Assembly (NCBI GenBank): GCA_977020255.1
Contig: CDROCS010000506.1
Coordinates: forward strand, 2,914,001-2,978,000
Length of the DNA stretch: 64,000 nt
Direction of reading: 5' to 3'
DNA from: Obrimoposthia wandeli
Taxonomy: Eukaryota
Both the position numbers and the translations under genes were made by a program. Numbering within the stretch: the first letter of the stretch is position 1; each line of letters opens with the position of its first letter. This document shows, one piece after another, positions 1 to 64,000 of the stretch. Under the pieces are notes generated by a model. It ran no database searches. It had not been told where the DNA came from and saw nothing but the letters and a program-made list of their open reading frames with translations.

Positions 1-2
1 CG

Positions 3-506
3 TTTGAGGATGGTATCGACTCTATCAGTGTTTCTGGACATAAAATGATTGGCTCCCCTATCCCATGCGGGATCGTGATCGCCAAGCGTAAATACGTGGA
101 AAAGATTTCGGTAGAGGTGGATTATATCTCTTCCAAAGATCAAACCATAAGTGGTTCAAGAAATGGGCATAATGCTTTGTTTATGTGGGCTGCAATAAAG
201 AGCCTCTCGACCGAAGATTGGAAAAAGAAAGTAAACAACTGCTTAGAGATTGCTCAGTATACAGTTGATAGATTTCAAGCTGTCGGTATTGATGCTCGTC
301 GAAATGAAAATTCAAATACAGTCTTTTTCCCATGTCCTTCAGAATCCGTGTGGAGAAAATACTCATTAGCTAATTCTGGCAATACTGCGCATATCATTGT
401 CATGCCTCATTACGATAAAAATATTAAAATAGATTCGCTCATCGAAGATATTATTGACGACTTGAAACCTGGTTATTACATGCAAAGAGCCAGTGGTGAG
501 AACTAG
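3..506 (+). CDS. hdc: PLP-dependent histidine decarboxylase, C-terminal part (5' end outside window); BasG/AngH-like
   Basis: The frame is open from base 3: [23 protein letters not shown] carries the SGHK PLP-lysine motif. ISGSRNGH is also typical of gammaproteobacterial Hdc. Confidence 0.88.
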
Positions 507-664
507 TCAGTCAGTCAGTAATTTTCGGTTGGTCAGCAATATGAATAACCAATTAAACGTTTCACCACCAAATGGAATAAGCTTAATATGAAATCTAGTG
601 AGAGCATTATATGCTTAAAATATCAATCCCACGCCACCTACTTTAATAAGTGGAGGGAGATAGC

Positions 665-2275
665 ATGATAAATAAAATCAGCCAGCACTATCTCACTGCT
701 GCGCTCATGCCTGCTTTGCAGCCAGCCATCGGCAAACTCACGCTGGGCACCTGTGCTGAAGTGCTTGCTGCACTCGCCAAAATAGGCGCACTACTGTGTT
801 TAATTCAACTCGTTGACGATCCTTCGAATAAATGGGTTTACAGTGCTATCGGCCTTTGGATCGTGAGTGCTGCCGTCTCTTCATTAGCGTCTTGGTGGGT
901 GCATGAAGCTGAAGCCAAATTTTCGTCTCAGGTGCGTCGTCAAGTGGCTCAGCATCTCGCGAGGTTGCCAAGTAAAACAGTGTCTCGATATGGGGACAAT
1001 CAGCTTCGCCGGTTGGCTTCAGAGGACATTAATACGCTGCACCACATGGTTGCTCATTTACCGTCTGAATTTGTCACGTTCATATTGGTGCCATTCACGT
1101 CCATTATCATCATGTTGAGCCTAGCTGGGCCAATTGCACTTTTTGCCCTGATTCCCGGTCTTCTCGCGTCACTTTATTATCTGGTCTTTTTACCCAAGTA
1201 TGCGGCCAAACATGGCGCTGAACGCATGCTCATTATGGGGGACATTGTGACGGCAGTGAATGATTACACAAGGGGCATCCGAGTCAACCGTATTTATGGT
1301 ACTCAATCGGGCGCCATTGCGGATTATCGACATGCCACGCAACGTTTTACCGACGGTCTCGTAAAGTGGGTGGGTAATGTCGCTCTCGCAGCCGCTGTTG
1401 CTATCGCGCTGCTACAAGCGGTTGCTACTTTAGCTATCGCTTACACGATTTCCTATCAGTTAAGCCCTGCAGCTATGGCTTCGGTTTTCTTTTTTGGCCT
1501 TGCCATTGTGACGCCGGTGCTAAAGTTAGGTCACGGCTTAGATTATGTGACGGCAGGTAAGAATGCTGCCAAACACATCGGCGACTTTTTACAAGAAAGC
1601 ACCATCGCTTCAGGCCAAGTAAAACGAGAAAATAAATCAGACTCGTTACACGCCGAAAACATCAAGGTCGTTACCGATCAGAATACGATCATCAACGGCC
1701 TTTCTCATTCCTTTATTCCCGGTTCTTGCACGGCTATTATGGGGCCGAGTGGCGTTGGGAAAAGCACTTTGTTACGTATCTTATCCGGTTACGAACAGCC
1801 TTCAGCTGGGACCGTTACCCTAGGTGATGATGATATATCAGACCTTGATGAAGTATCCCGACATAATGCCATACGCTACGTTCCCCAAAATACTGGCGTG
1901 CTGAAAGCAACGGTACGAGAGAATCTGCAATTAGCAACACCTGATGCCACCGACGAGACGCTCTGCGATGCACTGAACCAAGCTCAGTTGATGATAGATC
2001 TTACCGCGAACGCAGCCTCTCTCTCTGGTGGAGAGCAGCAACGCATTGCGCTTGCTAATGTGTTCTTAAGTAACGCCAACATCATCTTACTTGACGAGCC
2101 GACTAGCGCGCTTGATAAAGAGACCGCGTTGGTGGTGATGACAAACTTACGTGCACTGGCTCATCAACAAGGGAAAACCATTATCGTGGTGACTCATGAC
2201 ACCGACCTCGCTCTACAAACCGATCTTACGCTGACATTAACTCGAAACGCTGAAAAAAAGGACGATAAAGTATGA
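665..2275 (+). CDS. ABC half-transporter (TMD+NBD), BarA/YbtP/IrtA-like, siderophore-associated
   Basis: Hydrophobic N-terminal half, Walker A GPSGVGKST, signature LSGGEQQR, Walker B ILLDEPT, H-loop VTHD. GGAGG RBS before ATG 665. Follows hdc. Confidence 0.82.
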   Translation: MINKISQHYLTAALMPALQPAIGKLTLGTCAEVLAALAKIGALLCLIQLVDDPSNKWVYSAIGLWIVSAAVSSLASWWVHEAEAKFSSQVRRQVAQHLARLPSKTVSRYGDNQLRRLASEDINTLHHMVAHLPSEFVTFILVPFTSIIIMLSLAGPIALFALIPGLLASLYYLVFLPKYAAKHGAERMLIMGDIVTAVNDYTRGIRVNRIYGTQSGAIADYRHATQRFTDGLVKWVGNVALAAAVAIALLQAVATLAIAYTISYQLSPAAMASVFFFGLAIVTPVLKLGHGLDYVTAGKNAAKHIGDFLQESTIASGQVKRENKSDSLHAENIKVVTDQNTIINGLSHSFIPGSCTAIMGPSGVGKSTLLRILSGYEQPSAGTVTLGDDDISDLDEVSRHNAIRYVPQNTGVLKATVRENLQLATPDATDETLCDALNQAQLMIDLTANAASLSGGEQQRIALANVFLSNANIILLDEPTSALDKETALVVMTNLRALAHQQGKTIIVVTHDTDLALQTDLTLTLTRNAEKKDDKV

Positions 2276-3912
2276 CGACGAACAACACTAATTCCCCCAG
2301 TAAACCACTGCCAGAACAGGTAAAACGTCGGTTGTTTCTTGTTGGCTCTGGTTGGGTATTGGTTGCCATACTAGAAGCGGCAGCTTATATTGTTTTGGCC
2401 CTAGCCATCGTTGAAAAACAAGCTCCGATGTATGCTTTGGTGGCTGCAGGTATAGCTATCTTGGCGACCGTCATTGTCACTCGCTATGGCTTTTTGTCCG
2501 GCGCGAAACTTACGGGTGATCTCTATTCCGCGCTCGGTAAAGCACTTAGCCAAGCAAAACTATCTTGGTTTACTGAACATCACAGAACGCAAACAACTCA
2601 CCTGGCTGAGCGGGGCATTCCTGGTTTTATGAGCATACCAGCCCACCAACTGCAAACCTTCCTACACGCACCACTCCTCCCTTTATTTCTCGTGGGGGGC
2701 ATTGGTTTAGTCGGGGGCATAACTATCGCAATGCTGAGTGCAATATTACTCGCTGGCGCGTTATTCATTCAATATAAAGCGCAATTAGCACTGATCCATA
2801 CTGATAGTGAGCGACACATCGCAGATGTGAATACGACCAAGTACACACTTGAACTGATCGACCACCTCGACTTACTGCGCGCGACAGCGGGTCCAAAGCG
2901 GGCGGTTGAACGCATTGAAGCAAGTTGGACTAAGCAGGAGGACATTCACAAAACCATCAACCGTTCGGCATCTAAAACCACATTTTTATCGACTCTCGCA
3001 ACAATACTGCCGTTGGCTGGCATGGCGAGTTACTTGGTTGTCTCTGGCACCACTGAACCACTACTAATCTTATCGTTGTTGATTCTTATCACCAGAGCAT
3101 CAGCGCCTTTGGGCGAGTTAGCACTCGCTGGATTTGCGATTAATGATGTGCGCGCGACGATTAAGGATTATATGCAGTTAACCACGGTTCCGAGCTTGCC
3201 GGAGCCTAAACCAGAAAATGCTCAGCTGCCCAATCATCACGAGTTACAGCTGCATTATGTTGGTTTTTTAGACATTTTCATCGGTGCAAACGCTGACATT
3301 ATAGAAGGCGCTAAAGTCGTGATTAACGGGCCAAGTGGTGGTGGCAAGAGTACGCTGTTAGGTTTGCTAATGCGATTTGATGACCCTACGCAAGGTCTTA
3401 TTACCCTGGGTGGTGTCGATATAAAACAAATCCGTTACGACGTGCTTACGCAATATTTTTCTTACGTGGCACAAGATCCTATCGTTTTCACAGGGACTTT
3501 GGCTGACAACATCCGCTTGGGTAAACCTGATGCGAGCGATGAAGAAATCGAGCTATGTGCAAGGGATGCTCAGTTAAGTGAGGTGATAGACCGCTCAGAT
3601 CTCGGGATCCATCAGCTCGTCGGGCAAAAAGGCGAAGCGTTATCTGGTGGTGAGGGACAAAGGTTGGCCATCGCGCGCGCGCTCATCAAGCAAGCACCGA
3701 TACTGATTCTTGACGAAGCCACTTCGGCACTGGATGATGCCACCGAGAGACTTATCGCTGCACATATTCATTCGCTAAACACGACGGTTATCGTGGTCAC
3801 ACACAGGGAACCAAGTATCTGGCAGCCGACAATAGAATTTAATATACAAAATCAAACCGTCAGCCATTGGATCCACAGTGTTCAGCCCAACGCAAGAAAG
3901 GCGATTGCATAA
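2272..3912 (+). CDS. ABC half-transporter (TMD+NBD), BarB/YbtQ/IrtB-like, partner of the preceding gene
   Basis: 4-bp overlap with the previous gene. Motifs GPSGGGKST, LSGGEGQR, LILDEAT, VTHR. Confidence 0.82.
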   Translation: MTTNNTNSPSKPLPEQVKRRLFLVGSGWVLVAILEAAAYIVLALAIVEKQAPMYALVAAGIAILATVIVTRYGFLSGAKLTGDLYSALGKALSQAKLSWFTEHHRTQTTHLAERGIPGFMSIPAHQLQTFLHAPLLPLFLVGGIGLVGGITIAMLSAILLAGALFIQYKAQLALIHTDSERHIADVNTTKYTLELIDHLDLLRATAGPKRAVERIEASWTKQEDIHKTINRSASKTTFLSTLATILPLAGMASYLVVSGTTEPLLILSLLILITRASAPLGELALAGFAINDVRATIKDYMQLTTVPSLPEPKPENAQLPNHHELQLHYVGFLDIFIGANADIIEGAKVVINGPSGGGKSTLLGLLMRFDDPTQGLITLGGVDIKQIRYDVLTQYFSYVAQDPIVFTGTLADNIRLGKPDASDEEIELCARDAQLSEVIDRSDLGIHQLVGQKGEALSGGEGQRLAIARALIKQAPILILDEATSALDDATERLIAAHIHSLNTTVIVVTHREPSIWQPTIEFNIQNQTVSHWIHSVQPNARKAIA

Positions 3913-3961
3913 AAGTCAGCATTGTAGCGATGTTTTGGCACAAGCATTTGTGGCCATACTG

Positions 3962-3993
3962 AATAGCCTCGACCATAGCGAGGCTATTTTTTT
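3962..3993 (+). terminator. Rho-independent terminator after the ABC pair
   Basis: Stem AATAGCCTCG / CGAGGCTATT followed by a T run. Confidence 0.85.
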
Positions 3994-4122
3994 GCGCGAG
4001 TTACAGCCGTTTCCTTAATATCATTGGGATGTTCTATTCGAGCCTAAAATATTGGGTAATTTAAACACGCAGTACGACGCATGTAATTGAATAAAGCAGA
4101 CCAGCTTTTACCTTGTAAGGTA

Positions 4123-4151
4123 TTGACAAGTAATACGCATTATTACATGAT
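4123..4151 (+). promoter_or_regulatory. sigma70 promoter of the DAHP synthase gene
   Basis: TTGACA (4123-4128), 17-bp spacer, CATGAT (4146-4151). Confidence 0.6.
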
Positions 4152-4165
4152 GCCCACCCCTGCAT

Positions 4166-4184
4166 GTTAATGATAATCATTTCG
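4166..4184 (+). promoter_or_regulatory. Fur box
   Basis: GTTAATGATAATCATTTCG matches GATAATGATAATCATTATC at 15/19 with an intact AATGATAATCATT core, just downstream of the promoter. Confidence 0.8.
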
Positions 4185-4224
4185 GTTTAGGTGTTTGTTT
4201 AGTGCGACTTTACGGATAGTGTCC

Positions 4225-5301
4225 ATGAAAATGTTAGAAAATATCATAAATTCATCATCAGTGATGTTGCTGCCTAGTCTTGAATCCATTCAGCGCGAAA
4301 CTTGCTTGAATGAGCAGCTTCAACAATTTATTGAACAACAAAGAGCAGAAATTAAAAGTATACTTTTAGGCGAAGACCCTCGGCTATTAGTGATCATCGG
4401 CCCATGCTCAATACATGATCCCCACGCGGCAATAGAATACGCAACTCGGTTAGTCAAGATGCAAAAACAGTACCGCGGAACCTTAAAGCTGGTGATGCGT
4501 ACTTACTTTGAAAAGCCACGTACAAGAGCTGGTTGGAAAGGTTTTATCGTCACGCCAGATCTGAACTGTGAGTTTAATTTTCTCCAGGGCGTAACTCGCA
4601 GCAGACAACTGATGAAATCAATTCTAGAGCTCGGGATGCCGATCGGCACTGAGTTTTTAGACACTAACATCGCGCCCTATATTGCCGATATGGTTTGCTG
4701 GGGTGCTATAGGAGCGCGTACAACAGAGTCTCAACCTCATCGTCAATTGGCTTCAGGACTTCATTGTCCCATTGGCTTTAAAAACGGCACGGATGGAAAT
4801 GTCTCTATCGCCATTGATGCTATACACGCTGCAAAAGATCGCCACCTTGTGCTTGCACAAAGCGAAAACAACCAAACGTTTGCTGTAGAAACGCAAGGGA
4901 ACGATCATTGCCATATCATTTTACGAGGCGGCGCAACACCAAACTATTCAAGTCGTGACGTGAAAAACGCAGCCTACCATCTTCAATATAGTCACCTGAC
5001 TCCTCGATTAGTGGTAGATTGCAGCCATGGAAATAGCGGGAAAATAGCTAAAAACCAACTTTCTGTTGCTGACAATATAGCTGAACAAATGATGTCGGGT
5101 GAGAAGAGCATTGCTGGTGTCATGTGTGAAAGTTTTTTACTCGGAGGCAACCAGAAGATAAATTTGGATGGGCTTAATTACGGGCAATCGATTACCGATG
5201 AATGTTTATGCTGGGATGACACATTAGTCTTTCTTGAATGCGTGAGTAAAGCGGTAGAACATCGACATTCAAAAGCGAAAAAGCAAGCTGAGGTTGCATA
5301 A
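4225..5301 (+). CDS. Class I-alpha DAHP synthase (AroF/G/H family), probably siderophore-cluster associated
   Basis: Motifs IGPCSIHD, FEKPRT, GARTTESQ, GFKNG, VDCSHGNS, SITDECL. Start placed at ATG 4225; the ORF track extends to 4195. Confidence 0.92.
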   Translation: MKMLENIINSSSVMLLPSLESIQRETCLNEQLQQFIEQQRAEIKSILLGEDPRLLVIIGPCSIHDPHAAIEYATRLVKMQKQYRGTLKLVMRTYFEKPRTRAGWKGFIVTPDLNCEFNFLQGVTRSRQLMKSILELGMPIGTEFLDTNIAPYIADMVCWGAIGARTTESQPHRQLASGLHCPIGFKNGTDGNVSIAIDAIHAAKDRHLVLAQSENNQTFAVETQGNDHCHIILRGGATPNYSSRDVKNAAYHLQYSHLTPRLVVDCSHGNSGKIAKNQLSVADNIAEQMMSGEKSIAGVMCESFLLGGNQKINLDGLNYGQSITDECLCWDDTLVFLECVSKAVEHRHSKAKKQAEVA

Positions 5302-5587
5302 AATTATTAACAAATATGTCAGTTTTGTTGTAGGTTGACGGAAGATGTTGGAGCCAAAAAAATTTAGATAGAAAAACCTACTATTATGATTCAAAGACTT
5401 ATACGATCTTGTTCGATAGCCGGAGCCGTATTTCCCCTATGCGGTTTCTTTCTGCGATTGATGCTAGCTTTGGTGACTGCCTTGCCAAGAACCTACTGCA
5501 TGATAAATGGCATAATTTATATTACGATACTGAATACAGTCTTACTTGCCTGGATTGATGAATATTAACGACATTTATTTAATACAG

Positions 5588-5631
5588 AAAAAGCCCATAG
5601 TTAGCATAACGCTGATTATGGGCTTTTTTTT
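5588..5631. terminator. Terminator-like hairpin at the right edge of the siderophore block
   Basis: AAAAAGCCCATA ... TATGGGCTTTTTTTT, with A and T tracts on both sides. Confidence 0.75.
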
Positions 5632-5715
5632 GTGCTTTAACTTGTTAATATAAACGCTAAGTCAGGTGATATATAACATAATGTATTGCTTACACGCCAA
5701 AATAAAGGATATTAA

Positions 5716-7014
5716 ATGAAGGATTTCATGAGCGTTGAGTTAACACTTACTCCCGCTGACAGCTTTTGGGGCAAGAATGCATTAGTGAGTTTTAATGCAG
5801 GTGTTACATCCATCCATCTTGCCGATCTTGGTACCGACAGCCCATTACAAGTGCAGCGAGCAGCACGTAAATTATCCAATCAAGGCATAGCTAAAGTGAC
5901 CTTGCAAGGTGACTTATGGAATACCGAATTACGCATTGCATTTGACCAAGGTTATTACACCGCTAAAGAAACGCAACAAGCCTGCTTTGGCTTAGACACT
6001 GTGAGCAGCGCTGAAAAGAAAGCGTTCACCGATTTTCAAAAAGCCAGCCATTGGGTACGTAAAACCATTAATACCGATGCTGAAGAAATGTATCCAGTTA
6101 AGTTAGCGCAAAGTGCCGCTGATTTACTGTTACAACTGGCACCAGAATCTATCACTTACAAAATTATTGCTGGTGAAGAACTATTAACACATGGCTTTAC
6201 GGGTATTCATACTGTCGGTCGTGGCAGTCAGCATCCGCCAGCGATGTTACAACTAGACTTTAACCCAAGCGGCGATGCAGATGCGCCAGTAGCAACTGCA
6301 TTAGTAGGCAAGGGTATTACCTTTGACTCGGGCGGCTACAGCATTAAACCTTCTGATGGTATGGCTGTAATGAAGAGTGATATGGGTGGCGCTGCGACAT
6401 TGACTGGCGCACTAGCATTAGCAATAAGCCAAGGCTTAAACGAGCGCGTACAGTTATTCTTATGCTGTGCAGAGAACATGATCAGCAGCAATGCCTTTAA
6501 ACTTGGCGATATTATTACCTACAAAAATGACATCACGGTAGAAGTGCTTAATACCGATGCTGAAGGCCGTTTAGTATTAGCCGACGGTTTACTTGCAGCA
6601 GAAGAGAACTCGCCGCTACGTTTGATTGACGCAGCGACACTGACGGGTGCAGCTAAGATGGCATTGGGTCGTGATTATAATGCACTGTTTGGTTTTGATC
6701 AGGGTTTGGTTAATTCAGTATTAGCGAATGCGAAATCAGAAAATGAATTTGCATGGCAACTGCCTTTAGAAAAGTGGCATCAAACACAACTACCATCAAG
6801 CTTTGCTGATATGGCGAACATCCATGCTGGTGAAGGCCGTGCTGGCGCATCAACTGCTGCAGCATTCTTATCGCGTTTTGTTCGTGAAGACGGTCAAGGT
6901 TGGTTGCATTTAGATTTAGCGGGTTGTTATCAAAAAGCGGCTAATGATTTATGGGCTGTCGGTGCGAAAGGCCACGGTATCCGTACTTTAGCTAAAACAT
7001 TACTTGATGCTTAG
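5716..7014 (+). CDS. pepB: Aminopeptidase B (M17 family)
   Basis: Metal-binding motifs VGKGITFDSGG, MKSDMGGAA, NTDAEGRL. Short PepB-type N-terminus. Confidence 0.9.
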   Translation: MKDFMSVELTLTPADSFWGKNALVSFNAGVTSIHLADLGTDSPLQVQRAARKLSNQGIAKVTLQGDLWNTELRIAFDQGYYTAKETQQACFGLDTVSSAEKKAFTDFQKASHWVRKTINTDAEEMYPVKLAQSAADLLLQLAPESITYKIIAGEELLTHGFTGIHTVGRGSQHPPAMLQLDFNPSGDADAPVATALVGKGITFDSGGYSIKPSDGMAVMKSDMGGAATLTGALALAISQGLNERVQLFLCCAENMISSNAFKLGDIITYKNDITVEVLNTDAEGRLVLADGLLAAEENSPLRLIDAATLTGAAKMALGRDYNALFGFDQGLVNSVLANAKSENEFAWQLPLEKWHQTQLPSSFADMANIHAGEGRAGASTAAAFLSRFVREDGQGWLHLDLAGCYQKAANDLWAVGAKGHGIRTLAKTLLDA

Positions 7015-7100
7015 GCTTGATTCTTTAAGGCTTCGGTTATGCTGGTAAACAGATAGAAAATAAAGTGTAAGCGAAACCTCATAAATAAAAAGTGATGAAT

Positions 7101-7141
7101 AAAAAAATGCCACTGTCATCAATGATAACAGTGGCATTTTT
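7101..7141. terminator. Bidirectional terminator between convergent pepB and fadE
   Basis: AAAAAAATGCCACTGT ... ACAGTGGCATTTTT. Confidence 0.85.
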
Positions 7142-7181
7142 GTAGCTAGCGACTAATCGCTAGCTGTTATGCAATAAACCG

Positions 7182-9698
7182 TTAAGCAACAGCTTCAGTT
7201 TTTGCTTTGTTTTTCTTTGCTGGTTTAGCTGTGCCATTTGCACGTGCACGCCAGTCAGCATTTAGTTGGTTAACTAATGTCTTATCGGCAGCGATGTCAA
7301 TTGGATCAAAGTCATCAACGTTAATCGTACGTAGACGACCTTCCTCAGCAACTTTCAGTAACTCAGCTTCATCAGCCGTGATTTGCTTGTTAGCAAGTGC
7401 GATATCAGCAAACTTATCAAGATAGATAAATGCTTGTTTAACACCATTCTCTTTACAAACACGGATGAAGATAGGGTCTGCCACGATAACGTCTCTCAAG
7501 GCTTTCTCTTGTAGACCGACAGGGTTACCTTCTTCTTCAGTAAGGTACATATCTGTTGCTAGGCGGCTACGCGCTTCAGAAGGAACTTGTAGTAAACCAG
7601 CAACAACATGATCTAACTTGTCAGTTGGGCGTGATAGACGTTTACCTGCAGGCAATACCATTGCACGTAGTGCGATACCAACAACGCGAACAGGGAAGTT
7701 ACGTAGTAACTCATCAATTGCGTGCTCAGCTTGATATAGTGAGTCTTGTAGTGCCCAATGCACAAATGGTAAATCATCTTTTTGACGACCTTCATCTTCA
7801 AAACGTTTTAGCGTTGCAGATGATAAGTACAGTTGACTTAAGATATCACCTAAACGTGCAGAAACACGTTCTTTACGTTTCAGATCACCACCTAACACAC
7901 CCATCGCAACATCAGATAGGAAAGCTAAGTTAGCACTTAAACGGTTCATTTGTTGATAGTACTGAGCAGTTTCATCTTTAAATGGTGCAGCAGAACCTTT
8001 ACCGTTAGTCACACCCATCACGAATGAACGGAAGAAGTTAGACATTGCAAAACCAATATGACCGAACAGAGCTGCATCAAAGTCTTGCAGACCTTTCTTA
8101 TGATCGCTAAGTGCTGCTGCAGTCAATTCTGGTAATACGAACGGATGACAACGGATTGCGCCTTGACCATAAATGATCAGGTTACGAGTAAGAATGTTTG
8201 CACCTTCTACTGTAATTGCAACTGGCGCTGCTTGGTAACCACGGCCTGCCATGTTGTTTGGACCAAGACAGATACCTTTACCACCTGAGATGTCCATTGC
8301 ATCGATTGCACATTTCTGCGCACGGTCTGTTAAATGCATTTTAACAATCGCAGTAATTACTGATGGTTTTTCACCTAAATCAATTGCGCTTGTTGTTAGT
8401 GTTGATGCTGCGCCCATCAGGTAAGCATTACCACCGATACGTGCTAGTGGCTCTTCGATTCCTTCCATTTTACCAATCGCAAGTTTAAATTGACGACGGA
8501 TAGCAGTGTAAGAACCCATGCCTAATGCTGCTAGCTTAACTGCACCTGCAGAACATGATGGTAGAGTAATACCACGACCAACAGAGAGACATTCAACAAG
8601 CATGCTCCAGCCTTTACCAGCCATATCTGGACCACCAATGATGTAATCTAATGGTACGAATACTTCGTTACCTTTAGTTGGACCATTTTGGAACGGTAAG
8701 TTAAGCGGGAAATGACGACGACCAGTTTCAACACCTGGGATATCCGTAGGGATAAGCGCACAAGTAATACCGATGTCTTCTTTATCACCTAATAGACCGT
8801 CTGGGTCGCGTAGTTTAATCGCAAGACCAAGTACAGTCGCAACAGGTGCAAGTGTAATATAACGTTTGTTCCAAGTCAGTTTCATACCCAGAACTTCTTT
8901 ACCTTCGAATTCACCTTTACAGACGATACCGAAATCAGGAATACCACCTGCATCAGAACCAGCTTCAGGGCTTGTTAGTGCGAAACATGGAATTTCATCA
9001 CCAACAGCAAGACGAGGAAGGTAGTAATCTTGTTGCTCTTTAGTACCATAGTGTTGTAGTAATTCACCAGGTCCTAATGAGTTAGGTACACCAACTGTGC
9101 TCGCCATAACAGCGCTTGAGCCAGTTAATTTTTGCAGTACCATTGATTGTGCTAATGCTGAAAACTCTAGACCACCGTATTTTTTCTTGATGATCATAGC
9201 GAAGAAACCCTTAGTCTTAAGGAATTCCCACAACTCTGGAGGTAAGTCTGCACGTTTGTGAGTGATATCAAATTCATCAGCCATGCGACATGCTTCTTCA
9301 ACTGGACCGTCTAGAAAAGCACGTTCTTCAGCTGTTAGTGCTGGTGCTGGAACCTTGTGTAGTTTTTCCCAATTTGGCTTACCGCTGAATAAGTCAGCAT
9401 CCCACCAAGTGGTTCCGGCTTCTAATGCTTCAGTCTCTGTTTGAGACATTTCCGGCATTATTTTACGGAAACCTTTTAAGATTGGCGTTGTAAGATAGCC
9501 TTGACGAATACTCGTAATATTTAACGGTATCGCAATGACAGCGGTTATGATCCAAATAGCTAATGGCACATCACCGAAATATGAAACGGCTGCAAGTGCA
9601 ATAAAAAATGCACCAGTAAAGGCAGCTAATGATGCTCTTTGGTAAGATAATGTACCAAATATTGCCACTAAGGCTAATAGTGAGATTGTGGTTGCCAT
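7182..9698 (-). CDS. fadE: Acyl-CoA dehydrogenase FadE
   Basis: 838 aa, N-terminal TM helices, [24 protein letters not shown]. Divergent from gmhA as in enterobacteria and vibrios. Confidence 0.95.
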
Positions 9699-9735
9699 GA
9701 TTTTCTCCTTTCATTACGCAACTAAATAGCAAAGT

Positions 9736-9752
9736 CAGAGGTCAGACCAGAG
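9736..9752. promoter_or_regulatory. FadR operator
   Basis: CAGAGGTCAGACCAGAG matches AACTGGTCnGACCAGTT with the GGTCnGACC core intact, about 40 bp upstream of fadE. Confidence 0.8.
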
Positions 9753-10133
9753 ACTGGTTTGTGTATTAGTTCTAGTTGAAAATTATTAAATTAGCAAGTT
9801 TTTTACATATAATTCACATAGTAATTATAGAACCTGTAACTAAACGCTTGTTTTTGACCTGTTAGGTTTACAAGTGTTCACTGATAGTAGCCTTGTTGGA
9901 TTGATAATTTAATTGCCGATTTACTTTTATTTTAGGTCAAATAGGTCAAGGAATAGTGATGCAAACTACTCATAAGTAAGTATTTTGTGTGTGTTGGCTA
10001 AGCGCTTTCTCATGCCATTATCTTATTTTTGATTAAGCTTAACTTTTTATTTATATGGGTGATACAAGCGCATTATTTTGTGAAACAATAGTACAATATA
10101 GAAATGAATTTTAAGATATAGAGGCGATAACAA

Positions 10134-10724
10134 ATGACAAATTATCAGGGTTTAATTCAGCAAGAATTAGCTGAAGCTGCACAGGTATTAAATGACTTTT
10201 TAGCCGATTCAAAAAACGCTGAAAACATTGAAGCAGCAGCGGCATTATTAGCGGATTCGTTTAAAGCTGGTGGTAAAGTATTATCTTGTGGTAATGGTGG
10301 TTCCCATTGTGATGCGATGCATTTTGCTGAAGAGTTATCAGGACGTTATCGTGAAAATCGTCCAGCAATGCCGGGCATCGCTATTTCTGATGTGAGCCAT
10401 ATGTCTTGCGTGAGTAATGACTTTGGTTATGAGTATGTGTTTTCACGTTATGTTGAAGGTATTGGCCAGCAAGGTGATGTGTTATTAGGGCTTAGCACCA
10501 GCGGTAACTCACAGAACGTCTTAAATGCGTTTGCGGCAGCAAAAGCCAAAGGCATGAAGACGATTGCATTAACCGGTAAAGATGGCGGGAAAATGGCGGG
10601 GATCGCTGATATTGAAATTCGCGTACCACACTTTGGTTATGCAGACCGTATTCAAGAGATCCACATTAAAGTGATCCACTTATTGATTCAGTTAGTTGAA
10701 AAAATGATGGGTTATGCTGATTAA
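10134..10724 (+). CDS. gmhA: D-sedoheptulose 7-phosphate isomerase
   Basis: Motifs [30 protein letters not shown]. Confidence 0.96.
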
Positions 10725-10877
10725 TCTAGGTCTTTTGACTATATGATATTGCATAATTGTGCGCATTATAGCGTTATTTTCCATAGACAGTTGCTTGGCA
10801 ATACGTAGAATAAAGAGATGAAATGAGTTTAGCCTTTGGGTTAATGTTGTAAGCCATAAAAGTGAAGTTATCAGTAT

Positions 10878-11654
10878 ATGTGTGAATTATTAGGTATGAG
10901 CGCAAATGTGCCTACCGACATTTGTTTTAGTTTTTCTGGGCTGATGCAGCGTGGGGGTAAGACTGGACCACATTCTGATGGTTGGGGAATTACTTTTTAT
11001 GAGGGCAAGGGTTGCCGGACTTTTCGTGATCCTAAGCCAAGTTGCGAATCAAAAGTCGCGCAATTAGTGAAAAACTATCCGATTAAAAGCCAAGCGGTTA
11101 TTTCGCATATCCGCCAAGCTAATCGTGGTGGTGTTGCTTTAGAGAATACCCATCCTTTTACCCGCGAATTTTGGGGTAAAAACTGGACCTATGCGCATAA
11201 TGGGCAATTAACGGATTATCAAGGTTTGGCTACGGGCTTTTATACGCCAATAGGTGAAACGGATAGTGAACTTGCGTATTGCTGGATCTTACAGGAAGTA
11301 AGTAAAGAGTTTCCAACTAAACCAGATGACATGAAGCCAGTATTTAGCTTTATTGCGAGTTTATGCGATCAGTTAAGAGCGTTGGGTGTGTTTAATTTAT
11401 TATTAACAGATGGCGACTTTGTGTTTGCCTACTGTACCAATAATTTACATCATATTATTCGCGAAGCGCCGTTTGGTCATGCGCAGTTGATTGACGAAAA
11501 TATTGAAATCAACTTTGAGACTGAAACGTCAGATTCAGATGTTGTTGCTATTATCGCGACGCAGCCGCTGACGGATAATGAAGTGTGGCATAAAATGCAG
11601 CCGGGTGAATACTGTGTATTCTGCCGTGGTGAGATTATGATGACCAACGTTTAA
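10878..11654 (+). CDS. yafJ: Class II glutamine amidotransferase YafJ
   Basis: N-terminal MCELLGMS nucleophile Cys, HSDGWG, AHNGQL, GETDSE. Syntenic with gmhA. Confidence 0.9.
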   Translation: MCELLGMSANVPTDICFSFSGLMQRGGKTGPHSDGWGITFYEGKGCRTFRDPKPSCESKVAQLVKNYPIKSQAVISHIRQANRGGVALENTHPFTREFWGKNWTYAHNGQLTDYQGLATGFYTPIGETDSELAYCWILQEVSKEFPTKPDDMKPVFSFIASLCDQLRALGVFNLLLTDGDFVFAYCTNNLHHIIREAPFGHAQLIDENIEINFETETSDSDVVAIIATQPLTDNEVWHKMQPGEYCVFCRGEIMMTNV

Positions 11655-11687
11655 GTCATTACGCTAGTCTTTTTATAAAAAGTCGAT

Positions 11688-11727
11688 AAAAAAAGCCTTT
11701 ATGCAGTGATGCGATAAAGGCTTTTTT
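11688..11727. terminator. Bidirectional terminator between yafJ and purN
   Basis: AAAAAAAGCCTTTAT ... ATAAAGGCTTTTTT. Confidence 0.8.
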
Positions 11728-11751
11728 ATTATCTAGGATTAGCGTATTAAC

Positions 11752-12399
11752 TTAGTCCGCAGCGTAGCCACTTTCAGCTAATACTTCACTATCAAGAACC
11801 GCTTTGCCATTTGTCATTGCAAGGCGTCCAGCACAGAACCATTGGATAACCATCGGGTAGATCATGTGTTCTTGAGTATGTACTCGTGAACTCAATTCTT
11901 CGATGTCATCTTCTGTAAATACCGGTACTTTTGCTTGCAAGATTACTGGACCTGCGTCTAGTTCTGGCGTGACAAAATGTACTGATGCTCCATGCTCTTC
12001 ATCGCCATTATCCATAGCGCGTTGATGAGTATCTAAACCTGGATATTTAGGTAATAGAGATGGATGTATATTCAGCATCTTGCCAGCATAATGCTGTACA
12101 AAGTCATCACTTAAAATACGCATGTAACCCGCTAACACAATTAGATCTGGTTGGTATTGATCGATTTGTGTCATTAGCGCTGCATCAAATGCACCGCGGT
12201 CAGCGAAATCAGCTTGGCTAAGTGAGATTGCATCTACACCCGCTTCTTGAGCTCGCTCTAGGCCGTAAGCAGTACTCTTGTTACTAAAAACAGCAGTTAC
12301 CTTACCGTTAATAGAACCTTGTTCGCACTGATCTAGAATGGTTTGTAAATTACTGCCATTACCAGAAACTAATACTACGATAGATGCTTGTTTAGACAT
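11752..12399 (-). CDS. purN: Phosphoribosylglycinamide formyltransferase
   Basis: Motifs SGNGSNLQ, LAGYMRIL, NIHPSLLP, ELDAGP. Confidence 0.96.
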   Translation of the reverse strand: MSKQASIVVLVSGNGSNLQTILDQCEQGSINGKVTAVFSNKSTAYGLERAQEAGVDAISLSQADFADRGAFDAALMTQIDQYQPDLIVLAGYMRILSDDFVQHYAGKMLNIHPSLLPKYPGLDTHQRAMDNGDEEHGASVHFVTPELDAGPVILQAKVPVFTEDDIEELSSRVHTQEHMIYPMVIQWFCAGRLAMTNGKAVLDSEVLAESGYAAD

Positions 12400-13439
12400 T
12401 ATTTTATCTCTACTTGTTCTTCATTTTCTTCAGCGTCAGCAATCTCACCGATTAACCATGCATTTTCGCCATGGGCAGTGAAGATTTCCAGTGCTTTTTC
12501 AACTTGTGATTCAGGTAGAGCGATAACCATACCAACACCACAGTTAAACGTACGATACATTTCAGTACGTTCAACGTTACCTTTTTCTTGTAACCAGTTG
12601 AAAATTTCAGGCCACTGCCAGCTACTTTCATCAACGACAGCTTTTGTTAGTGCTGGTAGTACACGTGGGATATTTTCCCAGAAACCACCACCAGTAATGT
12701 GTGATAAAGCGTGAACTTCACACTCTTTCAGCACAGCTAGCACAGACTTAACATAGATGTTAGTAGGCGTTAGAAGAGTATCACCTAGTGTTGAATCACC
12801 AAATGCTTGACTTGGATCTTCTTTTGAAACTTCAAGGATTTTACGGACTAAAGAATAGCCGTTCGAGTGAGGGCCACTCGATCCTAAAGCAATCAGTTTG
12901 TCACCGGCAGCAACTTTAGTACCGTCGATGATGTTTTCTTTGTCTACAATGCCAACACAGAAGCCAGCAATGTCAAAATCTTTACCGTCGTACATACCTG
13001 GCATTTCAGCAGTTTCACCGCCTGTTAACGCACAACCAGATAATAAACAACCTTCGCCGATACCTGTTACAACAGCTGTAGCTACATCTACATCTAGCTT
13101 GCCTGTTGCATAGTAATCTAAGAAGAATAGTGGTTCAGCACCTTGTACAATAAGGTCGTTCACACACATAGCAACTAAATCGATACCTACCGTATCATAT
13201 TTAGCTAAATCGATAGCGAGGCGTAGTTTCGTTCCTACGCCGTCTGTTCCTGCAACCAACACTGGTTCTTTATAACCAGTAGGTAATTGGCAAAGAGCGC
13301 CGAAGCCACCTAGACCACCCATAACTTCTGGGCGTTTAGTTTTTTTCGCTACACCTTTAATGCGTTCTACTAATGCATTACCTGCGTCGATATCAACGCC
13401 TGCATCTTTATAACTTAGAGAAGTATTTTGGTTGCTCAC
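12399..13439 (-). CDS. purM: AIR synthetase
   Basis: Motifs [33 protein letters not shown]. Likely GTG start at 13439. Confidence 0.96.
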
Positions 13440-13661
13440 TGGATCCCTCACAAACTAATCGTATCAATTGGATTAAAAAATCGCCGCCATGTTAACAACT
13501 TTACTCACAGAATAGAAACAATATTATAGCTTGTTTGACCTGCTAATAGATTTTATTCTTAACTCAGGCTTTTCCTTGGAATAAGCTATCATTATAGTGC
13601 CATTATTGGTAATATTGCGCGTTTTTATATCGTAGTTACTTTGATTTTATTAGGAGATTCC

Positions 13662-14288
13662 ATGAAAGTTGTTGAAGTTAAACATCCTTTAGTACGTCAT
13701 AAATTGGGTTTAATGCGCGCTGCTGATATCAGCACTAAACGTTTTCGTGAACTAGCAACAGAAGTGGGTAGCCTACTTACTTATGAAGCAACGGCTGATT
13801 TAGAATTAGAACAGAAAACTATTGATGGCTGGAATGGCGATGTTACCGTTGATCAAATCAAAGGTAAAAAAGTAACTGTAGTGCCAATTCTTCGTGCTGG
13901 TTTAGGCATGATGGATGGTGTGTTAGAACATATGCCAAGTGCACGTGTAAGTGTTGTTGGTATTTACCGTGATGAAGAAACGCTAGAAGCGATTCCTTAT
14001 TTCGAAAAAATCGTTCACAGCATTGATGAACGTTTAGCGATTGTTGTTGATCCAATGTTAGCAACAGGCGGTTCTATGATCGCAACATTAGACCTGTTAG
14101 TAGCTAAAGGTTGTAAGCACATTAAAGTCCTTGTACTTGTTGCTGCACCTGAAGGTCTAAAAGCGTTAGAAGAAGCACATCCAAATATCGAGCTTTACAC
14201 TGCATCTATTGATGAGCGTTTAGACGAAAAAGGTTACATCGTTCCAGGTCTTGGTGACGCTGGCGATAAAATCTTTGGTACTAAATAA
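13662..14288 (+). CDS. upp: Uracil phosphoribosyltransferase
   Basis: Motifs [36 protein letters not shown] before ATG 13662. Confidence 0.96.
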
Positions 14289-14697
14289 AGTAAAGATATA
14301 GCTTGTAGCATCTAGCGGGACCTAATTTATTTAGTTCCGTTAGTGAAGTAATACAGGCATCAGCTATGATGTCTGTATATTATTCAATTTGATCTCCAGT
14401 TAAATACCCTCCCCAAATCAATAAAATATGCAGTAAATATATCTGATCAATATTTATATTAATGTATCTATCATTTTCTACGCTTTTATTTTCCATGATT
14501 TAGCTCCTATAGATTTAATCTAACTTATTGATATTTAGTATGGCTAAGCTTTACCTATATTGCTAATTTAGCTGTGTTCAGGGTTTTGTTGGACATCGTG
14601 CATGGTTTGGTTATGATTGCAGTTAAATTAATCGAGGTGGCTATGGTATTATCGAAATATCAATGTGAGTCATCACGTTATTCTTGGAAAGGATTGT

Positions 14698-15744
14698 ATG
14701 AAGCGTTTACTCCCTGTTTTATTATCATTAATGTCTCTTACGCCGCTTGCTGCTAGCGCGGTTGAAGTTGCGAATCTGTATTCATCATCAGTGGTTGCTG
14801 TTGACGCGCAATCTAATCGAGATTTACAAAAAGTGGCACTTGCTGAAGTGTTAGTTAAAGTATCTGGTAATCCTTTGATTGCAAAAGATCCCGTGATAAA
14901 GAAAACCCTAATTAGGGCGCGTGAGTATTTACTTAAGCAATCTCAAGAGAATATTGATGGCGAACGTCATTTACACGTCAGCTTTAATGAGAAAAAAGTA
15001 AATCGTTTATTACGCAGTAGTGAATTCGGTGTTTGGAGTCAGAACCGCCCACAGCAAATATTATGGTTAGTCGTTGATGAAGACTTTAGCCGCAGTGTCA
15101 AAGGTGAAAATGATACGGATTACGCTGACTTTATCAATGCAATTAAAGAGCAAGCGGATAAACGTGGTGTGCCCGTGCTATTTCCGGTGATGGATCTTGA
15201 TGATCAATTGCAAGTGAGTAGCAGTGATTTATGGGGCCAGTTTACAGATCCTGTTGAATTAGCATCGACGCGCTATGCGGCAGACAATTATATTATTGCT
15301 AAAATGATTAAACAACAGGATGGTTATAAACTTAACTGGAGTTTGTATGGTCGTAATAATAGTAACGAAGCATATGAGATTTGGTTAACGGATAGTGATC
15401 AAGGCGACTTATCTGAGATGGGTGTAAAGCTGAGTTCTCGTTTAGCTGATTATCTGGGTGATCGTTATAGTGTTAAAGCTTCTGGCAATAATGAAGTGGT
15501 GTATTTTAATGTGGATGCGATTAACGGCATTACCGACTACGCTAAATTAATCGAGATGTTCTCTGCATTGTCAGCTGTAGCGCAAGTGGATCTTGAAACG
15601 GTGTCAGGCTCAAGCATCCAATTAAAATTAGTCTTACTCGGTACTCAGGAAGATCTTTTAATGGAATTATCATTAGATCAACGGATCCAAAGCAGCAAAA
15701 ATGCGTTTGATGATATGAATTTCCAGTGGAATGTGATTAATTAA
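14698..15744 (+). CDS. DUF2066-family periplasmic protein
   Basis: Signal peptide MKRLLPVLL...ASA, motifs EVLVKVSG and PVMDLDD. Conserved position before hda in marine gammaproteobacteria (from recall). Confidence 0.75.
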   Translation: MKRLLPVLLSLMSLTPLAASAVEVANLYSSSVVAVDAQSNRDLQKVALAEVLVKVSGNPLIAKDPVIKKTLIRAREYLLKQSQENIDGERHLHVSFNEKKVNRLLRSSEFGVWSQNRPQQILWLVVDEDFSRSVKGENDTDYADFINAIKEQADKRGVPVLFPVMDLDDQLQVSSSDLWGQFTDPVELASTRYAADNYIIAKMIKQQDGYKLNWSLYGRNNSNEAYEIWLTDSDQGDLSEMGVKLSSRLADYLGDRYSVKASGNNEVVYFNVDAINGITDYAKLIEMFSALSAVAQVDLETVSGSSIQLKLVLLGTQEDLLMELSLDQRIQSSKNAFDDMNFQWNVIN

Positions 15745-15841
15745 GCAATTTTATATTGTGATCTTTTACTAGCCGTTCTCTATCGGCCATTGAGGTGCTA
15801 CAATGGCCACACTAATCTTATGATTGTATGAAAGGGTGATA

Positions 15842-16555
15842 TTGAACACTCCAGCACAACTTTCTCTACCAGTACAATTGCCCGATGGTGAAACTTTCGC
15901 AAGTTTTTACCCCGGTGCTAATGTCCAACTACTGACTGCGTTAAAAAATGCTGCTGTAGGCGACGGTGATCCATTTATTTATCTATTTGGTAATCGAAGC
16001 TCGGGCACCTCTCATTTACTTCATGCTACCTGTACAGAATGTACTGATTCCGATCGTTCCGCTGCCTATTTACCGATGGAAATGTCTGCCATGATGTCGC
16101 CGTCTGTATTAGATGGTATGGAACATCTTGATATGGTGTGTATTGATAACATTGAATTGATCGCCGGGATCCGCGAGTGGGAAGTTGCACTATTCAACTT
16201 TTACAATCGCTGGCGTGATAGTCATGATCAAGATCACCCTGGATCACTTATTGTCACGGGTAACAGTGCAGCACGACACTTAGGTATTGAATTACCAGAT
16301 CTATTATCTCGATTGGATTGGGGCGTAAGTTACCAATTGCAGTTACTTGATGATGATGGCAAGTTAGCTGCTTTGCAATTACGTGCTGAATTCAGGGGAT
16401 TAAAGCTACCTGTTGATGTAGGCCGTTTTCTGCTTAACCGTTCATCTCGTGATATGAAAACGCTTATTTCTACGCTTGATCGATTAGACAATGCGTCAAT
16501 TAGTGCCCAGCGTCGACTCACGATCCCTTTTGTAAAAGAAACGCTTTCTCTATAG
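15842..16555 (+). CDS. hda: DnaA regulatory inactivator Hda
   Basis: QLSL clamp-binding motif, LPDGETFASF, DLLSRLDWG, LTIPFVKETL. TTG start chosen from RBS spacing. Confidence 0.93.
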   Translation: MNTPAQLSLPVQLPDGETFASFYPGANVQLLTALKNAAVGDGDPFIYLFGNRSSGTSHLLHATCTECTDSDRSAAYLPMEMSAMMSPSVLDGMEHLDMVCIDNIELIAGIREWEVALFNFYNRWRDSHDQDHPGSLIVTGNSAARHLGIELPDLLSRLDWGVSYQLQLLDDDGKLAALQLRAEFRGLKLPVDVGRFLLNRSSRDMKTLISTLDRLDNASISAQRRLTIPFVKETLSL

Positions 16556-16608
16556 ACAGCTATAGGAAAATCGTCTTTCAATGACAGTAAGTCGATTTCA
16601 TTAGGCAT

Positions 16609-16647
16609 AAAAAAAGGAAATAGGGTCGATGACACTATTTCCTTTTT
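16609..16647. terminator. Bidirectional terminator between hda and the DUF2069 gene
   Basis: AAAAAAAGGAAATAG ... CTATTTCCTTTTT. Confidence 0.8.
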
Positions 16648-16689
16648 GCTATCTGAATTACGCTAATCTAATCTAAATTAAATGTTAAG

Positions 16690-17274
16690 TTAGTCTTTGT
16701 TTCGCGCTTTGTGTGCTTCTTCTCGTTCTTTCTCTTCAGCCATAACGACCTTGAGTTTATCCAGACCTAGGCCGAGCTCTTTACCTTGCATACGCGCGTA
16801 AATACCATTACCAAACAACATGCAATTAGCTAAAGCAAACTCCAGTATTGCTAAGTAACGTTCATCGGGATCGGTATACATGATCGTTAATGAATGCATG
16901 TAATAGATCATCACCACGAAATTACTCCAAGCCGCCGTATATGGCTTGCCTTTGACTAATCCGTAGAATGGAATTAATAAAGGCAAGATCCAAATAAAGG
17001 CTTTCGCTAATGGATTTGATTCGTGCGCTGCTTGGCGCTCTAGCCATTTTTGTTTTTCAGCTTCAACCTGCGGTAATAATTCAGGGTTCACGTCAGCCAT
17101 TGCAGTGAGTTCTGCCAGTGCTTGTGATTGCGTATGATCTTGTACTCTTTCTGGTGTTAGCCACAATTGCCATACAAACATAAGTATGATCAGACCGAAG
17201 TAACCAAATAGACCTAAGAATCGATATTGCTTAATACGTTTTTGTGTTTCTAGTGTTGTTGGAATCGTTTGCAT
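16690..17274 (-). CDS. DUF2069-family inner membrane protein with an extended loop
   Basis: GKPYTAAWSNF and YYMHS match DUF2069 as recalled. Four hydrophobic segments. Confidence 0.75.
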   Translation of the reverse strand: MQTIPTTLETQKRIKQYRFLGLFGYFGLIILMFVWQLWLTPERVQDHTQSQALAELTAMADVNPELLPQVEAEKQKWLERQAAHESNPLAKAFIWILPLLIPFYGLVKGKPYTAAWSNFVVMIYYMHSLTIMYTDPDERYLAILEFALANCMLFGNGIYARMQGKELGLGLDKLKVVMAEEKEREEAHKARNKD

Positions 17275-17308
17275 TATTTGCTCGTTGTTAAAGAATTGTT
17301 TGCCGTGA

Positions 17309-17659
17309 TTAAAGAATTGCTAAAACATTCTCAGGAGGACGGCCAATAGTAGCTTTGCCATTCGCTAATACGATTGGGCGTTCAATGAGCTTAGGCGTTG
17401 CGATCATAGCGGTAATCAATTCATCTGTCGTTAAGCTTTCATCGTCTAAACCAAGTGCTTTATATTCAGCTTCTTTTATACGCATTAATTGACGCGGTGT
17501 TAATGCGAGTAAAGTTAGGATTTCCTGTAGCTCTGCAGCTGAAGGCGGTGTTTCGAGGTATTTTACGATGCTTGGTGTAACACCTTGCTCTTCTAATAGT
17601 GCAAGTGTTTGACGGCTTTTAGAGCAACGCGGATTATGATAAATAGTGACACTAGTCAT
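17309..17659 (-). CDS. arsC: ArsC/YfgD-family reductase
   Basis: Motifs IYHNPRCSKSR, KYLETPP, LIERPIV. Confidence 0.88.
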   Translation of the reverse strand: MTSVTIYHNPRCSKSRQTLALLEEQGVTPSIVKYLETPPSAAELQEILTLLALTPRQLMRIKEAEYKALGLDDESLTTDELITAMIATPKLIERPIVLANGKATIGRPPENVLAIL

Positions 17660-17741
17660 GGCTTGGCCTATTCCTTAAAACAAGACTTAAAAAAATGGGG
17701 ATCCTTAAAGTCCCCATTTTGCCTTTTTTCCAGTCCCTTGG

Positions 17742-19214
17742 CTAGTTTTGCAATGCCTGCATTTCTTGCTTTTCTAATTCCACTTGTTCCATCTGTGCAT
17801 CAATACGCGCGATATCAGCTGAACTGGTGGCGACGGTACGTGCAGACTGTAGTTCGTTCATGGCTTTGGGGTAATTTGCTCTGAGTTGCGCTAGGTTTGC
17901 ACGCTGTACATACATTTTGACGTTATCATCGGTTTGACGCAGTAAGTCGATATAAATACTTAAGGCAATCATATCGGTTTCATTGCTGCGTAGATAATCT
18001 CGAATCAGCTTTTTCGCTGGTTTGTATTGTTTCGCTTGCTGTAGTGCGACAGCTAAATTGATGGTAGTAACCGGATTATTGGTATACCTATCATTGGCTT
18101 TTTGTAAACGAGCAATTGCCTCATCATTGTTTTTTAGGGCTAAATCGATATCAGTTAGGGTATCAAGATAAAACAGATTATTGGGTTGCTTGCTTGCTAA
18201 TACGTTCACGATATCCTTCGCCTCGGCATTTTTTCCGAGTTGGATTAACGCCAGTGCTTGGCCATATAATGCTGCATCTTTTAAGATGAATTTTTTAGTT
18301 TTAAGTTGATTCTCAAAGAATTGCAGTGCTTGTTTCGGCTTTAAAGTGCCGTAACGGACTTGAATACGTGCTTTCGCTAATTGATAGTCAAGGCTAGGTT
18401 TATAGTAACGACTTGGATACAGTGCCGCTCTATCGCGAGCTTCGGTAACACGCGTTGTTGGTAGCGGGTGAGTGATTAACATTTGTGGTGGTGTTGAGCT
18501 AAAACGGTATTGCTCGGCTAATTTACCGAAGAATGTCGACATAGCCGCAGGATCGTAACCGGCGTTGGCCATTACTTGAATACCAATTCGATCCGCTTCA
18601 AATTCATTGGCGCGGGTATAGTTAATCGAGGATTGTGCATTGATAGCCACGGTGGTTTGCAACATGGCAATACCTGCAACTGGATTGGCAATGCCTAATA
18701 ATACTGCGCCGACTAAACCTGCCACGGTTAACTGACTATTGCCTGCTTGAGCCTCGAGACTACGTGCAAGGTGGCGCTGAGTAATATGTGAGATCTCATG
18801 AGCAATAACCGATGCAAATTCAGATTCGTTGTCGGCATATAAAAATAATCCGGTATGCACTTTGACATAACCACCCAGAAAAGCCGCGGCATTAATTTCA
18901 TCATCTTTGATCAGAAAAAAATTAAACGGAAAGCGTACAGAGTCGGTTTGGCTAATTAATTTAGCCCCCAACTCGGCAATGTACTCTTGTAACACTGGAT
19001 CGCTGACCATTGGAAAAGAGCCACGTGCAACTTTGATAAAAGCCGCGCCGTATTGGCGTTCTTGCTCGATAGATAAAGCGGTAACGCCAGCAGTACCGAT
19101 TTCCGGAAGCTTATTAGTCGCTTGCACTGAGCTTATGAAGCCCAATGTGCCGACAAATAATGCAGTACTGGTTACCCGCAATATTTTTTTGAGATACATT
19201 CTTTTTGAATACAA
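17742..19214 (-). CDS. bepA: Beta-barrel assembly-enhancing protease BepA (M48 + TPR)
   Basis: INAAA, AHEISH zinc motif, EFEADRIG, THP, TPR-like C-terminus. Confidence 0.92.
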   Translation of the reverse strand: MYSKRMYLKKILRVTSTALFVGTLGFISSVQATNKLPEIGTAGVTALSIEQERQYGAAFIKVARGSFPMVSDPVLQEYIAELGAKLISQTDSVRFPFNFFLIKDDEINAAAFLGGYVKVHTGLFLYADNESEFASVIAHEISHITQRHLARSLEAQAGNSQLTVAGLVGAVLLGIANPVAGIAMLQTTVAINAQSSINYTRANEFEADRIGIQVMANAGYDPAAMSTFFGKLAEQYRFSSTPPQMLITHPLPTTRVTEARDRAALYPSRYYKPSLDYQLAKARIQVRYGTLKPKQALQFFENQLKTKKFILKDAALYGQALALIQLGKNAEAKDIVNVLASKQPNNLFYLDTLTDIDLALKNNDEAIARLQKANDRYTNNPVTTINLAVALQQAKQYKPAKKLIRDYLRSNETDMIALSIYIDLLRQTDDNVKMYVQRANLAQLRANYPKAMNELQSARTVATSSADIARIDAQMEQVELEKQEMQALQN

Positions 19215-19448
19215 GTGGCGACCTATGCGATGAAAACTAAGTAAATCTAGTTAACATAGTAGAACATATTATTAACCGATAACAATGACAAATAGTCAGA
19301 CTGCCTATAATAGGTAAAGTTCCTAGGCCAGTTTGGTCAATTTTTGTTGATAACAGATAAGATATTTACGCTTTTGTGGAAAAAATGCTGCTAATCCTGT
19401 TAAAATCGACCAGTATTTATTTCAAATTTAAAATGAGAGTGAATTAAG

Positions 19449-20168
19449 ATGGGCAGAGCATTCCAAAACCGTAAATTATCGATGGCTAAAACAGCTGGCA
19501 TGAAAACTAAGATCTACTCTAAATATGGTAAAGAGATCTATGTATGCGCAAAAACGGGTGGTGGTGACCCTGACCACAACTTAAGCCTTCGCCGCATCAT
19601 TGAAAAAGCGAAAAAAGATCAAGTACCTACTCATGTTATTGACCGTGCTATCGAAAAAGCAGCTGGCGCTGGCGGTGAAGATTATGTACGTGCAAGTTAT
19701 GAAGGCTTTGGCCCAGGTAACAGCATGGTTATCGTTGAGTGTTTAACGGATAACGGTAAACGTACTTTCACTGATGTTCGTCAAGCATTCGTTAAGAATG
19801 GCGCGAAATTGGGTGCGCAAGGTTCTGTATCGCACATGTTTGATCATCAAGCAGTATTTGAATTCAAATTTGATGACGAAGATGCGATATTAGAATCATT
19901 GATGGAAGCTGAAGTTGATGTTGCTGATGTAGAGAATGAAGACGGTACTATTACTGTTTATGTTCCACATACTGAATTCTTCAAAACTAAAGTTGCATTG
20001 TCAGAAGCATTTCCGGCTATTGAATTTGATGCAGAAGACATCACATTCCTACCGCAAATTGAAACTGAAGTTGTTGGTGATGACGCAGAAATGTTCGAAC
20101 GTTTTCTTGCTGCACTAAACGACAGTGATGACGTACAAGAAATTTATCACAATGCAATCATTGCTTAA
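19449..20168 (+). CDS. YebC/PmpR (TACO1) family protein, YeeN-like
   Basis: Motifs [30 protein letters not shown]. Confidence 0.9.
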
Positions 20169-20211
20169 TTAATCGTTAAGTTAATGCTGTGTGGTGTTTA
20201 ACACCGTACAT

Positions 20212-20261
20212 AAAAAAGGCCGGTTACCGTTTCTTTATCAGAATGGTAACCGGCCTTTTTT
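20212..20261. terminator. Bidirectional terminator
   Basis: AAAAAAGGCCGGTTACC ... GGTAACCGGCCTTTTTT. Confidence 0.85.
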
Positions 20262-20319
20262 GATCTGATTAGTTGTCGCGTCCTTAACATGTGCTTAAGA
20301 GCGAGACGGACTAAGCAAA

Positions 20320-20889
20320 TTACATTTTTTTGCAGTATGCAGAAATGATTACCATTGCAGTACCGTTTGCACGGCCTTGAATGTGTAATGGATTATCTGT
20401 TAAACCGATATTACGTACCGCTGTACCACGTTTGATCACTAAGCTTGAACCTTTAACAGGTAAATCTTTGATGATGTTTACGTTGTCGCCAGCTTGTAAA
20501 ATAGTGCCGTTAGAGTCACGTGCTGGAGTATCGGTCATTGCTGCGATTAGCACGCCTTTTTCAGCCCATGCTTTTACGTCTTCTTCTAGATACATCATAT
20601 CAAGAAGATCACGTGACCAGTCTGCATCTAAACGGTTAAGCATACGGTATGCAAGTACTTGTACTGCTGGTACTTGGCTCCACATGCTGTCGTTTAGGCA
20701 ACGCCAATGATTTTCATCAAGCGTTTCTGGGTTACTAATTTGATCAAGGCAAGTACCACAAAGCATTACTGCACAGTCAGAGCTTTTTTCTGGTGATTCA
20801 GGTAGCTCATAAGCTGTTAAGTTAGATTCTGCTGTGCACATTTCACATTTAGAACCACTGCGTTGTAATAACGTTGTTTCGATAGACAT
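20320..20889 (-). CDS. PhnA/YjdM-domain protein with N-terminal Cys-rich region
   Basis: CxxC motifs, HWRCLNDSMWS, and a C-terminal PhnA domain (DSNGTILQAGDNVNIIKDLPVKG). Confidence 0.82.
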   Translation of the reverse strand: MSIETTLLQRSGSKCEMCTAESNLTAYELPESPEKSSDCAVMLCGTCLDQISNPETLDENHWRCLNDSMWSQVPAVQVLAYRMLNRLDADWSRDLLDMMYLEEDVKAWAEKGVLIAAMTDTPARDSNGTILQAGDNVNIIKDLPVKGSSLVIKRGTAVRNIGLTDNPLHIQGRANGTAMVIISAYCKKM

Positions 20890-21096
20890 TGAATTAATCC
20901 TCTAGATTTTGTGGGGCTATTATGCCACAACGTGAGTATTTTGGGTATCTCACAATCGACGTGACCTTGATGTTAATCGTGAAATGATGGCTTAAATAGC
21001 GACATCTACTTTGCGAACGTCACAATCAGCAACTTAGCTAGTTGAATTTAGTCAGCTAACTTAGCTACACTGGTTTTTTGTTCAGTCGGAGTTTAC

Positions 21097-22218
21097 ATGG
21101 AAGCCTGCGTATTATTTGATGAATTAGCCACGGATGATGGTCATGTCATTGGCATTATCACCCTTAACAAACCGCGTCAGTTACATGCATTAAGTGCAGA
21201 GATGTTTCCATTATTACATCAACAACTACTCGCTTGGCAGTCTGACTCTCGGATCGTTAGTGTGCTGCTGACAAGTACTGGCGATAGAGCATTCTGCGCT
21301 GGTGGGGATGTAAAATCATTACAACAAGCGTTAGTGAATACCGATGGTAATGAAGCGAAAAAACAGCTCGTGAGTGAGTATTTTGTTGCCGAGTATCAAG
21401 TTGATTATTTATTACATAACTTTGGTAAACCGCTGATAGTTTGGGGTGACGGTATTATTATGGGCGGCGGGTTAGGGTTGTTCATGGGCGCTAGTCATCG
21501 CGTTGTCACCGAAACTGCGCGCATTGCAATGCCAGAGATCACCATAGGTTTATTCCCTGATGTTGGCGCGACGTGGTTTTTAAATCGCTTACCGCATCCA
21601 GGTGTGGGGCTATTTTTAGGCTTAACAGGCGCAAGCATTAACGCTAACGACGCTAAATACCTTGGTTTGAGTGAATATTTAATCCCTGCAGCAAAATATG
21701 CAGATGTGGTTAAAGCATTAACCAGCCTTGATTGGCAAGGTGATACAGAGTTACACGATAGCCAAGTTGATCAGTTATTAATGGCGCAATATGCCGATGC
21801 CGACTTTGCTACAGGTAATTTAGTTAAGCACCAAACCTTGTTTACCCAGTTGAGTGGCTATAATGAGTTGGCTGATGTAATGAGGTGTATTCAAACGCAG
21901 GACAGTGAGGATACTTGGCTACAAACCAGTATTAAAAAACTGTTGTTAGGTAGCCCAATATCGGCGCACATCTTATATAGACAAGTAAACGAGTATACTG
22001 AGTTATCTCTGGCAGCTTGTTTTCAGTTGGAATTAGATTTGGCTGTGAACGTTTGCCTCAATGCCGATTTGGTCGAAGGGGTGAGGGCATTATTGGTCGA
22101 TAAAGATAATCAACCACAGTGGTTATTTAAGGAAACCGATGCGGTGCCGATTAAGTTTGTTGATAATTTGTTCAGTTCGCCTTGGACAAGGGACTGCCAC
22201 CCACTGCGCCGCCTGTAA
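21097..22218 (+). CDS. Enoyl-CoA hydratase/isomerase family, 3-hydroxyisobutyryl-CoA hydrolase-like
   Basis: Motifs AFCAGGDV, GIIMGGGLGL, AMPEITIGLFPDVG, EGVRALLVDKD. Confidence 0.87.
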   Translation: MEACVLFDELATDDGHVIGIITLNKPRQLHALSAEMFPLLHQQLLAWQSDSRIVSVLLTSTGDRAFCAGGDVKSLQQALVNTDGNEAKKQLVSEYFVAEYQVDYLLHNFGKPLIVWGDGIIMGGGLGLFMGASHRVVTETARIAMPEITIGLFPDVGATWFLNRLPHPGVGLFLGLTGASINANDAKYLGLSEYLIPAAKYADVVKALTSLDWQGDTELHDSQVDQLLMAQYADADFATGNLVKHQTLFTQLSGYNELADVMRCIQTQDSEDTWLQTSIKKLLLGSPISAHILYRQVNEYTELSLAACFQLELDLAVNVCLNADLVEGVRALLVDKDNQPQWLFKETDAVPIKFVDNLFSSPWTRDCHPLRRL

Positions 22219-22437
22219 TTAACATCTAAATTACCGAATTATGTGACAGCTATTCCAAAGTGGGTAGTAAAGCTGTTTTCATTTTACAAAGCCATTTATT
22301 TTGTAGGGATAAAAGTTATAATTACCTCATAGTAGTTAGCTAGTTGGGTTGATTGAATTGGCTAGATGATTATTGCTTACAATGCATTTGCAAAGTGTAT
22401 TGCAGCAACAATTATTAATTTCTTTTGGAGATATATT

Positions 22438-23586
22438 ATGAGCACAGCATTCTTTATTCCTGCATATAATCTAATGGGCGCTGGTTGTTTAATTCAAGCA
22501 GCTGACGCGATCAAATCTCATGGTTTCAAAAAAGCATTAATCGTTACTGATAAAGTGATTAATAGCATCGGCATGGTAAAACAAGTACAAGATTTATTAA
22601 CTGCACGCGATGTTGAATCTGCGGTTTTTGATGGTACTCAGCCAAATCCTACCACAGCCAATGTTGCTAGTGGCCTGGAAATATTAAATGCCGAAGCGTG
22701 TGATTTTGTCATCTCATTAGGTGGCGGTTCACCGCATGATTGCGCGAAAGGTATTGCCTTAGTCGCTGCTAATGGCGGCCATATTGCCGATTACGAAGGC
22801 GTTGATCAATCAGCAAAAGCGCAGTTACCATTAGTGGCAATTAATACCACAGCGGGTACGGCTTCTGAAATGACACGTTTTTGTATTATTACTAATGAAA
22901 CGACGCATATCAAAATGGCGATCGTGGATAAAAATACCACACCGTTAATGTCAGTGAATGATCCAGAATTAATGTTAGCTAAGCCAGCGTCATTAACAGC
23001 TGCAACCGGTATGGATGCATTGACGCATGCGATTGAAGCGTATGTATCGATCGCAGCGACACCAATTACCGATGCGGTGGCAATTAAAGCGATGGAGCTG
23101 ATCCAAGCGCATTTACGCACAGCTGTTGAACATGGTGAAAATATCGAAGCGCGTGAACAAATGGCTTATGCACAATTCATGGCAGGTATGGCGTTTAACA
23201 ATGCGTCACTAGGTTATGTACACGCAATGGCGCATCAGCTAGGCGGTTTCTATGACTTGCCACACGGTGTATGTAATGCGGTATTACTACCGTTTGTACA
23301 AGCTTATAACGCACAAGTGTGTCCAGCACGTCTACGTGATGTTGCTAAAGCGATGGGTGTTGATGTAACAGAAATGACACCAGAGCAAGGCGCTGAAGCG
23401 GCGATTGCATCAATTAAAGAATTAGCGTTAGCGGTTGGTATTCCAACAGGGCTTACAAGCTTAAACGTAAAAGTTGAAGATATTCCTGAATTAGCGAAAA
23501 ACGCATTGAATGATGCTTGTGGTTTTACTAATCCAAAACAAGCAACACATGAAGAAATTTGCGCTATCTTTAATGCAGCGATGTAG
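22438..23586 (+). CDS. yiaY: Iron-containing alcohol dehydrogenase (YiaY-like)
   Basis: Motifs [48 protein letters not shown] before ATG 22438. Confidence 0.88.
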
Positions 23587-23648
23587 GTTGCGAAAGAATT
23601 AACGATTAATGAATAATGAGTAAAGAACTCCAGTAAGGTAATGTAATT

Positions 23649-23683
23649 AAGCCCAGATCGCGTTTCGATATCTGGGCTTTTTT
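23649..23683. terminator. Terminator between yiaY and the convergent regulator gene
   Basis: AAGCCCAGAT ... ATCTGGGCTTTTTT. Confidence 0.8.
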
Positions 23684-23727
23684 ACATCTCGCTTTTTTCA
23701 TCGTTGCTAATGCTGTAAGCGCTGCTA

Positions 23728-24642
23728 CTAGCTGGCACTCCAAACTTGTTGGCCAGTACGGCTGAAGTTATAACCTCCAAGTTGGTCGCCTTTAGCTTGG
23801 ATCTCCATTGACGATAACGCCTGCAGTAATTGCTGCTGCAAAGTGCGGAAGTAAATATTCTTCGGGATCACCAGTTCAAATGCTTCAGTGCTTAATGGAA
23901 TGAAGCCCAAGCCAAATTCACCCGCTGTACTTTGACTGGCACAACCAACGTCTGCTTCACCACGGGCAATGCAAGAAGCTAATTCACGTTCGCTATGACA
24001 GGTTTCTGCAGCGGTAAGCATATCGACTGTGTAAGCATGATTATGTAACCATTCTCCCAGAGCTCGCATACTGCCAGCACCTTCTTGACGAAGTGCCCAA
24101 CGCCAACGAGAGGTGAGTAATTCAGTTAAGTTTAACGATCGAGAATTAACTAAATCAGCGAGTTCTTTACTCACGACTAAGCCTTGTTGACGTTCAAAGG
24201 CATGGATCAGCACCCAGTTTTTATGTCCTGGATATTGCTGCAATAAAGCCGGATGACGCAAGGCTGCTTCTTCCGCATGACCCCAATGGATCGCGCATAT
24301 ATCCACATGGCCTTTACTGAGCATGGCTAAACCTTGGCGCGTACCTGTTGAGGTATAACCAACCAATGCTGTGCTGCCCAGTTTCTGCGCCATCTTGCCG
24401 ACGACCAACTGTAACAGTGGATCATCGGAACCTGCGATAAGTAAGCGGTCGTTAAGCACGCCGTTATGACAAGACTCCAGTAACCATTTATCTAACATAG
24501 CTTTGGGAAATAACCATTTACCCGTTACTTTTGTCGCAGGCAAGTGACCATCATTCGCCAAGGTGTAGACCTTTTTTTCATTCAGGTCTAAATATTCCGC
24601 GACTTGCTTTACGTTCATGAACGCGGGGGTATTTTCGCTCAT
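23728..24642 (-). CDS. Excisionase/MerR-like HTH fused to a molybdate/tungstate periplasmic-binding-protein-like domain (TaoR-like regulator)
   Basis: N-terminal MNVKQVAEYLDLNEKKVY...KVTGKWLFP HTH. C-terminal AGSDDP, STGTRQGL, RQEGAGS, GEADVG PBP-like motifs. 4-bp overlap with fdhD. Confidence 0.75.
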   Translation of the reverse strand: MSENTPAFMNVKQVAEYLDLNEKKVYTLANDGHLPATKVTGKWLFPKAMLDKWLLESCHNGVLNDRLLIAGSDDPLLQLVVGKMAQKLGSTALVGYTSTGTRQGLAMLSKGHVDICAIHWGHAEEAALRHPALLQQYPGHKNWVLIHAFERQQGLVVSKELADLVNSRSLNLTELLTSRWRWALRQEGAGSMRALGEWLHNHAYTVDMLTAAETCHSERELASCIARGEADVGCASQSTAGEFGLGFIPLSTEAFELVIPKNIYFRTLQQQLLQALSSMEIQAKGDQLGGYNFSRTGQQVWSAS

Positions 24643-25499
24643 GCAGTCTTACCGACAACAGCTTGTACTTCTGCGTCTGGACCTTTTACATCTAAGATCA
24701 AGTTCGCCATACCGTTATACACTTGGAAGCGATTACCTTTAGCACGCGCGACCATAGTAATGCCTAATTTTTTCGCTAAATCGTAGCCCATTTGCGTTGC
24801 ACCAGAGCGCGATAGCAATACTGGAATACCCATTTGCGCGACTTTAATCACCATCTCTGACGTGAGGCGACCAGTCGTATAAAAGATCTTGTCTTCACCC
24901 GTTTGGCCTTTTAACCACATTTCCCCAGCCAAAGTATCAACGGCGTTATGGCGACCTACATCTTCGACAAATGACAAGATCTCGGTGTCTTTACATACCG
25001 CACAGCCATGTACAGCACCAGCGGCTTTATACGTTGCGTTGTGATGCGTTAATGCTTCTAACAAGCCATACAATTTTGATTGGCGTAATTTAGGTTGTGG
25101 CAGTGTTATGCCTTCTAATTTTTTCATCACGTTACCGAACATAGTGCCTTGGCCACAGCCTGAGGTAACGGTTTTCTTGGTTAATTTCTCTGCTAATCCA
25201 TCGGTACTTTCACGCGTGATCACGGCTGCTGAATTGGTATCCCAATCAATAATCACAGATTCAATAGCGGTAATGTCTTCAATAAAGCCTTGGTTTTTTA
25301 AATAACCTAATACCAGATCTGAAGGGCGTGCGCCGAGTGTCATCACTGTCACGATTTCCACCCAATTTAAGTAGATCGTGAGCGGGTGCTCGCAGGCGAT
25401 CTCTTTGGTCATGGTATCGCCATATTCATCCATGATGTCAACTGTCATGGTGTGTTCAACTGAAGAATTGGTTCTAATTATTTTTGGTAATTGCGGCAT
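24639..25499 (-). CDS. fdhD: Formate dehydrogenase accessory sulfurtransferase
   Basis: Motifs TSGCGQG, GAVHGCA, EDVGRHNAVD, TTGRLTSEMV. Likely start ATG 25499. Confidence 0.93.
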   Translation of the reverse strand: MPQLPKIIRTNSSVEHTMTVDIMDEYGDTMTKEIACEHPLTIYLNWVEIVTVMTLGARPSDLVLGYLKNQGFIEDITAIESVIIDWDTNSAAVITRESTDGLAEKLTKKTVTSGCGQGTMFGNVMKKLEGITLPQPKLRQSKLYGLLEALTHHNATYKAAGAVHGCAVCKDTEILSFVEDVGRHNAVDTLAGEMWLKGQTGEDKIFYTTGRLTSEMVIKVAQMGIPVLLSRSGATQMGYDLAKKLGITMVARAKGNRFQVYNGMANLILDVKGPDAEVQAVVGKTA

Positions 25500-25538
25500 C
25501 CGAAATTCCTGCTGGTTTATATATCTATGAAGAGGTAA

Positions 25539-25555
25539 AGCAAAGTTCATTCCAA
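25539..25555 (-). promoter_or_regulatory. sigma54-type -24/-12 element for fdhD and the regulator
   Basis: Minus strand TTGGAATGAACTTTGCT: GG-N10-GC with a perfect TTGCT but a non-canonical -24 flank. Confidence 0.5.
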
Positions 25556-25616
25556 CTTACACTTAAGCGTCGAAGTAACTTGGCTATTACTCGTTTATTT
25601 GTCATTTCTTTCTAAC

Positions 25617-25633
25617 TTGGTCTAAATTTTGCT
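25617..25633 (+). promoter_or_regulatory. sigma54-type -24/-12 element for DUF3305-DUF3306
   Basis: TTGGTCTAAATTTTGCT: GG-N10-GC. Confidence 0.5.
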
Positions 25634-25695
25634 GAGTAGGGGAAGATTAGGTAAAAAATTCTAAATAATTATAAAAATAGAATAAAGGAGCATGT

Positions 25696-26262
25696 GTGCA
25701 ACTACGTGATGAAGATAAACCTCTAAATAAAGGTGATGAAGATAAGCACCTAAATAAGGGTGATGAACATAAGCGCTTAGCGAAAGACGAATCAAGCTGG
25801 CCAATCGCCTTCGGTCTTCGTTCTGAAGAAAAACAAGTTGGGCGTTGGACTACTTTGTCTTGGTCTATCGAGAATGTCGAATTATATGAGCAAGCAGCTG
25901 CGATAAATGATGATGAGGTTAGTACTACACCCTCTAATAACGTTGTTAATACGACTCGCTATGAAAGAACACTGTACTTATACCGCGATGAACGGACTGA
26001 TTACCGTTTTAACCTCAGCTCACAAGACCCTCATCTATTTATTGTTTGTGAAGTGACTGACGAGCAGTTTACGCCATTACTGATCACCGCTGCGCAAAGT
26101 GTTGCGAGCAGTTATATGGATGGTGACTATCAAGTGTTGCACATTCAAATGCCATTACCAGTGCAAGCTTGGATGGAAGCATTCATCGGTAGAAACGGCG
26201 AACTGATTGAATTTAAAAAGAAACGTTGTAAAGACAAGAAAGGGCGTTCAAGTGGCCAGTAA
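25696..26262 (+). CDS. DUF3305-family protein (FDH-associated)
   Basis: LYRDERTDYRFNL, PHLFIVC and position in the fdh cluster. GTG start after AAGGAG. Confidence 0.8.
   Translation: MQLRDEDKPLNKGDEDKHLNKGDEHKRLAKDESSWPIAFGLRSEEKQVGRWTTLSWSIENVELYEQAAAINDDEVSTTPSNNVVNTTRYERTLYLYRDERTDYRFNLSSQDPHLFIVCEVTDEQFTPLLITAAQSVASSYMDGDYQVLHIQMPLPVQAWMEAFIGRNGELIEFKKKRCKDKKGRSSGQ
25708..25788 (+). repeat. 27-bp in-frame tandem repeat x3 (DEDKPLNKG / DEDKHLNKG / DEHKRLAKD)
   Basis: Units gatgaagataaacctctaaataaaggt, gatgaagataagcacctaaataagggt, gatgaacataagcgcttagcgaaagac. Confidence 0.9.
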
Positions 26263-27016
26263 CTTTTTTCAACGTTGGTCAGATCGCTCATTAGCGGCAA
26301 AAGACCATACAGAAACTGATTTAGTCGTCACTAAAGACGCTGTTGTCGAAACTGAGAATCAGGGCTCAGAGCTAACATTAAAGCGCGATGCAGAGCTGGA
26401 TATTGAGCATGTTTCAGAGCCACACGCTGAATCGGCAGCGGATCTAGCGCTATCGACGCCATCGACAGATGTTACTGATGAGCAGGTCGAAGTTGAACTC
26501 ACTATTGATGATGCCGATAAGGTCACCTTTGATAGTGGTGTTGCTTCATTTCTACAGCATGGCGTTGATAAATCAGTAAAAAAAGCAGCGTTGGCGAAAT
26601 TATTTCATGCTGATGAATTTAACTATATCAGTACTATGGATGATCACACCGAGGATTTTTCTAATATTCCTAAGCTTGATGAGAGCATCGCGAAACAGTT
26701 GCGTGGTTGGGTTAAAACAGTATTGGAAGAACCTGAAGCTGAATTGGTTGAAGACACTGAGCTAGTTGAAGAAGATGAGGTATTAGCCGCTACTGAAACT
26801 GATCCGGAAACTGAATCTGGAGCAATTGCAGCCCCCAATACCGCTATAGATGATGAAGCTGTTCAAGCTATCACGGCTGATAATAGTTCGGCGTCCTGTT
26901 GTGATAAAAATTGTTGTGGTGAAAAGAGCTGTGATGAAAATAGTTGTAGTGAAAAAAATGGTGAAGAACAAAAAAACCAGCATCAGCAACACCTTCAACA
27001 GGCGGGTGAGACATAA
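26252..27016 (+). CDS. DUF3306-family acidic protein (FDH-associated)
   Basis: NFFQRWS, ALAKLF, DDHTEDF. GTG start overlaps the DUF3305 stop. Confidence 0.8.
   Translation: MASNFFQRWSDRSLAAKDHTETDLVVTKDAVVETENQGSELTLKRDAELDIEHVSEPHAESAADLALSTPSTDVTDEQVEVELTIDDADKVTFDSGVASFLQHGVDKSVKKAALAKLFHADEFNYISTMDDHTEDFSNIPKLDESIAKQLRGWVKTVLEEPEAELVEDTELVEEDEVLAATETDPETESGAIAAPNTAIDDEAVQAITADNSSASCCDKNCCGEKSCDENSCSEKNGEEQKNQHQQHLQQAGET
26897..26971 (+). repeat. 15-bp in-frame degenerate repeat x5 encoding a Cys-rich tail (CCDKN CCGEK SCDEN SCSEK NGEEQ)
   Basis: Units tgttgtgataaaaat, tgttgtggtgaaaag, agctgtgatgaaaat, agttgtagtgaaaaa, aatggtgaagaacaa. Confidence 0.85.
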
Positions 27017-27041
27017 AGGGACAAATAACCCTAATTTTAAT

Positions 27042-27090
27042 CGGGACATTTTGTTCCATGCACGATTGTTTATAGCGACATTATGTCCCG
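27042..27090. promoter_or_regulatory. Pair of candidate sigma54-activator binding sites
   Basis: CGGGACA-TTT-TGTTCCA (27042-27058) and AGCGACA-TTA-TGTCCCG (27074-27090), centres 32 bp apart, 110 and 78 bp upstream of the -24 GG. Confidence 0.65.
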
Positions 27091-27157
27091 TTTAGGAATA
27101 AGTAAACAATCCCTCTCTGACTTTAACTCTTTATAGGTCATTTTATTCCGTTAAAAG

Positions 27158-27174
27158 TTGGTTCGGTTATTGCT
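27158..27174 (+). promoter_or_regulatory. sigma54 promoter of the ferredoxin-chaperone-fdhABC operon
   Basis: TTGGTTCGGTTATTGCT: GG-N10-GC, with upstream palindromes. Confidence 0.65.
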
Positions 27175-27302
27175 CTATTAGCTACAGCAAAATAGCGACA
27201 GCAAAAAAGTACGAATATGAACGTACGCTAGCAGAGAGCAGCGAGTAATGACTCGCAGTTTAATCGACACCCTTATAACGGTGACGAGATACAGGAATAG
27301 CA

Positions 27303-29021
27303 ATGTTAAAAAGTACTTTAGAAACATTTACTGATCGCAACGGTCAAGCACGCTTTGCGGCGATAGCCGATACCGTTGAATTATCTAATCTGATCCCGCC
27401 GACGGTATCTTACGAAAGTCGTGGCAACTTATTGATCATTGGTGCTTACGATATTATCACTGCACTAGCACCGCAATTTGCAACATTGAATTCAGTAACA
27501 CTGCTGGCGACGTCTGCTGCAACAGATGCCGCGTCAGCGACGAACGATAGCAATACCAAAGATAAAGTATTTTTTAGTAATGAAGTAACAATTAAAGGTT
27601 ACCTAGGTGCGTTCGAAGTGAACTGCCGTGTAGCGGGTAGCTTACTGAGTATCTATACCAATTTAGCGGAAGTGACCATTGGTGGTGATAGTTTCGATTT
27701 AGTCGTTGATATGAGCGCGGATAGCCTTATTCAAACCGAAATACCAGCGCCAGGTTATTACCCTGTTGGTAGCGGTAAAGCAGCGATTGCCGATGTTATT
27801 GAAACCTTACCGGAAATGCTCGGTACGTTTGATAAACCAAAATATTTTCGTTTAGACAATGATATTTGTGCGCATTCATCACGTGGCGTGGGTGGTTGTA
27901 CACGTTGTGTTGATGCTTGTCCTGCAGGTGCGTTAACCAGTAATGGCCACGCTATCGAAATTAATCCGTTCTTATGCCAAGGCGTAGGGACGTGTGCCAC
28001 AGCTTGTCCGACTGAAGCGATTACTTACGCATTACCAGAACCAGAAAAGACCCAGAACTTTATTTATCGTTTATTAAACAGTTATCAAATGGCGGGTGGC
28101 GAAAAGCCAACGATCTTATTCTTTGGTAATCGTGACGAACAAACGGTAGCAGAAAAATTACCGTTATTACCATCAAATGTTATTCCTATTGCTTTAGAAG
28201 AGTTGGCTACGGTTGGTGTTGATACTTGGTTTAGCGCCTTACTCTATGGTGCGCATCAAGTATTACTGGCTACTAACATCGCCTATATTCCAGCGACGAT
28301 TGATCGCGTGCTTAATGATGAACTGGCCATTGCCAATACCTTCTTAACTGAGATGGGTTTTGAAGCTGGGCGTATTTGTTTGTTTGATTTAGATTCGGCA
28401 GCAGACTTTGTCGCGTTTACTCAACCGGTATTACCTGTTGTTGAGAATAAGATCGCGGTAATGGATAACGCAGTATTAGCAGAGCAACTGTCTGGCACTA
28501 AACGTGAAAAATTATTTACTGCGCTAGATAAATTATCAGCACAAAGTCCACTGCAACCGACACATTCGGTGATGCCTGAAAATGCACCTTATGGCAGCGT
28601 GGAATGTAAAACTGATGATTGTACCTTGTGTATGGGTTGCGTTGCAGTGTGTCCAACAAGTGCATTACATGCTGTTGGTGATCGCCCTGGTCTACAGTTT
28701 AGAGAACAAGATTGTGTGCAGTGTGGTCTTTGTGAAAAAGCCTGTCCTGAACAAGTAATTAGTCTTAAACCGGGTCTGAATTGGGACGCGGAAAGCCGTC
28801 GAAGTGTGGTGATGATCCACGAAGAAGAGGCGGCTTGTTGTTTAAGTTGTGGTAAAGCGTTTGCACCTGCATCGATGATTGCCATGTTAACGGAAAAACT
28901 CCAAGGTCACAGTCAATTTCAAGGTGATGCTATTCGCCGTTTATCTATGTGTGAAGACTGTCGTGTTCGCGATATTTTTTCAGATATGGCTGACGATCCA
29001 CTACGTCAGTTAAACGTGTAG
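27303..29021 (+). CDS. Polyferredoxin / 4Fe-4S cluster-binding protein of FDH clusters
   Basis: Motifs CTRCVDACP, CQGVGTCATACP, CTLCMGCVAVCP, CVQCGLCEKACP, CLSC, CEDC. Confidence 0.9.
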   Translation: MLKSTLETFTDRNGQARFAAIADTVELSNLIPPTVSYESRGNLLIIGAYDIITALAPQFATLNSVTLLATSAATDAASATNDSNTKDKVFFSNEVTIKGYLGAFEVNCRVAGSLLSIYTNLAEVTIGGDSFDLVVDMSADSLIQTEIPAPGYYPVGSGKAAIADVIETLPEMLGTFDKPKYFRLDNDICAHSSRGVGGCTRCVDACPAGALTSNGHAIEINPFLCQGVGTCATACPTEAITYALPEPEKTQNFIYRLLNSYQMAGGEKPTILFFGNRDEQTVAEKLPLLPSNVIPIALEELATVGVDTWFSALLYGAHQVLLATNIAYIPATIDRVLNDELAIANTFLTEMGFEAGRICLFDLDSAADFVAFTQPVLPVVENKIAVMDNAVLAEQLSGTKREKLFTALDKLSAQSPLQPTHSVMPENAPYGSVECKTDDCTLCMGCVAVCPTSALHAVGDRPGLQFREQDCVQCGLCEKACPEQVISLKPGLNWDAESRRSVVMIHEEEAACCLSCGKAFAPASMIAMLTEKLQGHSQFQGDAIRRLSMCEDCRVRDIFSDMADDPLRQLNV

Positions 29022-29030
29022 GGCTACATT

Positions 29031-29645
29031 ATGGGATCACAAAATATGTCACAGTCATTTACTGAAGATGCAGCATTGCGCATCGATATTTACAGCTTAC
29101 TTGCACACTTATTACGTAAAGCACCGGATGCAGAGGTGATTGATTGGTTAGCCAATCTCGACGTTGATGCGCCGAATGCATTAATTCAAACCACGGGTAT
29201 GTCAGCTGCTTGGCCACTATTGAAGTTGGCCGCACAAAAAACCTTATTAACAGCCGCGGAAGATGAATATCAAGATCTGTTTATTGGTATAGGCCATGGT
29301 GAAATAGTCCCGTTTGGTTCTTGGTTTCTTACTGGATCATTAATGGAAATGCCGCTTGCACATTTACGTCATGATTTGAAAAAACTGGGTTTTCAACGTG
29401 ATGAATCAGTAAAAGAACCGGAAGATCATATCGCCGCCTTGTTAGAAGTGATGACCATGTTGGTGAGCGAAAGTAATCATCGCGATCAAGCTGAGTTTTT
29501 TAATCGTCATATCGACACTTGGTTTGAACGTTTTTGCCAAGATTTGAAAAAAGCGAAAAGTGCCGTGTTTTACAGCGCAGTCGCCGAATTAGCTTGGCAA
29601 TTTTTAAGTATTGAAAAAATACGTTTTATCGACGTAAAAAAATAA
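29031..29645 (+). CDS. TorD/DmsD-family molybdo/tungstoenzyme chaperone
   Basis: PFGSWF and KEPEDHIAALLE motifs, located next to fdhA. Confidence 0.88.
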   Translation: MGSQNMSQSFTEDAALRIDIYSLLAHLLRKAPDAEVIDWLANLDVDAPNALIQTTGMSAAWPLLKLAAQKTLLTAAEDEYQDLFIGIGHGEIVPFGSWFLTGSLMEMPLAHLRHDLKKLGFQRDESVKEPEDHIAALLEVMTMLVSESNHRDQAEFFNRHIDTWFERFCQDLKKAKSAVFYSAVAELAWQFLSIEKIRFIDVKK

Positions 29646-29667
29646 TAACGATAAAGGAGCAAACTCG

Positions 29668-29871
29668 ATGAGCAAACAAAATAAGCCGGATGAAGACCGT
29701 CGCCAACTGTTAAAAAACATTGGTTTAGGTGTTGCAGTAGGCGCTATCGCAACGGGTGTATCCACCACTGCGAATGCGTCTGTTGATAGCCAAGAAAAGA
29801 ATGATAAACAACAAAAAACAACAGGTTACCATGAAACTCAACACATTCGTGACTATTACGATACTTTGTAA
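29668..29871 (+). CDS. Small Tat-motif protein preceding fdhA
   Basis: DRRQLLK twin-arginine motif, hydrophobic stretch, C-terminal GYHETQHIRDYY. AAGGAG RBS. Confidence 0.82.
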   Translation: MSKQNKPDEDRRQLLKNIGLGVAVGAIATGVSTTANASVDSQEKNDKQQKTTGYHETQHIRDYYDTL

Positions 29872-29883
29872 GCGGAGCTCTAA

Positions 29884-32739
29884 ATGAAATTAACTAAACG
29901 TTCCGATACGGTCAGTAAGGACGAAAAACAACTCGGTATTTCACGCCGTGCTTTTATGCGCAACTCTTCAATCGCTGCCGCTGGTGGTGCTGTCGGTGTG
30001 GGTATGTTCGCACCGGGCATGATGAAAAAGGCTGAAGCTAAGTCAGTTGATCCTGAATCGCCAGTAGAAATTAAACGTACTATCTGCTCTCACTGTTCTG
30101 TGGGCTGCGGTATCTACGCTGAAGTGCAAGAAGGTGTGTGGACAGGCCAAGAACCTGCATTTGATCACCCGTTCAACGCGGGCGGTCACTGTGCTAAAGG
30201 TGCTGCATTGCGCGAGCATGGTCATGGTGCTAAACGTCTAAAATATCCAATGAAACTGGTTAACGGTAAATGGATAAAAATGAGCTGGGAAACAGCACTT
30301 GAAGAAGTCAGTCAGCAAGTGCTTAAGATCCGTGAAGAGTCAGGTCCTGATTCTGTGTACTGGTTAGGCTCAGCAAAACACAATAATGAACAGGCGTATT
30401 TGTTCCGTAAAATGGTATCGATGTGGGGCACAAATAATGTCGATCACCAAGCACGTATTTGTCACTCTACAACAGTAGCGGGTGTAGCAAATACCTGGGG
30501 TTATGGCGCGATGACTAACTCGCTAAATGACATGCATAACTGTAAATCTATCTTGTTCATTGGCTCAAACCCTGCAGAAGCGCATCCTGTTGCTATGCAG
30601 CATATCCTCATCGCCAAAGAAAAGAACAGCTGTAAAATTGTGGTTGCCGATCCACGTCGTACCCGTACTGCAGCAAAAGCCGATCATTACGTATCACTAC
30701 GTCCTGGTTCTGACGTTGCCTTCGTTTGGGGCGTGCTATATCACGTGTTTAAAAACGAATGGGAAGATAAAGAATTTATCCATCAACGTGTTTATGGTAT
30801 GGAAGAAGTTCGTGCTGAAGTGGCTAAATGGACACCTGCAGAAGTTGAACGTGTATCTGGTGTGCCAGAAGCGGAAGTTTATGAAACCGCAAAACTATTA
30901 TCTGAAAACCGTCCAGGTTGCGTAGTTTGGTGTATGGGTGGTACTCAGCATACGACGGGTAATAACAATACTCGTGCTTATTGTATTCTTGAACTTGCGT
31001 TAGGCAACATGGGTAAATCTGGCGGCGGTGCTAATATTTTCCGTGGTCACGATAACGTCCAGGGCGCAACCGATTTTGGTGTGTTATCAGATAACTTACC
31101 GGGTTATTACGGTTTGTCTGAAGGCGCATGGAAACATTGGGCTGGGGTATGGGATGTTGATTACGAATGGCTGAAAAACCGTTTTGATCAAAAAGACTAC
31201 CGCGGCAAGCTGCCAATGAACCATGCTGGTATTCCGGTATCGCGTTGGATTGATGGCGTATTAGAAAACAAAGATAATATCGAACAGAACGATAACATTC
31301 GTGCCATGTTCTATTGGGGTCACGCGGTTAACTCACAAACACGTGGTCCAGAAATGCGCACAGCGATGGGCAAACTGGACATGATGGTTATTGTTGACCC
31401 GTATCCAGGTGTTGCAGCAGTAATGAACGGTCGTACTGACAATGTTTACTTGCTACCAGCGACAACGCAGTTTGAAACGACTGGCTCGGTTACTGCAACC
31501 AACCGTTCAATTCAATGGCGTGACAAGGTCATAGAACCGTTATTTGAATCAAAACCTGATCATGAAATCATGTATTTATTGATGAAAAAATTAGGTCTAG
31601 CGGATCAAGTGTTCAAGCACATCGAGGTTAAAAATAACCAACCTGTGATTGAAGATATTACCCGTGAATATAACAAAGGTATGTGGACAATCGGTTATAC
31701 CGGTCAAAGTCCAGAACGCTTGAAAGCACATCAGAAAAATTGGCATACATTCCATAAAACCACGCTAGAAGGCGAGGGCGGTGTAGCGAACGGTGAAACT
31801 TACGGTTTACCTTGGCCATGTTGGGGTACGCCAGAGATGAAACATCCTGGTACTCATATTCTTTATGACACATCTAAGCCTGTTGCTTTAGGTGGCGGTA
31901 ATTTCCGTGCCCGTTTTGGTGTTGAGCGTAATGGTGAAAGCTTACTGGCTGTAGACAGTTATTCAAAAGACTGTGAGTTAGAAGGCGGTTTCCCAGAATT
32001 CAGTGCCAAACTGCTTAAGCAACTTGGCTGGTGGGATGAACTGACTGCGGATGAGAAATTAAAAGCAGAAGGTAAGAACTGGAAAACCGACGTATCTGGT
32101 GGCATTCAACGTGTGGCAATTAAACACGGTTGTATCCCATTTGGTAACGCTAAAGCCCGTGCTGTAGTGTGGACGTTCCCGGATGCTGTGCCGATTCACC
32201 GCGAACCTTTGTATACGCCTCGTCGTGACTTAGTTGCTGATTATCCAACTTGGGATGACAGTGAAGCGATGTTCCGTTTACCGACGTTATACAAATCAAT
32301 CCAAGACAAAGATGTATCGGGCGAATACCCAATTATCTTAACCTCGGGTCGTTTGGTTGAATATGAAGGTGGTGGTGATGAAACGCGTTCAAATCCTTGG
32401 TTAGCAGAATTACAACAAGAAATGTTTGTTGAAGTTAACCCTAAAGATGCTAACGATTTAGGCTTTAGAGACGGTGAAATGGTGTGGGTTGAAGGTGCTG
32501 AAAAAGGCCGTATTCATGTTAAAGCGATGGTTACGCGCCGGGTTAAACCGGGTCTTGCGTTTTTACCATTCCATTTCGGTGGTTATTTCCAAGGTGAAGA
32601 CTTACGTGGCAATTATCCTGAAGGTTCGGTGCCATATGTATCGGGCGAATCAGCAAACATTGCAACAACCTATGGTTATGATCCTGTGACACAAATGCAG
32701 GAAACGAAAGTAACCCTCTGTAAAATATCTAAAGCGTAA
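29884..32739 (+). CDS. fdhA: Periplasmic formate dehydrogenase alpha subunit, cysteine-type, probably W-bisPGD
   Basis: Tat signal SRRAFMR, 4Fe-4S motif CSHCSVGC...C, active site ARICHS with Cys rather than Sec, FRGHDNVQG. Confidence 0.95.
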   Translation: MKLTKRSDTVSKDEKQLGISRRAFMRNSSIAAAGGAVGVGMFAPGMMKKAEAKSVDPESPVEIKRTICSHCSVGCGIYAEVQEGVWTGQEPAFDHPFNAGGHCAKGAALREHGHGAKRLKYPMKLVNGKWIKMSWETALEEVSQQVLKIREESGPDSVYWLGSAKHNNEQAYLFRKMVSMWGTNNVDHQARICHSTTVAGVANTWGYGAMTNSLNDMHNCKSILFIGSNPAEAHPVAMQHILIAKEKNSCKIVVADPRRTRTAAKADHYVSLRPGSDVAFVWGVLYHVFKNEWEDKEFIHQRVYGMEEVRAEVAKWTPAEVERVSGVPEAEVYETAKLLSENRPGCVVWCMGGTQHTTGNNNTRAYCILELALGNMGKSGGGANIFRGHDNVQGATDFGVLSDNLPGYYGLSEGAWKHWAGVWDVDYEWLKNRFDQKDYRGKLPMNHAGIPVSRWIDGVLENKDNIEQNDNIRAMFYWGHAVNSQTRGPEMRTAMGKLDMMVIVDPYPGVAAVMNGRTDNVYLLPATTQFETTGSVTATNRSIQWRDKVIEPLFESKPDHEIMYLLMKKLGLADQVFKHIEVKNNQPVIEDITREYNKGMWTIGYTGQSPERLKAHQKNWHTFHKTTLEGEGGVANGETYGLPWPCWGTPEMKHPGTHILYDTSKPVALGGGNFRARFGVERNGESLLAVDSYSKDCELEGGFPEFSAKLLKQLGWWDELTADEKLKAEGKNWKTDVSGGIQRVAIKHGCIPFGNAKARAVVWTFPDAVPIHREPLYTPRRDLVADYPTWDDSEAMFRLPTLYKSIQDKDVSGEYPIILTSGRLVEYEGGGDETRSNPWLAELQQEMFVEVNPKDANDLGFRDGEMVWVEGAEKGRIHVKAMVTRRVKPGLAFLPFHFGGYFQGEDLRGNYPEGSVPYVSGESANIATTYGYDPVTQMQETKVTLCKISKA

Positions 32740-32751
32740 GGAGTCATTCCG

Positions 32752-33369
32752 ATGGCGAGTATGAAATTTCTGTGTGACTCGAAGCGTTGTATTGAATGCA
32801 ATGGTTGTGTTACCGCATGTAAGAACGAAAATGATGATGCCCTTGAATGGGGTATCCAACGCCGCCGTGTTGTTACTTTAAACGACGGCGAACCGGGTGA
32901 AAGCTCAATCTCTGTGGCATGTATGCATTGTACTGATGCACCGTGTATGGCTGTTTGTCCTGCAGATTGCTTTGAGCGTACTGAAGACGGCATCGTATTA
33001 CACGACAAAGATCTGTGTATCGGTTGTGGTTATTGCTTGTTTGCCTGCCCATTTGGCGCGCCGCAATTTCCAAAACAAGATGCCTTTGGTGAACGTGGCA
33101 AGATGGATAAATGTACCTTCTGTGCTGGTGGACCAAATGTAGAAGATGGTTCAGCTGAAGAGAAAGAAAAATACGGCGCTAACCGTATTGCTGAAGGTAA
33201 GTTACCTATGTGTGCATCGCTTTGTTCTACTAAAGCCTTGCTTGCTGGTGATGCATCTAAGATCTCTGATGTTTATGCTGAGCGTGTTGTTGCCCGTGGT
33301 GCTAAAAATGCTGGTTGGGCAAGTACTGCTGACCTCTCTTATGATGCGAGTAAACCGCAAGAAAGCTAA
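32752..33369 (+). CDS. fdhB: Formate dehydrogenase Fe-S beta subunit
   Basis: Four Cys clusters: CIECNGC, CMHCTDAPCMAVCP, CIGCGYCLFACP, KCTFC. Confidence 0.95.
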   Translation: MASMKFLCDSKRCIECNGCVTACKNENDDALEWGIQRRRVVTLNDGEPGESSISVACMHCTDAPCMAVCPADCFERTEDGIVLHDKDLCIGCGYCLFACPFGAPQFPKQDAFGERGKMDKCTFCAGGPNVEDGSAEEKEKYGANRIAEGKLPMCASLCSTKALLAGDASKISDVYAERVVARGAKNAGWASTADLSYDASKPQES

Positions 33370-33532
33370 TCTAGGTACGCTGGTTAATGTAAATTAACTG
33401 GCTGCTGTAATAGTGATTAGTTTTAATATCTATTAGTTTAATAGCTATTAGTTTTAATACATAGAGGCAGTCGGTTTAGTGATAAGCCGCTGTCTATTTA
33501 GCGCTGCTGTGTAGACACAGTGAGGAGATTTA

Positions 33533-34591
33533 ATGACTAAGCGAATTCAACATTGGTTCACTCTGTTAGTGAGTGTATTAATGCTGAGCTTTACCTTGTC
33601 AGCATTTGCGAGTGAACCCGCAGATGACAAGACGCGCAGTGAACGTTTAGGCGAATCGTCAGTACAAGGTGAGCTTGCTGGTTTTGCTGGCGCTGATTAT
33701 TGGCGTGCAGTGCGAGATGGCCAAGAGGGTTACACGACATCAAAATCACCAGAACACGGTGTATTGATCAGTGTACCTGGTCAAGCTTGGTTTATTCTCA
33801 AAGAGAAATGGATGTCACCATTAGGTGCATTAGCGATCTTTGGCAGTATCGGATTAGTGGTACTGGCTTATTTCACTATTGGTCCATTAAGACTGAGTAA
33901 AGCTAAAACTGGCCGTAAGATCCAACGTTGGAGTTTGGTTGACCGGACACTGCATTGGAGTATGGCATTTACCTTTTTGAGTCTTGCTGCGACAGGACTG
34001 GCGTTGGTATACGGCAAGCACTTTATTAAACCCATTATTCCACGTGATATTTGGGCGATGTTTATTTATGGCGCCAAACAGTATCACAACTATGTGGGTC
34101 CATTGTTTGCCATCTTACTGTTTACGGTGATGGTTAAGTGGTGGCGTAAGAGCTTGTTTACCAAAGTCGATATCAAATGGTTCATGAAAATGGGCGGTAT
34201 GGTCGGTAAACATAAAGGTTCGCACCCATCAGCTGACTTCTCTAACGGTGGTGAAAAAGCGCTGTTTTGGTTACTGATATTTTGTGGTGTGTTTATTACT
34301 CTTAGTGGTTTTGTTCTAGATTTCCCATTGTTTGATCAAACACGTCGTGACATGGAACTCTCTAACTTAGTGCATATGTTGGCATCGTTAGTATTGATCT
34401 GTGGTTTTGTATTCCATATCTATGTTGGTTTAGTCGGTATCGAAGCATCACTAGAAGGTATGGTGACTGGCGAAGTTGATGAAACATGGGCGAAAGAGCA
34501 CCATGATATCTGGTATGAAAAAGTGAAAGACTTACCAGAGAATCAGTCGACTACAGAGCCAGCGTCAAAGGCAAAGCCAGAAGACAAATAG
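33533..34591 (+). CDS. fdhC: Formate dehydrogenase cytochrome b gamma subunit
   Basis: N-terminal signal/periplasmic part, TM helices with heme His residues (TLHW, YHNY, LVHM, FHIY), EWAKEHH-type motif. Confidence 0.92.
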   Translation: MTKRIQHWFTLLVSVLMLSFTLSAFASEPADDKTRSERLGESSVQGELAGFAGADYWRAVRDGQEGYTTSKSPEHGVLISVPGQAWFILKEKWMSPLGALAIFGSIGLVVLAYFTIGPLRLSKAKTGRKIQRWSLVDRTLHWSMAFTFLSLAATGLALVYGKHFIKPIIPRDIWAMFIYGAKQYHNYVGPLFAILLFTVMVKWWRKSLFTKVDIKWFMKMGGMVGKHKGSHPSADFSNGGEKALFWLLIFCGVFITLSGFVLDFPLFDQTRRDMELSNLVHMLASLVLICGFVFHIYVGLVGIEASLEGMVTGEVDETWAKEHHDIWYEKVKDLPENQSTTEPASKAKPEDK

Positions 34592-34666
34592 TCGGATGGT
34601 AACTCGCTAGATAGTGCTCGTCTGATAACCCCGTCAGAGTTACAATATAAGTAGATGTTTTTTATA

Positions 34667-34696
34667 AAAATCCCCCGTCAACTGACGAGGGATTTT
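34667..34696. terminator. Terminator between fdhC and the chitinase
   Basis: AAAATCCCCCGTCA-AC-TGACGAGGGATTTT. Confidence 0.7.
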
Positions 34697-34722
34697 AATT
34701 TTATGCTAAAATGATACATCAT

Positions 34723-36381
34723 TTATTGGCATGAAATTTCATCCCACAGATTGTTAGAAACCGTTGGTGTATCCCAAACGCCAGGAGCATTTTTAGCAAT
34801 AAAACACTTACCTTCATTTGTTACTTTGTCACCGTTGGCTACTTGAGATGCACCATCTTCCCAAATAATGAAATTAGTTGGTGATGAATCAACTGACGTT
34901 GCACTTACTGGTGTGGCTGTTACTGTCTTAATGAATAACCATGGTCCACCTGCGTCAGGTAAATCACCTTGTGTCCACCACTTACTTTCATAGATAGAGT
35001 CCTTATAACTCACTTGTTCACCCGCTGAAGCATACACTTTACTGGCATCCCAAGCCGTTACACCACCTGCTCCGGGATCTGTCGGTTCAGTCGGTTTCGC
35101 TGGCATTTCACTGTCAGGTACTATACGTACTTCAGGCCAACCTGCGTGAGAGCCATAGAAGTTTGTCACACACTTACCATAATCACCTGGTTCTAGAGCC
35201 GAATAAGCGGTTTGGAAACCAACTAATTCACACTCAAACGAAGCTCCACCTGGACGGTCCGCGTAATATTTCCAGTTACCATCCCAGTTTGTATAAAGCA
35301 CGTCAGTTGCGCCATTCAGATTAATACTGCCGTAGGGTGTTTGTTGGAAACACGTATTTTTCTCATCAGATTCAATCGGTATTTGGTAGTGTGCTGACAA
35401 TCCCTCCCAGTAACGAATTCGGTTAACTGGTTGCCCTTTCGTTTTGTTTTGCTCTCCACACTCTATCCCGCCGTTGATAACATTGATTGTCGTACCAAAA
35501 CCATAAGTAATGCCGGCATCTGCTTCACGTTGTGATGGAGACCATGTACGATCAATAACATGTAACATTGCTGGTTTAGGTGCCTGAGGCGTCAAAAAGA
35601 ACCAAACAGCAGATGCTAAATTCAACCAAGAATCAGCAACAATACTGGGGTTATCTAACAGTACTGTGGCATCACCGTCGAACATTACTTCAGAGAACAT
35701 GCCATAGTTAAAATGGTAAGAAAGTTGTTTCGCACCGCGACCAAAGTAACCTTGTCCTGGAGAACATGGCCAACGGGCATTTTGCCAATCGTTTTGACCA
35801 CAACCTGTCGTGTAGCCAGCTTGTCCTTCAGACCAACCCATTTCTCGAACGTGTACAAGCGCTTGCTGCCACTCTTCTAATGCTTGTGGGTTGTCTGAGA
35901 TATTGTCTTTAGCAATATGCCCGCCCGTTTCTTGTGAGAAATGAGCAAATGCCGTAATAATTGATTTTTTACAAATTGCATCTGAGTTACGGTCATCTGT
36001 GTATTCTCCACAGAATGCTGGGAATTTACCAACAGCACGTAATAAACGTGTATAGGTATATTCAGGCGCGGCCATCTGCGTTAAGAAGTCCCATTCAGAT
36101 TGTGGGAAAACACGTTCTAAGCGTTTAACATTGTCTGGATTTGACGCTAAACCAGGTTCAATGGCGTCGACCACTGCGTTAGGCTGTGTGCGTAATGCTT
36201 GAGCCCAAATATCATACATAGGGTCCAATGTTTTAGCATCTTCTGCTGCTTGAATATCTGATTGAGAAACGATAAATCCGGTAGGGTTAAGTGGGTCTTC
36301 TTGTGGGGTCATTGCGTAACTGTTAAGCACAACCCCGTAGCCAGTTAAAATAGATAGAAGTGTACGTTTAAACATGATCAT
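34723..36381 (-). CDS. GH19 chitinase with two C-terminal CBM5/12-like chitin-binding modules
   Basis: Signal peptide, FSQETG and VREMG catalytic Glu motifs, YFGRGAKQLSYHFNY, INGGIEC, Pro/Thr linker, AWDASKVY...AKWW-type module (YESKWWTQGD). Confidence 0.9.
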   Translation of the reverse strand: MIMFKRTLLSILTGYGVVLNSYAMTPQEDPLNPTGFIVSQSDIQAAEDAKTLDPMYDIWAQALRTQPNAVVDAIEPGLASNPDNVKRLERVFPQSEWDFLTQMAAPEYTYTRLLRAVGKFPAFCGEYTDDRNSDAICKKSIITAFAHFSQETGGHIAKDNISDNPQALEEWQQALVHVREMGWSEGQAGYTTGCGQNDWQNARWPCSPGQGYFGRGAKQLSYHFNYGMFSEVMFDGDATVLLDNPSIVADSWLNLASAVWFFLTPQAPKPAMLHVIDRTWSPSQREADAGITYGFGTTINVINGGIECGEQNKTKGQPVNRIRYWEGLSAHYQIPIESDEKNTCFQQTPYGSINLNGATDVLYTNWDGNWKYYADRPGGASFECELVGFQTAYSALEPGDYGKCVTNFYGSHAGWPEVRIVPDSEMPAKPTEPTDPGAGGVTAWDASKVYASAGEQVSYKDSIYESKWWTQGDLPDAGGPWLFIKTVTATPVSATSVDSSPTNFIIWEDGASQVANGDKVTNEGKCFIAKNAPGVWDTPTVSNNLWDEISCQ

Positions 36382-36862
36382 TCCTTATCGCATGCCAATG
36401 CTAGGCATATATCCATTATTTTCTGGTCCGTAGTAAAAACCAGAAAGTCCATTCCGGAAAATATGTACTCATTTAAGTTAATTCAAATTAATCAAATTAA
36501 GATAATACCTTCTGGATGAAACATAATTAGCACAGCGAAATATGTTGTCAATGATTGAGCCGATGAATAACTAAGCCTTGTGCAGTTCTCCGCATTATTA
36601 GTACTCATTTATGGTTATTGATTTCTTTTTCATATCTACCTCGTGTAGATTGAAAAATACTTGAGTGATCATGTCTGTAAAATAGTGAAGCTTTAGATTT
36701 TATTGAGAAAGTAGAGCGGGATAGATAGTCGTCGTGAATGGTAAGAAGAAATTATAAAGAGGGAATAGGGCGTGATGTTAGTTCGCCACTATCTTATTTA
36801 ACGCTATGCTGTTGCTAGCACAGCGTCAGGTTCGTTATTTACACGGACAAGCACAATCGCGA

Positions 36863-38689
36863 CTAAACGCGACCTTGTAGTGGTACTACACGCACCAAAT
36901 CACCAATTTCTGCATTTGCCTGTTCAGGTAATACTTCAACCAAACAATTCGCTTCACTCATCGAACGTAAGATGCCTGAGCCTTGCTGTCCGGTACTTTT
37001 TACGGTTAAACGACCATTAGCATCAAAACTAAAAATACCACGGGTATACTCTGTACGGTTAGGACGAGAGCGGAACTTTTCTGTCGCAACAGCATTGAAC
37101 ACTTGTGGCTGCCAATTATCCATACCTTGCAGTTTGCGGATCACAGGTTCGACAAATTGTAAAAACACCACCATCACGGCAACTGGATTGCCCGGTAAAC
37201 CAAAAAACGGCGTGTCATCGATGTGGCCAAAGGCAAGCGGACGACCTGGACGCATATTAATACGCCAAAAGTTAATTTGTCCGAGCTTGGCTAATACTGT
37301 CTTAATGTAATCAGCATCGCCAACCGAGACACCACCAGAAGATAAGATTAAATCAGCTTGCTGGGCACCTTGTTCTAAGGTCATTTCCAATGCAGCTTCA
37401 TTGTCTTCGATAATACCTAGGTCAATCACCTCACAACCCGCTTGCGTTAACATCGCGTGTAAAGTGTAGCGGTTGGAATCGTAGATACAGTTATTCTTTT
37501 GCGCTTCACCTGGATGTTGAACTTCATCACCGGTGGAAAAAATCGCCACGCGAATTGCTCTTTTTACCGAGACTTGATTGATCCCCAATGAGGCGATCAT
37601 GCCTAACTCTGGTGCGGTGATCTTGCTATTCGCAGCAACGGCTGTTTGGCCTAATGCTAGATCTTCACCTGCTTGGCGTACATTCTGGCCAGCGTTAATT
37701 GCAGCCATGTTTAGATTAAAACGCACTATGTTGTCGATTTGCTCTGCTTGCTCACGCATCACGACTGTATCTGCGTACTCTGGTACCGCTGCACCCGTCA
37801 TGATTCGGACTGCTTGGCCTTTTTCGAGTGGTAAGTCGTAACTGTGACCAGCCATCACATGAGCAACGACCGTATAGTCTTCACGTTCTAAATCATCACC
37901 GCGAATGGCATAACCATCCATTGCTGAATTGGTGTGTTGTGGAACATTGACGGGCGATAAAATATCACGTGCGACAATTTGACCCAAAGCGGCTTTTAAA
38001 TCAACGGTCTGCGCTTGTTCAATTGGTACAATATGACCAAGGATACGTTCACGACCTTCGGCAACAGATAACATGCCTTGTGGTGTTAGATCGCCGCACT
38101 GCAAGCCTTGTGGTAGTAATTGCGATGCTGCGCTAGTATCAACTTCGCCTTGAATAAAGCGCACCACAAAATCGGTGATCTGTTCAAGATTATTAATATC
38201 GAGTAGGGGGAGTGACGCTTTTTCTGCTAAAGCTGCTGATCCCGATGCGGGAACAGCTACATTGGCTGCCACGGCAATAATATTATCATCTGTTGGATGC
38301 AACCAAGGTTTGCCTACTTCACTACGGTGTAATTCAATCTTAGGGAAACTCAGCTTTTTAAAGCCTTCAACCAAAATAAGGTCGAGTTGGGTTTGATCTA
38401 ATTGCGCGATTAAATGCGGCAATGTTGCTTCTTCATCAGGTGTTTCGGTGACTAATGCACGGCGACAACGTGATGAGATCAGCATTTGGCTCGCGCCTGC
38501 TTTACGTAAGCGGTGGCTGTCTTTACCTGGTTGGTCAATATCAAAATCATGGTGTGCATGTTTAATCACAGCAACCCGAATACCACGCGCAACTAGCTTA
38601 GGTAACATGGCTTCAAGTAGTGTTGTTTTACCTGTACCACTGAAGGCTGCAAAGCCAAGTAAAGGCAGTGACGCGTAGATTTTACTCAT
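36863..38689 (-). CDS. mobB-moeA: Fused MobB-MoeA (molybdopterin metal insertase)
   Basis: N-terminal SGTGKTT, IKHAHHDFDID, VEGFK (MobB). SAMDGYA, RIMTGA, SGGVSVGD, MRPGRP, LPGNP (MoeA). Confidence 0.92.
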   Translation of the reverse strand: MSKIYASLPLLGFAAFSGTGKTTLLEAMLPKLVARGIRVAVIKHAHHDFDIDQPGKDSHRLRKAGASQMLISSRCRRALVTETPDEEATLPHLIAQLDQTQLDLILVEGFKKLSFPKIELHRSEVGKPWLHPTDDNIIAVAANVAVPASGSAALAEKASLPLLDINNLEQITDFVVRFIQGEVDTSAASQLLPQGLQCGDLTPQGMLSVAEGRERILGHIVPIEQAQTVDLKAALGQIVARDILSPVNVPQHTNSAMDGYAIRGDDLEREDYTVVAHVMAGHSYDLPLEKGQAVRIMTGAAVPEYADTVVMREQAEQIDNIVRFNLNMAAINAGQNVRQAGEDLALGQTAVAANSKITAPELGMIASLGINQVSVKRAIRVAIFSTGDEVQHPGEAQKNNCIYDSNRYTLHAMLTQAGCEVIDLGIIEDNEAALEMTLEQGAQQADLILSSGGVSVGDADYIKTVLAKLGQINFWRINMRPGRPLAFGHIDDTPFFGLPGNPVAVMVVFLQFVEPVIRKLQGMDNWQPQVFNAVATEKFRSRPNRTEYTRGIFSFDANGRLTVKSTGQQGSGILRSMSEANCLVEVLPEQANAEIGDLVRVVPLQGRV

Positions 38690-38727
38690 AGGTGTAGACT
38701 CATTGTTGGTGATTTATTATGGCTAAT

Positions 38728-39312
38728 TTATTGCTGTCCAAATTGGGCTAGTTCCACAGGGGTATTTAAATTAACGAAGGCATTTGGCTGATCGCTAAAG
38801 TCCACTGTGAGCATATTGCACTGACGATACAACAGGATGATCTTACGATCGCCATTATCTAAAAATGCTTCTAATTTAGGTAAAATACGGCGATGTAACA
38901 GCGTTACTACGGGTTGAATATGTTCACCATCATGGGCAACGAGGATATCTGTGTCAGCTTGGCAAGCTGCGGCCATTCGCGCGACTAAATCATGCGGTAG
39001 TTGTGGGCAATCACAAGGTACAAAGCCAATCCATTCAGCATCTGTTAAATGTAAAATTGCAGCATGCATACCACCGAGTGGTCCTGGGTAACCTTGTAAT
39101 TTATCACCAAATACCGCACCGTATTGGCTGTACTCATCTTGGTTGCGATTGGCGTTAATTGCAATTTCAGCTGTCTGTGGTGCCAAGGTATCGATAACAT
39201 GCTCAATCATGGCTTTACCCGCTAATTGCACTAAGCCTTTATCGTTGCCACCCATGCGGCTTGCTTGCCCGCCTGCTAAAATTACCCAACTTGTTTGTTC
39301 AGCCGAAAGCAT
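38728..39312 (-). CDS. mobA: Molybdenum cofactor guanylyltransferase
   Basis: Motifs [32 protein letters not shown]. Confidence 0.94.
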
Positions 39313-40003
39313 AGTTATCCTTATCTTTTTTAATGAGCTGTAAATCTGCTCGTTCGATTAGTTTGCTATTGCTAATGCACCATTGACGGCGGCAAAGTGC
39401 GGTAAGCGCATTTTGCTGGTGGCTGGTGATGACTAACGTTGAGCCGCGCTCGAGTAAATCTTTGGCTAACACCACTTGGCGTTCGATGGATTCTTTATCC
39501 ATACTGGCACTTGATTCATCCATTAACAGCACGCTGGGTTTTAGTACCCACGCTCTGGCCATTGCGACACGTTGGCGTTCGCCACCTGACAATACCGAAA
39601 TATGTTCATTAGCTAAGGTCTCTAACCCTACCATACGTAAGGCAGTTATCGCTTCACTTCGTTGTTCTTGGCGGCCTTTTAGGGCGAATTTTAAACCATA
39701 ACAGACATTATCCAATACGCTGCCATCAAACATATACGGTGTTTGGTGCATATAGATAACGCCATTTTTGCCATTACTTTTAAATAATCGTGCAAACCAG
39801 CTTTGGTTCTGTAGGTTGACAGTACCTGTGGTTGGGCTTTGTAAACCGGATAATATTTTTAGCAGGGTGGTTTTACCCACGCCGTTACCGCCAGTAAGGT
39901 AAATCGCTTCTTGCGGGCCGAATTTAAGGTGAGGTATGTGAAAAAGCAGCCGATCTTTAAAGCGAATCGAGATATCTTCTGCTTGAATTGTAATTTGCGA
40001 CAT
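39299..40003 (-). CDS. tupC: Tungstate ABC transporter ATPase
   Basis: [21 protein letters not shown]. In an operon with tupAB. Confidence 0.85.
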
Positions 40004-40017
40004 GACCTTACCTCAGC

Positions 40018-40719
40018 CTAATTGGTACGCAAGTGGGCTTTACCACGGGCGATAGATAATAAGAAATTCAGTCCTAGGGCTAAGATTAATAACACCATGC
40101 CTAGGGCTACCCCTTGTGCAAATGCGCCTTTTGAACTTTCGAGAGCGATTGCAGTGGGGATATTACGGGTCGAATTGAGAATATTACCGCCGACCATCAT
40201 TGAACAGCCAACTTCGGTAATAATACGACTAAATGCGGCGATAACAGCAGCAAGTAGCGGGAATCGACATTCCCACATCAAACTTAATAATGCGCGGGGT
40301 AAACTTGCCCCCAATGTCAGTGCGGTTTCCCAAGCGCGGCGATCACTGTTTTGAAATGCCGCGTGCATCATTGACACTAAAATGGGAAAGCACACCATCA
40401 TCTGTCCCAATATCATCGCTTTTTGGGTGAATAGCATTTGCCAATCACCTAGCGGACCAGCGCGAGACAGCGTCATGTAAAGTAACAAGCCAATCACCAC
40501 GGTTGGGATTGATTGGCAGGTATTAAATAAGGATAGTATTAACCAACGCCCAGGGAATTTTCCGTAGGCGAGGGCAAAGGCGATCACTAATGCTGGTACG
40601 AGTACCAAGGTGATCGCCAGCAAAGACACTGAGAATGACACACCGACAATTCCCCACAGTGCCATATCGCCACTGAAGAGAAGTTGTACTGCGTCTTGGG
40701 TCGTTTGCCAGATATTCAT
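40018..40719 (-). CDS. tupB: Tungstate ABC transporter permease
   Basis: IPTVVIGL, EVGCSMMVGGNI, TRNIPTAIALE. Confidence 0.88.
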   Translation of the reverse strand: MNIWQTTQDAVQLLFSGDMALWGIVGVSFSVSLLAITLVLVPALVIAFALAYGKFPGRWLILSLFNTCQSIPTVVIGLLLYMTLSRAGPLGDWQMLFTQKAMILGQMMVCFPILVSMMHAAFQNSDRRAWETALTLGASLPRALLSLMWECRFPLLAAVIAAFSRIITEVGCSMMVGGNILNSTRNIPTAIALESSKGAFAQGVALGMVLLILALGLNFLLSIARGKAHLRTN

Positions 40720-40746
40720 TCGTTATCTAAGTTACTCGTTGGTTGA

Positions 40747-41586
40747 TTAAGACTTGGCATTAGCGACAAATAATTGCTCGCCACCACGTTTATAACTGTT
40801 GATCATAGTCTGTGCTTTTGGATTAACTAACCAATCGCTGAAAATCTTTGCACCTTGATAGTTGATGCTTGGGTAACGGCTTGGATTCACTAAGATAACT
40901 TGGTACGGGTTAAATAAACGTTTGTCACCTTGTACTACAATCTTCAGGTCAAGTTTGTTTTGGTAAGCTAACCAAGTACCACGGTCAGTTAATGTATATG
41001 CCTGTAGTTCCGATGCCATGTTCAGTGTTGGTCCCATGCCTTGGCCTACCGCTTTGTAGCCTGAGAAAGTAGGTTCCATTTTAGTTTGTGCCCACAGACC
41101 TAATTCTTTCTTGTTCGTGCCTGAGTCATCACCACGAGAGATGAAAGTTGCGTTGTAAGATGCGATGCCAGCGAGTGCTTTTACAACATCTTTATCGGCA
41201 TTAATTTTAGCCGGATCATTTTTTGGACCAACCAATACAAAGTCGTTATACATCAATTTACGTGGTAGTACGCCGTAACCAGCTGCCACGAATTTCGCTT
41301 CTGCATTCGCTGCGTGCGTCATGACTAAATCAACATCGCCATTTTGACCCATACGCAGTGATTTACCGGTACCTGCGGCAAGTACGTCGACTGTATAACC
41401 TGTGTCTTTTTTGAATTCTGGTAATAAGAAATCAAGCAGTCCTGAATGATAAGTACTCGTTGTCGTCGCCAAACGGATCTTCATGTCGTCAGCGGCATGA
41501 ACACCGGCTGTTGTTACAAGTGCGAATAGCGCAAGTAATGTTTGGATACATTTCATCGGTGTTACAGTCATCGGTTTTACAGTCAT
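40747..41586 (-). CDS. tupA: Tungstate-binding periplasmic protein
   Basis: TupA signature LATTTST, GTGKSL, YNDFVLVGP, SRGDDSGT. Confidence 0.92.
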   Translation of the reverse strand: MTVKPMTVTPMKCIQTLLALFALVTTAGVHAADDMKIRLATTTSTYHSGLLDFLLPEFKKDTGYTVDVLAAGTGKSLRMGQNGDVDLVMTHAANAEAKFVAAGYGVLPRKLMYNDFVLVGPKNDPAKINADKDVVKALAGIASYNATFISRGDDSGTNKKELGLWAQTKMEPTFSGYKAVGQGMGPTLNMASELQAYTLTDRGTWLAYQNKLDLKIVVQGDKRLFNPYQVILVNPSRYPSINYQGAKIFSDWLVNPKAQTMINSYKRGGEQLFVANAKS

Positions 41587-41658
41587 TAGGTCTTCCTGAC
41601 GTTTAAGTTAGCTATATAAGAAAAGTTAGTTGAAAAATCACAGTATTTGTCGTTATAA

Positions 41659-41675
41659 AGCAAATTAGATGCCAA
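41659..41675 (-). promoter_or_regulatory. sigma54 promoter of tupABC-mobA-mobB/moeA
   Basis: Minus strand TTGGCATCTAATTTGCT, a near-consensus -24/-12 element. Confidence 0.75.
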
Positions 41676-41801
41676 ATTAAAAAATACACCATATAAAACG
41701 CTGTTAATACCAATAAGTGGTTAATTTAAAAGGTAAATAATTTCGTTAATAAATTGAATGAAAATAAAGGCTTGAAACAGTTTTGACTTTGTTAGTCGAT
41801 A

Positions 41802-41818
41802 TGAGACAAAATGTCGCA
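41802..41818. promoter_or_regulatory. Candidate activator binding site, same palindrome as at the fdh operon
   Basis: TGAGACA-AAA-TGTCGCA, about 137 bp upstream of the tupA -24 element and 30 bp before the response regulator start. Confidence 0.65.
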
Positions 41819-41848
41819 ACTTAAAAATTACGGTAGTTATTTATATTT

Positions 41849-43315
41849 ATGTCTGAATTTACTTCTTCTCCCTCTTGGGCTGCAGTCTCGGTACTTGTTG
41901 TTGATGATGAACCGGGTATGCGCGCGATCTTAAAGAAAGCCTTAAGCAAAAAATTTGCGCAAGTCGATACCGCGGGTAGCATCGAAGAAGGGGAAGAGCT
42001 GCGTAAGCGTTGTCATTTCGATTTATTGATTGTCGATATCAACTTACCGGGTCGTTCAGGTATTGAATGGCACGAAGCATTTGATCCGCAAACGCGCCGT
42101 AGCGATGTGATCTTCATGACAGGTTATGCCGATTTAGATACTGCGATTAAAGCTTTACGTGCAGGGGCCTCAGATTTTATTTTAAAACCGTTTAACCTCG
42201 AGCAAATGATGCAATCGGTGAGTCGTTGTATCGAGCGTCGTTTAGTTGAACGCCAGAACTTTGCCTTGCAACGCGATATTGAGCGCACTTTCCCGATTGA
42301 TATTATTGGTGACGCCAGTAAAACCTTAGCGATGAAAAAACTGATCACCCAAATTGCGCCATCTATGGCCGCGGTATTAGTTGAAGGTGAATCTGGCACA
42401 GGTAAAGAATTAGTCGCGCGTGCGTTACATCAACTGAGTTTACGTAATGGTCCTTTTGTGCCGTTAAACTGCGGTTCTATTGCCCCTGATCTATTAGAAA
42501 GTGAATTATTTGGTCATACTCAAGGTGCATTTACCGGCGCGAAAAAAAGCCGTGAAGGGTTATTTCGCGTCGCCAATGGCGGTACCTTATTCCTGGATGA
42601 AATTGGTGAAATGCCACTGGCTATGCAGTCATCGTTATTACGCGTATTAGAGCAAAAAGCTATCCGCCCAGTCGGTGGTGAACGCGAGATCCCCGTTGAT
42701 GTACGTATTGTGGCGGCGACTAACCGTAATTTAAAACAAGAAGTCGATGCCGGTCGTTTTCGTCAAGATCTGTATTATCGTTTAAATGTATTAACGGTTG
42801 AGTTACCACCGTTGCGTGATCGCGTTGAAGATATTCCGGCATTGGCGCATCACTTTACCCTGAAATTATCCAATGACTTGGGCATGAAAGGGGTCAGCTG
42901 GACACATGAAGATATACAAGCCATGCAAGCTTATGACTGGCCAGGTAATATTCGTGAATTACGCAATTTAATGGAACGCTGTATTTTACTGGGTAAACCG
43001 CCTGCGGAATATTGGCGTGAGCTGCAAGGTGATACCGAACCATTGCCAAGATCGGCTATTGGCGAATTTGATCAAACACGTATGGATGAAGCGAATTTAA
43101 CTAGCCCTTGTCACTGCTCATCTGTTGTCGATGGTGATGAAGAACAATATTGTTATCCAACGGCATGGACATTAAAACAAGTAGAAAAAGCACATATCAT
43201 GCAGGTTGTTGATTCTCATGAAGGCAATAAGTCAGCAGCGGCGCGTAAGCTTGGCGTAGCACGGAAAACGTTAGAGCGTAAATATAAAGAATGGGTGGAT
43301 GAAGCGGCATTATGA
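41849..43315 (+). CDS. sigma54-dependent NtrC-family response regulator (REC-AAA+-HTH)
   Basis: VVDDE receiver, GESGTGKE, GAFTGA, FLDEIGE, RQDLYYRL, WPGNIREL, C-terminal HTH. Confidence 0.95.
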   Translation: MSEFTSSPSWAAVSVLVVDDEPGMRAILKKALSKKFAQVDTAGSIEEGEELRKRCHFDLLIVDINLPGRSGIEWHEAFDPQTRRSDVIFMTGYADLDTAIKALRAGASDFILKPFNLEQMMQSVSRCIERRLVERQNFALQRDIERTFPIDIIGDASKTLAMKKLITQIAPSMAAVLVEGESGTGKELVARALHQLSLRNGPFVPLNCGSIAPDLLESELFGHTQGAFTGAKKSREGLFRVANGGTLFLDEIGEMPLAMQSSLLRVLEQKAIRPVGGEREIPVDVRIVAATNRNLKQEVDAGRFRQDLYYRLNVLTVELPPLRDRVEDIPALAHHFTLKLSNDLGMKGVSWTHEDIQAMQAYDWPGNIRELRNLMERCILLGKPPAEYWRELQGDTEPLPRSAIGEFDQTRMDEANLTSPCHCSSVVDGDEEQYCYPTAWTLKQVEKAHIMQVVDSHEGNKSAAARKLGVARKTLERKYKEWVDEAAL

Positions 43316-45357
43316 AAATGAAACAATTTATATTGCTATGGATTAAACGCTTTCGGACTATGGTGCGTTATCGTTTATTAGTGCTGACCTCGGTACCTAT
43401 TATTCTAACGTTGTTCGCCCTATTCGGGCTGGCTATGTATTGGACGGTGACGTATACCTGGCAAAACGCCTTGATGAACGTTAAAGCCGATCGGACGGTT
43501 GCACATAACAGTATTGCACTGTTACAGAAAGAGCAGCGCCTGCAGCTTAAATCACTGTCATTGTCGTACGATTTTCAGCACTTATTACGCACAGATAAAG
43601 CCAAATTATCTGCTTGGGTAAATCAGCAGACAGCCAGTAATTCGTTAGATTTTGTGGTTTTGCATCCTGCTACAGATTTGGATACTTTCCCACTGGCTAA
43701 TCAGCAATCGTTATTGGCGGGTAAACCACAAACATTCTTTCAAGTATTGAACAGTGATCAGCTGTCGACGTTGAATAAAAACCTGCCAATTAATGCGCAA
43801 ATCCCGTTATTACTGGAGCACACATTAGAGTCAAAAGGTTTAGTTAGCCGTAATTTATTGCCAATCTTTGACAGTAATGAGCAACTGCAATGGATCCTCG
43901 ATGGCGGTATATTATTAAATAACAGTACTTTGTTAGTTGATCGTATTCGTGACCTTGTTTACACCCCAGGTACATTGCCGTTGGACAGTATTGGTACGGT
44001 GACGCTGTTCATGGATGATATTCGCGTGAGTACTAATGTGCCATTAGACAGTGGTGATATTAACGGTAGAGCTATTGGTACCCGGGTTTCTGCAGAGGTA
44101 AAGCAGCAAGTATTAGTTGATGGGCAAGAGTGGGTGGGTCGTGCTTTTGTTTATGACAATTGGTATATATCTGCTTATGAACCGCTACGAGATTATGATG
44201 GTAATGTCATTGGCATGTTGTATACCGGTTATTTAGAATGGCCCTTAGTAGAAACGTTTTTAACCAATATTGCCGAATTTAGCATTGGTATTATTGCGGT
44301 ATTATTACTCTCGGGTGGCTTGGTATATCGTGGTGCGCGCGATTTATTTAGACCGATAGAGAAGATCCACAATGTGGTGAGAGTGGTACCGCTAGGGCTC
44401 AATCGCCGAATTGGTGATTTGGGGCTATGCAAAGATCACGAGTTAGCGGCGTTTGGTGAACAGTTTGATTCCATGCTCGATCAATTAGAACAACGCAATG
44501 ATGTGATTAAACAAGCGTCTGTGGAGCTTGAAGATAAAGTACGTACGCGAACCCAAAGCTTGCATGATAAAACCCAAGAGTTAGAACAGTACATTAAGTT
44601 GTTAAACCAAACTCGCAGCAAGCTAATTATGAGTGAAAAACTTGCCGCGCTGGGGGAACTCACTGCTGGTATTGCCCATGAAATTAATAATCCGACCGCC
44701 GTGATTTTAGGTAATGTCGAATTGTTGCAACTCGAGCTAGGTGACGATAGCCAACGTGTAACGGAAGAGCTTGAAGCGATACATGAACAAATTGATCGTA
44801 TCCGTAATATTACCCGCAGTTTATTGCAGTACAGCCGTCAAGGTGGCGTGCAAGATGAAGTGACTTGGCAGCATTTAAATCATATCGTCAAAGAGAGCCT
44901 GACGTTAGTGCGTTCTGGTACGAAGTCGGCCAACGTACAAGTTGAATCACAATTAGAGGCCAAATGCTGCGTGGAAGCCAATCGTCATCAATTGCTGCAA
45001 GTGTTGGTTAATTTGCAGATGAACGGTGTGCATGCCATGGATGACAAAGGCATGCTGAAAATTAAAACGGAAGATTGGCTTGATGATCAGGGTAATACTA
45101 TCGGTGCGGTTGTACATATTAGTGATCATGGTTGTGGTATTAGCGAAGATAATTTAGCGCGTATTTTCGATCCGTTTTTTACCACGCGTCGTAGCGGTAC
45201 TGGTTTAGGTTTATCGGTGAGCCAGAGTATTATTAGCGAAGTTGGCGGTAAGATCACAGTGCAATCAGATCTGGGCATCGGTTCGACATTTTCGATTTAT
45301 TTACTCGAAAAAGCCGTTGTGCATAATGATTTATTGTTACCCGTTGAAGTGTACTAA
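43312..45357 (+). CDS. Membrane sensor histidine kinase with a Cache-like periplasmic domain and HAMP
   Basis: Two TM segments, Cache-like RVSTNV...RAIGT...YISAYEPLRD...VIGMLYTG, H-box AGIAHEINNP, DHGCG, GTGLGL. 4-bp overlap with the regulator. Confidence 0.92.
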   Translation: MKMKQFILLWIKRFRTMVRYRLLVLTSVPIILTLFALFGLAMYWTVTYTWQNALMNVKADRTVAHNSIALLQKEQRLQLKSLSLSYDFQHLLRTDKAKLSAWVNQQTASNSLDFVVLHPATDLDTFPLANQQSLLAGKPQTFFQVLNSDQLSTLNKNLPINAQIPLLLEHTLESKGLVSRNLLPIFDSNEQLQWILDGGILLNNSTLLVDRIRDLVYTPGTLPLDSIGTVTLFMDDIRVSTNVPLDSGDINGRAIGTRVSAEVKQQVLVDGQEWVGRAFVYDNWYISAYEPLRDYDGNVIGMLYTGYLEWPLVETFLTNIAEFSIGIIAVLLLSGGLVYRGARDLFRPIEKIHNVVRVVPLGLNRRIGDLGLCKDHELAAFGEQFDSMLDQLEQRNDVIKQASVELEDKVRTRTQSLHDKTQELEQYIKLLNQTRSKLIMSEKLAALGELTAGIAHEINNPTAVILGNVELLQLELGDDSQRVTEELEAIHEQIDRIRNITRSLLQYSRQGGVQDEVTWQHLNHIVKESLTLVRSGTKSANVQVESQLEAKCCVEANRHQLLQVLVNLQMNGVHAMDDKGMLKIKTEDWLDDQGNTIGAVVHISDHGCGISEDNLARIFDPFFTTRRSGTGLGLSVSQSIISEVGGKITVQSDLGIGSTFSIYLLEKAVVHNDLLLPVEVY

Positions 45358-45374
45358 CGGGCGTTATATTGACG

Positions 45375-46487
45375 TTAGAAAAAAGAAAACAGAGTAAGGG
45401 TGGAAATACCGTAAAACGCCGTCGGTGCTTCTTCATAATCAGGTGTTTTAGCCGTAAAGGTTAGGCTGAAACCTGCATTGTTGTTATACCAGACAGCCCC
45501 TAATACCGCGCTTGATTGCCAGTTTTCAAGTGTTGATGGATAGTTTTCTGGTGCGGAAATATTAGGTCGTTCACCTTCAATGGTAATGTCGTTAAATCGG
45601 TAACGGCCTTCAATGCCGGTAAATACAAACCAAGCTGAATTTGACGCGCCGATCATGCCTGGGCGAAAGGGATGCTCAGTTGAAATGCCAGCTGCACCCA
45701 TATTGTTGCTAAGGTCGCGTCCCCAGCGCAGCATTATGCCGCTGGCTATATCACTCCTAAATCCACCAATATTAACTTCGCTAACATTTGATATTTCAAA
45801 CTCGGTATTGTTTAATCCGGTGCTATCTACTCCAGAGCTATTTACTTCAGAGCTATTTATTTCAGACCCAGCCCCATTGACGCCAGTATTATCTCCCCCT
45901 GTATTAACAAATAAGCTACTACGACTCAGGTTAAAGTGAGTGAGGTAACCAATACTACCAACCACGCCATCGTCTATTTGGTATTGCCAGCCGTTTGGTT
46001 CATCAGAACCTGTGATGCTATGCACCAATTTTTGTGATTGCTCTGCGAGTGAGCTTTCACCTGTGACGCCCAGTGTGACGTTAAATCGTTGTGTTTGTCG
46101 TGGGCTCAGGCTAATGAAATTAAATTCACTATAAAAGTACCCAGCATAAGGTCTATCGTTGGCGACTGGTTCCGAAGATTTAATATCTGCAGGGGTCCAT
46201 ATTTTATGCCCTATCACTAGCTCAAATTTATCTAAAGACGCTGCGCCCCATACAGATAAACTTAAAGGTGTCAGTATCGAAGGTGTGTTGATGGTAGCTG
46301 AAGTATAAGCGACAAAAATGCCGTTGCTATAGTCTTGGTCAACACCAAAAACAGCATCATTATCGAAGGATAATGTAATGGTTGGCTGCTCAGACGCCTG
46401 CACTCTTGATGAGACCGCAGCTATTAATGCACAGAATAATGGTAAGAGTAGCGGGAAAAGCAATGCAAAGAGAGTGCGTGACTTCAT
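45375..46487 (-). CDS. LpxR-family (DUF2219) outer-membrane lipid A deacylase-like beta-barrel
   Basis: Signal peptide, FDND...DQDYSNG, IWTP, DRPYAGY, GWQYQI, YRFNDITIEG, terminal Phe. Confidence 0.8.
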   Translation of the reverse strand: MKSRTLFALLFPLLLPLFCALIAAVSSRVQASEQPTITLSFDNDAVFGVDQDYSNGIFVAYTSATINTPSILTPLSLSVWGAASLDKFELVIGHKIWTPADIKSSEPVANDRPYAGYFYSEFNFISLSPRQTQRFNVTLGVTGESSLAEQSQKLVHSITGSDEPNGWQYQIDDGVVGSIGYLTHFNLSRSSLFVNTGGDNTGVNGAGSEINSSEVNSSGVDSTGLNNTEFEISNVSEVNIGGFRSDIASGIMLRWGRDLSNNMGAAGISTEHPFRPGMIGASNSAWFVFTGIEGRYRFNDITIEGERPNISAPENYPSTLENWQSSAVLGAVWYNNNAGFSLTFTAKTPDYEEAPTAFYGISTLTLFSFF

Positions 46488-46603
46488 TTTATCACCATCG
46501 TTAATAACGTACTCTTAACCATAGCAGCGTATATACCAATGTGAAGGATATAACCATGGTTCTACGTTGGTTGTGAAGTGAGGGCAATAAAGATATATAA
46601 AAA

Positions 46604-46621
46604 CTGTCACATTTCTGAAAT
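46604..46621 (+). promoter_or_regulatory. Pho box (PhoB site)
   Basis: CTGTCAC-ATTT-CTGAAAT compared with CTGTCAT-N4-CTGTCAY, upstream of phoX. Confidence 0.7.
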
Positions 46622-46685
46622 GGTATATACATAATTACTTGTTAGTTTATAGCTATCTTAAATTATAACCTAAGCAGATAACAGC

Positions 46686-48707
46686 ATGAGCAAAGATACA
46701 TTCGACCCAACTAAATATAATAACAGTAACAATGAACCTTTTGCAGCTGTGATGGAAAGAGAGCTTTCTCGCCGCAGTATATTAAGAGCTGGTATGGGGA
46801 TGGCAGCTGTGGGTATGCTTAGTTCCGTTGGTTTGACTGGTTGCAATAGTACTGATTCGGTCGTTAACACGCCAACAACTAAACTTGGTTTTGATTCAAT
46901 TCCTGGTGCTAAGTTAGACGCCGTTGTTGTCCCTAAAGGTTATAGTGCACAAATACTTGCACCTTGGGGAACGCCATTAAATGATTTTGCTCAGGAATGG
47001 CAGGCAGATGGCACTAATAGTGCGAACGACCAAGCAAACTCATTAGGCATGCATCACGATGGTATGCATTACTTCCCGTTAAACGGTAGCTCTACCGATG
47101 GCTTGTTATGTATTAATCACGAATATATAGATCAAAAAGCATTACATCCTACAGGCCCAACGAAAGACGGTAATAGCTTACGTACAATTCTTGATGAAGT
47201 ACGTAAAGAAATTAATGCTCACGGTGTAACGGTAGTGCGTATTAAGCAAACCAATGGCATTTGGGATGTGGTTAAAAATGATAGTCATAACCGCCGCTTT
47301 ACTGGTGCTACTACTATGGATATCAGTGGCCCTGTTGCTGATAAAACGCTACTTGAAACGCCTTTCTCTCCAAACGGCGATAAAGTACGTGGCACACTAA
47401 ATAACTGTGGTAATGGTTATACGCCATGGGGTACTTACTTGACCTGCGAAGAAAACTGGCCTGGATATTTTGTTAATACAGGCACTCAGACCGCAGATCA
47501 ATCACGTATCGGTATTGATGCTAATAACACGCGTTATGGTTGGGATGATTTAGCCGGAAATGCAGCTGAGATTGATGATGAATTTAAGCGTTTCGATATC
47601 ACTAAAATGGGCACAGATGCCACTAAAGATTACCGTAATGAAGCCAATGGCCACGGTTATATCGTTGAAATTAATCCGTATGATAATAGCACTAGCGCGG
47701 TAAAACGTACTGCACTGGGTCGCTTCCGTCATGAAGGTTGTGTATTTGGCCAAGTTGTTGAAGGCAAACCAATCGTATTCTATTCTGGTCACGATTCACG
47801 CTTTGAATATATTTATAAATTTGTATCTGATGTTAATTGGTTGGCTGGCGATGCCTCGCGTGATGACCGTTTAGCTGTCGGCGCTAAATACATGGATCAA
47901 GGTACGTTGTACGTTGCTAGATTCGATGATAATGGCGTTGGTGTATGGTTACCATTAACCATGACAGCAACGACTAAAGATCAAGGTGTATTGGCTGATC
48001 ACTTTACTAATCAGGCTGGCATTATTTTGAATACAGCTGGCGCTGCGGATTTAGTCGGTGCAACACCGATGGATCGCCCAGAGTGGGCAGCTGTAGATCC
48101 AGTGAATGGTGCGGTTTACATGACGCTAACCAATAATACCAAGCGTACGACTGAGACGAATGCTGCTAACCCAAGATTAAATAACAGCACAGGTCATATT
48201 ATCCGTTGGCAAGAAGGCGATAATGCTGAATTATTTAACTGGGATATTTTTGTGTTTGGTGCGGCAGAAGATGCAGCTCCCGATGTGAATATTTCAGGAT
48301 TGGCTGAGCTAAATCAATTCGCTAGCCCAGATGGTTTAGCCTTTGATGCGCGTGGCATTATGTGGATGCAAACTGATAATGGTGCACCTGAATTGACTGA
48401 ATACACCAATGATCAGATGCTGGCAGTGGTACCAAGTCAGTTAATGACTGATTCAGGGGAACTCGATACCATTAACAGTGGTAACCAAACAGAACTAAAA
48501 CGTTTCTTCGTTGGCCCGAATGGCGCTGAAGTGACAGGTTTAGCTTTTAGTCCTGCGCAGACAGATTTATTTTTGAATGTACAACATCCAGCTAACTGGC
48601 CGTATAGCAGTGATGCGACGATGGAAACACCGAGTAACACAACAGTTCGCCCGCGAGCGGCAACGGTTATTATTCGTAAGAATGACGGCGGTGAAGTTGG
48701 GGTTTAA
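46686..48707 (+). CDS. phoX: PhoX-family alkaline phosphatase with Tat/lipoprotein-type leader
   Basis: SRRSIL twin-Arg, LTGC lipobox-like, HHDGM, NHEY, GTLNNCGNG-TPWGTYLTCEEN, GRFRHE, MDRPE, ASPDG, NVQHP. Confidence 0.92.
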   Translation: MSKDTFDPTKYNNSNNEPFAAVMERELSRRSILRAGMGMAAVGMLSSVGLTGCNSTDSVVNTPTTKLGFDSIPGAKLDAVVVPKGYSAQILAPWGTPLNDFAQEWQADGTNSANDQANSLGMHHDGMHYFPLNGSSTDGLLCINHEYIDQKALHPTGPTKDGNSLRTILDEVRKEINAHGVTVVRIKQTNGIWDVVKNDSHNRRFTGATTMDISGPVADKTLLETPFSPNGDKVRGTLNNCGNGYTPWGTYLTCEENWPGYFVNTGTQTADQSRIGIDANNTRYGWDDLAGNAAEIDDEFKRFDITKMGTDATKDYRNEANGHGYIVEINPYDNSTSAVKRTALGRFRHEGCVFGQVVEGKPIVFYSGHDSRFEYIYKFVSDVNWLAGDASRDDRLAVGAKYMDQGTLYVARFDDNGVGVWLPLTMTATTKDQGVLADHFTNQAGIILNTAGAADLVGATPMDRPEWAAVDPVNGAVYMTLTNNTKRTTETNAANPRLNNSTGHIIRWQEGDNAELFNWDIFVFGAAEDAAPDVNISGLAELNQFASPDGLAFDARGIMWMQTDNGAPELTEYTNDQMLAVVPSQLMTDSGELDTINSGNQTELKRFFVGPNGAEVTGLAFSPAQTDLFLNVQHPANWPYSSDATMETPSNTTVRPRAATVIIRKNDGGEVGV

Positions 48708-48784
48708 TGCCTACCTTAATCTGCATCTGTGTCCGTATTAGGCACAACAGTACTTATTAATAAATGCTTTATAGCAAAATGTAT

Positions 48785-48809
48785 AACCAGCCTTCGGGCT
48801 GGTTTTATT
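48785..48809 (+). terminator. Terminator after phoX
   Basis: AACCAGCC-TTCG-GGCTGGTT-TTATT. Confidence 0.85.
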
Positions 48810-48874
48810 GTTTATAGCACCTTATTTACGGTAGGATAACGCTATCAGAAGCGAGAGTTAACCACGAGCAGAAC

Positions 48875-49216
48875 ATGACTAAAACAGAAAAGAAGATTGA
48901 TAATAATTTATGTAAAGTACTTACCGATGTTTGTGAAACCGCAAAGGATGAAATCCAGGGCTTTCAGTGGTTAACACATCAGGTGAACTACGCTAATTTC
49001 CCAACCTCGTTAAAGCTTACATGCGTGTTTGATAGCAATGCGGATATTGCCCAGTTGACAGCATCGAAGCAAGACTTACGTTTGCAGGGACTATTAACAC
49101 AGGCACTGATGTCGATGGATGTGAAAATTAAAAATCCTAATAAACAGATCAAATTTGATAGTGAAGAAAATTGTGCCCGTGATAATGGCGGCAACTGGAC
49201 TAAACGTTTAGCTTAA
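48875..49216 (+). CDS. Conserved small hypothetical protein of marine gammaproteobacteria
   Basis: 113 aa with TDVCE...GFQWLTH-VNY--FP-SL--TCVFD and FDSEE-C pattern, recalled as a conserved family. Function unknown. Confidence 0.7.
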   Translation: MTKTEKKIDNNLCKVLTDVCETAKDEIQGFQWLTHQVNYANFPTSLKLTCVFDSNADIAQLTASKQDLRLQGLLTQALMSMDVKIKNPNKQIKFDSEENCARDNGGNWTKRLA

Positions 49217-49228
49217 TGGCTATTCTTT

Positions 49229-49282
49229 TGAACTGTACGACTAAGCTGAACTGTACGATTAAGCTCGATAGTACATACTAAG
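49229..49282 (+). repeat. 18-bp tandem direct repeat x2 plus a degenerate third unit
   Basis: Units tgaactgtacgactaagc, tgaactgtacgattaagc, tcgatagtacatactaag. Confidence 0.85.
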
Positions 49283-49434
49283 ATAATCACAGCTGAAAGC
49301 ATCAGTACCAGCCTAGGTTGTTTAATATTCCGGTGACCGCTAATTCTGCGGCTAAGAGTAAATAATAGAATAAGCCAAATACTGCGTCTACAGGATCTAC
49401 ACCAGCGAAATACTTAAGTGATAAACGAGGATTA

Positions 49435-49680
49435 ATGATGAAATGCGAGCAATATGATTATATCGAAATAGCATGCATGTATCGGTATCTTATTAAATTA
49501 ACCCTAAGAACGGGTGCTGAAATTATTGGTACTGGCATTGATACACAGCGTAATGAGGGTCGGGAAGAATGTATTAAAATGGATGTTGAGGGGACGAGTC
49601 AGTTGATTGTGCTCGATAGTATTTTAACGCTAGAGGTGAAAACAGATAACCCACACTTTAAGGTTGTCACGTTTGATTAG
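49435..49680 (+). CDS. rof: Rho-binding antiterminator Rof/YaeO
   Basis: CEQYDYIEIACMY, L-L--G--I-G---DT pattern. GAGG RBS. Confidence 0.85.
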   Translation: MMKCEQYDYIEIACMYRYLIKLTLRTGAEIIGTGIDTQRNEGREECIKMDVEGTSQLIVLDSILTLEVKTDNPHFKVVTFD

Positions 49681-49783
49681 TGATAGCTCTTAATAATAGC
49701 TCTTAATACGGCCCTGAATAAAACAGCCCTGTCTGTGCTAACAAAACAAGGCTGATGCGTCCGCTTTGTGATAAATAAATACC

Positions 49784-50977
49784 TTATAGGCTAAATTTAT
49801 TTACTACCTCTTTTAGTTCCGAATTCATGGTGCTGAGCTCTTGAGTTGTCGTCGTCGTATGCTCTGCATTGTTTGATAACTCGTTCACGATCAGCTGTAT
49901 TTCTGTCATATTACGCGTGACTTCGGCACTTACTGTGCTTTGCTCTTCTGCAGCCGATGCTATTTGAATCGTCAGTTCATTGATGGTTGAAATCGCCATT
50001 TCCATACTATCAAGATCTTGGTTTACTTCTTGCGTGTCTGCTGCAGTAGTAATACAGCGCTCTTTGGTTTTGTCCATGGCACTGACAACCGCATTAACAC
50101 CGGAATTAAGCTTCGTTAACATGGCATTAATTTCAGAGGTACTGTTTTGAGTACGTGCGGCGAGGGCTCTTACTTCATCTGCGACCACGGCAAAGCCACG
50201 GCCTTGATCACCGGCTCTCGCGGCCTCGATAGCTGCATTTAATGCGAGTAGGTTCGTTTGTTCTGCAATCTCACCGATCACAGTTAATACCGCACCTATT
50301 TGTTGCGTGTGTTGCGCCATACTTTCGATATTTATCACGGTATCTTCAACATCATCAAGTAACGTTTGAACATTATTTGATGCGCGAATCACTGTTGTTT
50401 TAGATTGTGATACAGAATGATGAATTTGCTGTGTTGACGTTGCAGCCTCTGCGGCGTTAGTGGCGACAATCGTTGCTGTCGTAGTCATTTGTTCCATCGC
50501 GGTCACCGCTTGCTCTGTTTCTTTTACATGGCCTAAAATAATGCAGCGTGTGAGTTGTGTTTGGTCTTCGACTTGCATTAGCGAATCTGACATCTTGGCG
50601 GATGAGTTATTCACGGACTGCATTAACGTATGCAAGTAGTTAATAAAATGATTCACTGATTCGCTAATATCACCCACTTCGTCATTTGCTTTAATGGTCA
50701 CGCGAGTCGTTAAATCAGCATTACCTTGTGACAGTAGATCAATATGTTCACGTAATACGATGAGACGTTGCGATAAACGTCTAAATATAAAATAGCAAAA
50801 ACCAATCATTGTCAGCATCAGTGACAGTTGGCCGACAAGGATAATGGATAGAATAAGGGATTCATTTTCGAGTAACAGGGGCGAGACAAACGTTTTAATA
50901 CCTATGGTTGTTAGCACCATAACGACTAAAATAAATGCAATGAAATAGGAAGAGTAAATGGTTTTAATCGATTTCAT
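49784..50977 (-). CDS. Methyl-accepting chemotaxis protein (2 TM, HAMP, signalling domain) with almost no periplasmic domain
   Basis: [34 protein letters not shown] hairpin tip, HAMP (DLTTRV...DEVGDIS), and two TMs separated by about 13 residues. Confidence 0.9.
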
Positions 50978-51120
50978 GTTTGACTGCCTTGTAATATCCA
51001 TGACTGTTAGCTAGCTAGGTTACCGACCATCCAGCCGATATCACGAGGTCTTATTATCAACGATTTATAATTTAAATGTTTGATTTGAATCACATATCAA
51101 AACTTAATTTCAATGGTGAA

Positions 51121-52449
51121 TTAAGTTGGGTCTATGGTCGACTGTATTTCACCATCGGTAAAGCGGGTAATTAACTTATCGCCAGGTTTAAGTTTACTCA
51201 CCGAGGTAATGACTTGTTGTTTGTCATTTTGGGTAATTGAATAACCGCGAGTTAGGGTTGCCAATGGACTAACTGTTTGCAGCTGTTGCACCAAGTTTTG
51301 TAGTTGGTTTTGTTCTTGTTGCAAACGGCGTTGCATGGCACTGTGCAAGCGCGTCTGCAAATTGGCCTGTTGTTGCTGCATCGCAGTCAATTTATGTACT
51401 GGAGAGCGAGATTGTAAACGGCCTGTAAGCTGGGTTAAATTTAACTTCTGCTTAGCGATATGGCGATTTACCGCTTGGTTCAAGCGTAAGTTAAGCTCAT
51501 CAAGTTTTTGGCTTTGCTGTTGCAGCTTATGCTGGGGGTGCTGGCTCATCAAAGATTGCTGTAAGTAGCGCTGTTGATGTTGTTTTCTTGCTAGTTGGTT
51601 TTGTATTGCTTTGTTTAAACGATTACTTAGGTTCGTTACTTGTTCCTGCAAGTGCGCTTGATCTTGGCTGACCAGCTCAGCTGCAGCAGAAGGTGTTGGT
51701 GCGCGCATATCTGCGACGAAATCGGCGATAGTGACGTCGATCTCGTGGCCAACGGCGCTGATAATCGGCAGTTGGCTGTTAAAAATAGCGTGTGCAACGG
51801 ATGCTTCATTAAAACACCATAAATCTTCCAACGAACCACCGCCACGGCCGACAATTAACAAGTCGACTTCGTTACGTTGATTCGCAATATTAATCGCGTT
51901 GACAATCGCTGAGGCTGCTTGTGCGCCTTGCACTAGAGTCGGATAGATAATGACAGGTAGATTAGGACTACGACGCTCTAGGACGGTTAGAATGTCATGT
52001 ACGGCGGCACCTGTTGCCGAAGTGACAATACCAATGCGCTTAGCATGTAAGGGCAGGGCTTTTTTATGTGCTTGGGCGAAATAACCTTGTGCATCTAACG
52101 AGGCTTTTAATTGTTCGAATTGCTGTTGTAATAAACCATCGCCTGCGGGGCTTAATGATTCAATGACTAATTGATATTCACCGCGAGGTTCGTACATAGT
52201 GACACGTACTTTGGCTAATACTTGTTGACCGTTAGCGGGGCGAAATGAAACGCGACGGTTGTTACCTTTAAACATTGCGCAGCGTACTTGCGAACGACTA
52301 TCTTTAAGCGATAAGTACCAATGCCCCGATGCGGGCGCAACAAAATTGGAAATTTCACCGGTTAACCACAGCGTACCCATCTCCGATTCTATCAATTGCC
52401 TAACGCTGGCATTTAAGTGAGTCACTGTATAAATATTTGGATTGTTCAA
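51121..52449 (-). CDS. xseA: Exodeoxyribonuclease VII large subunit
   Basis: [51 protein letters not shown] start inferred. Confidence 0.95.
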
Positions 52450-52663
52450 AATAAGGCTCTCTCGCGCTAAGCAGTTAAAATCTGATGACATTACGTTGGC
52501 ATATTGTAGCAGATTTGCTTTTTAATGGGCATTAAGATCAAGCAAAACTAAATAAAGTTGAAATATAATTTGCTTTTACCCTAAACCATCCATATACTTC
52601 GTCCGCAATATTTATACCAATTATGTCGTCCATTTTATCCCTTTACAAGGTGAGATATTGCCC

Positions 52664-54127
52664 ATGCTAAGAATTGCCAAAGAAGCCCTTACCTTTGATG
52701 ACGTACTGCTTGTACCTGCTCATTCAACTGTTCTACCGAACGATGCGAACCTAAAAACTCAACTAACGAAAAAAATCTCGTTAAACATACCTATGCTTGC
52801 TGCTGCGATGGACACAGTAACTGAAGGTCGTTTAGCGATTGCGCTAGCTGAAGAAGGTGGCATTGGTTTTATTCACAAGAACATGTCAATCGAGCGTCAA
52901 GCTGCTGAAGTACGTTTAGTTAAAAAATATGTAAGTGGTATTGTTGCTGAGCCCGTTACTGTAAAACCTGATATGACTATTGCTGATGTAGCTGAACTAG
53001 CTAAGCAATACGGTTTTGCTGGCTTTCCTGTAGTAACCGAAGCCAATGACCTAGTGGGTATCATTACTGGTCGTGATGTACGTTTTGTTGATGATTTAAC
53101 TGCCCTAGTTTCATCAGTAATGACACCGAAAGATCGTTTAGTGACTGTTGGACAAAAGTCTTCTCGTGAAGAAGTACTTGGCCTAATGCACAAACACCGT
53201 ATTGAAAAAGTACTTGCTGTAAACGCAGACTTTAAACTGACGGGTATGATCACGGTTAAAGATTTTAAACAAGCAGAGAAAAAACCAAACGCATGTAAAG
53301 ACGAATTAGGTCGTTTACGTGTAGGTGCTGCTGTAGGCGCTGGTGGTTCAACTGGTGAACGTATCGACGCATTAGTAGAAGCGGGTGTTGATGTTCTATT
53401 AATTGATTCATCACACGGCCATTCTCAAGGCGTTCTAAACCGTATTAAAGAAACACGCGCTGCATACCCAGATTTAGAAATCGTTGGTGGTAACGTAGCA
53501 ACTGGCGCAGGTGCTCTAGCATTAGTAGAAGCTGGCGTTAGCTGCGTTAAAGTTGGTATCGGCCCTGGTTCAATCTGTACTACTCGTATCGTTACGGGTG
53601 TTGGTGTTCCACAAATCACAGCAATCAATGACGCTGTAACAGCATTAGAAGGTACTGGTATTCCAGTTATCGCTGATGGTGGTATCCGTTTCTCTGGTGA
53701 TATCGCCAAAGCACTTGCTGCTGGTGCATCATGTGTAATGGTTGGTTCTATGTTCGCTGGTACTGAAGAAGCACCGGGCGAAGTTGAACTTTATCAAGGT
53801 CGTGCATACAAGTCATACCGTGGTATGGGTTCATTAGGCGCTATGTCTAAGGGTTCATCTGACCGTTACTTCCAATCAGAAAACGCTGCTGACAAATTAG
53901 TACCTGAAGGTATTGAAGGTCGTGTTCCTTATAAAGGCAAATTGAAAGAAATCATCCATCAACAAATGGGTGGTATTCGTTCTTCAATGGGTCTAACTGG
54001 TTGTGCAACTATCCATGACATGAACACGAAAGCTGAATTTGTTCGTATCACTGGTTCTGGTATCACAGAAAGCCATGTTCATGATGTGATCATGACTAAA
54101 GAAGCGCCAAACTACCGTTCAAACTAA
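52664..54127 (+). CDS. guaB: IMP dehydrogenase
   Basis: [12 protein letters not shown] pair, [17 protein letters not shown]. Confidence 0.97.
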
Positions 54128-54240
54128 GTTAGTTTTAGCAAAATAGATAGTTCGAAACTGATAATTCAAGAGGAGACAAATGTCTCCTCTTACTATTATT
54201 ATAAACATAACAACTAAATATATTTACAGGAATATCTTTA

Positions 54241-55821
54241 ATGACCACAAATATTCATGAGCAAAAAATCCTAATCTTGGACTTTGGTTCTCAATATACG
54301 CAGTTAATCGCTCGTCGTATCCGTGAAATCGGTGTTTACTGTGAATTATGGACATGGGATGTAGATGAAGCGGCAATCCGTGAATTCAATCCAAACGGTA
54401 TTATCCTTGCTGGTGGCCCTGAAAGCGTAACTGAAGCGGGTTCACCTCGTGCACCTGAATATGTATTCAACGCAGGCGTACCTGTATTGGGTATCTGTTA
54501 CGGTATGCAAACTATGTCTGAGCAACTTGGTGGCAAAGTCATCAAAGGTACTGGCGAAGGCGAATTTGGTTATGCACAAATCGAAATGCAAGCGCCTTCT
54601 GCGCTATTCAACTCTATCGAAGATGCAGTATCTGAATCAGGTAAAGCACTATTAGACGTATGGATGAGCCACGGTGATAAAGTTTCTGCTATTCCAGAAG
54701 GCTTTGTAACAGTTGCTAACACAGCGACTTGTCAGTTTGCTGCTATGGCAAACGAAGAAAAACGTTTTTACGGTGTTCAGTTCCACCCAGAAGTAACACA
54801 TACTCGTCAAGGTGAGCGTATGCTTTCTCACTTTGCAAAAGACATTTGTGGCTGTGACGGACTTTGGACTTCAACTTCAATTATTGATGATGCGATTGCT
54901 CGTATGAAAGAGCAAATCGGCGATGATGAAGTTATCCTAGGTTTATCTGGCGGTGTTGATTCATCTGTTGTTGCTATGTTATTACAACGCGCAATTGGCG
55001 ATAAGCTAACATGTGTATTCGTTGATAACGGTCTACTTCGTTTAAACGAAGGCGAGCAAGTAATGGATATGTTTGGTGATCGCTTCGGTCTTAAAATTGT
55101 TCACGTGAAAGCTGAAGATCGCTTCCTAGAGCAAATGGCTGGCGAAAACGATCCAGAAGCTAAACGTAAAATCATTGGTCGTGTATTTGTTGAAATCTTT
55201 GATGAAGAATCGAAGAAATTATCAAACGCTAAATGGTTAGCGCAAGGTACTATCTACCCTGACGTGATCGAATCTGCTGCGACTAAGAATGGTAAAGCAC
55301 ACGTCATTAAATCTCACCATAACGTAGGTGGTTTACCTGACGATATGGAAATGGGTCTAGTTGAACCATTACGTGAGTTATTTAAAGATGAAGTACGTAA
55401 GATTGGTCTAGAACTAGGTCTTCCATACAACATGCTTTACCGTCACCCATTCCCTGGACCTGGTCTAGGTGTGCGTGTACTTGGCGAAGTGAAGAAAGAA
55501 TATTGCGACCTATTACGTCGTGCTGATGCTATCTTCATCGAAGAACTACACAAAGCGGAACTTTACCATAAAGTAAGCCAAGCATTTGTTGTATTCTTAC
55601 CAGTACGCTCTGTTGGCGTAATGGGCGATTGCCGTAAGTATGATTGGGTTGTATCACTACGTTGTGTAGAAACAATCGACTTTATGACAGCACGTTGGTC
55701 ACATCTTCCGTATGATTTAATCGGTCATGTTTCAAACCGTATTATCAACGAAATCGATGGTATTTCTCGTGTGGTTTACGATGTATCTGGTAAGCCACCT
55801 GCAACAATTGAGTGGGAATAA
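54241..55821 (+). CDS. guaA: GMP synthase (glutamine-hydrolysing)
   Basis: [41 protein letters not shown]. Confidence 0.97.
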
Positions 55822-55873
55822 TCCTCTCTTAATTAAGCAGTAGATAAATATTGATAAACAGCGCTTGCTGTTA

Positions 55874-55903
55874 AGGCCGTTCACTTAAGTGAGCGGCTTT
55901 TTT
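55874..55903 (+). terminator. Terminator after guaA
   Basis: GGCCGTTCAC-TTAA-GTGAGCGGCT followed by a T run. Confidence 0.85.
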
Positions 55904-56072
55904 ATTTCTGGCTTAGTATCAGGTCTAGCTGAATAGCGGTTAAGGTTCGTGAGTTCACATATCCTATATTTTCTATTTACTTGATTCTATAGGCTTATCT
56001 TTTCAATAAAAGGTAAACATCTCCCTGAGTGTGATGCTTATCGTCTAAAGTCATTAATCCCCGCTTACCAAT

Positions 56073-56088
56073 TGTGATTTTAATCAAC
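56073..56088. promoter_or_regulatory. Candidate CRP site upstream of the pullulanase
   Basis: TGTGA-TTTTAA-TCAAC compared with TGTGA-N6-TCACA (8/10). Confidence 0.5.
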
Positions 56089-56145
56089 AAAACCATCATC
56101 TCTGTTTTTCTAATCCATCGTCCTACGCCTTTAATTTTATTATGT

Positions 56146-56181
56146 AGGGATGATTGATTTATATCGATATTTTCTTAGTCT
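56146..56181 (+). promoter_or_regulatory. Candidate MalT box plus -10 element
   Basis: GGGATGA (56147-56153) and TAGTCT (56176-56181). The spacing puts the box near -37.5, as in MalT-dependent promoters. Confidence 0.45.
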
Positions 56182-56227
56182 ACAGTTCCTCTGCATTAAC
56201 TATTATTTATAATAAATGGATGTAACA

Positions 56228-59200
56228 ATGACTAATATTAATACCTTATTCAAGCGTTCTTATTTAACTAAGTCGATCATTACGGTTATGGCTTCAGCTT
56301 TACTTTTTGGCTGTAATTCATCTTCGGATGATAACCATACTGCACCTGTTAAAGACTCCGAGTACAAAGTATATTTTAAGTCAGCCACAGATAACTATGC
56401 GAATGCGAGTTTATATGTATGGAATGATGGATCTTGTGGCGCCTATGCTGGTAGTAACACGGATGCTGGAGATTGGAATAAAGGACTTAAACCTGATGGA
56501 AAAGACCCTGAATTTGGTATTTATTGGTTATTAGATGTTAATCAAAAAGAAGCATCGCAATGTGTTAATTTTATTCCGCGAATAGGGGATGATAATAGTA
56601 AACCGCTAGGTGATTTTAATCCCCAACTAAAGCTAACCCAAACTAATGACAAAGGTGAAGTATTTACTCAAGAAGGAGTGGGCGCTGTCTATCCAGAACT
56701 GATCACAAGTGATGATGTACCTGAAAATCATGCTCGGATATACATGAACACGCCAGATGGCGACGATAATGATTTTAGGCTACATGTGTGGAATGAAGGC
56801 GAATGTAACAATTTAGACGGTAATGATTCTAAGTGGCCAGGCCTTGAGTCTACAGGAGTCAGTGATACCTATGGTGTTTATTGGGATATACCTGTTAACG
56901 GTACAGATAACTGCCTTAATCTCATCGCGAATACCAAGAGTAATGGTGACTTTCAAAGCGCTAACCTTAAATTTGAATTTGATAGCTCTACAGCAATAGG
57001 TAATATCGGTTTCATTTTTAAGGGGTCCAATAAAGTCTACTATGATGCATTAGCAAATAAACCAGCGAATATCATTGAACAGTCGGGTGCAAGCGCCATT
57101 TTTGCTAGCGATAACGTGCTATTAATCAATAGTAAAGACGCGACTAAAGTTGAATTATATTACGCTCGTAATGCCGGTATGGCATTTGATAGCGCGACTA
57201 AAAAAATAACGGCAGCAGATGGTGTGCTCAGCAGTGACACAAGAAGTGCATCTGAAGAATGGCAGGGTTCGGAAAAAAAACCTCATTTAGCGCAGGATTT
57301 TATCGCCTTTGACCTTGATTTTTCAACGGCGAGTATTAGTTTAAAAGAAGCGTTGAAAGGCCAATTGATTTTAGTCGCTTCCGATGCCTCGGGTGTTATT
57401 AAAGTCACAGAAGTGCAAACTGCAAGTGCGTTAGATGCACTTTATGCATCTAACGCGCGAACCGAAAAATTTGGTGCGATAATAAACTCTAGCGGTACTA
57501 CTTTCCGCTTATGGGCGCCGACCTCGCAATCGGTTAGTTTAGTTCCTTATAGTGAAAGTAAGGTCGAAGGTACAAAAATACCAATGACCTTTGACCAAGA
57601 TTCCGGTAGTTGGGTTGCAGAAAATACAGCACTCGCACACGGTGACTTTTACAAATATGAAGTGACCGTTTACCATCCTGCGACAGACAAAATAGAAACG
57701 TATCAAGTCACAGACCCCTATTCATTAAGCCTTTCAACTAACTCTGAATTGAGTCAAGTTATTGATTTAAAAAATGCCGCTGTTACTCCAGCTGGTTGGG
57801 GGGAGCTAAAAGCACCTCATGCGCAAAATAACCCTGCTGAATTTGTTTTATATGAAGCACATGTTCGTGATTTTTCAGCATTAGATATATCCACGCCTCA
57901 AGCAAGCCGAGGCAAGTATTCTGCTTTTAGTCAACCTGATTCCGATCCGGTTAAACATTTAAAATCATTATCGAAATCGGGTGTTTCTCATCTGCATTTA
58001 TTACCAGTCTTTGATATAGCCACCATCAATGAAGATAGCTCGCAGGTGGCGAATATTGATGAACCTTTTTCTAAATTATGTAATCTAAAGCCTGAGATAA
58101 AAGATGATGCTGAGTTTGCGGGCTATTGCAGCAGTAGTGACACAATAGCATCTGTGTTTGAACAGTTATTACCAAGTGATTCACCGACTAATGCAGTTGT
58201 TCAACGTTTGAATGCTTATGTTCGAGATGTCGATGGTTTCAATTGGGGTTACGACCCATTCCATTACACCGTGCCAGAAGGCTCATACTCAAGTAATCCT
58301 GATGGTATGACGCGTATTAAAGAGTTTCGAGAAATGGTCATGGCGATTAAAAGTGATATCGGCATGAATGTGGTGATGGACATTGTGTATAACCACACCA
58401 ATGAATCGGGAGTGAGTAGTAAATCTGTTTTAGACCGAATTGTGCCTTGGTACTATCAGCGTTTAAATGAATTTTCGGGTGAGGTAGAAAACTCAACATG
58501 TTGTTCAAATACGGCACCTGAAAATGCGATGATGGCTAAATTGATTTCAGACTCGCTGGTCGTTTGGGCTGAAGATTATAAGATTGATGCGTTCCGTTGG
58601 GATTTGATGGGGCATCATCCTAAAGCGCAAATATTAGAGTCACTGGCTGCAGTAAAAGCCGTTGATCCTGATACCTACTTTTATGGTGAAGGTTGGAACT
58701 TTGGTGAAGTAGGAAATGATCGTCAGTTTACCCAAGCCACACAAGCAAATATGTATGGCACGGGTGTTGGCACATTCTCTGATCGACTACGTGACTCTGT
58801 TCGTGGTGGTGGTCCATTTGATTCCGAAATAGGATTACGAGAAGGCCAAGGTTTTGGTAACGGCGCGTTTGTATTACCTAACGAGCAAAATAAAGTAACC
58901 AAAGAAACCGCATTGCATTTAGCTGATTTAACGCGCTTAGGTATGGCTGGTAACCTAAGAGATTATCCGTTAACTGATAGTAAAGATAACAGCATTACAG
59001 GAGGGGCGTTGGACTACAATGGCCAAGCCGCTGGTTATGCTAAAGATGCGTGGGAAGTTCAAAATTACGTATCAAAACACGATAACCAAACATTATGGGA
59101 TAATAATCAATATAAGATTGGCTATGACGTTTCAGCTGAGATACGAGTACGCATGCAAGCGTTATCACTGGCTACGGCGATGTTAGGTCAAGGTGTACCA

Positions 59201-59821
59201 TTTATCCATATGGGCAGTGAACTATTGAGATCTAAATCAATGCAGCGCGATTCTTATGACTCTGGCGATTTGTATAACCGTGTTGATTTCACCGCTCAAA
59301 ACAATAACTGGAATGTGGGTTTACCACGTGAAGATAAGGATGGTAGTAACTGGAAAGTAATTCAAGATGTTATAGACACCTCAGCTGAAAACGCAATGCC
59401 AACGGCTGAAAATATAAAAGTGATGAAATCATTTTATGATGAATTTGCTTTATTACGTGCCTCTTCAGGCTTACTGACTCTCGGGCATGGTGAGGAGATC
59501 ATTAAACGAGTACGGTTCCATAATACAGGTAGTGAGCAACAAGCTGGACAGATTGTCATGAGTATTGATAATAGTGGTGCTCACTACAGCGCTAATATAG
59601 ATAAGGATCGTGATGGCTTAGTGGTTGTTGTGAATGCGACTCCTACAGCAATCAAGGAGTTCCAAGGTTTTGATGCTGAAGGTTATCGCTTACATGCGAC
59701 TCAAACGACCAAAGGCGATCAATCTATTGCTCAGAGTGGGATTGATATATCGAGTATAACGAACAGCAAGATTAATACTCCGGCATGGTCTGTCGCGGTA
59801 TTTGAAAAGATGCATGAATAA
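56228..59821 (+). CDS. pulA: Lipoprotein pullulanase (type I, GH13) with two N-terminal CBM41-like modules
   Basis: Lipobox LLFGC, two YVWN/HVWN...GVYW modules, FRLWAPT, NWGYDP, RWDLMG, YGEGW, SKHDN. Confidence 0.92.
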   Translation: MTNINTLFKRSYLTKSIITVMASALLFGCNSSSDDNHTAPVKDSEYKVYFKSATDNYANASLYVWNDGSCGAYAGSNTDAGDWNKGLKPDGKDPEFGIYWLLDVNQKEASQCVNFIPRIGDDNSKPLGDFNPQLKLTQTNDKGEVFTQEGVGAVYPELITSDDVPENHARIYMNTPDGDDNDFRLHVWNEGECNNLDGNDSKWPGLESTGVSDTYGVYWDIPVNGTDNCLNLIANTKSNGDFQSANLKFEFDSSTAIGNIGFIFKGSNKVYYDALANKPANIIEQSGASAIFASDNVLLINSKDATKVELYYARNAGMAFDSATKKITAADGVLSSDTRSASEEWQGSEKKPHLAQDFIAFDLDFSTASISLKEALKGQLILVASDASGVIKVTEVQTASALDALYASNARTEKFGAIINSSGTTFRLWAPTSQSVSLVPYSESKVEGTKIPMTFDQDSGSWVAENTALAHGDFYKYEVTVYHPATDKIETYQVTDPYSLSLSTNSELSQVIDLKNAAVTPAGWGELKAPHAQNNPAEFVLYEAHVRDFSALDISTPQASRGKYSAFSQPDSDPVKHLKSLSKSGVSHLHLLPVFDIATINEDSSQVANIDEPFSKLCNLKPEIKDDAEFAGYCSSSDTIASVFEQLLPSDSPTNAVVQRLNAYVRDVDGFNWGYDPFHYTVPEGSYSSNPDGMTRIKEFREMVMAIKSDIGMNVVMDIVYNHTNESGVSSKSVLDRIVPWYYQRLNEFSGEVENSTCCSNTAPENAMMAKLISDSLVVWAEDYKIDAFRWDLMGHHPKAQILESLAAVKAVDPDTYFYGEGWNFGEVGNDRQFTQATQANMYGTGVGTFSDRLRDSVRGGGPFDSEIGLREGQGFGNGAFVLPNEQNKVTKETALHLADLTRLGMAGNLRDYPLTDSKDNSITGGALDYNGQAAGYAKDAWEVQNYVSKHDNQTLWDNNQYKIGYDVSAEIRVRMQALSLATAMLGQGVPFIHMGSELLRSKSMQRDSYDSGDLYNRVDFTAQNNNWNVGLPREDKDGSNWKVIQDVIDTSAENAMPTAENIKVMKSFYDEFALLRASSGLLTLGHGEEIIKRVRFHNTGSEQQAGQIVMSIDNSGAHYSANIDKDRDGLVVVVNATPTAIKEFQGFDAEGYRLHATQTTKGDQSIAQSGIDISSITNSKINTPAWSVAVFEKMHE

Positions 59822-60134
59822 GTAAAAGACGGTGCGTTTGATTGTCGATTAGGCGCACTATCAATTGTTATAATATAGATTTTAGATTTTAGATTTAAGG
59901 TCTTTATTTTATGATTTTCCCCTAGAATAAATTCAACCACAGCATGAAGGTGTAGCTAATCCTCTACTACTTATTTTATTCTTAGGGTTATCTGCCGTGA
60001 GAAGGGAGGTATTCCTTGTCGCGGTAGTTTTACATCGCGAGGTATTTTGTTATAACAGAGATAGGTATGGATACCGATTTATTATTGATGCACTTGCGAC
60101 AATTAATTTATTTATAACAATGGATGTTAAGCCA

Positions 60135-60620
60135 ATGAAATTATTTACAGCCTTTTCTCATGCACAGTTAAAACGTGCAAAACTGCTCACCACTACCGTC
60201 ATGCTATTATTACTCACTGCCTGTAGCAGTACTGATGTTCGGTTAAACTTATCTGCGTCAGCAGATCTCAATAGCAACATACACAGCGAACCTTCTCCTG
60301 TGATGGTTAAGGTTTATCAATTATCGTCGGTCAGTACTTTTCGCAATGCCAGTTTCGATCAGCTATGGCAAGCGGATGAATTGATACTTGGGACAGATCT
60401 CGTTGATAAACAAGTATTCAGTGTACAACCTAATGCCAAGTTAAATTATGAATTCGTACAAGTCGATGATGCTGAGTACATTGCCATGTTTGTGATGTTT
60501 AGAAACGCAGATCAAGATCGTTGGCGTTGGTTGCACAAGTTGGATGGCGGGATTGTGCCGTTTGATACTGAGTTTGATATTCGCTTGATGAATAATAAAA
60601 TTTATTATTCAGATAACTAA
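60135..60620 (+). CDS. tssJ: Type VI secretion lipoprotein TssJ/VasD/SciN-like, orphan
   Basis: Lipobox LLTAC, A--DLN-----PSPVMVKVYQL---F---F--L, V-P, YIAMFVMFR----RWR pattern. Start placed at ATG 60135. Confidence 0.8.
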   Translation: MKLFTAFSHAQLKRAKLLTTTVMLLLLTACSSTDVRLNLSASADLNSNIHSEPSPVMVKVYQLSSVSTFRNASFDQLWQADELILGTDLVDKQVFSVQPNAKLNYEFVQVDDAEYIAMFVMFRNADQDRWRWLHKLDGGIVPFDTEFDIRLMNNKIYYSDN

Positions 60621-60632
60621 TTTACTATTCAG

Positions 60633-60708
60633 TCACCAATCAACTGACTAAGTAATTCAGCAAGCAACCAACGAACCAACTAAACAAACAGATAAGCAGA
60701 TAATCAGA
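60633..60708 (+). repeat. Degenerate tetranucleotide tract (consensus YAAC, 19 units)
   Basis: tcac caat caac tgac taag taat tcag caag caac caac gaac caac taaa caaa caga taag caga taat caga. Confidence 0.7.
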
Positions 60709-60740
60709 AGGGTAGACATCTTACGTCTGCCCCTATTTTC
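60709..60740 (+). terminator. Terminator-like hairpin after tssJ
   Basis: AGGGTAGAC ... GTCTGCCCCT followed by ATTTTC. Confidence 0.55.
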
Positions 60741-60895
60741 GCTAATAACTTTAGCGTCTATCTCGGGGGGAGGTTATTAAGTGGTTATTTAAACCGTCAT
60801 AATTGGCACAAACCTCTTCTTCCCTTGATATTCTCTCCGTTGATAACTAGACTAGCGAACTATTTCAATTTTAAGTTCGATTTTAAGGTACCTTC

Positions 60896-61945
60896 ATGCA
60901 GGTTTCAGATTTCAATTTTAGTCTTCCTGACGAGTTAATTGCGCGTTATCCGAAAGCGGATCGCCGTTCAAGCCGTCTACTTCAATTAAACGGTAACAGC
61001 GGTGAACTTGTTGATAAGCAGTTCGCAGACATTCTTGATTTAGTTGAAGCTGGCGATCTGATGGTATTTAACAATACTCGAGTGATCCCTGCGCGTATGT
61101 ACGGACAAAAAGCCTCTGGTGGTAAAATCGAAGTACTTGTTGAACGTGTTATTGGCGATCATTCAGTATTAGCCCACGTACGTTCATCAAAATCACCGAA
61201 AGTAGGTGCGCAATTAATCCTCGAAGGCACTGTAAATGCTGAAATGGTTGCGCGTCATGATGCGTTATTTGAACTTAAATTCTTAGACGAACGTCATGTA
61301 CTGGAAGTATTAGAAGATATTGGCCACATGCCATTACCGCCTTATATTGACCGTCCAGATGAAGATTCAGATAAAGAGCGTTACCAAACGGTTTACAATG
61401 AAAAGCCGGGTGCTGTAGCAGCGCCAACAGCTGGTTTACACTTTGATGAAGCATTGTTAGCGCAGTTAGCAGAAAAAGGCGTAAACACTGCGTTTGTAAC
61501 ACTGCACGTTGGTGCAGGTACGTTCCAACCAGTACGTGTTGATAATATTCTTGATCACCACATGCATTCTGAATATGCCGAAGTATCTGAAGAAGTTGTA
61601 GCTAAAATTGCAGCAACGAAAGCCAATGGCGGTCGTGTAATTGCAGTGGGTACAACATCAGTACGTTCGTTAGAAAGTGCTGCGCAAGCAACAATGGCAA
61701 AAGGCTTACCGTTAGCGCCGTTTTTTGATGATACCGAGATCTTTATTTATCCGGGTTATGAATTCCAACTTGTTGATGCCATGGTAACGAATTTCCATTT
61801 ACCTGAATCAACATTGATTATGTTGTTATCTGCATTTGCTGGTTATGACCACGTGATGCCAGCTTATCAACATGCTATTACAGAGAAATACCGTTTCTTC
61901 AGTTATGGCGATGCGATGTTTGTGACTAAGCAGACTGCAGACTAA
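60896..61945 (+). CDS. queA: S-adenosylmethionine:tRNA ribosyltransferase-isomerase
   Basis: [46 protein letters not shown]. Confidence 0.97.
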
Positions 61946-62064
61946 ATTTAATTAGTGGTGGGCTAGTGTTTATTAGTTTACTGCTAGTTTATTAACGATA
62001 AACAGCGACGATACGTATGTTGTTTGAATTTTTTGAAAGAAATAATGTCAGACTGTTTCTCTGA

Positions 62065-63216
<1,152 letters not shown>

Positions 63217-63334
63217 TAATTAAGCAAACACTAACCTGATAGTCGATCTAAGTTTGGTAAACCTTTCTCATTAGTAGTAATGTAATGTGATTGGTTTATC
63301 ATATCGATATTAAAATTTATAAAGGGAAATAAAA

Positions 63335-63673
63335 ATGAGTTTTTTCATTGCAGATGCAGTTGCCGCTGAAGGTATTCCAACTCCGGCTGGTGGTGGTTAC
63401 GAAATGTTGATCATGTTAGGTATTTTTGGTGTGATCTTTTACTTCATGATCTATCGCCCACAAGCGAAACGTCAAAAAGAACAGAAGAACCTAATGTCAT
63501 CATTGTCAAAAGGTGAAGAAGTGCTTACTGTTGGTGGTGTTGTAGGTAAAATTGCAAAGATCTCTGAAGGTAACGATTACATTGTAATCACAATTGCTGA
63601 TGCAACAAACATCACAATTAAACGTGATTACATTGCTGCTGTATTACCAAAAGGTAGCATGCAGTCGCTTTAA
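63335..63673 (+). CDS. yajC: Preprotein translocase subunit YajC
   Basis: FYFMIYRPQAKRQK, L-KGEEVLT-GG. Conserved tgt-yajC-secD order. Confidence 0.95.
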   Translation: MSFFIADAVAAEGIPTPAGGGYEMLIMLGIFGVIFYFMIYRPQAKRQKEQKNLMSSLSKGEEVLTVGGVVGKIAKISEGNDYIVITIADATNITIKRDYIAAVLPKGSMQSL

Positions 63674-63702
63674 TCTTTTCCGTCTCCCAGTAAGGTAATA
63701 TT

Positions 63703-64000
63703 GTGCTAAACAAATATCCTCTGTGGAAGTATCTAATGGTGATCGCTACGATCGCCATTTGTTTACTCTATGCCACACCGAATCTATACGGGGAAGACCC
63801 CGCTGTTCAAGTTTCTGCTGCACGTGGTGCTGCTATTGAAGTAGCCACTCTCGATAAAGTGAAAGCAGAACTCGATAAAAAAGCCATTTCTTATAAAAGT
63901 GTTTCATTAGAACAAAACCAAGTATTAATTCGTTTAACTGACAGCGAACAACAATTACTTGCTAGTGAAGTATTAAAAGAACAACTAGGTCAAACCTTCA
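63703..64000 (+). CDS. secD: Protein translocase subunit SecD, N-terminal part (runs off window)
   Basis: Not in the ORF track. GTG 63703 reads MLNKYPLWKYLMVIATIAICLLYATPNLYGEDPAVQVS, the SecD N-terminus. Confidence 0.93.
   Translation, partial: MLNKYPLWKYLMVIATIAICLLYATPNLYGEDPAVQVSAARGAAIEVATLDKVKAELDKKAISYKSVSLEQNQVLIRLTDSEQQLLASEVLKEQLGQTF

What the first reader, a model, noticed from the sequence alone, without database searches (positions are those of the whole stretch)
23728..45357. Self-contained tungsten-formate respiration island wired as a sigma54 regulon
Seen: all four metabolic transcription units have a TTGG-N8-TTGCT element in the right orientation shortly before the first start codon. 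They are fdhD (TTGGAATGAACTTTGCT, 25539-25555, minus), DUF3305 (TTGGTCTAAATTTTGCT, 25617-25633), ferredoxin-fdhABC (TTGGTTCGGTTATTGCT, 27158-27174) and tupA (TTGGCATCTAATTTGCT, 41659-41675, minus). My rough estimate at 60% AT is about 0.5 chance hits in the whole window on both strands, so four well-placed hits are unlikely to be random. The island encodes its own GAFTGA activator and kinase, metal uptake (TupABC), cofactor insertion (MobB-MoeA, MobA), sulfuration (FdhD), chaperone and enzyme. Known: similar gene sets occur in Vibrio and Shewanella, and E. coli uses cytoplasmic FhlA with sigma54 for formate genes. Inferred: one membrane-sensed signal co-induces tungstate uptake, cofactor maturation and the enzyme. 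I am not aware of this circuit being dissected, but I could not search the literature.
Basis: partly seen in the sequence, partly recalled or inferred. Interest (0 to 1): 0.78.

Follow-up and report, generated by a model that had tools for sequence, protein, structure and literature searches.

The report
Sigma-54 formate dehydrogenase and tungstate regulon
A Moritella gene cluster for periplasmic formate oxidation, tungstate uptake and cofactor insertion really is driven by four conserved sigma-54 promoters, but the same wiring was already shown by experiment in Vibrio cholerae; what remains open is how its two-component regulator works, and its sensor looks most like known formate sensors.

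Summary
All four TTGG-N8-TTGCT elements are at the stated coordinates. They rank 1, 2, 4 and 7 of 128,000 window positions with a sigma-54 matrix trained on unrelated V. cholerae sites. They are conserved at the orthologous promoters in Moritella, Photobacterium, Vibrio and Aliivibrio.

Dong and Mekalanos (2012) showed RpoN binding and RpoN-dependent expression for the same four units in V. cholerae: VC1516-10, VC1519, VC1518-17 and VC1523-27.

- A palindrome, TGnGACA-N3-TGTCnCA, is the likely binding site of the island's NtrC-type activator. It is conserved at a fixed offset upstream of the Fe-S/fdh operon and of tupA. It is absent from the back-to-back fdhD and DUF3305 promoters.
- The kinase has a periplasmic two-module Cache sensor. 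Its only sequence-detectable relatives of solved structure, which are also its best structural matches, are formate-bound chemoreceptor sensors (8PY0, 8PY1).
- A TunR-like HTH plus molybdate/tungstate-binding regulator is co-transcribed with fdhD.
- The island is not self-contained. It has no molybdopterin synthesis genes, it carries a strain-specific chitinase insert, and its tungsten specificity is unproven.

Verdict: a new member of a known kind, of moderate interest.

The parts
23728..24642 (-). TunR-like regulator: HTH_17 (MerR/excisionase-type) plus PBP_like oxyanion-binding domain. Overlaps the fdhD stop by 4 nt, so it is probably co-transcribed with fdhD.
   Evidence: Pfam PF12728 4e-13 and PF12727 2e-42. 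Present in Moritella and Photobacterium loci; a homologue was found beside fdhD in only one Vibrio-labelled locus, L046.
24639..25499 (-). fdhD, the formate dehydrogenase sulfurtransferase. The likely start is the ATG at 25499.
   Evidence: TIGR00129 5.5e-41 (140.5 bits, just under the curated cutoff of 140.9); RBS context.
25539..25555 (-). Sigma-54 promoter of fdhD-tunR (TTGGAATGAACTTTGCT).
   Evidence: 16.1 bits, rank 2 in the window. A site of 12 bits or more is found in 72 of 77 orthologous loci.
25617..25633 (+). Sigma-54 promoter of DUF3305-DUF3306 (TTGGTCTAAATTTTGCT), back-to-back with the fdhD promoter.
   Evidence: 12.3 bits, rank 7. A site of 10 bits or more in 74 of 77 loci, and of 12 bits or more in 62 of 77. 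The spacer between the two promoters varies from 22 to 173 bp.
25696..26262 (+). DUF3305 protein.
   Evidence: PF11749 7e-25. NCBIfam lists MobA-DUF3305 fusions.
26207..27016 (+). DUF3306 protein, with an acidic low-complexity middle and a Cys-rich C-terminus. The start codon is uncertain.
   Evidence: PF11748 1e-22; translation.
27041..27059 (.). Weaker upstream activator site (TCGGGACATTTTGTTCCAT).
   Evidence: 4th best palindrome-matrix hit in the window. A tandem weak site about 32 bp upstream of the strong one is seen in most loci.
27073..27091 (.). Strong upstream activator site (core GACATTATGTC); its centre lies 78 bp upstream of the -24 GG.
   Evidence: Exact core found 3 times in the window, 2 of them at island promoters. 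Conserved with its centre 78-81 bp from the GG in 64 of 72 sites, the rest about 11 or 24 bp further.
27158..27174 (+). Sigma-54 promoter of the Fe-S/TorD/TAT/fdhABC operon (TTGGTTCGGTTATTGCT).
   Evidence: 13.2 bits, rank 4. A site of 12 bits or more in 77 of 78 loci. A metatranscriptome contig of higher depth begins at 27161 (weak evidence).
27303..29021 (+). Poly-ferredoxin (multiple 4Fe-4S clusters), first gene of the fdh operon.
   Evidence: Fer4 families.
29031..29645 (+). TorD/DmsD-family Tat proofreading chaperone.
   Evidence: NF003442 2e-20.
29668..29871 (+). Small 'formate dehydrogenase region TAT target' protein (67 aa).
   Evidence: TIGR02811 2.8e-26, above the curated cutoff.
29884..32739 (+). 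FdhA catalytic subunit, with a Tat signal (SRRAFM) and Cys rather than Sec at the active site (ARICHSTT).
   Evidence: TIGR01591 1.6e-140; sequence.
32752..33369 (+). FdhB iron-sulfur subunit.
   Evidence: NF038355 7e-100, above the curated cutoff.
33533..34591 (+). FdhC cytochrome b subunit.
   Evidence: TIGR01583 1.7e-72.
36863..38689 (-). MobB-MoeA fusion, last gene of the tup-mob operon.
   Evidence: NF011060 2e-285.
38728..39312 (-). MobA.
   Evidence: TIGR02665 7.5e-69.
39299..41586 (-). tupA (40747-41586), tupB (40018-40719) and tupC (39299-40003), a TupABC-type oxyanion ABC transporter. TupA carries the TTTS motif.
   Evidence: NF041772 8e-66 is the only family hit for TupA but is below the curated cutoff. 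TupB hits NF041773 9e-52. Sequence.
41659..41675 (-). Sigma-54 promoter of tupABC-mobA-mobB/moeA (TTGGCATCTAATTTGCT).
   Evidence: 16.9 bits, rank 1. Present in 41 of 41 tupA loci with an adjacent regulator and in 1 of 19 without. Contig L115, whose tupA site is identical to the published V. cholerae site, carries it at the same place.
41801..41819 (.). Upstream activator site (ATGAGACAAAATGTCGCAA) in the tupA/regulator intergenic region. It overlaps a weak sigma-70-like -10 for the regulator gene.
   Evidence: Best palindrome hit in the window. Conserved in 41 of 41 loci. Sigma-70-like TTGACT-18-CAAAAT at 41783-41812.
41849..43315 (+). NtrC-type response regulator and enhancer-binding protein (REC, AAA+ with GAFTGA at residue 226, HTH_8).
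   Evidence: Pfam; GAFTGA.
43312..45357 (+). Sensor histidine kinase: TM 17-48, periplasmic two-module Cache sensor 49-314, TM 315-342, HisKA, HATPase.
   Evidence: Pfam sCache_3_3 5e-29 and a partial Cache_3-Cache_2 match; hydropathy; AF2 models; fold matches.

Best explanation
This is the Moritella version of the Vibrionaceae-type respiratory formate dehydrogenase regulon. RNA polymerase with sigma-54 starts four transcription units:
- fdhD plus a TunR-like regulator;
- DUF3305-DUF3306;
- poly-ferredoxin, TorD-like chaperone, TAT peptide and fdhABC;
- tupABC-mobA-mobB/moeA.

The adjacent two-component pair supplies the activator. The kinase has a periplasmic Cache sensor, and I think formate is its most likely ligand (about 50%). 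It phosphorylates the NtrC-type regulator. The regulator binds tandem palindromes, TGnGACA-N3-TGTCnCA, about 80 and 110 bp upstream of the fdh-operon promoter, and one about 135 bp upstream of the tupA promoter. From there it remodels the closed sigma-54 complex.

The two back-to-back fdhD and DUF3305 promoters have no such site nearby. They are probably fired more weakly by the same activator, either looping from the fdh-operon sites 1.4 kb away or acting from solution.

A cytoplasmic TunR-like oxyanion-binding regulator, itself in the regulon, probably adds metal feedback.

What is shown and what is inferred:
- Shown here: the motifs, their conservation, the domain architectures and the fold matches.
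- Shown elsewhere: RpoN binding and RpoN dependence in V. cholerae.
- Inferred: the regulator-palindrome pairing (about 75%), the ligand, the looping and the TunR role.
For: Sigma-54 sites.
- They rank 1, 2, 4 and 7 in the window with an independent matrix.
- Sites of 12 bits or more occur upstream of fdhD in 72 of 77 loci, of DUF3305 in 62 of 77 and of the Fe-S gene in 77 of 78. Five control regions gave 0 or 1 locus of at least 12 bits: tunR, DUF3306, TAT, fdhB and fdhC. The region upstream of torD gave 9 of 80.
- For tupA, 41 of 41 loci with the divergent regulator have a site, against 1 of 19 without.
- The bases between GG and GC differ between clades while the spacing is kept.

Published experiments. 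V. cholerae RpoN ChIP-seq peaks and RpoN-dependent expression cover VC1516-10 (22-69 fold), VC1518-17 (7.5-11 fold), VC1519 (3 fold) and VC1523-27 (2-6 fold) (PMC3439928). The published VC1523 site occurs verbatim upstream of tupA in contig L115, which has the same regulator/kinase/tup-mob layout.

Palindrome.
- Two of the 3 exact GACA-N3-TGTC cores in 64 kb lie upstream of island promoters.
- 143 of 169 matrix hits across 80 loci (1.7 Mb) lie upstream of the Fe-S gene.
- The offsets cluster at 78-81, 89-91 and 103 bp, which are steps of about one helical turn.

Activator. It has REC, GAFTGA and HTH_8.

Kinase sensor.
- The only PDB sequences found with a profile of the sensor are the formate-bound sensors 8PY1 and 8PY0, at E 8e-4 and 3e-3.
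- They are also the best VIA matches: Z 16.5 and 15.7, rmsd 2.3 and 2.1 A, against 13.8 for the next hit.
- The Pfam signature, full sCache_3_3 plus partial Cache_3-Cache_2, is the one that defines the formate-sensor family.

Other. No convincing sigma-70 promoter lies in front of the four units.
Against: - There is no transcription start or mutant data for Moritella. The metatranscriptome evidence is contigs only, and one contig runs through the fdhD promoter region.
- An EMSA with RpoN alone failed on the V. parahaemolyticus VP1510 promoter, and those authors called the regulation indirect.
- The fdhD and DUF3305 promoters lack the palindrome in nearly all loci, so a single activator for all four units is not demonstrated.
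- The key formate-binding arginine lies outside the confidently aligned block. The invariant R238-x-x-T241 fits only if the kinase has a 3-residue loop insertion, and the pocket-floor Phe is a Tyr in the kinase.
- The paper that defined the family found such domains almost only in chemoreceptors.
- The comparisons are among related genomes, so the counts are not independent events. The palindrome matrix was trained on the same loci it was then counted on.
Confidence: 0.72

Rival explanations
1. The circuit is as described, but the kinase senses the metal oxyanion (tungstate or molybdate) or a redox or oxygen cue rather than formate. The system would then be primarily a metal-uptake regulator that also switches on the enzyme.
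For: The regulator-kinase pair is always next to tupA (41 of 41), whereas in Photobacterium it is often more than 10 kb from the fdh genes. S. oneidensis SO4718 is annotated as the regulator for tungstate (molybdate) transport and is induced under anaerobic iron-reducing conditions. The sensor has a second, unassigned module at residues 114-201. The key arginine could not be aligned.
Against: Oxyanion sensors are normally periplasmic-binding-protein folds, and here that role is already covered by TupA and by the TunR-like protein. The sensor's best and only sequence-detectable structural relatives are formate sensors.
Confidence: 0.3
2. The fdhD and DUF3305 promoters are served by a different enhancer-binding protein, or are weak RpoN sites with little regulatory output. 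In that case only the fdh operon and the tup-mob operon form the regulon of the adjacent activator.
For: No palindrome lies within 300 bp of either promoter in Moritella or Photobacterium, and only 5 weak hits occur in the fdhD-DUF3305 intergenic region across the 80 loci. The spacer is unconserved and can be as short as 22 bp. In V. cholerae the RpoN effect is small for fdhD (3 fold).
Against: The sigma-54 elements themselves are as well conserved as those of the fdh operon. Their function (sulfuration, Moco-linked DUFs) fits the same regulon. The tandem sites of the fdh operon are always within about 1.5 kb, a distance over which NtrC-type activators are known to work (established knowledge, not tested here).
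Confidence: 0.25
3. The four motif matches are chance occurrences in AT-rich intergenic DNA, and the genes are transcribed from ordinary sigma-70 promoters.
For: The -24 halves of two sites (TGGTCT, TGGTTC) are far from TGGCAC.
Against: The sites rank highly with an independent matrix. They are conserved in 60-77 of about 77 loci at each promoter, against about 0 in most control regions. ChIP-seq and RNA-seq exist for V. cholerae. Sigma-70-like sites are fewer than in shuffles.
Confidence: 0.02

Closest known systems
V. cholerae VC1510-VC1527 cluster in the RpoN regulon (Dong and Mekalanos 2012, PMC3439928)
   Same: The same four transcription units each have an RpoN ChIP peak with a TGG-N8-TTGC motif and RpoN-dependent expression: fdh operon, fdhD, two hypothetical genes, and ABC transporter plus molybdopterin genes. 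An NtrC-type regulator (VC1522) and a kinase are encoded in the cluster.
   Different: The gene order differs. In Vibrio, tup-mob, the regulator-kinase pair and fdhD are contiguous. In Moritella, the tup-mob-regulator module sits downstream of fdhC. Moritella and Photobacterium add a TunR-like gene behind fdhD. That paper did not study the activator, its DNA site or its signal.
E. coli FhlA / sigma-54 formate regulon (fdhF, hyc, hyp)
   Same: A sigma-54-dependent, enhancer-binding-protein-activated set of formate-metabolising molybdoenzyme genes, probably responding to formate.
   Different: FhlA is a one-component cytoplasmic sensor with GAF domains and no receiver domain, and it controls a cytoplasmic, selenocysteine FDH-H with hydrogenase. 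Here there is a two-component system with a periplasmic sensor and a periplasmic, Cys-type, quinone-linked FDH, plus metal uptake. The two work alike but this is not a member of that family.
Formate-binding Cache sensors (PacF, Atu0526, PDB 8PY0/8PY1; bioRxiv 10.1101/2024.05.17.594639)
   Same: Same Pfam signature, best structural superposition (Z about 16, rmsd about 2.2 A), and conserved Thr and Tyr pocket residues in the aligned block.
   Different: The output is a histidine kinase, not a chemoreceptor. An extra PAS-like module is inserted between the N-terminal helix and the Cache core. The pocket-floor Phe is a Tyr. The arginine could not be mapped securely.
TunR of Desulfovibrio (tungstate-responsive regulator family; recalled from Kazakov et al. 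2013, not readable here)
   Same: The same two-domain architecture, an N-terminal excisionase/MerR-type HTH plus a C-terminal PBP_like oxyanion-binding domain, encoded next to Mo/W genes.
   Different: Here it is a promoter-distal gene of a sigma-54 operon with fdhD. Its operator and effector are unknown.
AioXSR-type systems (periplasmic sensing, kinase, sigma-54 activator driving a periplasmic molybdoenzyme; PMC5908839)
   Same: The same logic: the substrate of a periplasmic Mo enzyme is sensed outside the cell and relayed to a sigma-54 promoter by an NtrC-type regulator.
   Different: AioX is a separate binding protein, whereas here the sensor is a Cache domain within the kinase. The enzyme and the regulon content also differ.

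Membership tests
Sigma-54 (-24/-12) promoter | GG and GC elements with TGG-N8-TTGC spacing, upstream of a gene and pointing at it. | tested here: met
   four sites of 12.3-16.9 bits, 40-129 nt upstream of the start codons.
Sigma-54 (-24/-12) promoter | Conservation of the element at orthologous promoters. | tested here: met
   62-77 of about 77 loci at each fdh-side promoter; 41 of 41 for tupA with an adjacent regulator.
Sigma-54 (-24/-12) promoter | RpoN binding, RpoN- and activator-dependent transcription, and a start about 12 nt downstream of the GC. | not testable with these tools
   Shown for V. cholerae orthologues by ChIP-seq and RNA-seq. Here there are only contig breaks at 25641/25655 and 27143/27161 in metatranscriptomes, which cannot define a start.
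NtrC-type two-component enhancer-binding protein | Receiver domain, AAA+ sigma-54 interaction domain with a GAFTGA loop, and a C-terminal Fis-type HTH. | tested here: met
   PF00072, PF00158 and PF02954; GAFTGA at residue 226. All NCBIfam equivalog scores are below their cutoffs, so it is not NtrC, AtoC, ZraR or LuxO itself.
NtrC-type two-component enhancer-binding protein | Cognate palindromic upstream activator sites 70-150 bp from the promoter. | tested here: inconclusive
   Met at the fdh-operon and tupA promoters. Not found at the fdhD and DUF3305 promoters. Binding itself was not tested.
E. coli FhlA-type formate activator | N-terminal GAF formate-sensing domains and no receiver domain. 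| tested here: not met
   The activator has a receiver domain and no GAF domain. The FhlA model matches only the AAA+ part, at 249 bits against a cutoff of 830.
Formate-binding Cache sensor family (PacF/Atu0526) | Full sCache_3_3 or (partial) Cache_3-Cache_2 Pfam match. | tested here: met
   sCache_3_3 at 5e-29 over profile positions 3-101 of 107; Cache_3-Cache_2 at 4e-22 over profile positions 100-201 of 299.
Formate-binding Cache sensor family (PacF/Atu0526) | Structural similarity to formate-bound sensors above that to other Cache domains. | tested here: met
   8PY1 Z 16.5, rmsd 2.3 A, 136 residues aligned; 8PY0 Z 15.7, rmsd 2.1 A, 146 residues aligned; the next hit has Z 13.8 and rmsd 3.9 A. 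These are predicted-model comparisons.
Formate-binding Cache sensor family (PacF/Atu0526) | Conserved pocket residues: Arg (PacF R142), Thr (T145, T158), Tyr, and the pocket-floor Phe. | tested here: inconclusive
   T257 and Y289 align with the Thr and Tyr and are invariant in 29 kinases. The Phe position is the invariant Y304. The Arg lies outside the aligned block, and the invariant R238-x-x-T241 fits only with a 3-residue insertion (residue numbering deduced).
Formate-binding Cache sensor family (PacF/Atu0526) | Formate binding. | not testable with these tools
   Needs calorimetry or a thermal shift assay on the purified domain.
TupABC tungstate transporter | TupA-type binding protein with the TTTS anion-binding motif, plus TupB and TupC. 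| tested here: inconclusive
   TupA is the only NCBIfam hit but scores 222 bits against a cutoff of 400, and TupB scores 176 against 320. TTTS is present. Discrimination between tungstate and molybdate cannot be read from the sequence.
TunR-family oxyanion-responsive regulator | HTH_17-type DNA-binding domain fused to a PBP_like (PF12727) domain. | tested here: met
   There is no solved homologue. The family description is recalled, because the paper could not be read.

The most novel reading that the evidence does not exclude
The kinase is a periplasmic formate sensor built on the PacF/Atu0526-type Cache module, a family so far reported almost only in chemoreceptors. The pair would then be a formate-responsive two-component sigma-54 switch that turns on respiratory formate dehydrogenase, tungstate/molybdate uptake and late cofactor assembly together in marine Vibrionaceae, Moritella and probably Shewanella. 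Two of its four promoters would be fired without a proximal enhancer, from sites 1.4 kb away.
Probability: 0.45. Interest if true: 0.55.

Novelty: new member of a known kind. Interest (0 to 1): 0.38.

Why it matters
Formate is a major electron donor for marine and gut gammaproteobacteria. The sigma-54 dependence of the Vibrio respiratory formate dehydrogenase has been known since 2012, but its activator (VC1522-type) and its signal have stayed orphan.

This analysis gives the activator a testable DNA site. It gives the kinase a testable ligand, formate, through a sensor family that was recently solved. It also flags an oddity: two conserved sigma-54 promoters with no nearby enhancer. That turns a catalogue entry into a small set of direct experiments.

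It does not reveal a new kind of system.

Tried and rejected
- Riboswitch or leader in the long 5' regions. An Rfam scan of 23000-46000 at E up to 1 found only a sub-threshold His_leader hit inside the chitinase region. No Moco or tungsten-cofactor riboswitch was found.
- Sigma-70 promoters. The consensus scan gave fewer hits than shuffles and none convincing in front of the four units. Only a weak one for the regulator gene is worth noting.
- Inverted-repeat search in the three promoter regions. It missed the activator palindromes because they are short. A pattern search and a matrix built from the loci were needed.
- An activator site for the fdhD and DUF3305 promoters. None was found within 300 bp at up to 1 core mismatch in Moritella or Photobacterium. 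Some Vibrio clades have degenerate copies between or beyond the promoters.
- Transcription starts from public RNA. Only assembled contigs were available. The contig breaks are compatible with the DUF3305 and fdh-operon promoters but prove nothing, and one contig spans the fdhD promoter.
- Solved structures related to the TunR-like protein: none.
- Literature. I found nothing on VC1522, VC1521, SO_4717/18, TunR, tungstate with RpoN, or an enhancer-binding protein with formate dehydrogenase that dissects the activator or its signal. The TunR paper could not be opened.
- Exact V. cholerae site strings. Only the VC1523 site is present in the fetched loci, in L115. The V. cholerae reference was not among the 80 best FdhA loci.
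- Base composition. The island is 43.5-43.8% GC against 41-42% in the flanks, too small a difference to call it a foreign island.
- Residue-level check of the pocket on the model.

Full report
**Observation**

Four occurrences are at the stated coordinates. All four are intergenic and point at the next gene.

The spacing is the canonical sigma-54 one, TGG-N8-TTGC. The fdhD element overlaps the longest fdhD ORF. An in-frame ATG at 25499, preceded by AGGA, is the likelier start, so the element lies about 40 nt upstream of the gene.

For an independent measure I built a matrix from 33 V. cholerae RpoN ChIP sites published by Dong and Mekalanos, leaving out their four formate-related sites. The island's four elements rank 1st, 2nd, 4th and 7th among all 128,000 positions of the window.

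**Genes**

It encodes an HTH_17 plus PBP_like protein (23728-24642), the architecture I recall for the tungstate-responsive TunR family.
- The fdh operon begins with a 572-residue poly-ferredoxin. It continues with a TorD-like chaperone, the 67-residue 'formate_TAT' protein, a Tat-exported FdhA, FdhB and the cytochrome b subunit FdhC.
- FdhA has cysteine, not selenocysteine, at the active site (ARICHSTT).
- TupA carries the TTTS motif, but it scores below NCBI's curated TupA cutoff.
- Between fdhC and mobB-moeA lies a GH19 chitinase gene with a CBM5/12 module. It is absent at this junction in Moritella dasanensis and Moritella sp. JT01.
- No molybdopterin synthesis genes are present.

So 'self-contained' and 'tungsten' are both overstated.

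**Whose genome, and conservation**

A search with FdhA returned 80 genomic loci. The window is Moritella: 99% identity to M. dasanensis. Photobacterium FdhA is 86-93% identical and Vibrio/Aliivibrio 83-86%.

The block fdhD(-), DUF3305, DUF3306, Fe-S, TorD, TAT, fdhABC is present in essentially all loci.

In the 350 nt upstream of each gene, the number of loci with a sigma-54 site of at least 12 bits is as follows.

| Region upstream of | Loci with a site of 12 bits or more |
|---|---|
| fdhD | 72 of 77 |
| DUF3305 | 62 of 77 (74 of 77 at 10 bits or more) |
| Fe-S gene | 77 of 78 |
| tunR (control) | 0 of 26 |
| DUF3306 (control) | 1 of 77 |
| TAT (control) | 0 of 77 |
| fdhB (control) | 0 of 80 |
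| fdhC (control) | 0 of 80 |
| torD (control) | 9 of 80 |

The bases between GG and GC change from clade to clade while the spacing is kept. The Fe-S promoter, for example, reads TTGGTTCGGTTATTGCT, TTGGTACAGCATTTGCT and TTGGCACGACATTTGCT in different clades. That is the signature of a functional site.

For tupA I used 65 metagenomic loci. Every locus in which the regulator-kinase pair lies divergently next to tupA has a TTGGCAy-type site (41 of 41). Only 1 of 19 more distant tupA loci without the pair has one.

These loci are related to one another, so the counts are not independent events.

**Already known**

Table 2 of Dong and Mekalanos (PMC3439928) lists four units of V. cholerae V52. Each has an RpoN ChIP peak and RpoN-dependent expression.

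| Unit | Function as listed | RpoN-dependent fold change |
|---|---|---|
| VC1516-10 | formate dehydrogenase | 22-69 |
| VC1519 | fdhD | 3 |
| VC1518-17 | two hypothetical proteins | 7.5-11 |

Their VC1523 motif, TGGCATCCCATTTGC, occurs verbatim upstream of tupA in contig L115. That contig has the same regulator/kinase/tup-mob layout as the window.

In V. parahaemolyticus the fdh operon falls 9-27 fold in an rpoN mutant, although RpoN alone did not shift the VP1510 promoter in vitro (PMC9817140).

S. oneidensis SO4718 is annotated as a sigma-54-specific regulator for tungstate (molybdate) transport (PMC2667191).

So the four-promoter sigma-54 wiring is established. The searchable literature does not cover the role of the adjacent activator, its DNA site or the kinase's signal.

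**The activator's site**

The exact core GACA-N3-TGTC occurs three times in 64 kb. Two of these lie upstream of island promoters, at 27077-27087 and 41805-41815.

Across the loci the extended palindrome TGnGACA-www-TGTCnCA lies upstream of the Fe-S promoter in 72 of 76 distinct sequences. Its centre is 78-81 bp from the GG in 64 of the 72 exact-core sites, and about 11 or 24 bp further in the rest, which are steps of roughly one helical turn. A weaker copy usually lies about 32 bp further upstream.

It also lies upstream of every regulator-linked tupA promoter, at more variable distances of 67-138 bp.

A matrix made from these sites, scanned over all 80 loci (1.7 Mb), puts 143 of 169 hits in front of the Fe-S gene. 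In the window, its four best hits are all inside the island.

I reached it independently and can confirm that it is conserved.

In the tupA/regulator intergenic region the palindrome overlaps a weak sigma-70-like -10 for the regulator gene. That would allow autorepression, but this is speculative.

**An unexplained asymmetry**

The fdhD and DUF3305 promoters are back-to-back. Their spacer ranges from 22 to 173 bp and is not conserved.

They have no palindrome within 300 bp in Moritella or Photobacterium. Only five loci show weak hits in the fdhD-DUF3305 intergenic region.

Either the activator reaches them from the fdh-operon sites about 1.4 kb away, or from solution, or another activator serves them. 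The first would fit the smaller RpoN effects on these units in V. cholerae.

**The kinase**

The kinase has two transmembrane segments, at 17-48 and 315-342, around a 265-residue periplasmic domain.

Pfam gives a full sCache_3_3 match and a partial Cache_3-Cache_2 match. That is the signature Monteagudo-Cascales et al. use for the formate-binding Cache family, which includes PacF, Atu0526 and the formate-bound structures 8PY0 and 8PY1.

An AlphaFold model built on 29 orthologues (pLDDT 88) shows an N-terminal helix and two PAS-like modules.

- Profile searches of all PDB sequences find only 8PY1 and 8PY0, at E 8e-4 and 3e-3.
- The same two entries head the Foldseek list.
- They also head the VIA alignment: Z 16.5 and 15.7, rmsd 2.3 and 2.1 A, 19-21% identity, against Z 13.8 and rmsd 3.9 A for the next hit.
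- The sCache aligns with the helix plus the second module, so the first module (residues 114-201) is an extra insertion.

In the aligned block, the invariant residues T257 and Y289 match pocket residues of the formate sensors. The pocket-floor Phe is an invariant Tyr (Y304).

The key arginine lies just outside the aligned block. An invariant R238-x-x-T241 would match PacF R142-x-x-T145 only if the kinase has a 3-residue loop insertion.

I therefore rate formate as the most likely ligand, at about 50%, but not as shown.

**Other checks**

No riboswitch is detectable in the leaders.

Metatranscriptome contigs from two marine samples cover the region. They break at 25641/25655 and at 27143/27161, close to the DUF3305 and fdh-operon promoters. 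Contigs cannot define RNA ends, however, and one contig crosses the fdhD promoter.

**Verdict**

The sigma-54 wiring itself, however, is a published property of the orthologous Vibrio cluster, so this is a new member of a known kind.

The useful new content is the candidate enhancer, its absence from two of the four promoters, the overlooked TunR-like regulator and the formate-sensor-like kinase domain. All of these can be tested with standard experiments.

Noticed in passing
window 34592-36862 (chitinase ORF 34723-36381, - strand): A GH19 chitinase with a CBM5/12 module sits between fdhC and mobB-moeA. In M. dasanensis (L002) and Moritella sp. JT01 (L003) the two genes are about 100 bp apart. 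In L004 and L005 a different insert of about 6 kb occupies the same junction, so this junction takes up insertions repeatedly.
   Followed up: partly
window 52605-52619 (- strand): The third-best sigma-54 matrix hit in the window (TGGTATAAATATTGC, 15.0 bits) lies 114 bp upstream of xseA (exonuclease VII large subunit, 51121-52491), in the xseA/guaB divergent region. Conservation was not checked.
   Followed up: partly
window 37969-37987: A near-perfect copy of the activator palindrome (GTGCGACAATTTGACCCAA) lies inside the mobB-moeA coding sequence and is present in all five Moritella loci that cover the gene. It could be functional or merely inherited.
   Followed up: no
window 23728-34591 compared with loci L006-L022 and L023-L080: Every gene of the Moritella fdh block is closer to Photobacterium than to Vibrio: fdhD 84-89% against 66-71%, the Fe-S gene 66-70% against 50-52%, torD 68-78% against 47-51%. 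The Fe-S promoter is letter-identical to that of several Photobacterium species, and only these two genera regularly carry the TunR-like gene. Moritella is not in the Vibrionaceae, so this suggests lateral exchange with a Photobacterium-like lineage.
   Followed up: partly
window 26354 and 26905-26949 (DUF3306): A closely related strain in marine metatranscriptomes carries a 24-nt (AGAATC)x4 insertion after 26354 and a 45-nt in-frame deletion at 26905-26949. The acidic middle and C-terminal parts of DUF3306 are length-variable, and its identity drops to 52% even within Moritella.
   Followed up: no
window 41783-41812 (+ strand): A sigma-70-like TTGACT-18-CAAAAT lies in front of the regulator gene, and its -10 sits inside the activator palindrome. 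This would allow autorepression of the regulator-kinase operon. It is only a 9-of-12 consensus match.
   Followed up: no
window 45375-46487 (-), 46686-48707 (+), 49784-51001 (-): The island's right flank encodes an LpxR-family outer-membrane lipid A deacylase, a PhoX alkaline phosphatase, and a chemoreceptor with HAMP and signalling domains but no recognisable periplasmic sensor.
   Followed up: no
loci L001-L080, region upstream of torD (3' end of the Fe-S gene): In 9 of 80 loci a sigma-54-like site of at least 12 bits lies inside the end of the poly-ferredoxin gene, upstream of torD (21 of 80 at 10 bits or more). It could be an internal promoter in some clades, or a coding-sequence coincidence.
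   Followed up: no

Follow-up and report, generated by a model that had tools for sequence, protein, structure and literature searches.

In E. coli, the glnAp2 enhancer bound by NtrC (GlnG) is composed of 17-bp dyads of the 7-3-7 type (TGCACCA-N3-TGGTGCA). Two strong NtrC sites are located 32 bp apart, at approximately -140 and -108 from the sigma-54 promoter, and NtrC, a protein with receiver-AAA+-Fis-HTH organization, binds to them as dimers. Palindromic sites bearing on the locus described here have also been reported for other regulatory systems: the RegA ChIP sites of R. capsulatus include CGGACAAAATGTCGC and GTGACAATTTGTCCC (PMC5359404), and the heptameric inverted repeat of P. pantotrophus napE reads TGAGACAtttTGTCGCA (bioRxiv 10.1101/2023.01.17.523660). 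With respect to the target genes, the most relevant information comes from Vibrio species. Combined ChIP-seq and RNA-seq analyses in V. cholerae revealed that VC1516-10 (fdh), VC1523-27 (tup/Moco), VC1519, and VC1518-17 are both RpoN-bound and RpoN-dependent (PMC3439928), and expression of the fdh cluster is decreased by 3-5 log2 units in an rpoN mutant of V. parahaemolyticus (PMC9817140). The V. cholerae work was confined to defining the sigma-54 promoters; for VC1510-VC1527, the open literature that was searched describes neither an activator nor an upstream site, and VC1522 is mentioned in lists only.

The window analysed here, a stretch of 64,000 nucleotides of bacterial DNA (contig C506), exhibits the same gene neighbourhood and the same -24/-12 elements as the V. 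cholerae VC1510-VC1527 cluster with its VC1521/VC1522 pair, in which VC1522 and VC1523 are divergent neighbours. A Vibrio relative (L003) has exactly the fdh promoter mapped by ChIP-seq in V. cholerae, TGGAACGCTATTTGC (PMC3439928), with a dyad located upstream. The cluster in the window is organized as follows:

23728-25550, minus strand: fdhD, then the gene of a TunR-like regulator (Pfam/NCBIfam, ORF map)
23728-24642, minus strand: the TunR-like regulator itself (HTH_17 and PBP_like), downstream of fdhD
25554-25539, minus strand: sigma-54-type promoter of fdhD, conserved, without a recognisable dyad
25618-25633, plus strand: sigma-54-type promoter of DUF3305, conserved, without a recognisable dyad
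25696-27016, plus strand: DUF3305 and DUF3306 genes, the DUF3306 stop codon being at 27016 (Pfam/NCBIfam, ORF map)
27303-34591, plus strand: fdh operon, predicted target operon 1, encoding an Fe-S protein, a NarJ/TorD-like chaperone, a small Tat-signal ORF, FdhA, FdhB, and FdhC (Pfam, ORF map)
34723-36381, minus strand: chitinase gene (Pfam/NCBIfam, ORF map)
36863-41586, minus strand: predicted target operon 2, consisting of tupA, tupB, tupC, a mobA-like gene, and a mobB-moeA fusion (Pfam, NCBIfam)
41849-43315, plus strand: NtrC-family response regulator, the proposed dyad binder (Response_reg, Sigma54_activat, AAA_lid_14, HTH_8)
43312-45357, plus strand: cognate histidine kinase whose sensor domain is of the Cache type (sCache_3_3, HisKA, HATPase_c), the start of which overlaps the end of the regulator gene by 4 nt

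Three 17-bp dyads of the form T-G-v-GACA-WWW-TGTC-b-C-A are located upstream of the fdh operon and of tupA, together with the following associated elements:

27007-27033: block containing half-sites TGAGACA (27007) and AGGGACA (27017), conserved in an alignment of eight fdh promoters
27042-27058: distal fdh dyad, predicted upstream activating sequence, CGGGACATTTTGTTCCA, centre 27050, one core mismatch (TGTT for TGTC)
27074-27090: proximal fdh dyad, predicted upstream activating sequence, AGCGACATTATGTCCCG, centre 27082, exact core
27159-27174, plus strand: sigma-54 (-24/-12) promoter of the fdh operon, TGGTTCGGTTATTGCT, a pattern match kept in relatives
41659-41674, minus strand (read 41674-41659): sigma-54 (-24/-12) promoter of tupA, TGGCATCTAATTTGCT, a pattern match kept in relatives
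41802-41818: tupA dyad, predicted upstream activating sequence, TGAGACAAAATGTCGCA, centre 41810, exact core

Judging from comparative sequence analysis, it is very likely (with a probability of roughly 85%) that the three dyads are upstream activating sequences of the sigma-54-dependent regulator encoded at 41849-43315. As stated in the original prediction, the palindrome occurs twice before the fdh operon, with centres 32 bp apart, and a third copy is present before tupA, 14.7 kb from the fdh pair. The distance to the -24 element, which had been given as 78-137 bp, was measured from the dyad centre to the GG as 110 bp for the distal fdh dyad, 78 bp for the proximal fdh dyad, and 137 bp for the tupA dyad; relative to start sites inferred from the -24/-12 elements, the centres are located at approximately -135 and -103 (fdh) and -162 (tupA). 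All three dyads lie where an upstream activating sequence of a sigma-54 promoter is to be expected (roughly 70-200 bp upstream, outside the polymerase footprint), a -24/-12 promoter (GG-N10-GC) is found 3' of them at both fdh and tupA, and their 7-3-7 symmetry is that of sites for a dimeric Fis-type HTH protein. The proposal that dyads are paired on one helical face holds for fdh (32 bp in the window; 20, 22, or 32-35 bp in relatives). Before tupA, a single clear dyad is seen in the window, and a second one is present there at several Vibrio and Shewanella loci.

The surroundings of the dyads contain further elements. The additional half-sites that had been pointed out, TGAGACA (27007), AGGGACA (27017), and AGCGACA (27194), are all present in the sequence. 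Conservation in the alignment of eight fdh promoters is concentrated in the dyads, in the block with the half-sites at 27007 and 27017 (shared among Photobacterium fdh promoters), in a 45-bp stretch directly adjoining the -24 element, and in the promoter. The 27007-27033 block is possibly a third, degenerate site of the fdh array, and a comparable third site with two mismatches is found 132-144 bp upstream in Vibrio fdh loci. The half-site at 27194 sits downstream of the fdh promoter, is not conserved in this alignment, and is probably due to chance. No IHF consensus was found between the fdh dyads and the fdh promoter, and the tupA spacer, which is AT-rich, contains three one-mismatch IHF matches that are not interpretable. 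A weak sigma-70-like match, TTGACT-18-CAAAAT, is present as well, and its -10 hexamer overlaps with the tupA dyad, which is located 31-47 bp 5' of the regulator ATG; the TTGACT word also occurs in two Photobacterium tupA-regulator spacers. Another sigma-54-like match (29721-29736) falls inside the small Tat-signal ORF before fdhA and was discarded as a promoter candidate. At the sigma-54 promoters of fdhD and DUF3305, no dyad was found in the window, Photobacterium, or Vibrio, and L003 exhibits loose half-sites only. Either the motif accounts for only part of the cluster, or these promoters are served from afar; activation could come from the fdh enhancer at a distance of 1.4 kb, from weak half-sites, or via another activator.

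Conservation was followed in an even sample of 61 Vibrionaceae genomes, 36 of which encode an ortholog of the regulator (E<=1e-199), and in further orthologs from public genomes; many of the compared genomes are close kin, so the counts overstate the independent observations, and deep comparisons (Aeromonas, Shewanella, Thiothrix, and Rhizobium) are few. Every tupA-regulator spacer examined from regulator-positive Vibrionaceae (30/30) contains a dyad and a sigma-54 promoter. The combination of TGvGACAWWWTGTCbCA with TGGCAY-N5-TTGCT is also found in the spacers of Aeromonas, Shewanella, and a gammaproteobacterial MAG, and the sequence outside the dyad and the promoter has diverged. The core is located 71-207 bp before the TGG of the tupA promoter in relatives. 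In one Vibrio clade, GTCA replaces GACA in one half-site, and the Thiothrix spacer harbours a two-mismatch version of the dyad. At the other end of the cluster, the first gene of the fdh operon (Fe-S) is present in 39 of the 61 genomes, including all 36 regulator-positive ones, and a dyad plus a sigma-54 promoter precede the operon at each of the 29 fdh promoters examined from regulator-positive genomes (with an exact core in 28). In most lineages, 82-83 bp separate the start of the proximal core from the TGG, and in two Vibrio groups this distance is 92-94 bp; a second, usually weaker dyad 20-35 bp further upstream is kept in relatives. In Thiothrix lacustris, dyads are located 82 and 116 bp before the sigma-54 promoter preceding an fdh chaperone gene, whereas in Rhizobium terricola, two dyads 22 bp apart and the sigma-54 promoter TGGCATGCGGGTTGCT directly follow the kinase gene.

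Genomes in which the regulator is absent or damaged serve as natural controls. Two of them (G014 and G041) have kept the fdh, fdhD, and tupABC-mob genes, with fdhD joined directly to tupA, and lack the two-component genes (37% identity for the best paralog). Neither the dyad nor the sigma-54 promoter was found before the Fe-S gene of these two genomes (2/2 regulator-negative loci). Another genome (G018) has a decaying locus, in which the regulator gene is reduced to a fragment and the Fe-S gene is broken, the dyads having survived. As the dyad accompanies the neighbouring NtrC-type regulator in many bacteria, it is very probably the docking site of this protein. As a prediction, the original proposal that the palindromes are the operator of the regulator at 41849-43315 receives strong support from the comparisons between genomes: the dyads co-occur with the ortholog and are absent from the two genomes without it.

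The regulator has the properties expected of the cognate activator, as its domains are intact and it is co-inherited with the dyads. The protein (488 aa) comprises an intact receiver, an AAA+ domain with GAFTGA (residues 226-231) and the Walker B motif LFLDE, and HTH_8 at residues 441-482. Its closest named relatives are Moritella proteins (94% identity) and Photobacterium proteins (85%), and the database names of the relatives are all generic; the S. oneidensis ortholog is presumably annotated as tungstate-responsive ('TugR'). Orthologs occur at least in Moritella, Vibrionaceae, Aeromonas, Shewanella, Thiothrix, and Rhizobium. The recognition region GNKSAAARxLG[VI][AS]RKTLERK is shared by the orthologs, from Photobacterium as far as Thiothrix, whereas family members that are not orthologous have a different sequence there. 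A second ortholog (85% identity) is encoded on another contig of the same assembly (C1028), where the 15-mer of the class GNGACAAAATGTCNC is again located 31-45 bp before the start, with another copy 23.6 kb away; on the window's own bacterial contig, this 15-mer class has one match, at the tupA site. As each genome encodes 11-21 HTH_8 proteins, the assignment of the dyads to the adjacent regulator rests on linkage and co-occurrence. In the literature searched, no operator or regulator assignment was found for these operons, nor was a binding or expression experiment on the regulator or its orthologs.

Scans for the motif point in the same direction as the comparisons between loci. A weight matrix was built solely from sites of other genomes (50 distinct sites in relatives), and its consensus reads T-G-v-G-A-C-A-W-W-W-T-G-T-C-b-C-A. 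In the window, the matrix scores 24.4 at 41810, 20.5 at 27082, 18.3 at 37978, and 15.9 at 27050, the next best score being 5.6; in 30 shuffles, the best score averaged 10.7 and reached a maximum of 19.0. The match at 37978 is part of the mobB-moeA coding sequence, where it specifies LGQIVA, a conserved peptide (hand-derived from the matrix matches). The same codons give such a match in two Photobacterium genomes and not in Vibrio, and this intragenic site is regarded as a coding coincidence, not an operator. Genome-wide, a composite pattern (dyad core, 50-142 nt, TGG-N8-TTGC) was searched in ten Vibrionaceae genomes (approx. 51 Mb) and yielded 27 matches, compared with 3 for a reversed control pattern. 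Assignment by comparison of coordinates with ortholog and fdh-gene positions placed 12 of these matches at fdh promoters and 7 at tupA promoters, and the other 8 are scattered singletons, mostly with non-A/T spacers. In Shewanella frigidimarina, the same scan gave only two matches, one in the tupA spacer and one 1.4 kb upstream of an Fe-S gene on another contig. The genome-wide scan that had been suggested as a way to find further regulon members thus led back to the two known promoters in 19 of 27 cases, which suggests that the predicted regulon consists essentially of the fdh and tup/Moco operons. Searching the entire assembly (G000, 1.35 Gb, 6912 contigs, mostly other than this bacterium) with an 11-mer was uninformative (3508 matches vs. 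3950 for the control).

Other proteins might, in principle, own the dyads. The TunR-like regulator is a metal-oxyanion-binding type of regulator encoded in the cluster itself, proteins of this kind bind palindromes as dimers, and its gene is present in the window and in all Photobacterium relatives examined, so the dyad might be its operator. However, the gene does not co-occur with the sites: only 19 of the 36 regulator-positive Vibrionaceae have a recognizable copy (17 are without it at E<=1e-20), all 15 of the TunR-less genomes with promoters examined keep the dyads, and it was not found in Shewanella or Rhizobium, both of which bear dyads. Moreover, a position 80-160 bp upstream of a sigma-54 promoter is one from which a looping activator, rather than a repressor, would work. 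Ownership by the TunR-like protein, largely refuted by this pattern of co-occurrence, appears very improbable. The dyads might also be boxes of a RegA/PrrA/ActR-type redox response regulator, given that the RegA ChIP sites and the napE repeat represent an almost identical DNA word. In addition, the best solved-structure match of the regulator DNA-binding domain is 3rqi (E = 0.004), a 184-aa response regulator whose HTH carries the RegA-like sequence HRRTLQRK and which, judged by this HTH sequence, is taken to be RegA-type; this match fits the likeness of the dyads to the RegA-box word. Nevertheless, no HTH_8 protein of RegA size (approx. 180 aa) was found in four Vibrionaceae genomes, in which the HTH_8 open frames are approx. 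100-133 aa long (taken to be Fis), a single 63-aa partial match, or at least 285 aa long. The dyads instead follow the presence and absence of the sigma-54 activator. It is thus hard to believe that they are RegA-type boxes, although a RegA/ActR-type protein, the box of which is similar, might bind them as well in Rhizobium. This leaves the adjacent sigma-54 activator as the only candidate that fits linkage, co-occurrence, and domain logic.

The palindromes could also have an origin unrelated to an activator. The fdh pair is located just 3' of the DUF3306 stop codon (27016), and the segment 27036-27096 folds to -19.5 kcal/mol (z = -4.2), with the left half of the distal dyad pairing with the right half of the proximal dyad; accordingly, the pair might be an RNA hairpin serving as a terminator or processing site after the DUF3306 gene. 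However, there is no T-run, and a terminator scan of this strand found none. For the tupA copy, which is situated in a divergent promoter spacer, the tupA strand folds no better than shuffles (z = -0.5) and the other strand folds weakly (-4.8 kcal/mol, z = -2.3, with 8 of 200 shuffles doing equally well). Nor is covariation of the pairing halves seen in relatives (e.g., in G027, CGGGACA stands opposite TGTCGCA). Since pairing is possible between any two copies of a palindromic motif, the fold is best regarded as a by-product, and a hairpin function seems most doubtful. Finally, simple recurrence of an AT-rich palindrome has to be considered, because the exact core GACANNNTGTC by itself shows only marginal enrichment in the window (3 copies vs. 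0.83 expected; 4 of 100 shuffles reach 3) and is not enriched genome-wide: at approx. 2 per Mb in two Photobacterium genomes, it has 13 and 11 copies, compared with 25 and 14 for a control pattern. Most of the other core matches in these two genomes fall inside genes or correspond to GC-clamped hairpins, and a sigma-54 promoter at a suitable position is lacking in every case. Nonetheless, dozens of genomes, as distant as Thiothrix, have the dyad at a matching offset from sigma-54 promoters, and fdh and tupA promoters account for the bulk of the composite matches, the control having yielded only 3 matches in total. The presence of dyads before both sigma-54 promoters, together with their conservation in relatives, goes far beyond chance, and recurrence by chance, refuted by phylogenetic footprinting and the composite scan, can be considered virtually impossible.

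With the dyads taken as upstream activating sequences of the adjacent regulator, the following course of events can be envisaged. The Cache-domain kinase would phosphorylate the regulator, dimers of which would bind the 7-3-7 dyads via the Fis-type HTH and then form the active AAA+ ring. Assembly of the ring would be favoured by the two fdh dyads, which are three helical turns apart. By DNA looping, the ring would reach the sigma-54 holoenzyme at the -24/-12 promoters and promote open complex formation. In this manner, the regulator would turn on the fdh and tupABC-mobA-mobB/moeA operons, i.e., the enzyme together with the uptake and cofactor supply for its metal. The content of the regulon suggests that the signal perceived by the kinase is tungstate or molybdate supply, or formate. 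As the tupA dyad overlaps the weak sigma-70-like -10 hexamer, negative autoregulation of the regulator is also possible.

If the assignment is correct, the activator, including VC1522, gains a candidate operator and a candidate regulon that covers periplasmic formate dehydrogenase, tungstate uptake, and Moco tailoring. A likely activator can thereby be named for the strongly RpoN-dependent fdh/tup operons of Vibrio transcriptomes, and the 17-bp dyad provides a directly testable target. An NtrC-style enhancer is a textbook element; the value of the finding therefore lies in annotation and regulon assignment and not in the concept.

In comparison with glnAp2, the similarities concern architecture: both enhancers consist of 7-3-7 dyads 32 bp apart, and the fdh sites at approximately -135 and -103 lie at nearly the same positions as the NtrC sites. 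In contrast, the half-sites are different (GvGACA/TGTCbC here vs. TGCACC/GGTGCA), and the predicted targets are fdh and tungstate uptake/Moco genes rather than genes of nitrogen assimilation. The protein also scores below every NCBIfam equivalog cut-off, with 393 vs. 558.6 bits for NtrC (TIGR01818), 389 vs. 714 for AtoC, and 328 vs. 760 for ZraR. ZraR and AtoC have the same domain order and are among the best NCBIfam matches of the regulator, and the C-terminal HTH of ZraR aligns with that of the regulator; however, the regulator is far below both of these cut-offs, and the targets differ.

With respect to the DNA word, the closest relatives of the dyads are found elsewhere. The half-sites of the napE repeat are those of the tupA dyad, and the RegA/PrrA/RegR/ActR box (GCGGC-N5-GTCGC) is nearly the same word, with binders that are in both cases of the Fis-type HTH_8 kind; furthermore, ARKTLERK of the regulator resembles the RegA-type HRRTLQRK. 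RegA proteins are, however, two-domain proteins of approx. 185 aa that act with sigma-70 polymerase, whereas the regulator described here is a 488-aa sigma-54 activator. It is a tentative and rather speculative suggestion that the VC1522-type activator reads essentially the word of RegA/PrrA/ActR via a closely related Fis-type recognition helix. If this were true, one enhancer 'code' would be reused by two mechanistically different classes of regulators, and in bacteria possessing both (e.g., Rhizobium), competition or cross-talk at fdh/respiratory promoters could occur; a single fdh enhancer may then also serve the dyad-less fdhD and DUF3305 promoters by looping over 1.4 kb. Compared with the Vibrio systems, the sigma-54 dependence of the orthologous operons was already known, and what is new is the proposed assignment of the dyad to the regulator.

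Two Vibrionaceae cluster variants that lack the two-component genes, one in genome G014 (L141) and the other in G041 (L142), have fdhD joined directly to tupABC, and no sigma-54 promoter is present before the fdh Fe-S gene in either of them. These variants are a natural example in which the regulator and its cis-elements are missing together.

Within the fdh promoter region of the window, conservation extends to elements other than the candidate 17-bp dyads of the regulator. A 45-bp block (27115-27158) abuts the -24 element on its upstream side and is near-invariant across Photobacterium-type promoters; an IHF consensus was not found within it. Further upstream, at 27016-27034, lies a dyad of a second kind, AAGGGA-N7-CCCTA/T, which overlaps the half-site at 27017 (AGGGACA) named in the original prediction and is also kept in the fdh promoters of Photobacterium. 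This dyad may represent either a portion of a third, degenerate site for the activator or a target of some other protein. The following additional features of the window are considered here:

23728-24642, minus strand: TunR-like regulator gene, with HTH_17 and PBP_like oxyanion-binding domains
within 25539-25633, minus strand: sigma-54-type promoter of fdhD, TGGAATGAACTTTGCT
within 25539-25633, plus strand: sigma-54-type promoter of DUF3305-DUF3306, TGGTCTAAATTTTGCT
29668-29871, plus strand: 67-aa ORF with the twin-arginine motif RRQLLKNIG, between the chaperone gene and fdhA
37968-37988: dyad with a high score (18.3), CGTGCGACAATTTGACCCAAA, within mobB-moeA (36863-38689, minus strand)

The divergent fdhD and DUF3305-DUF3306 promoters are spaced by approximately 65 bp and are kept in both Photobacterium and Vibrio; the motif dyad is absent from them in the window and in these two genera. 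For fdhD, the start assigned in the ORF list, at 25550, probably lies upstream of the true one; the ATG at 25500 is preceded by a ribosome-binding site, AGGAA. The fdhD ORF is followed at once by that of the TunR-like regulator, with an overlap of 4 nt in the window, and of the 36 genomes with the fdh/tup/two-component cluster just 19, roughly half, carry the latter gene. The 67-aa ORF probably corresponds to the small Tat-signal subunit that the V. parahaemolyticus annotation lists as hypothetical (VP1512); the sigma-54-like word that it contains was dismissed as a chance match.

Two Photobacterium genomes keep the dyad within mobB-moeA at the corresponding codons. The simplest reading is that it arose by coincidence from the coding sequence, since it encodes the peptide LGQIVA. 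A second, weaker word of dyad-like form occurs at 38032, 54 bp away.

Elsewhere in the same 1.35-Gb assembly, contig C1028 (68121-69584) encodes another ortholog of the regulator, 85% identical, with the same dyad upstream of its start as in the window, and contig C1089 (733773-734903) encodes a 52%-identical homolog; the assembly therefore holds several bacteria besides its bulk constituent. The regulator of the window itself (41849-43315) shares 94-95% identity with Moritella proteins and 85% with those of Photobacterium. Such closeness is unusual between different orders and suggests that the fdh/tup/two-component cluster moved horizontally between Moritella and Photobacterium.
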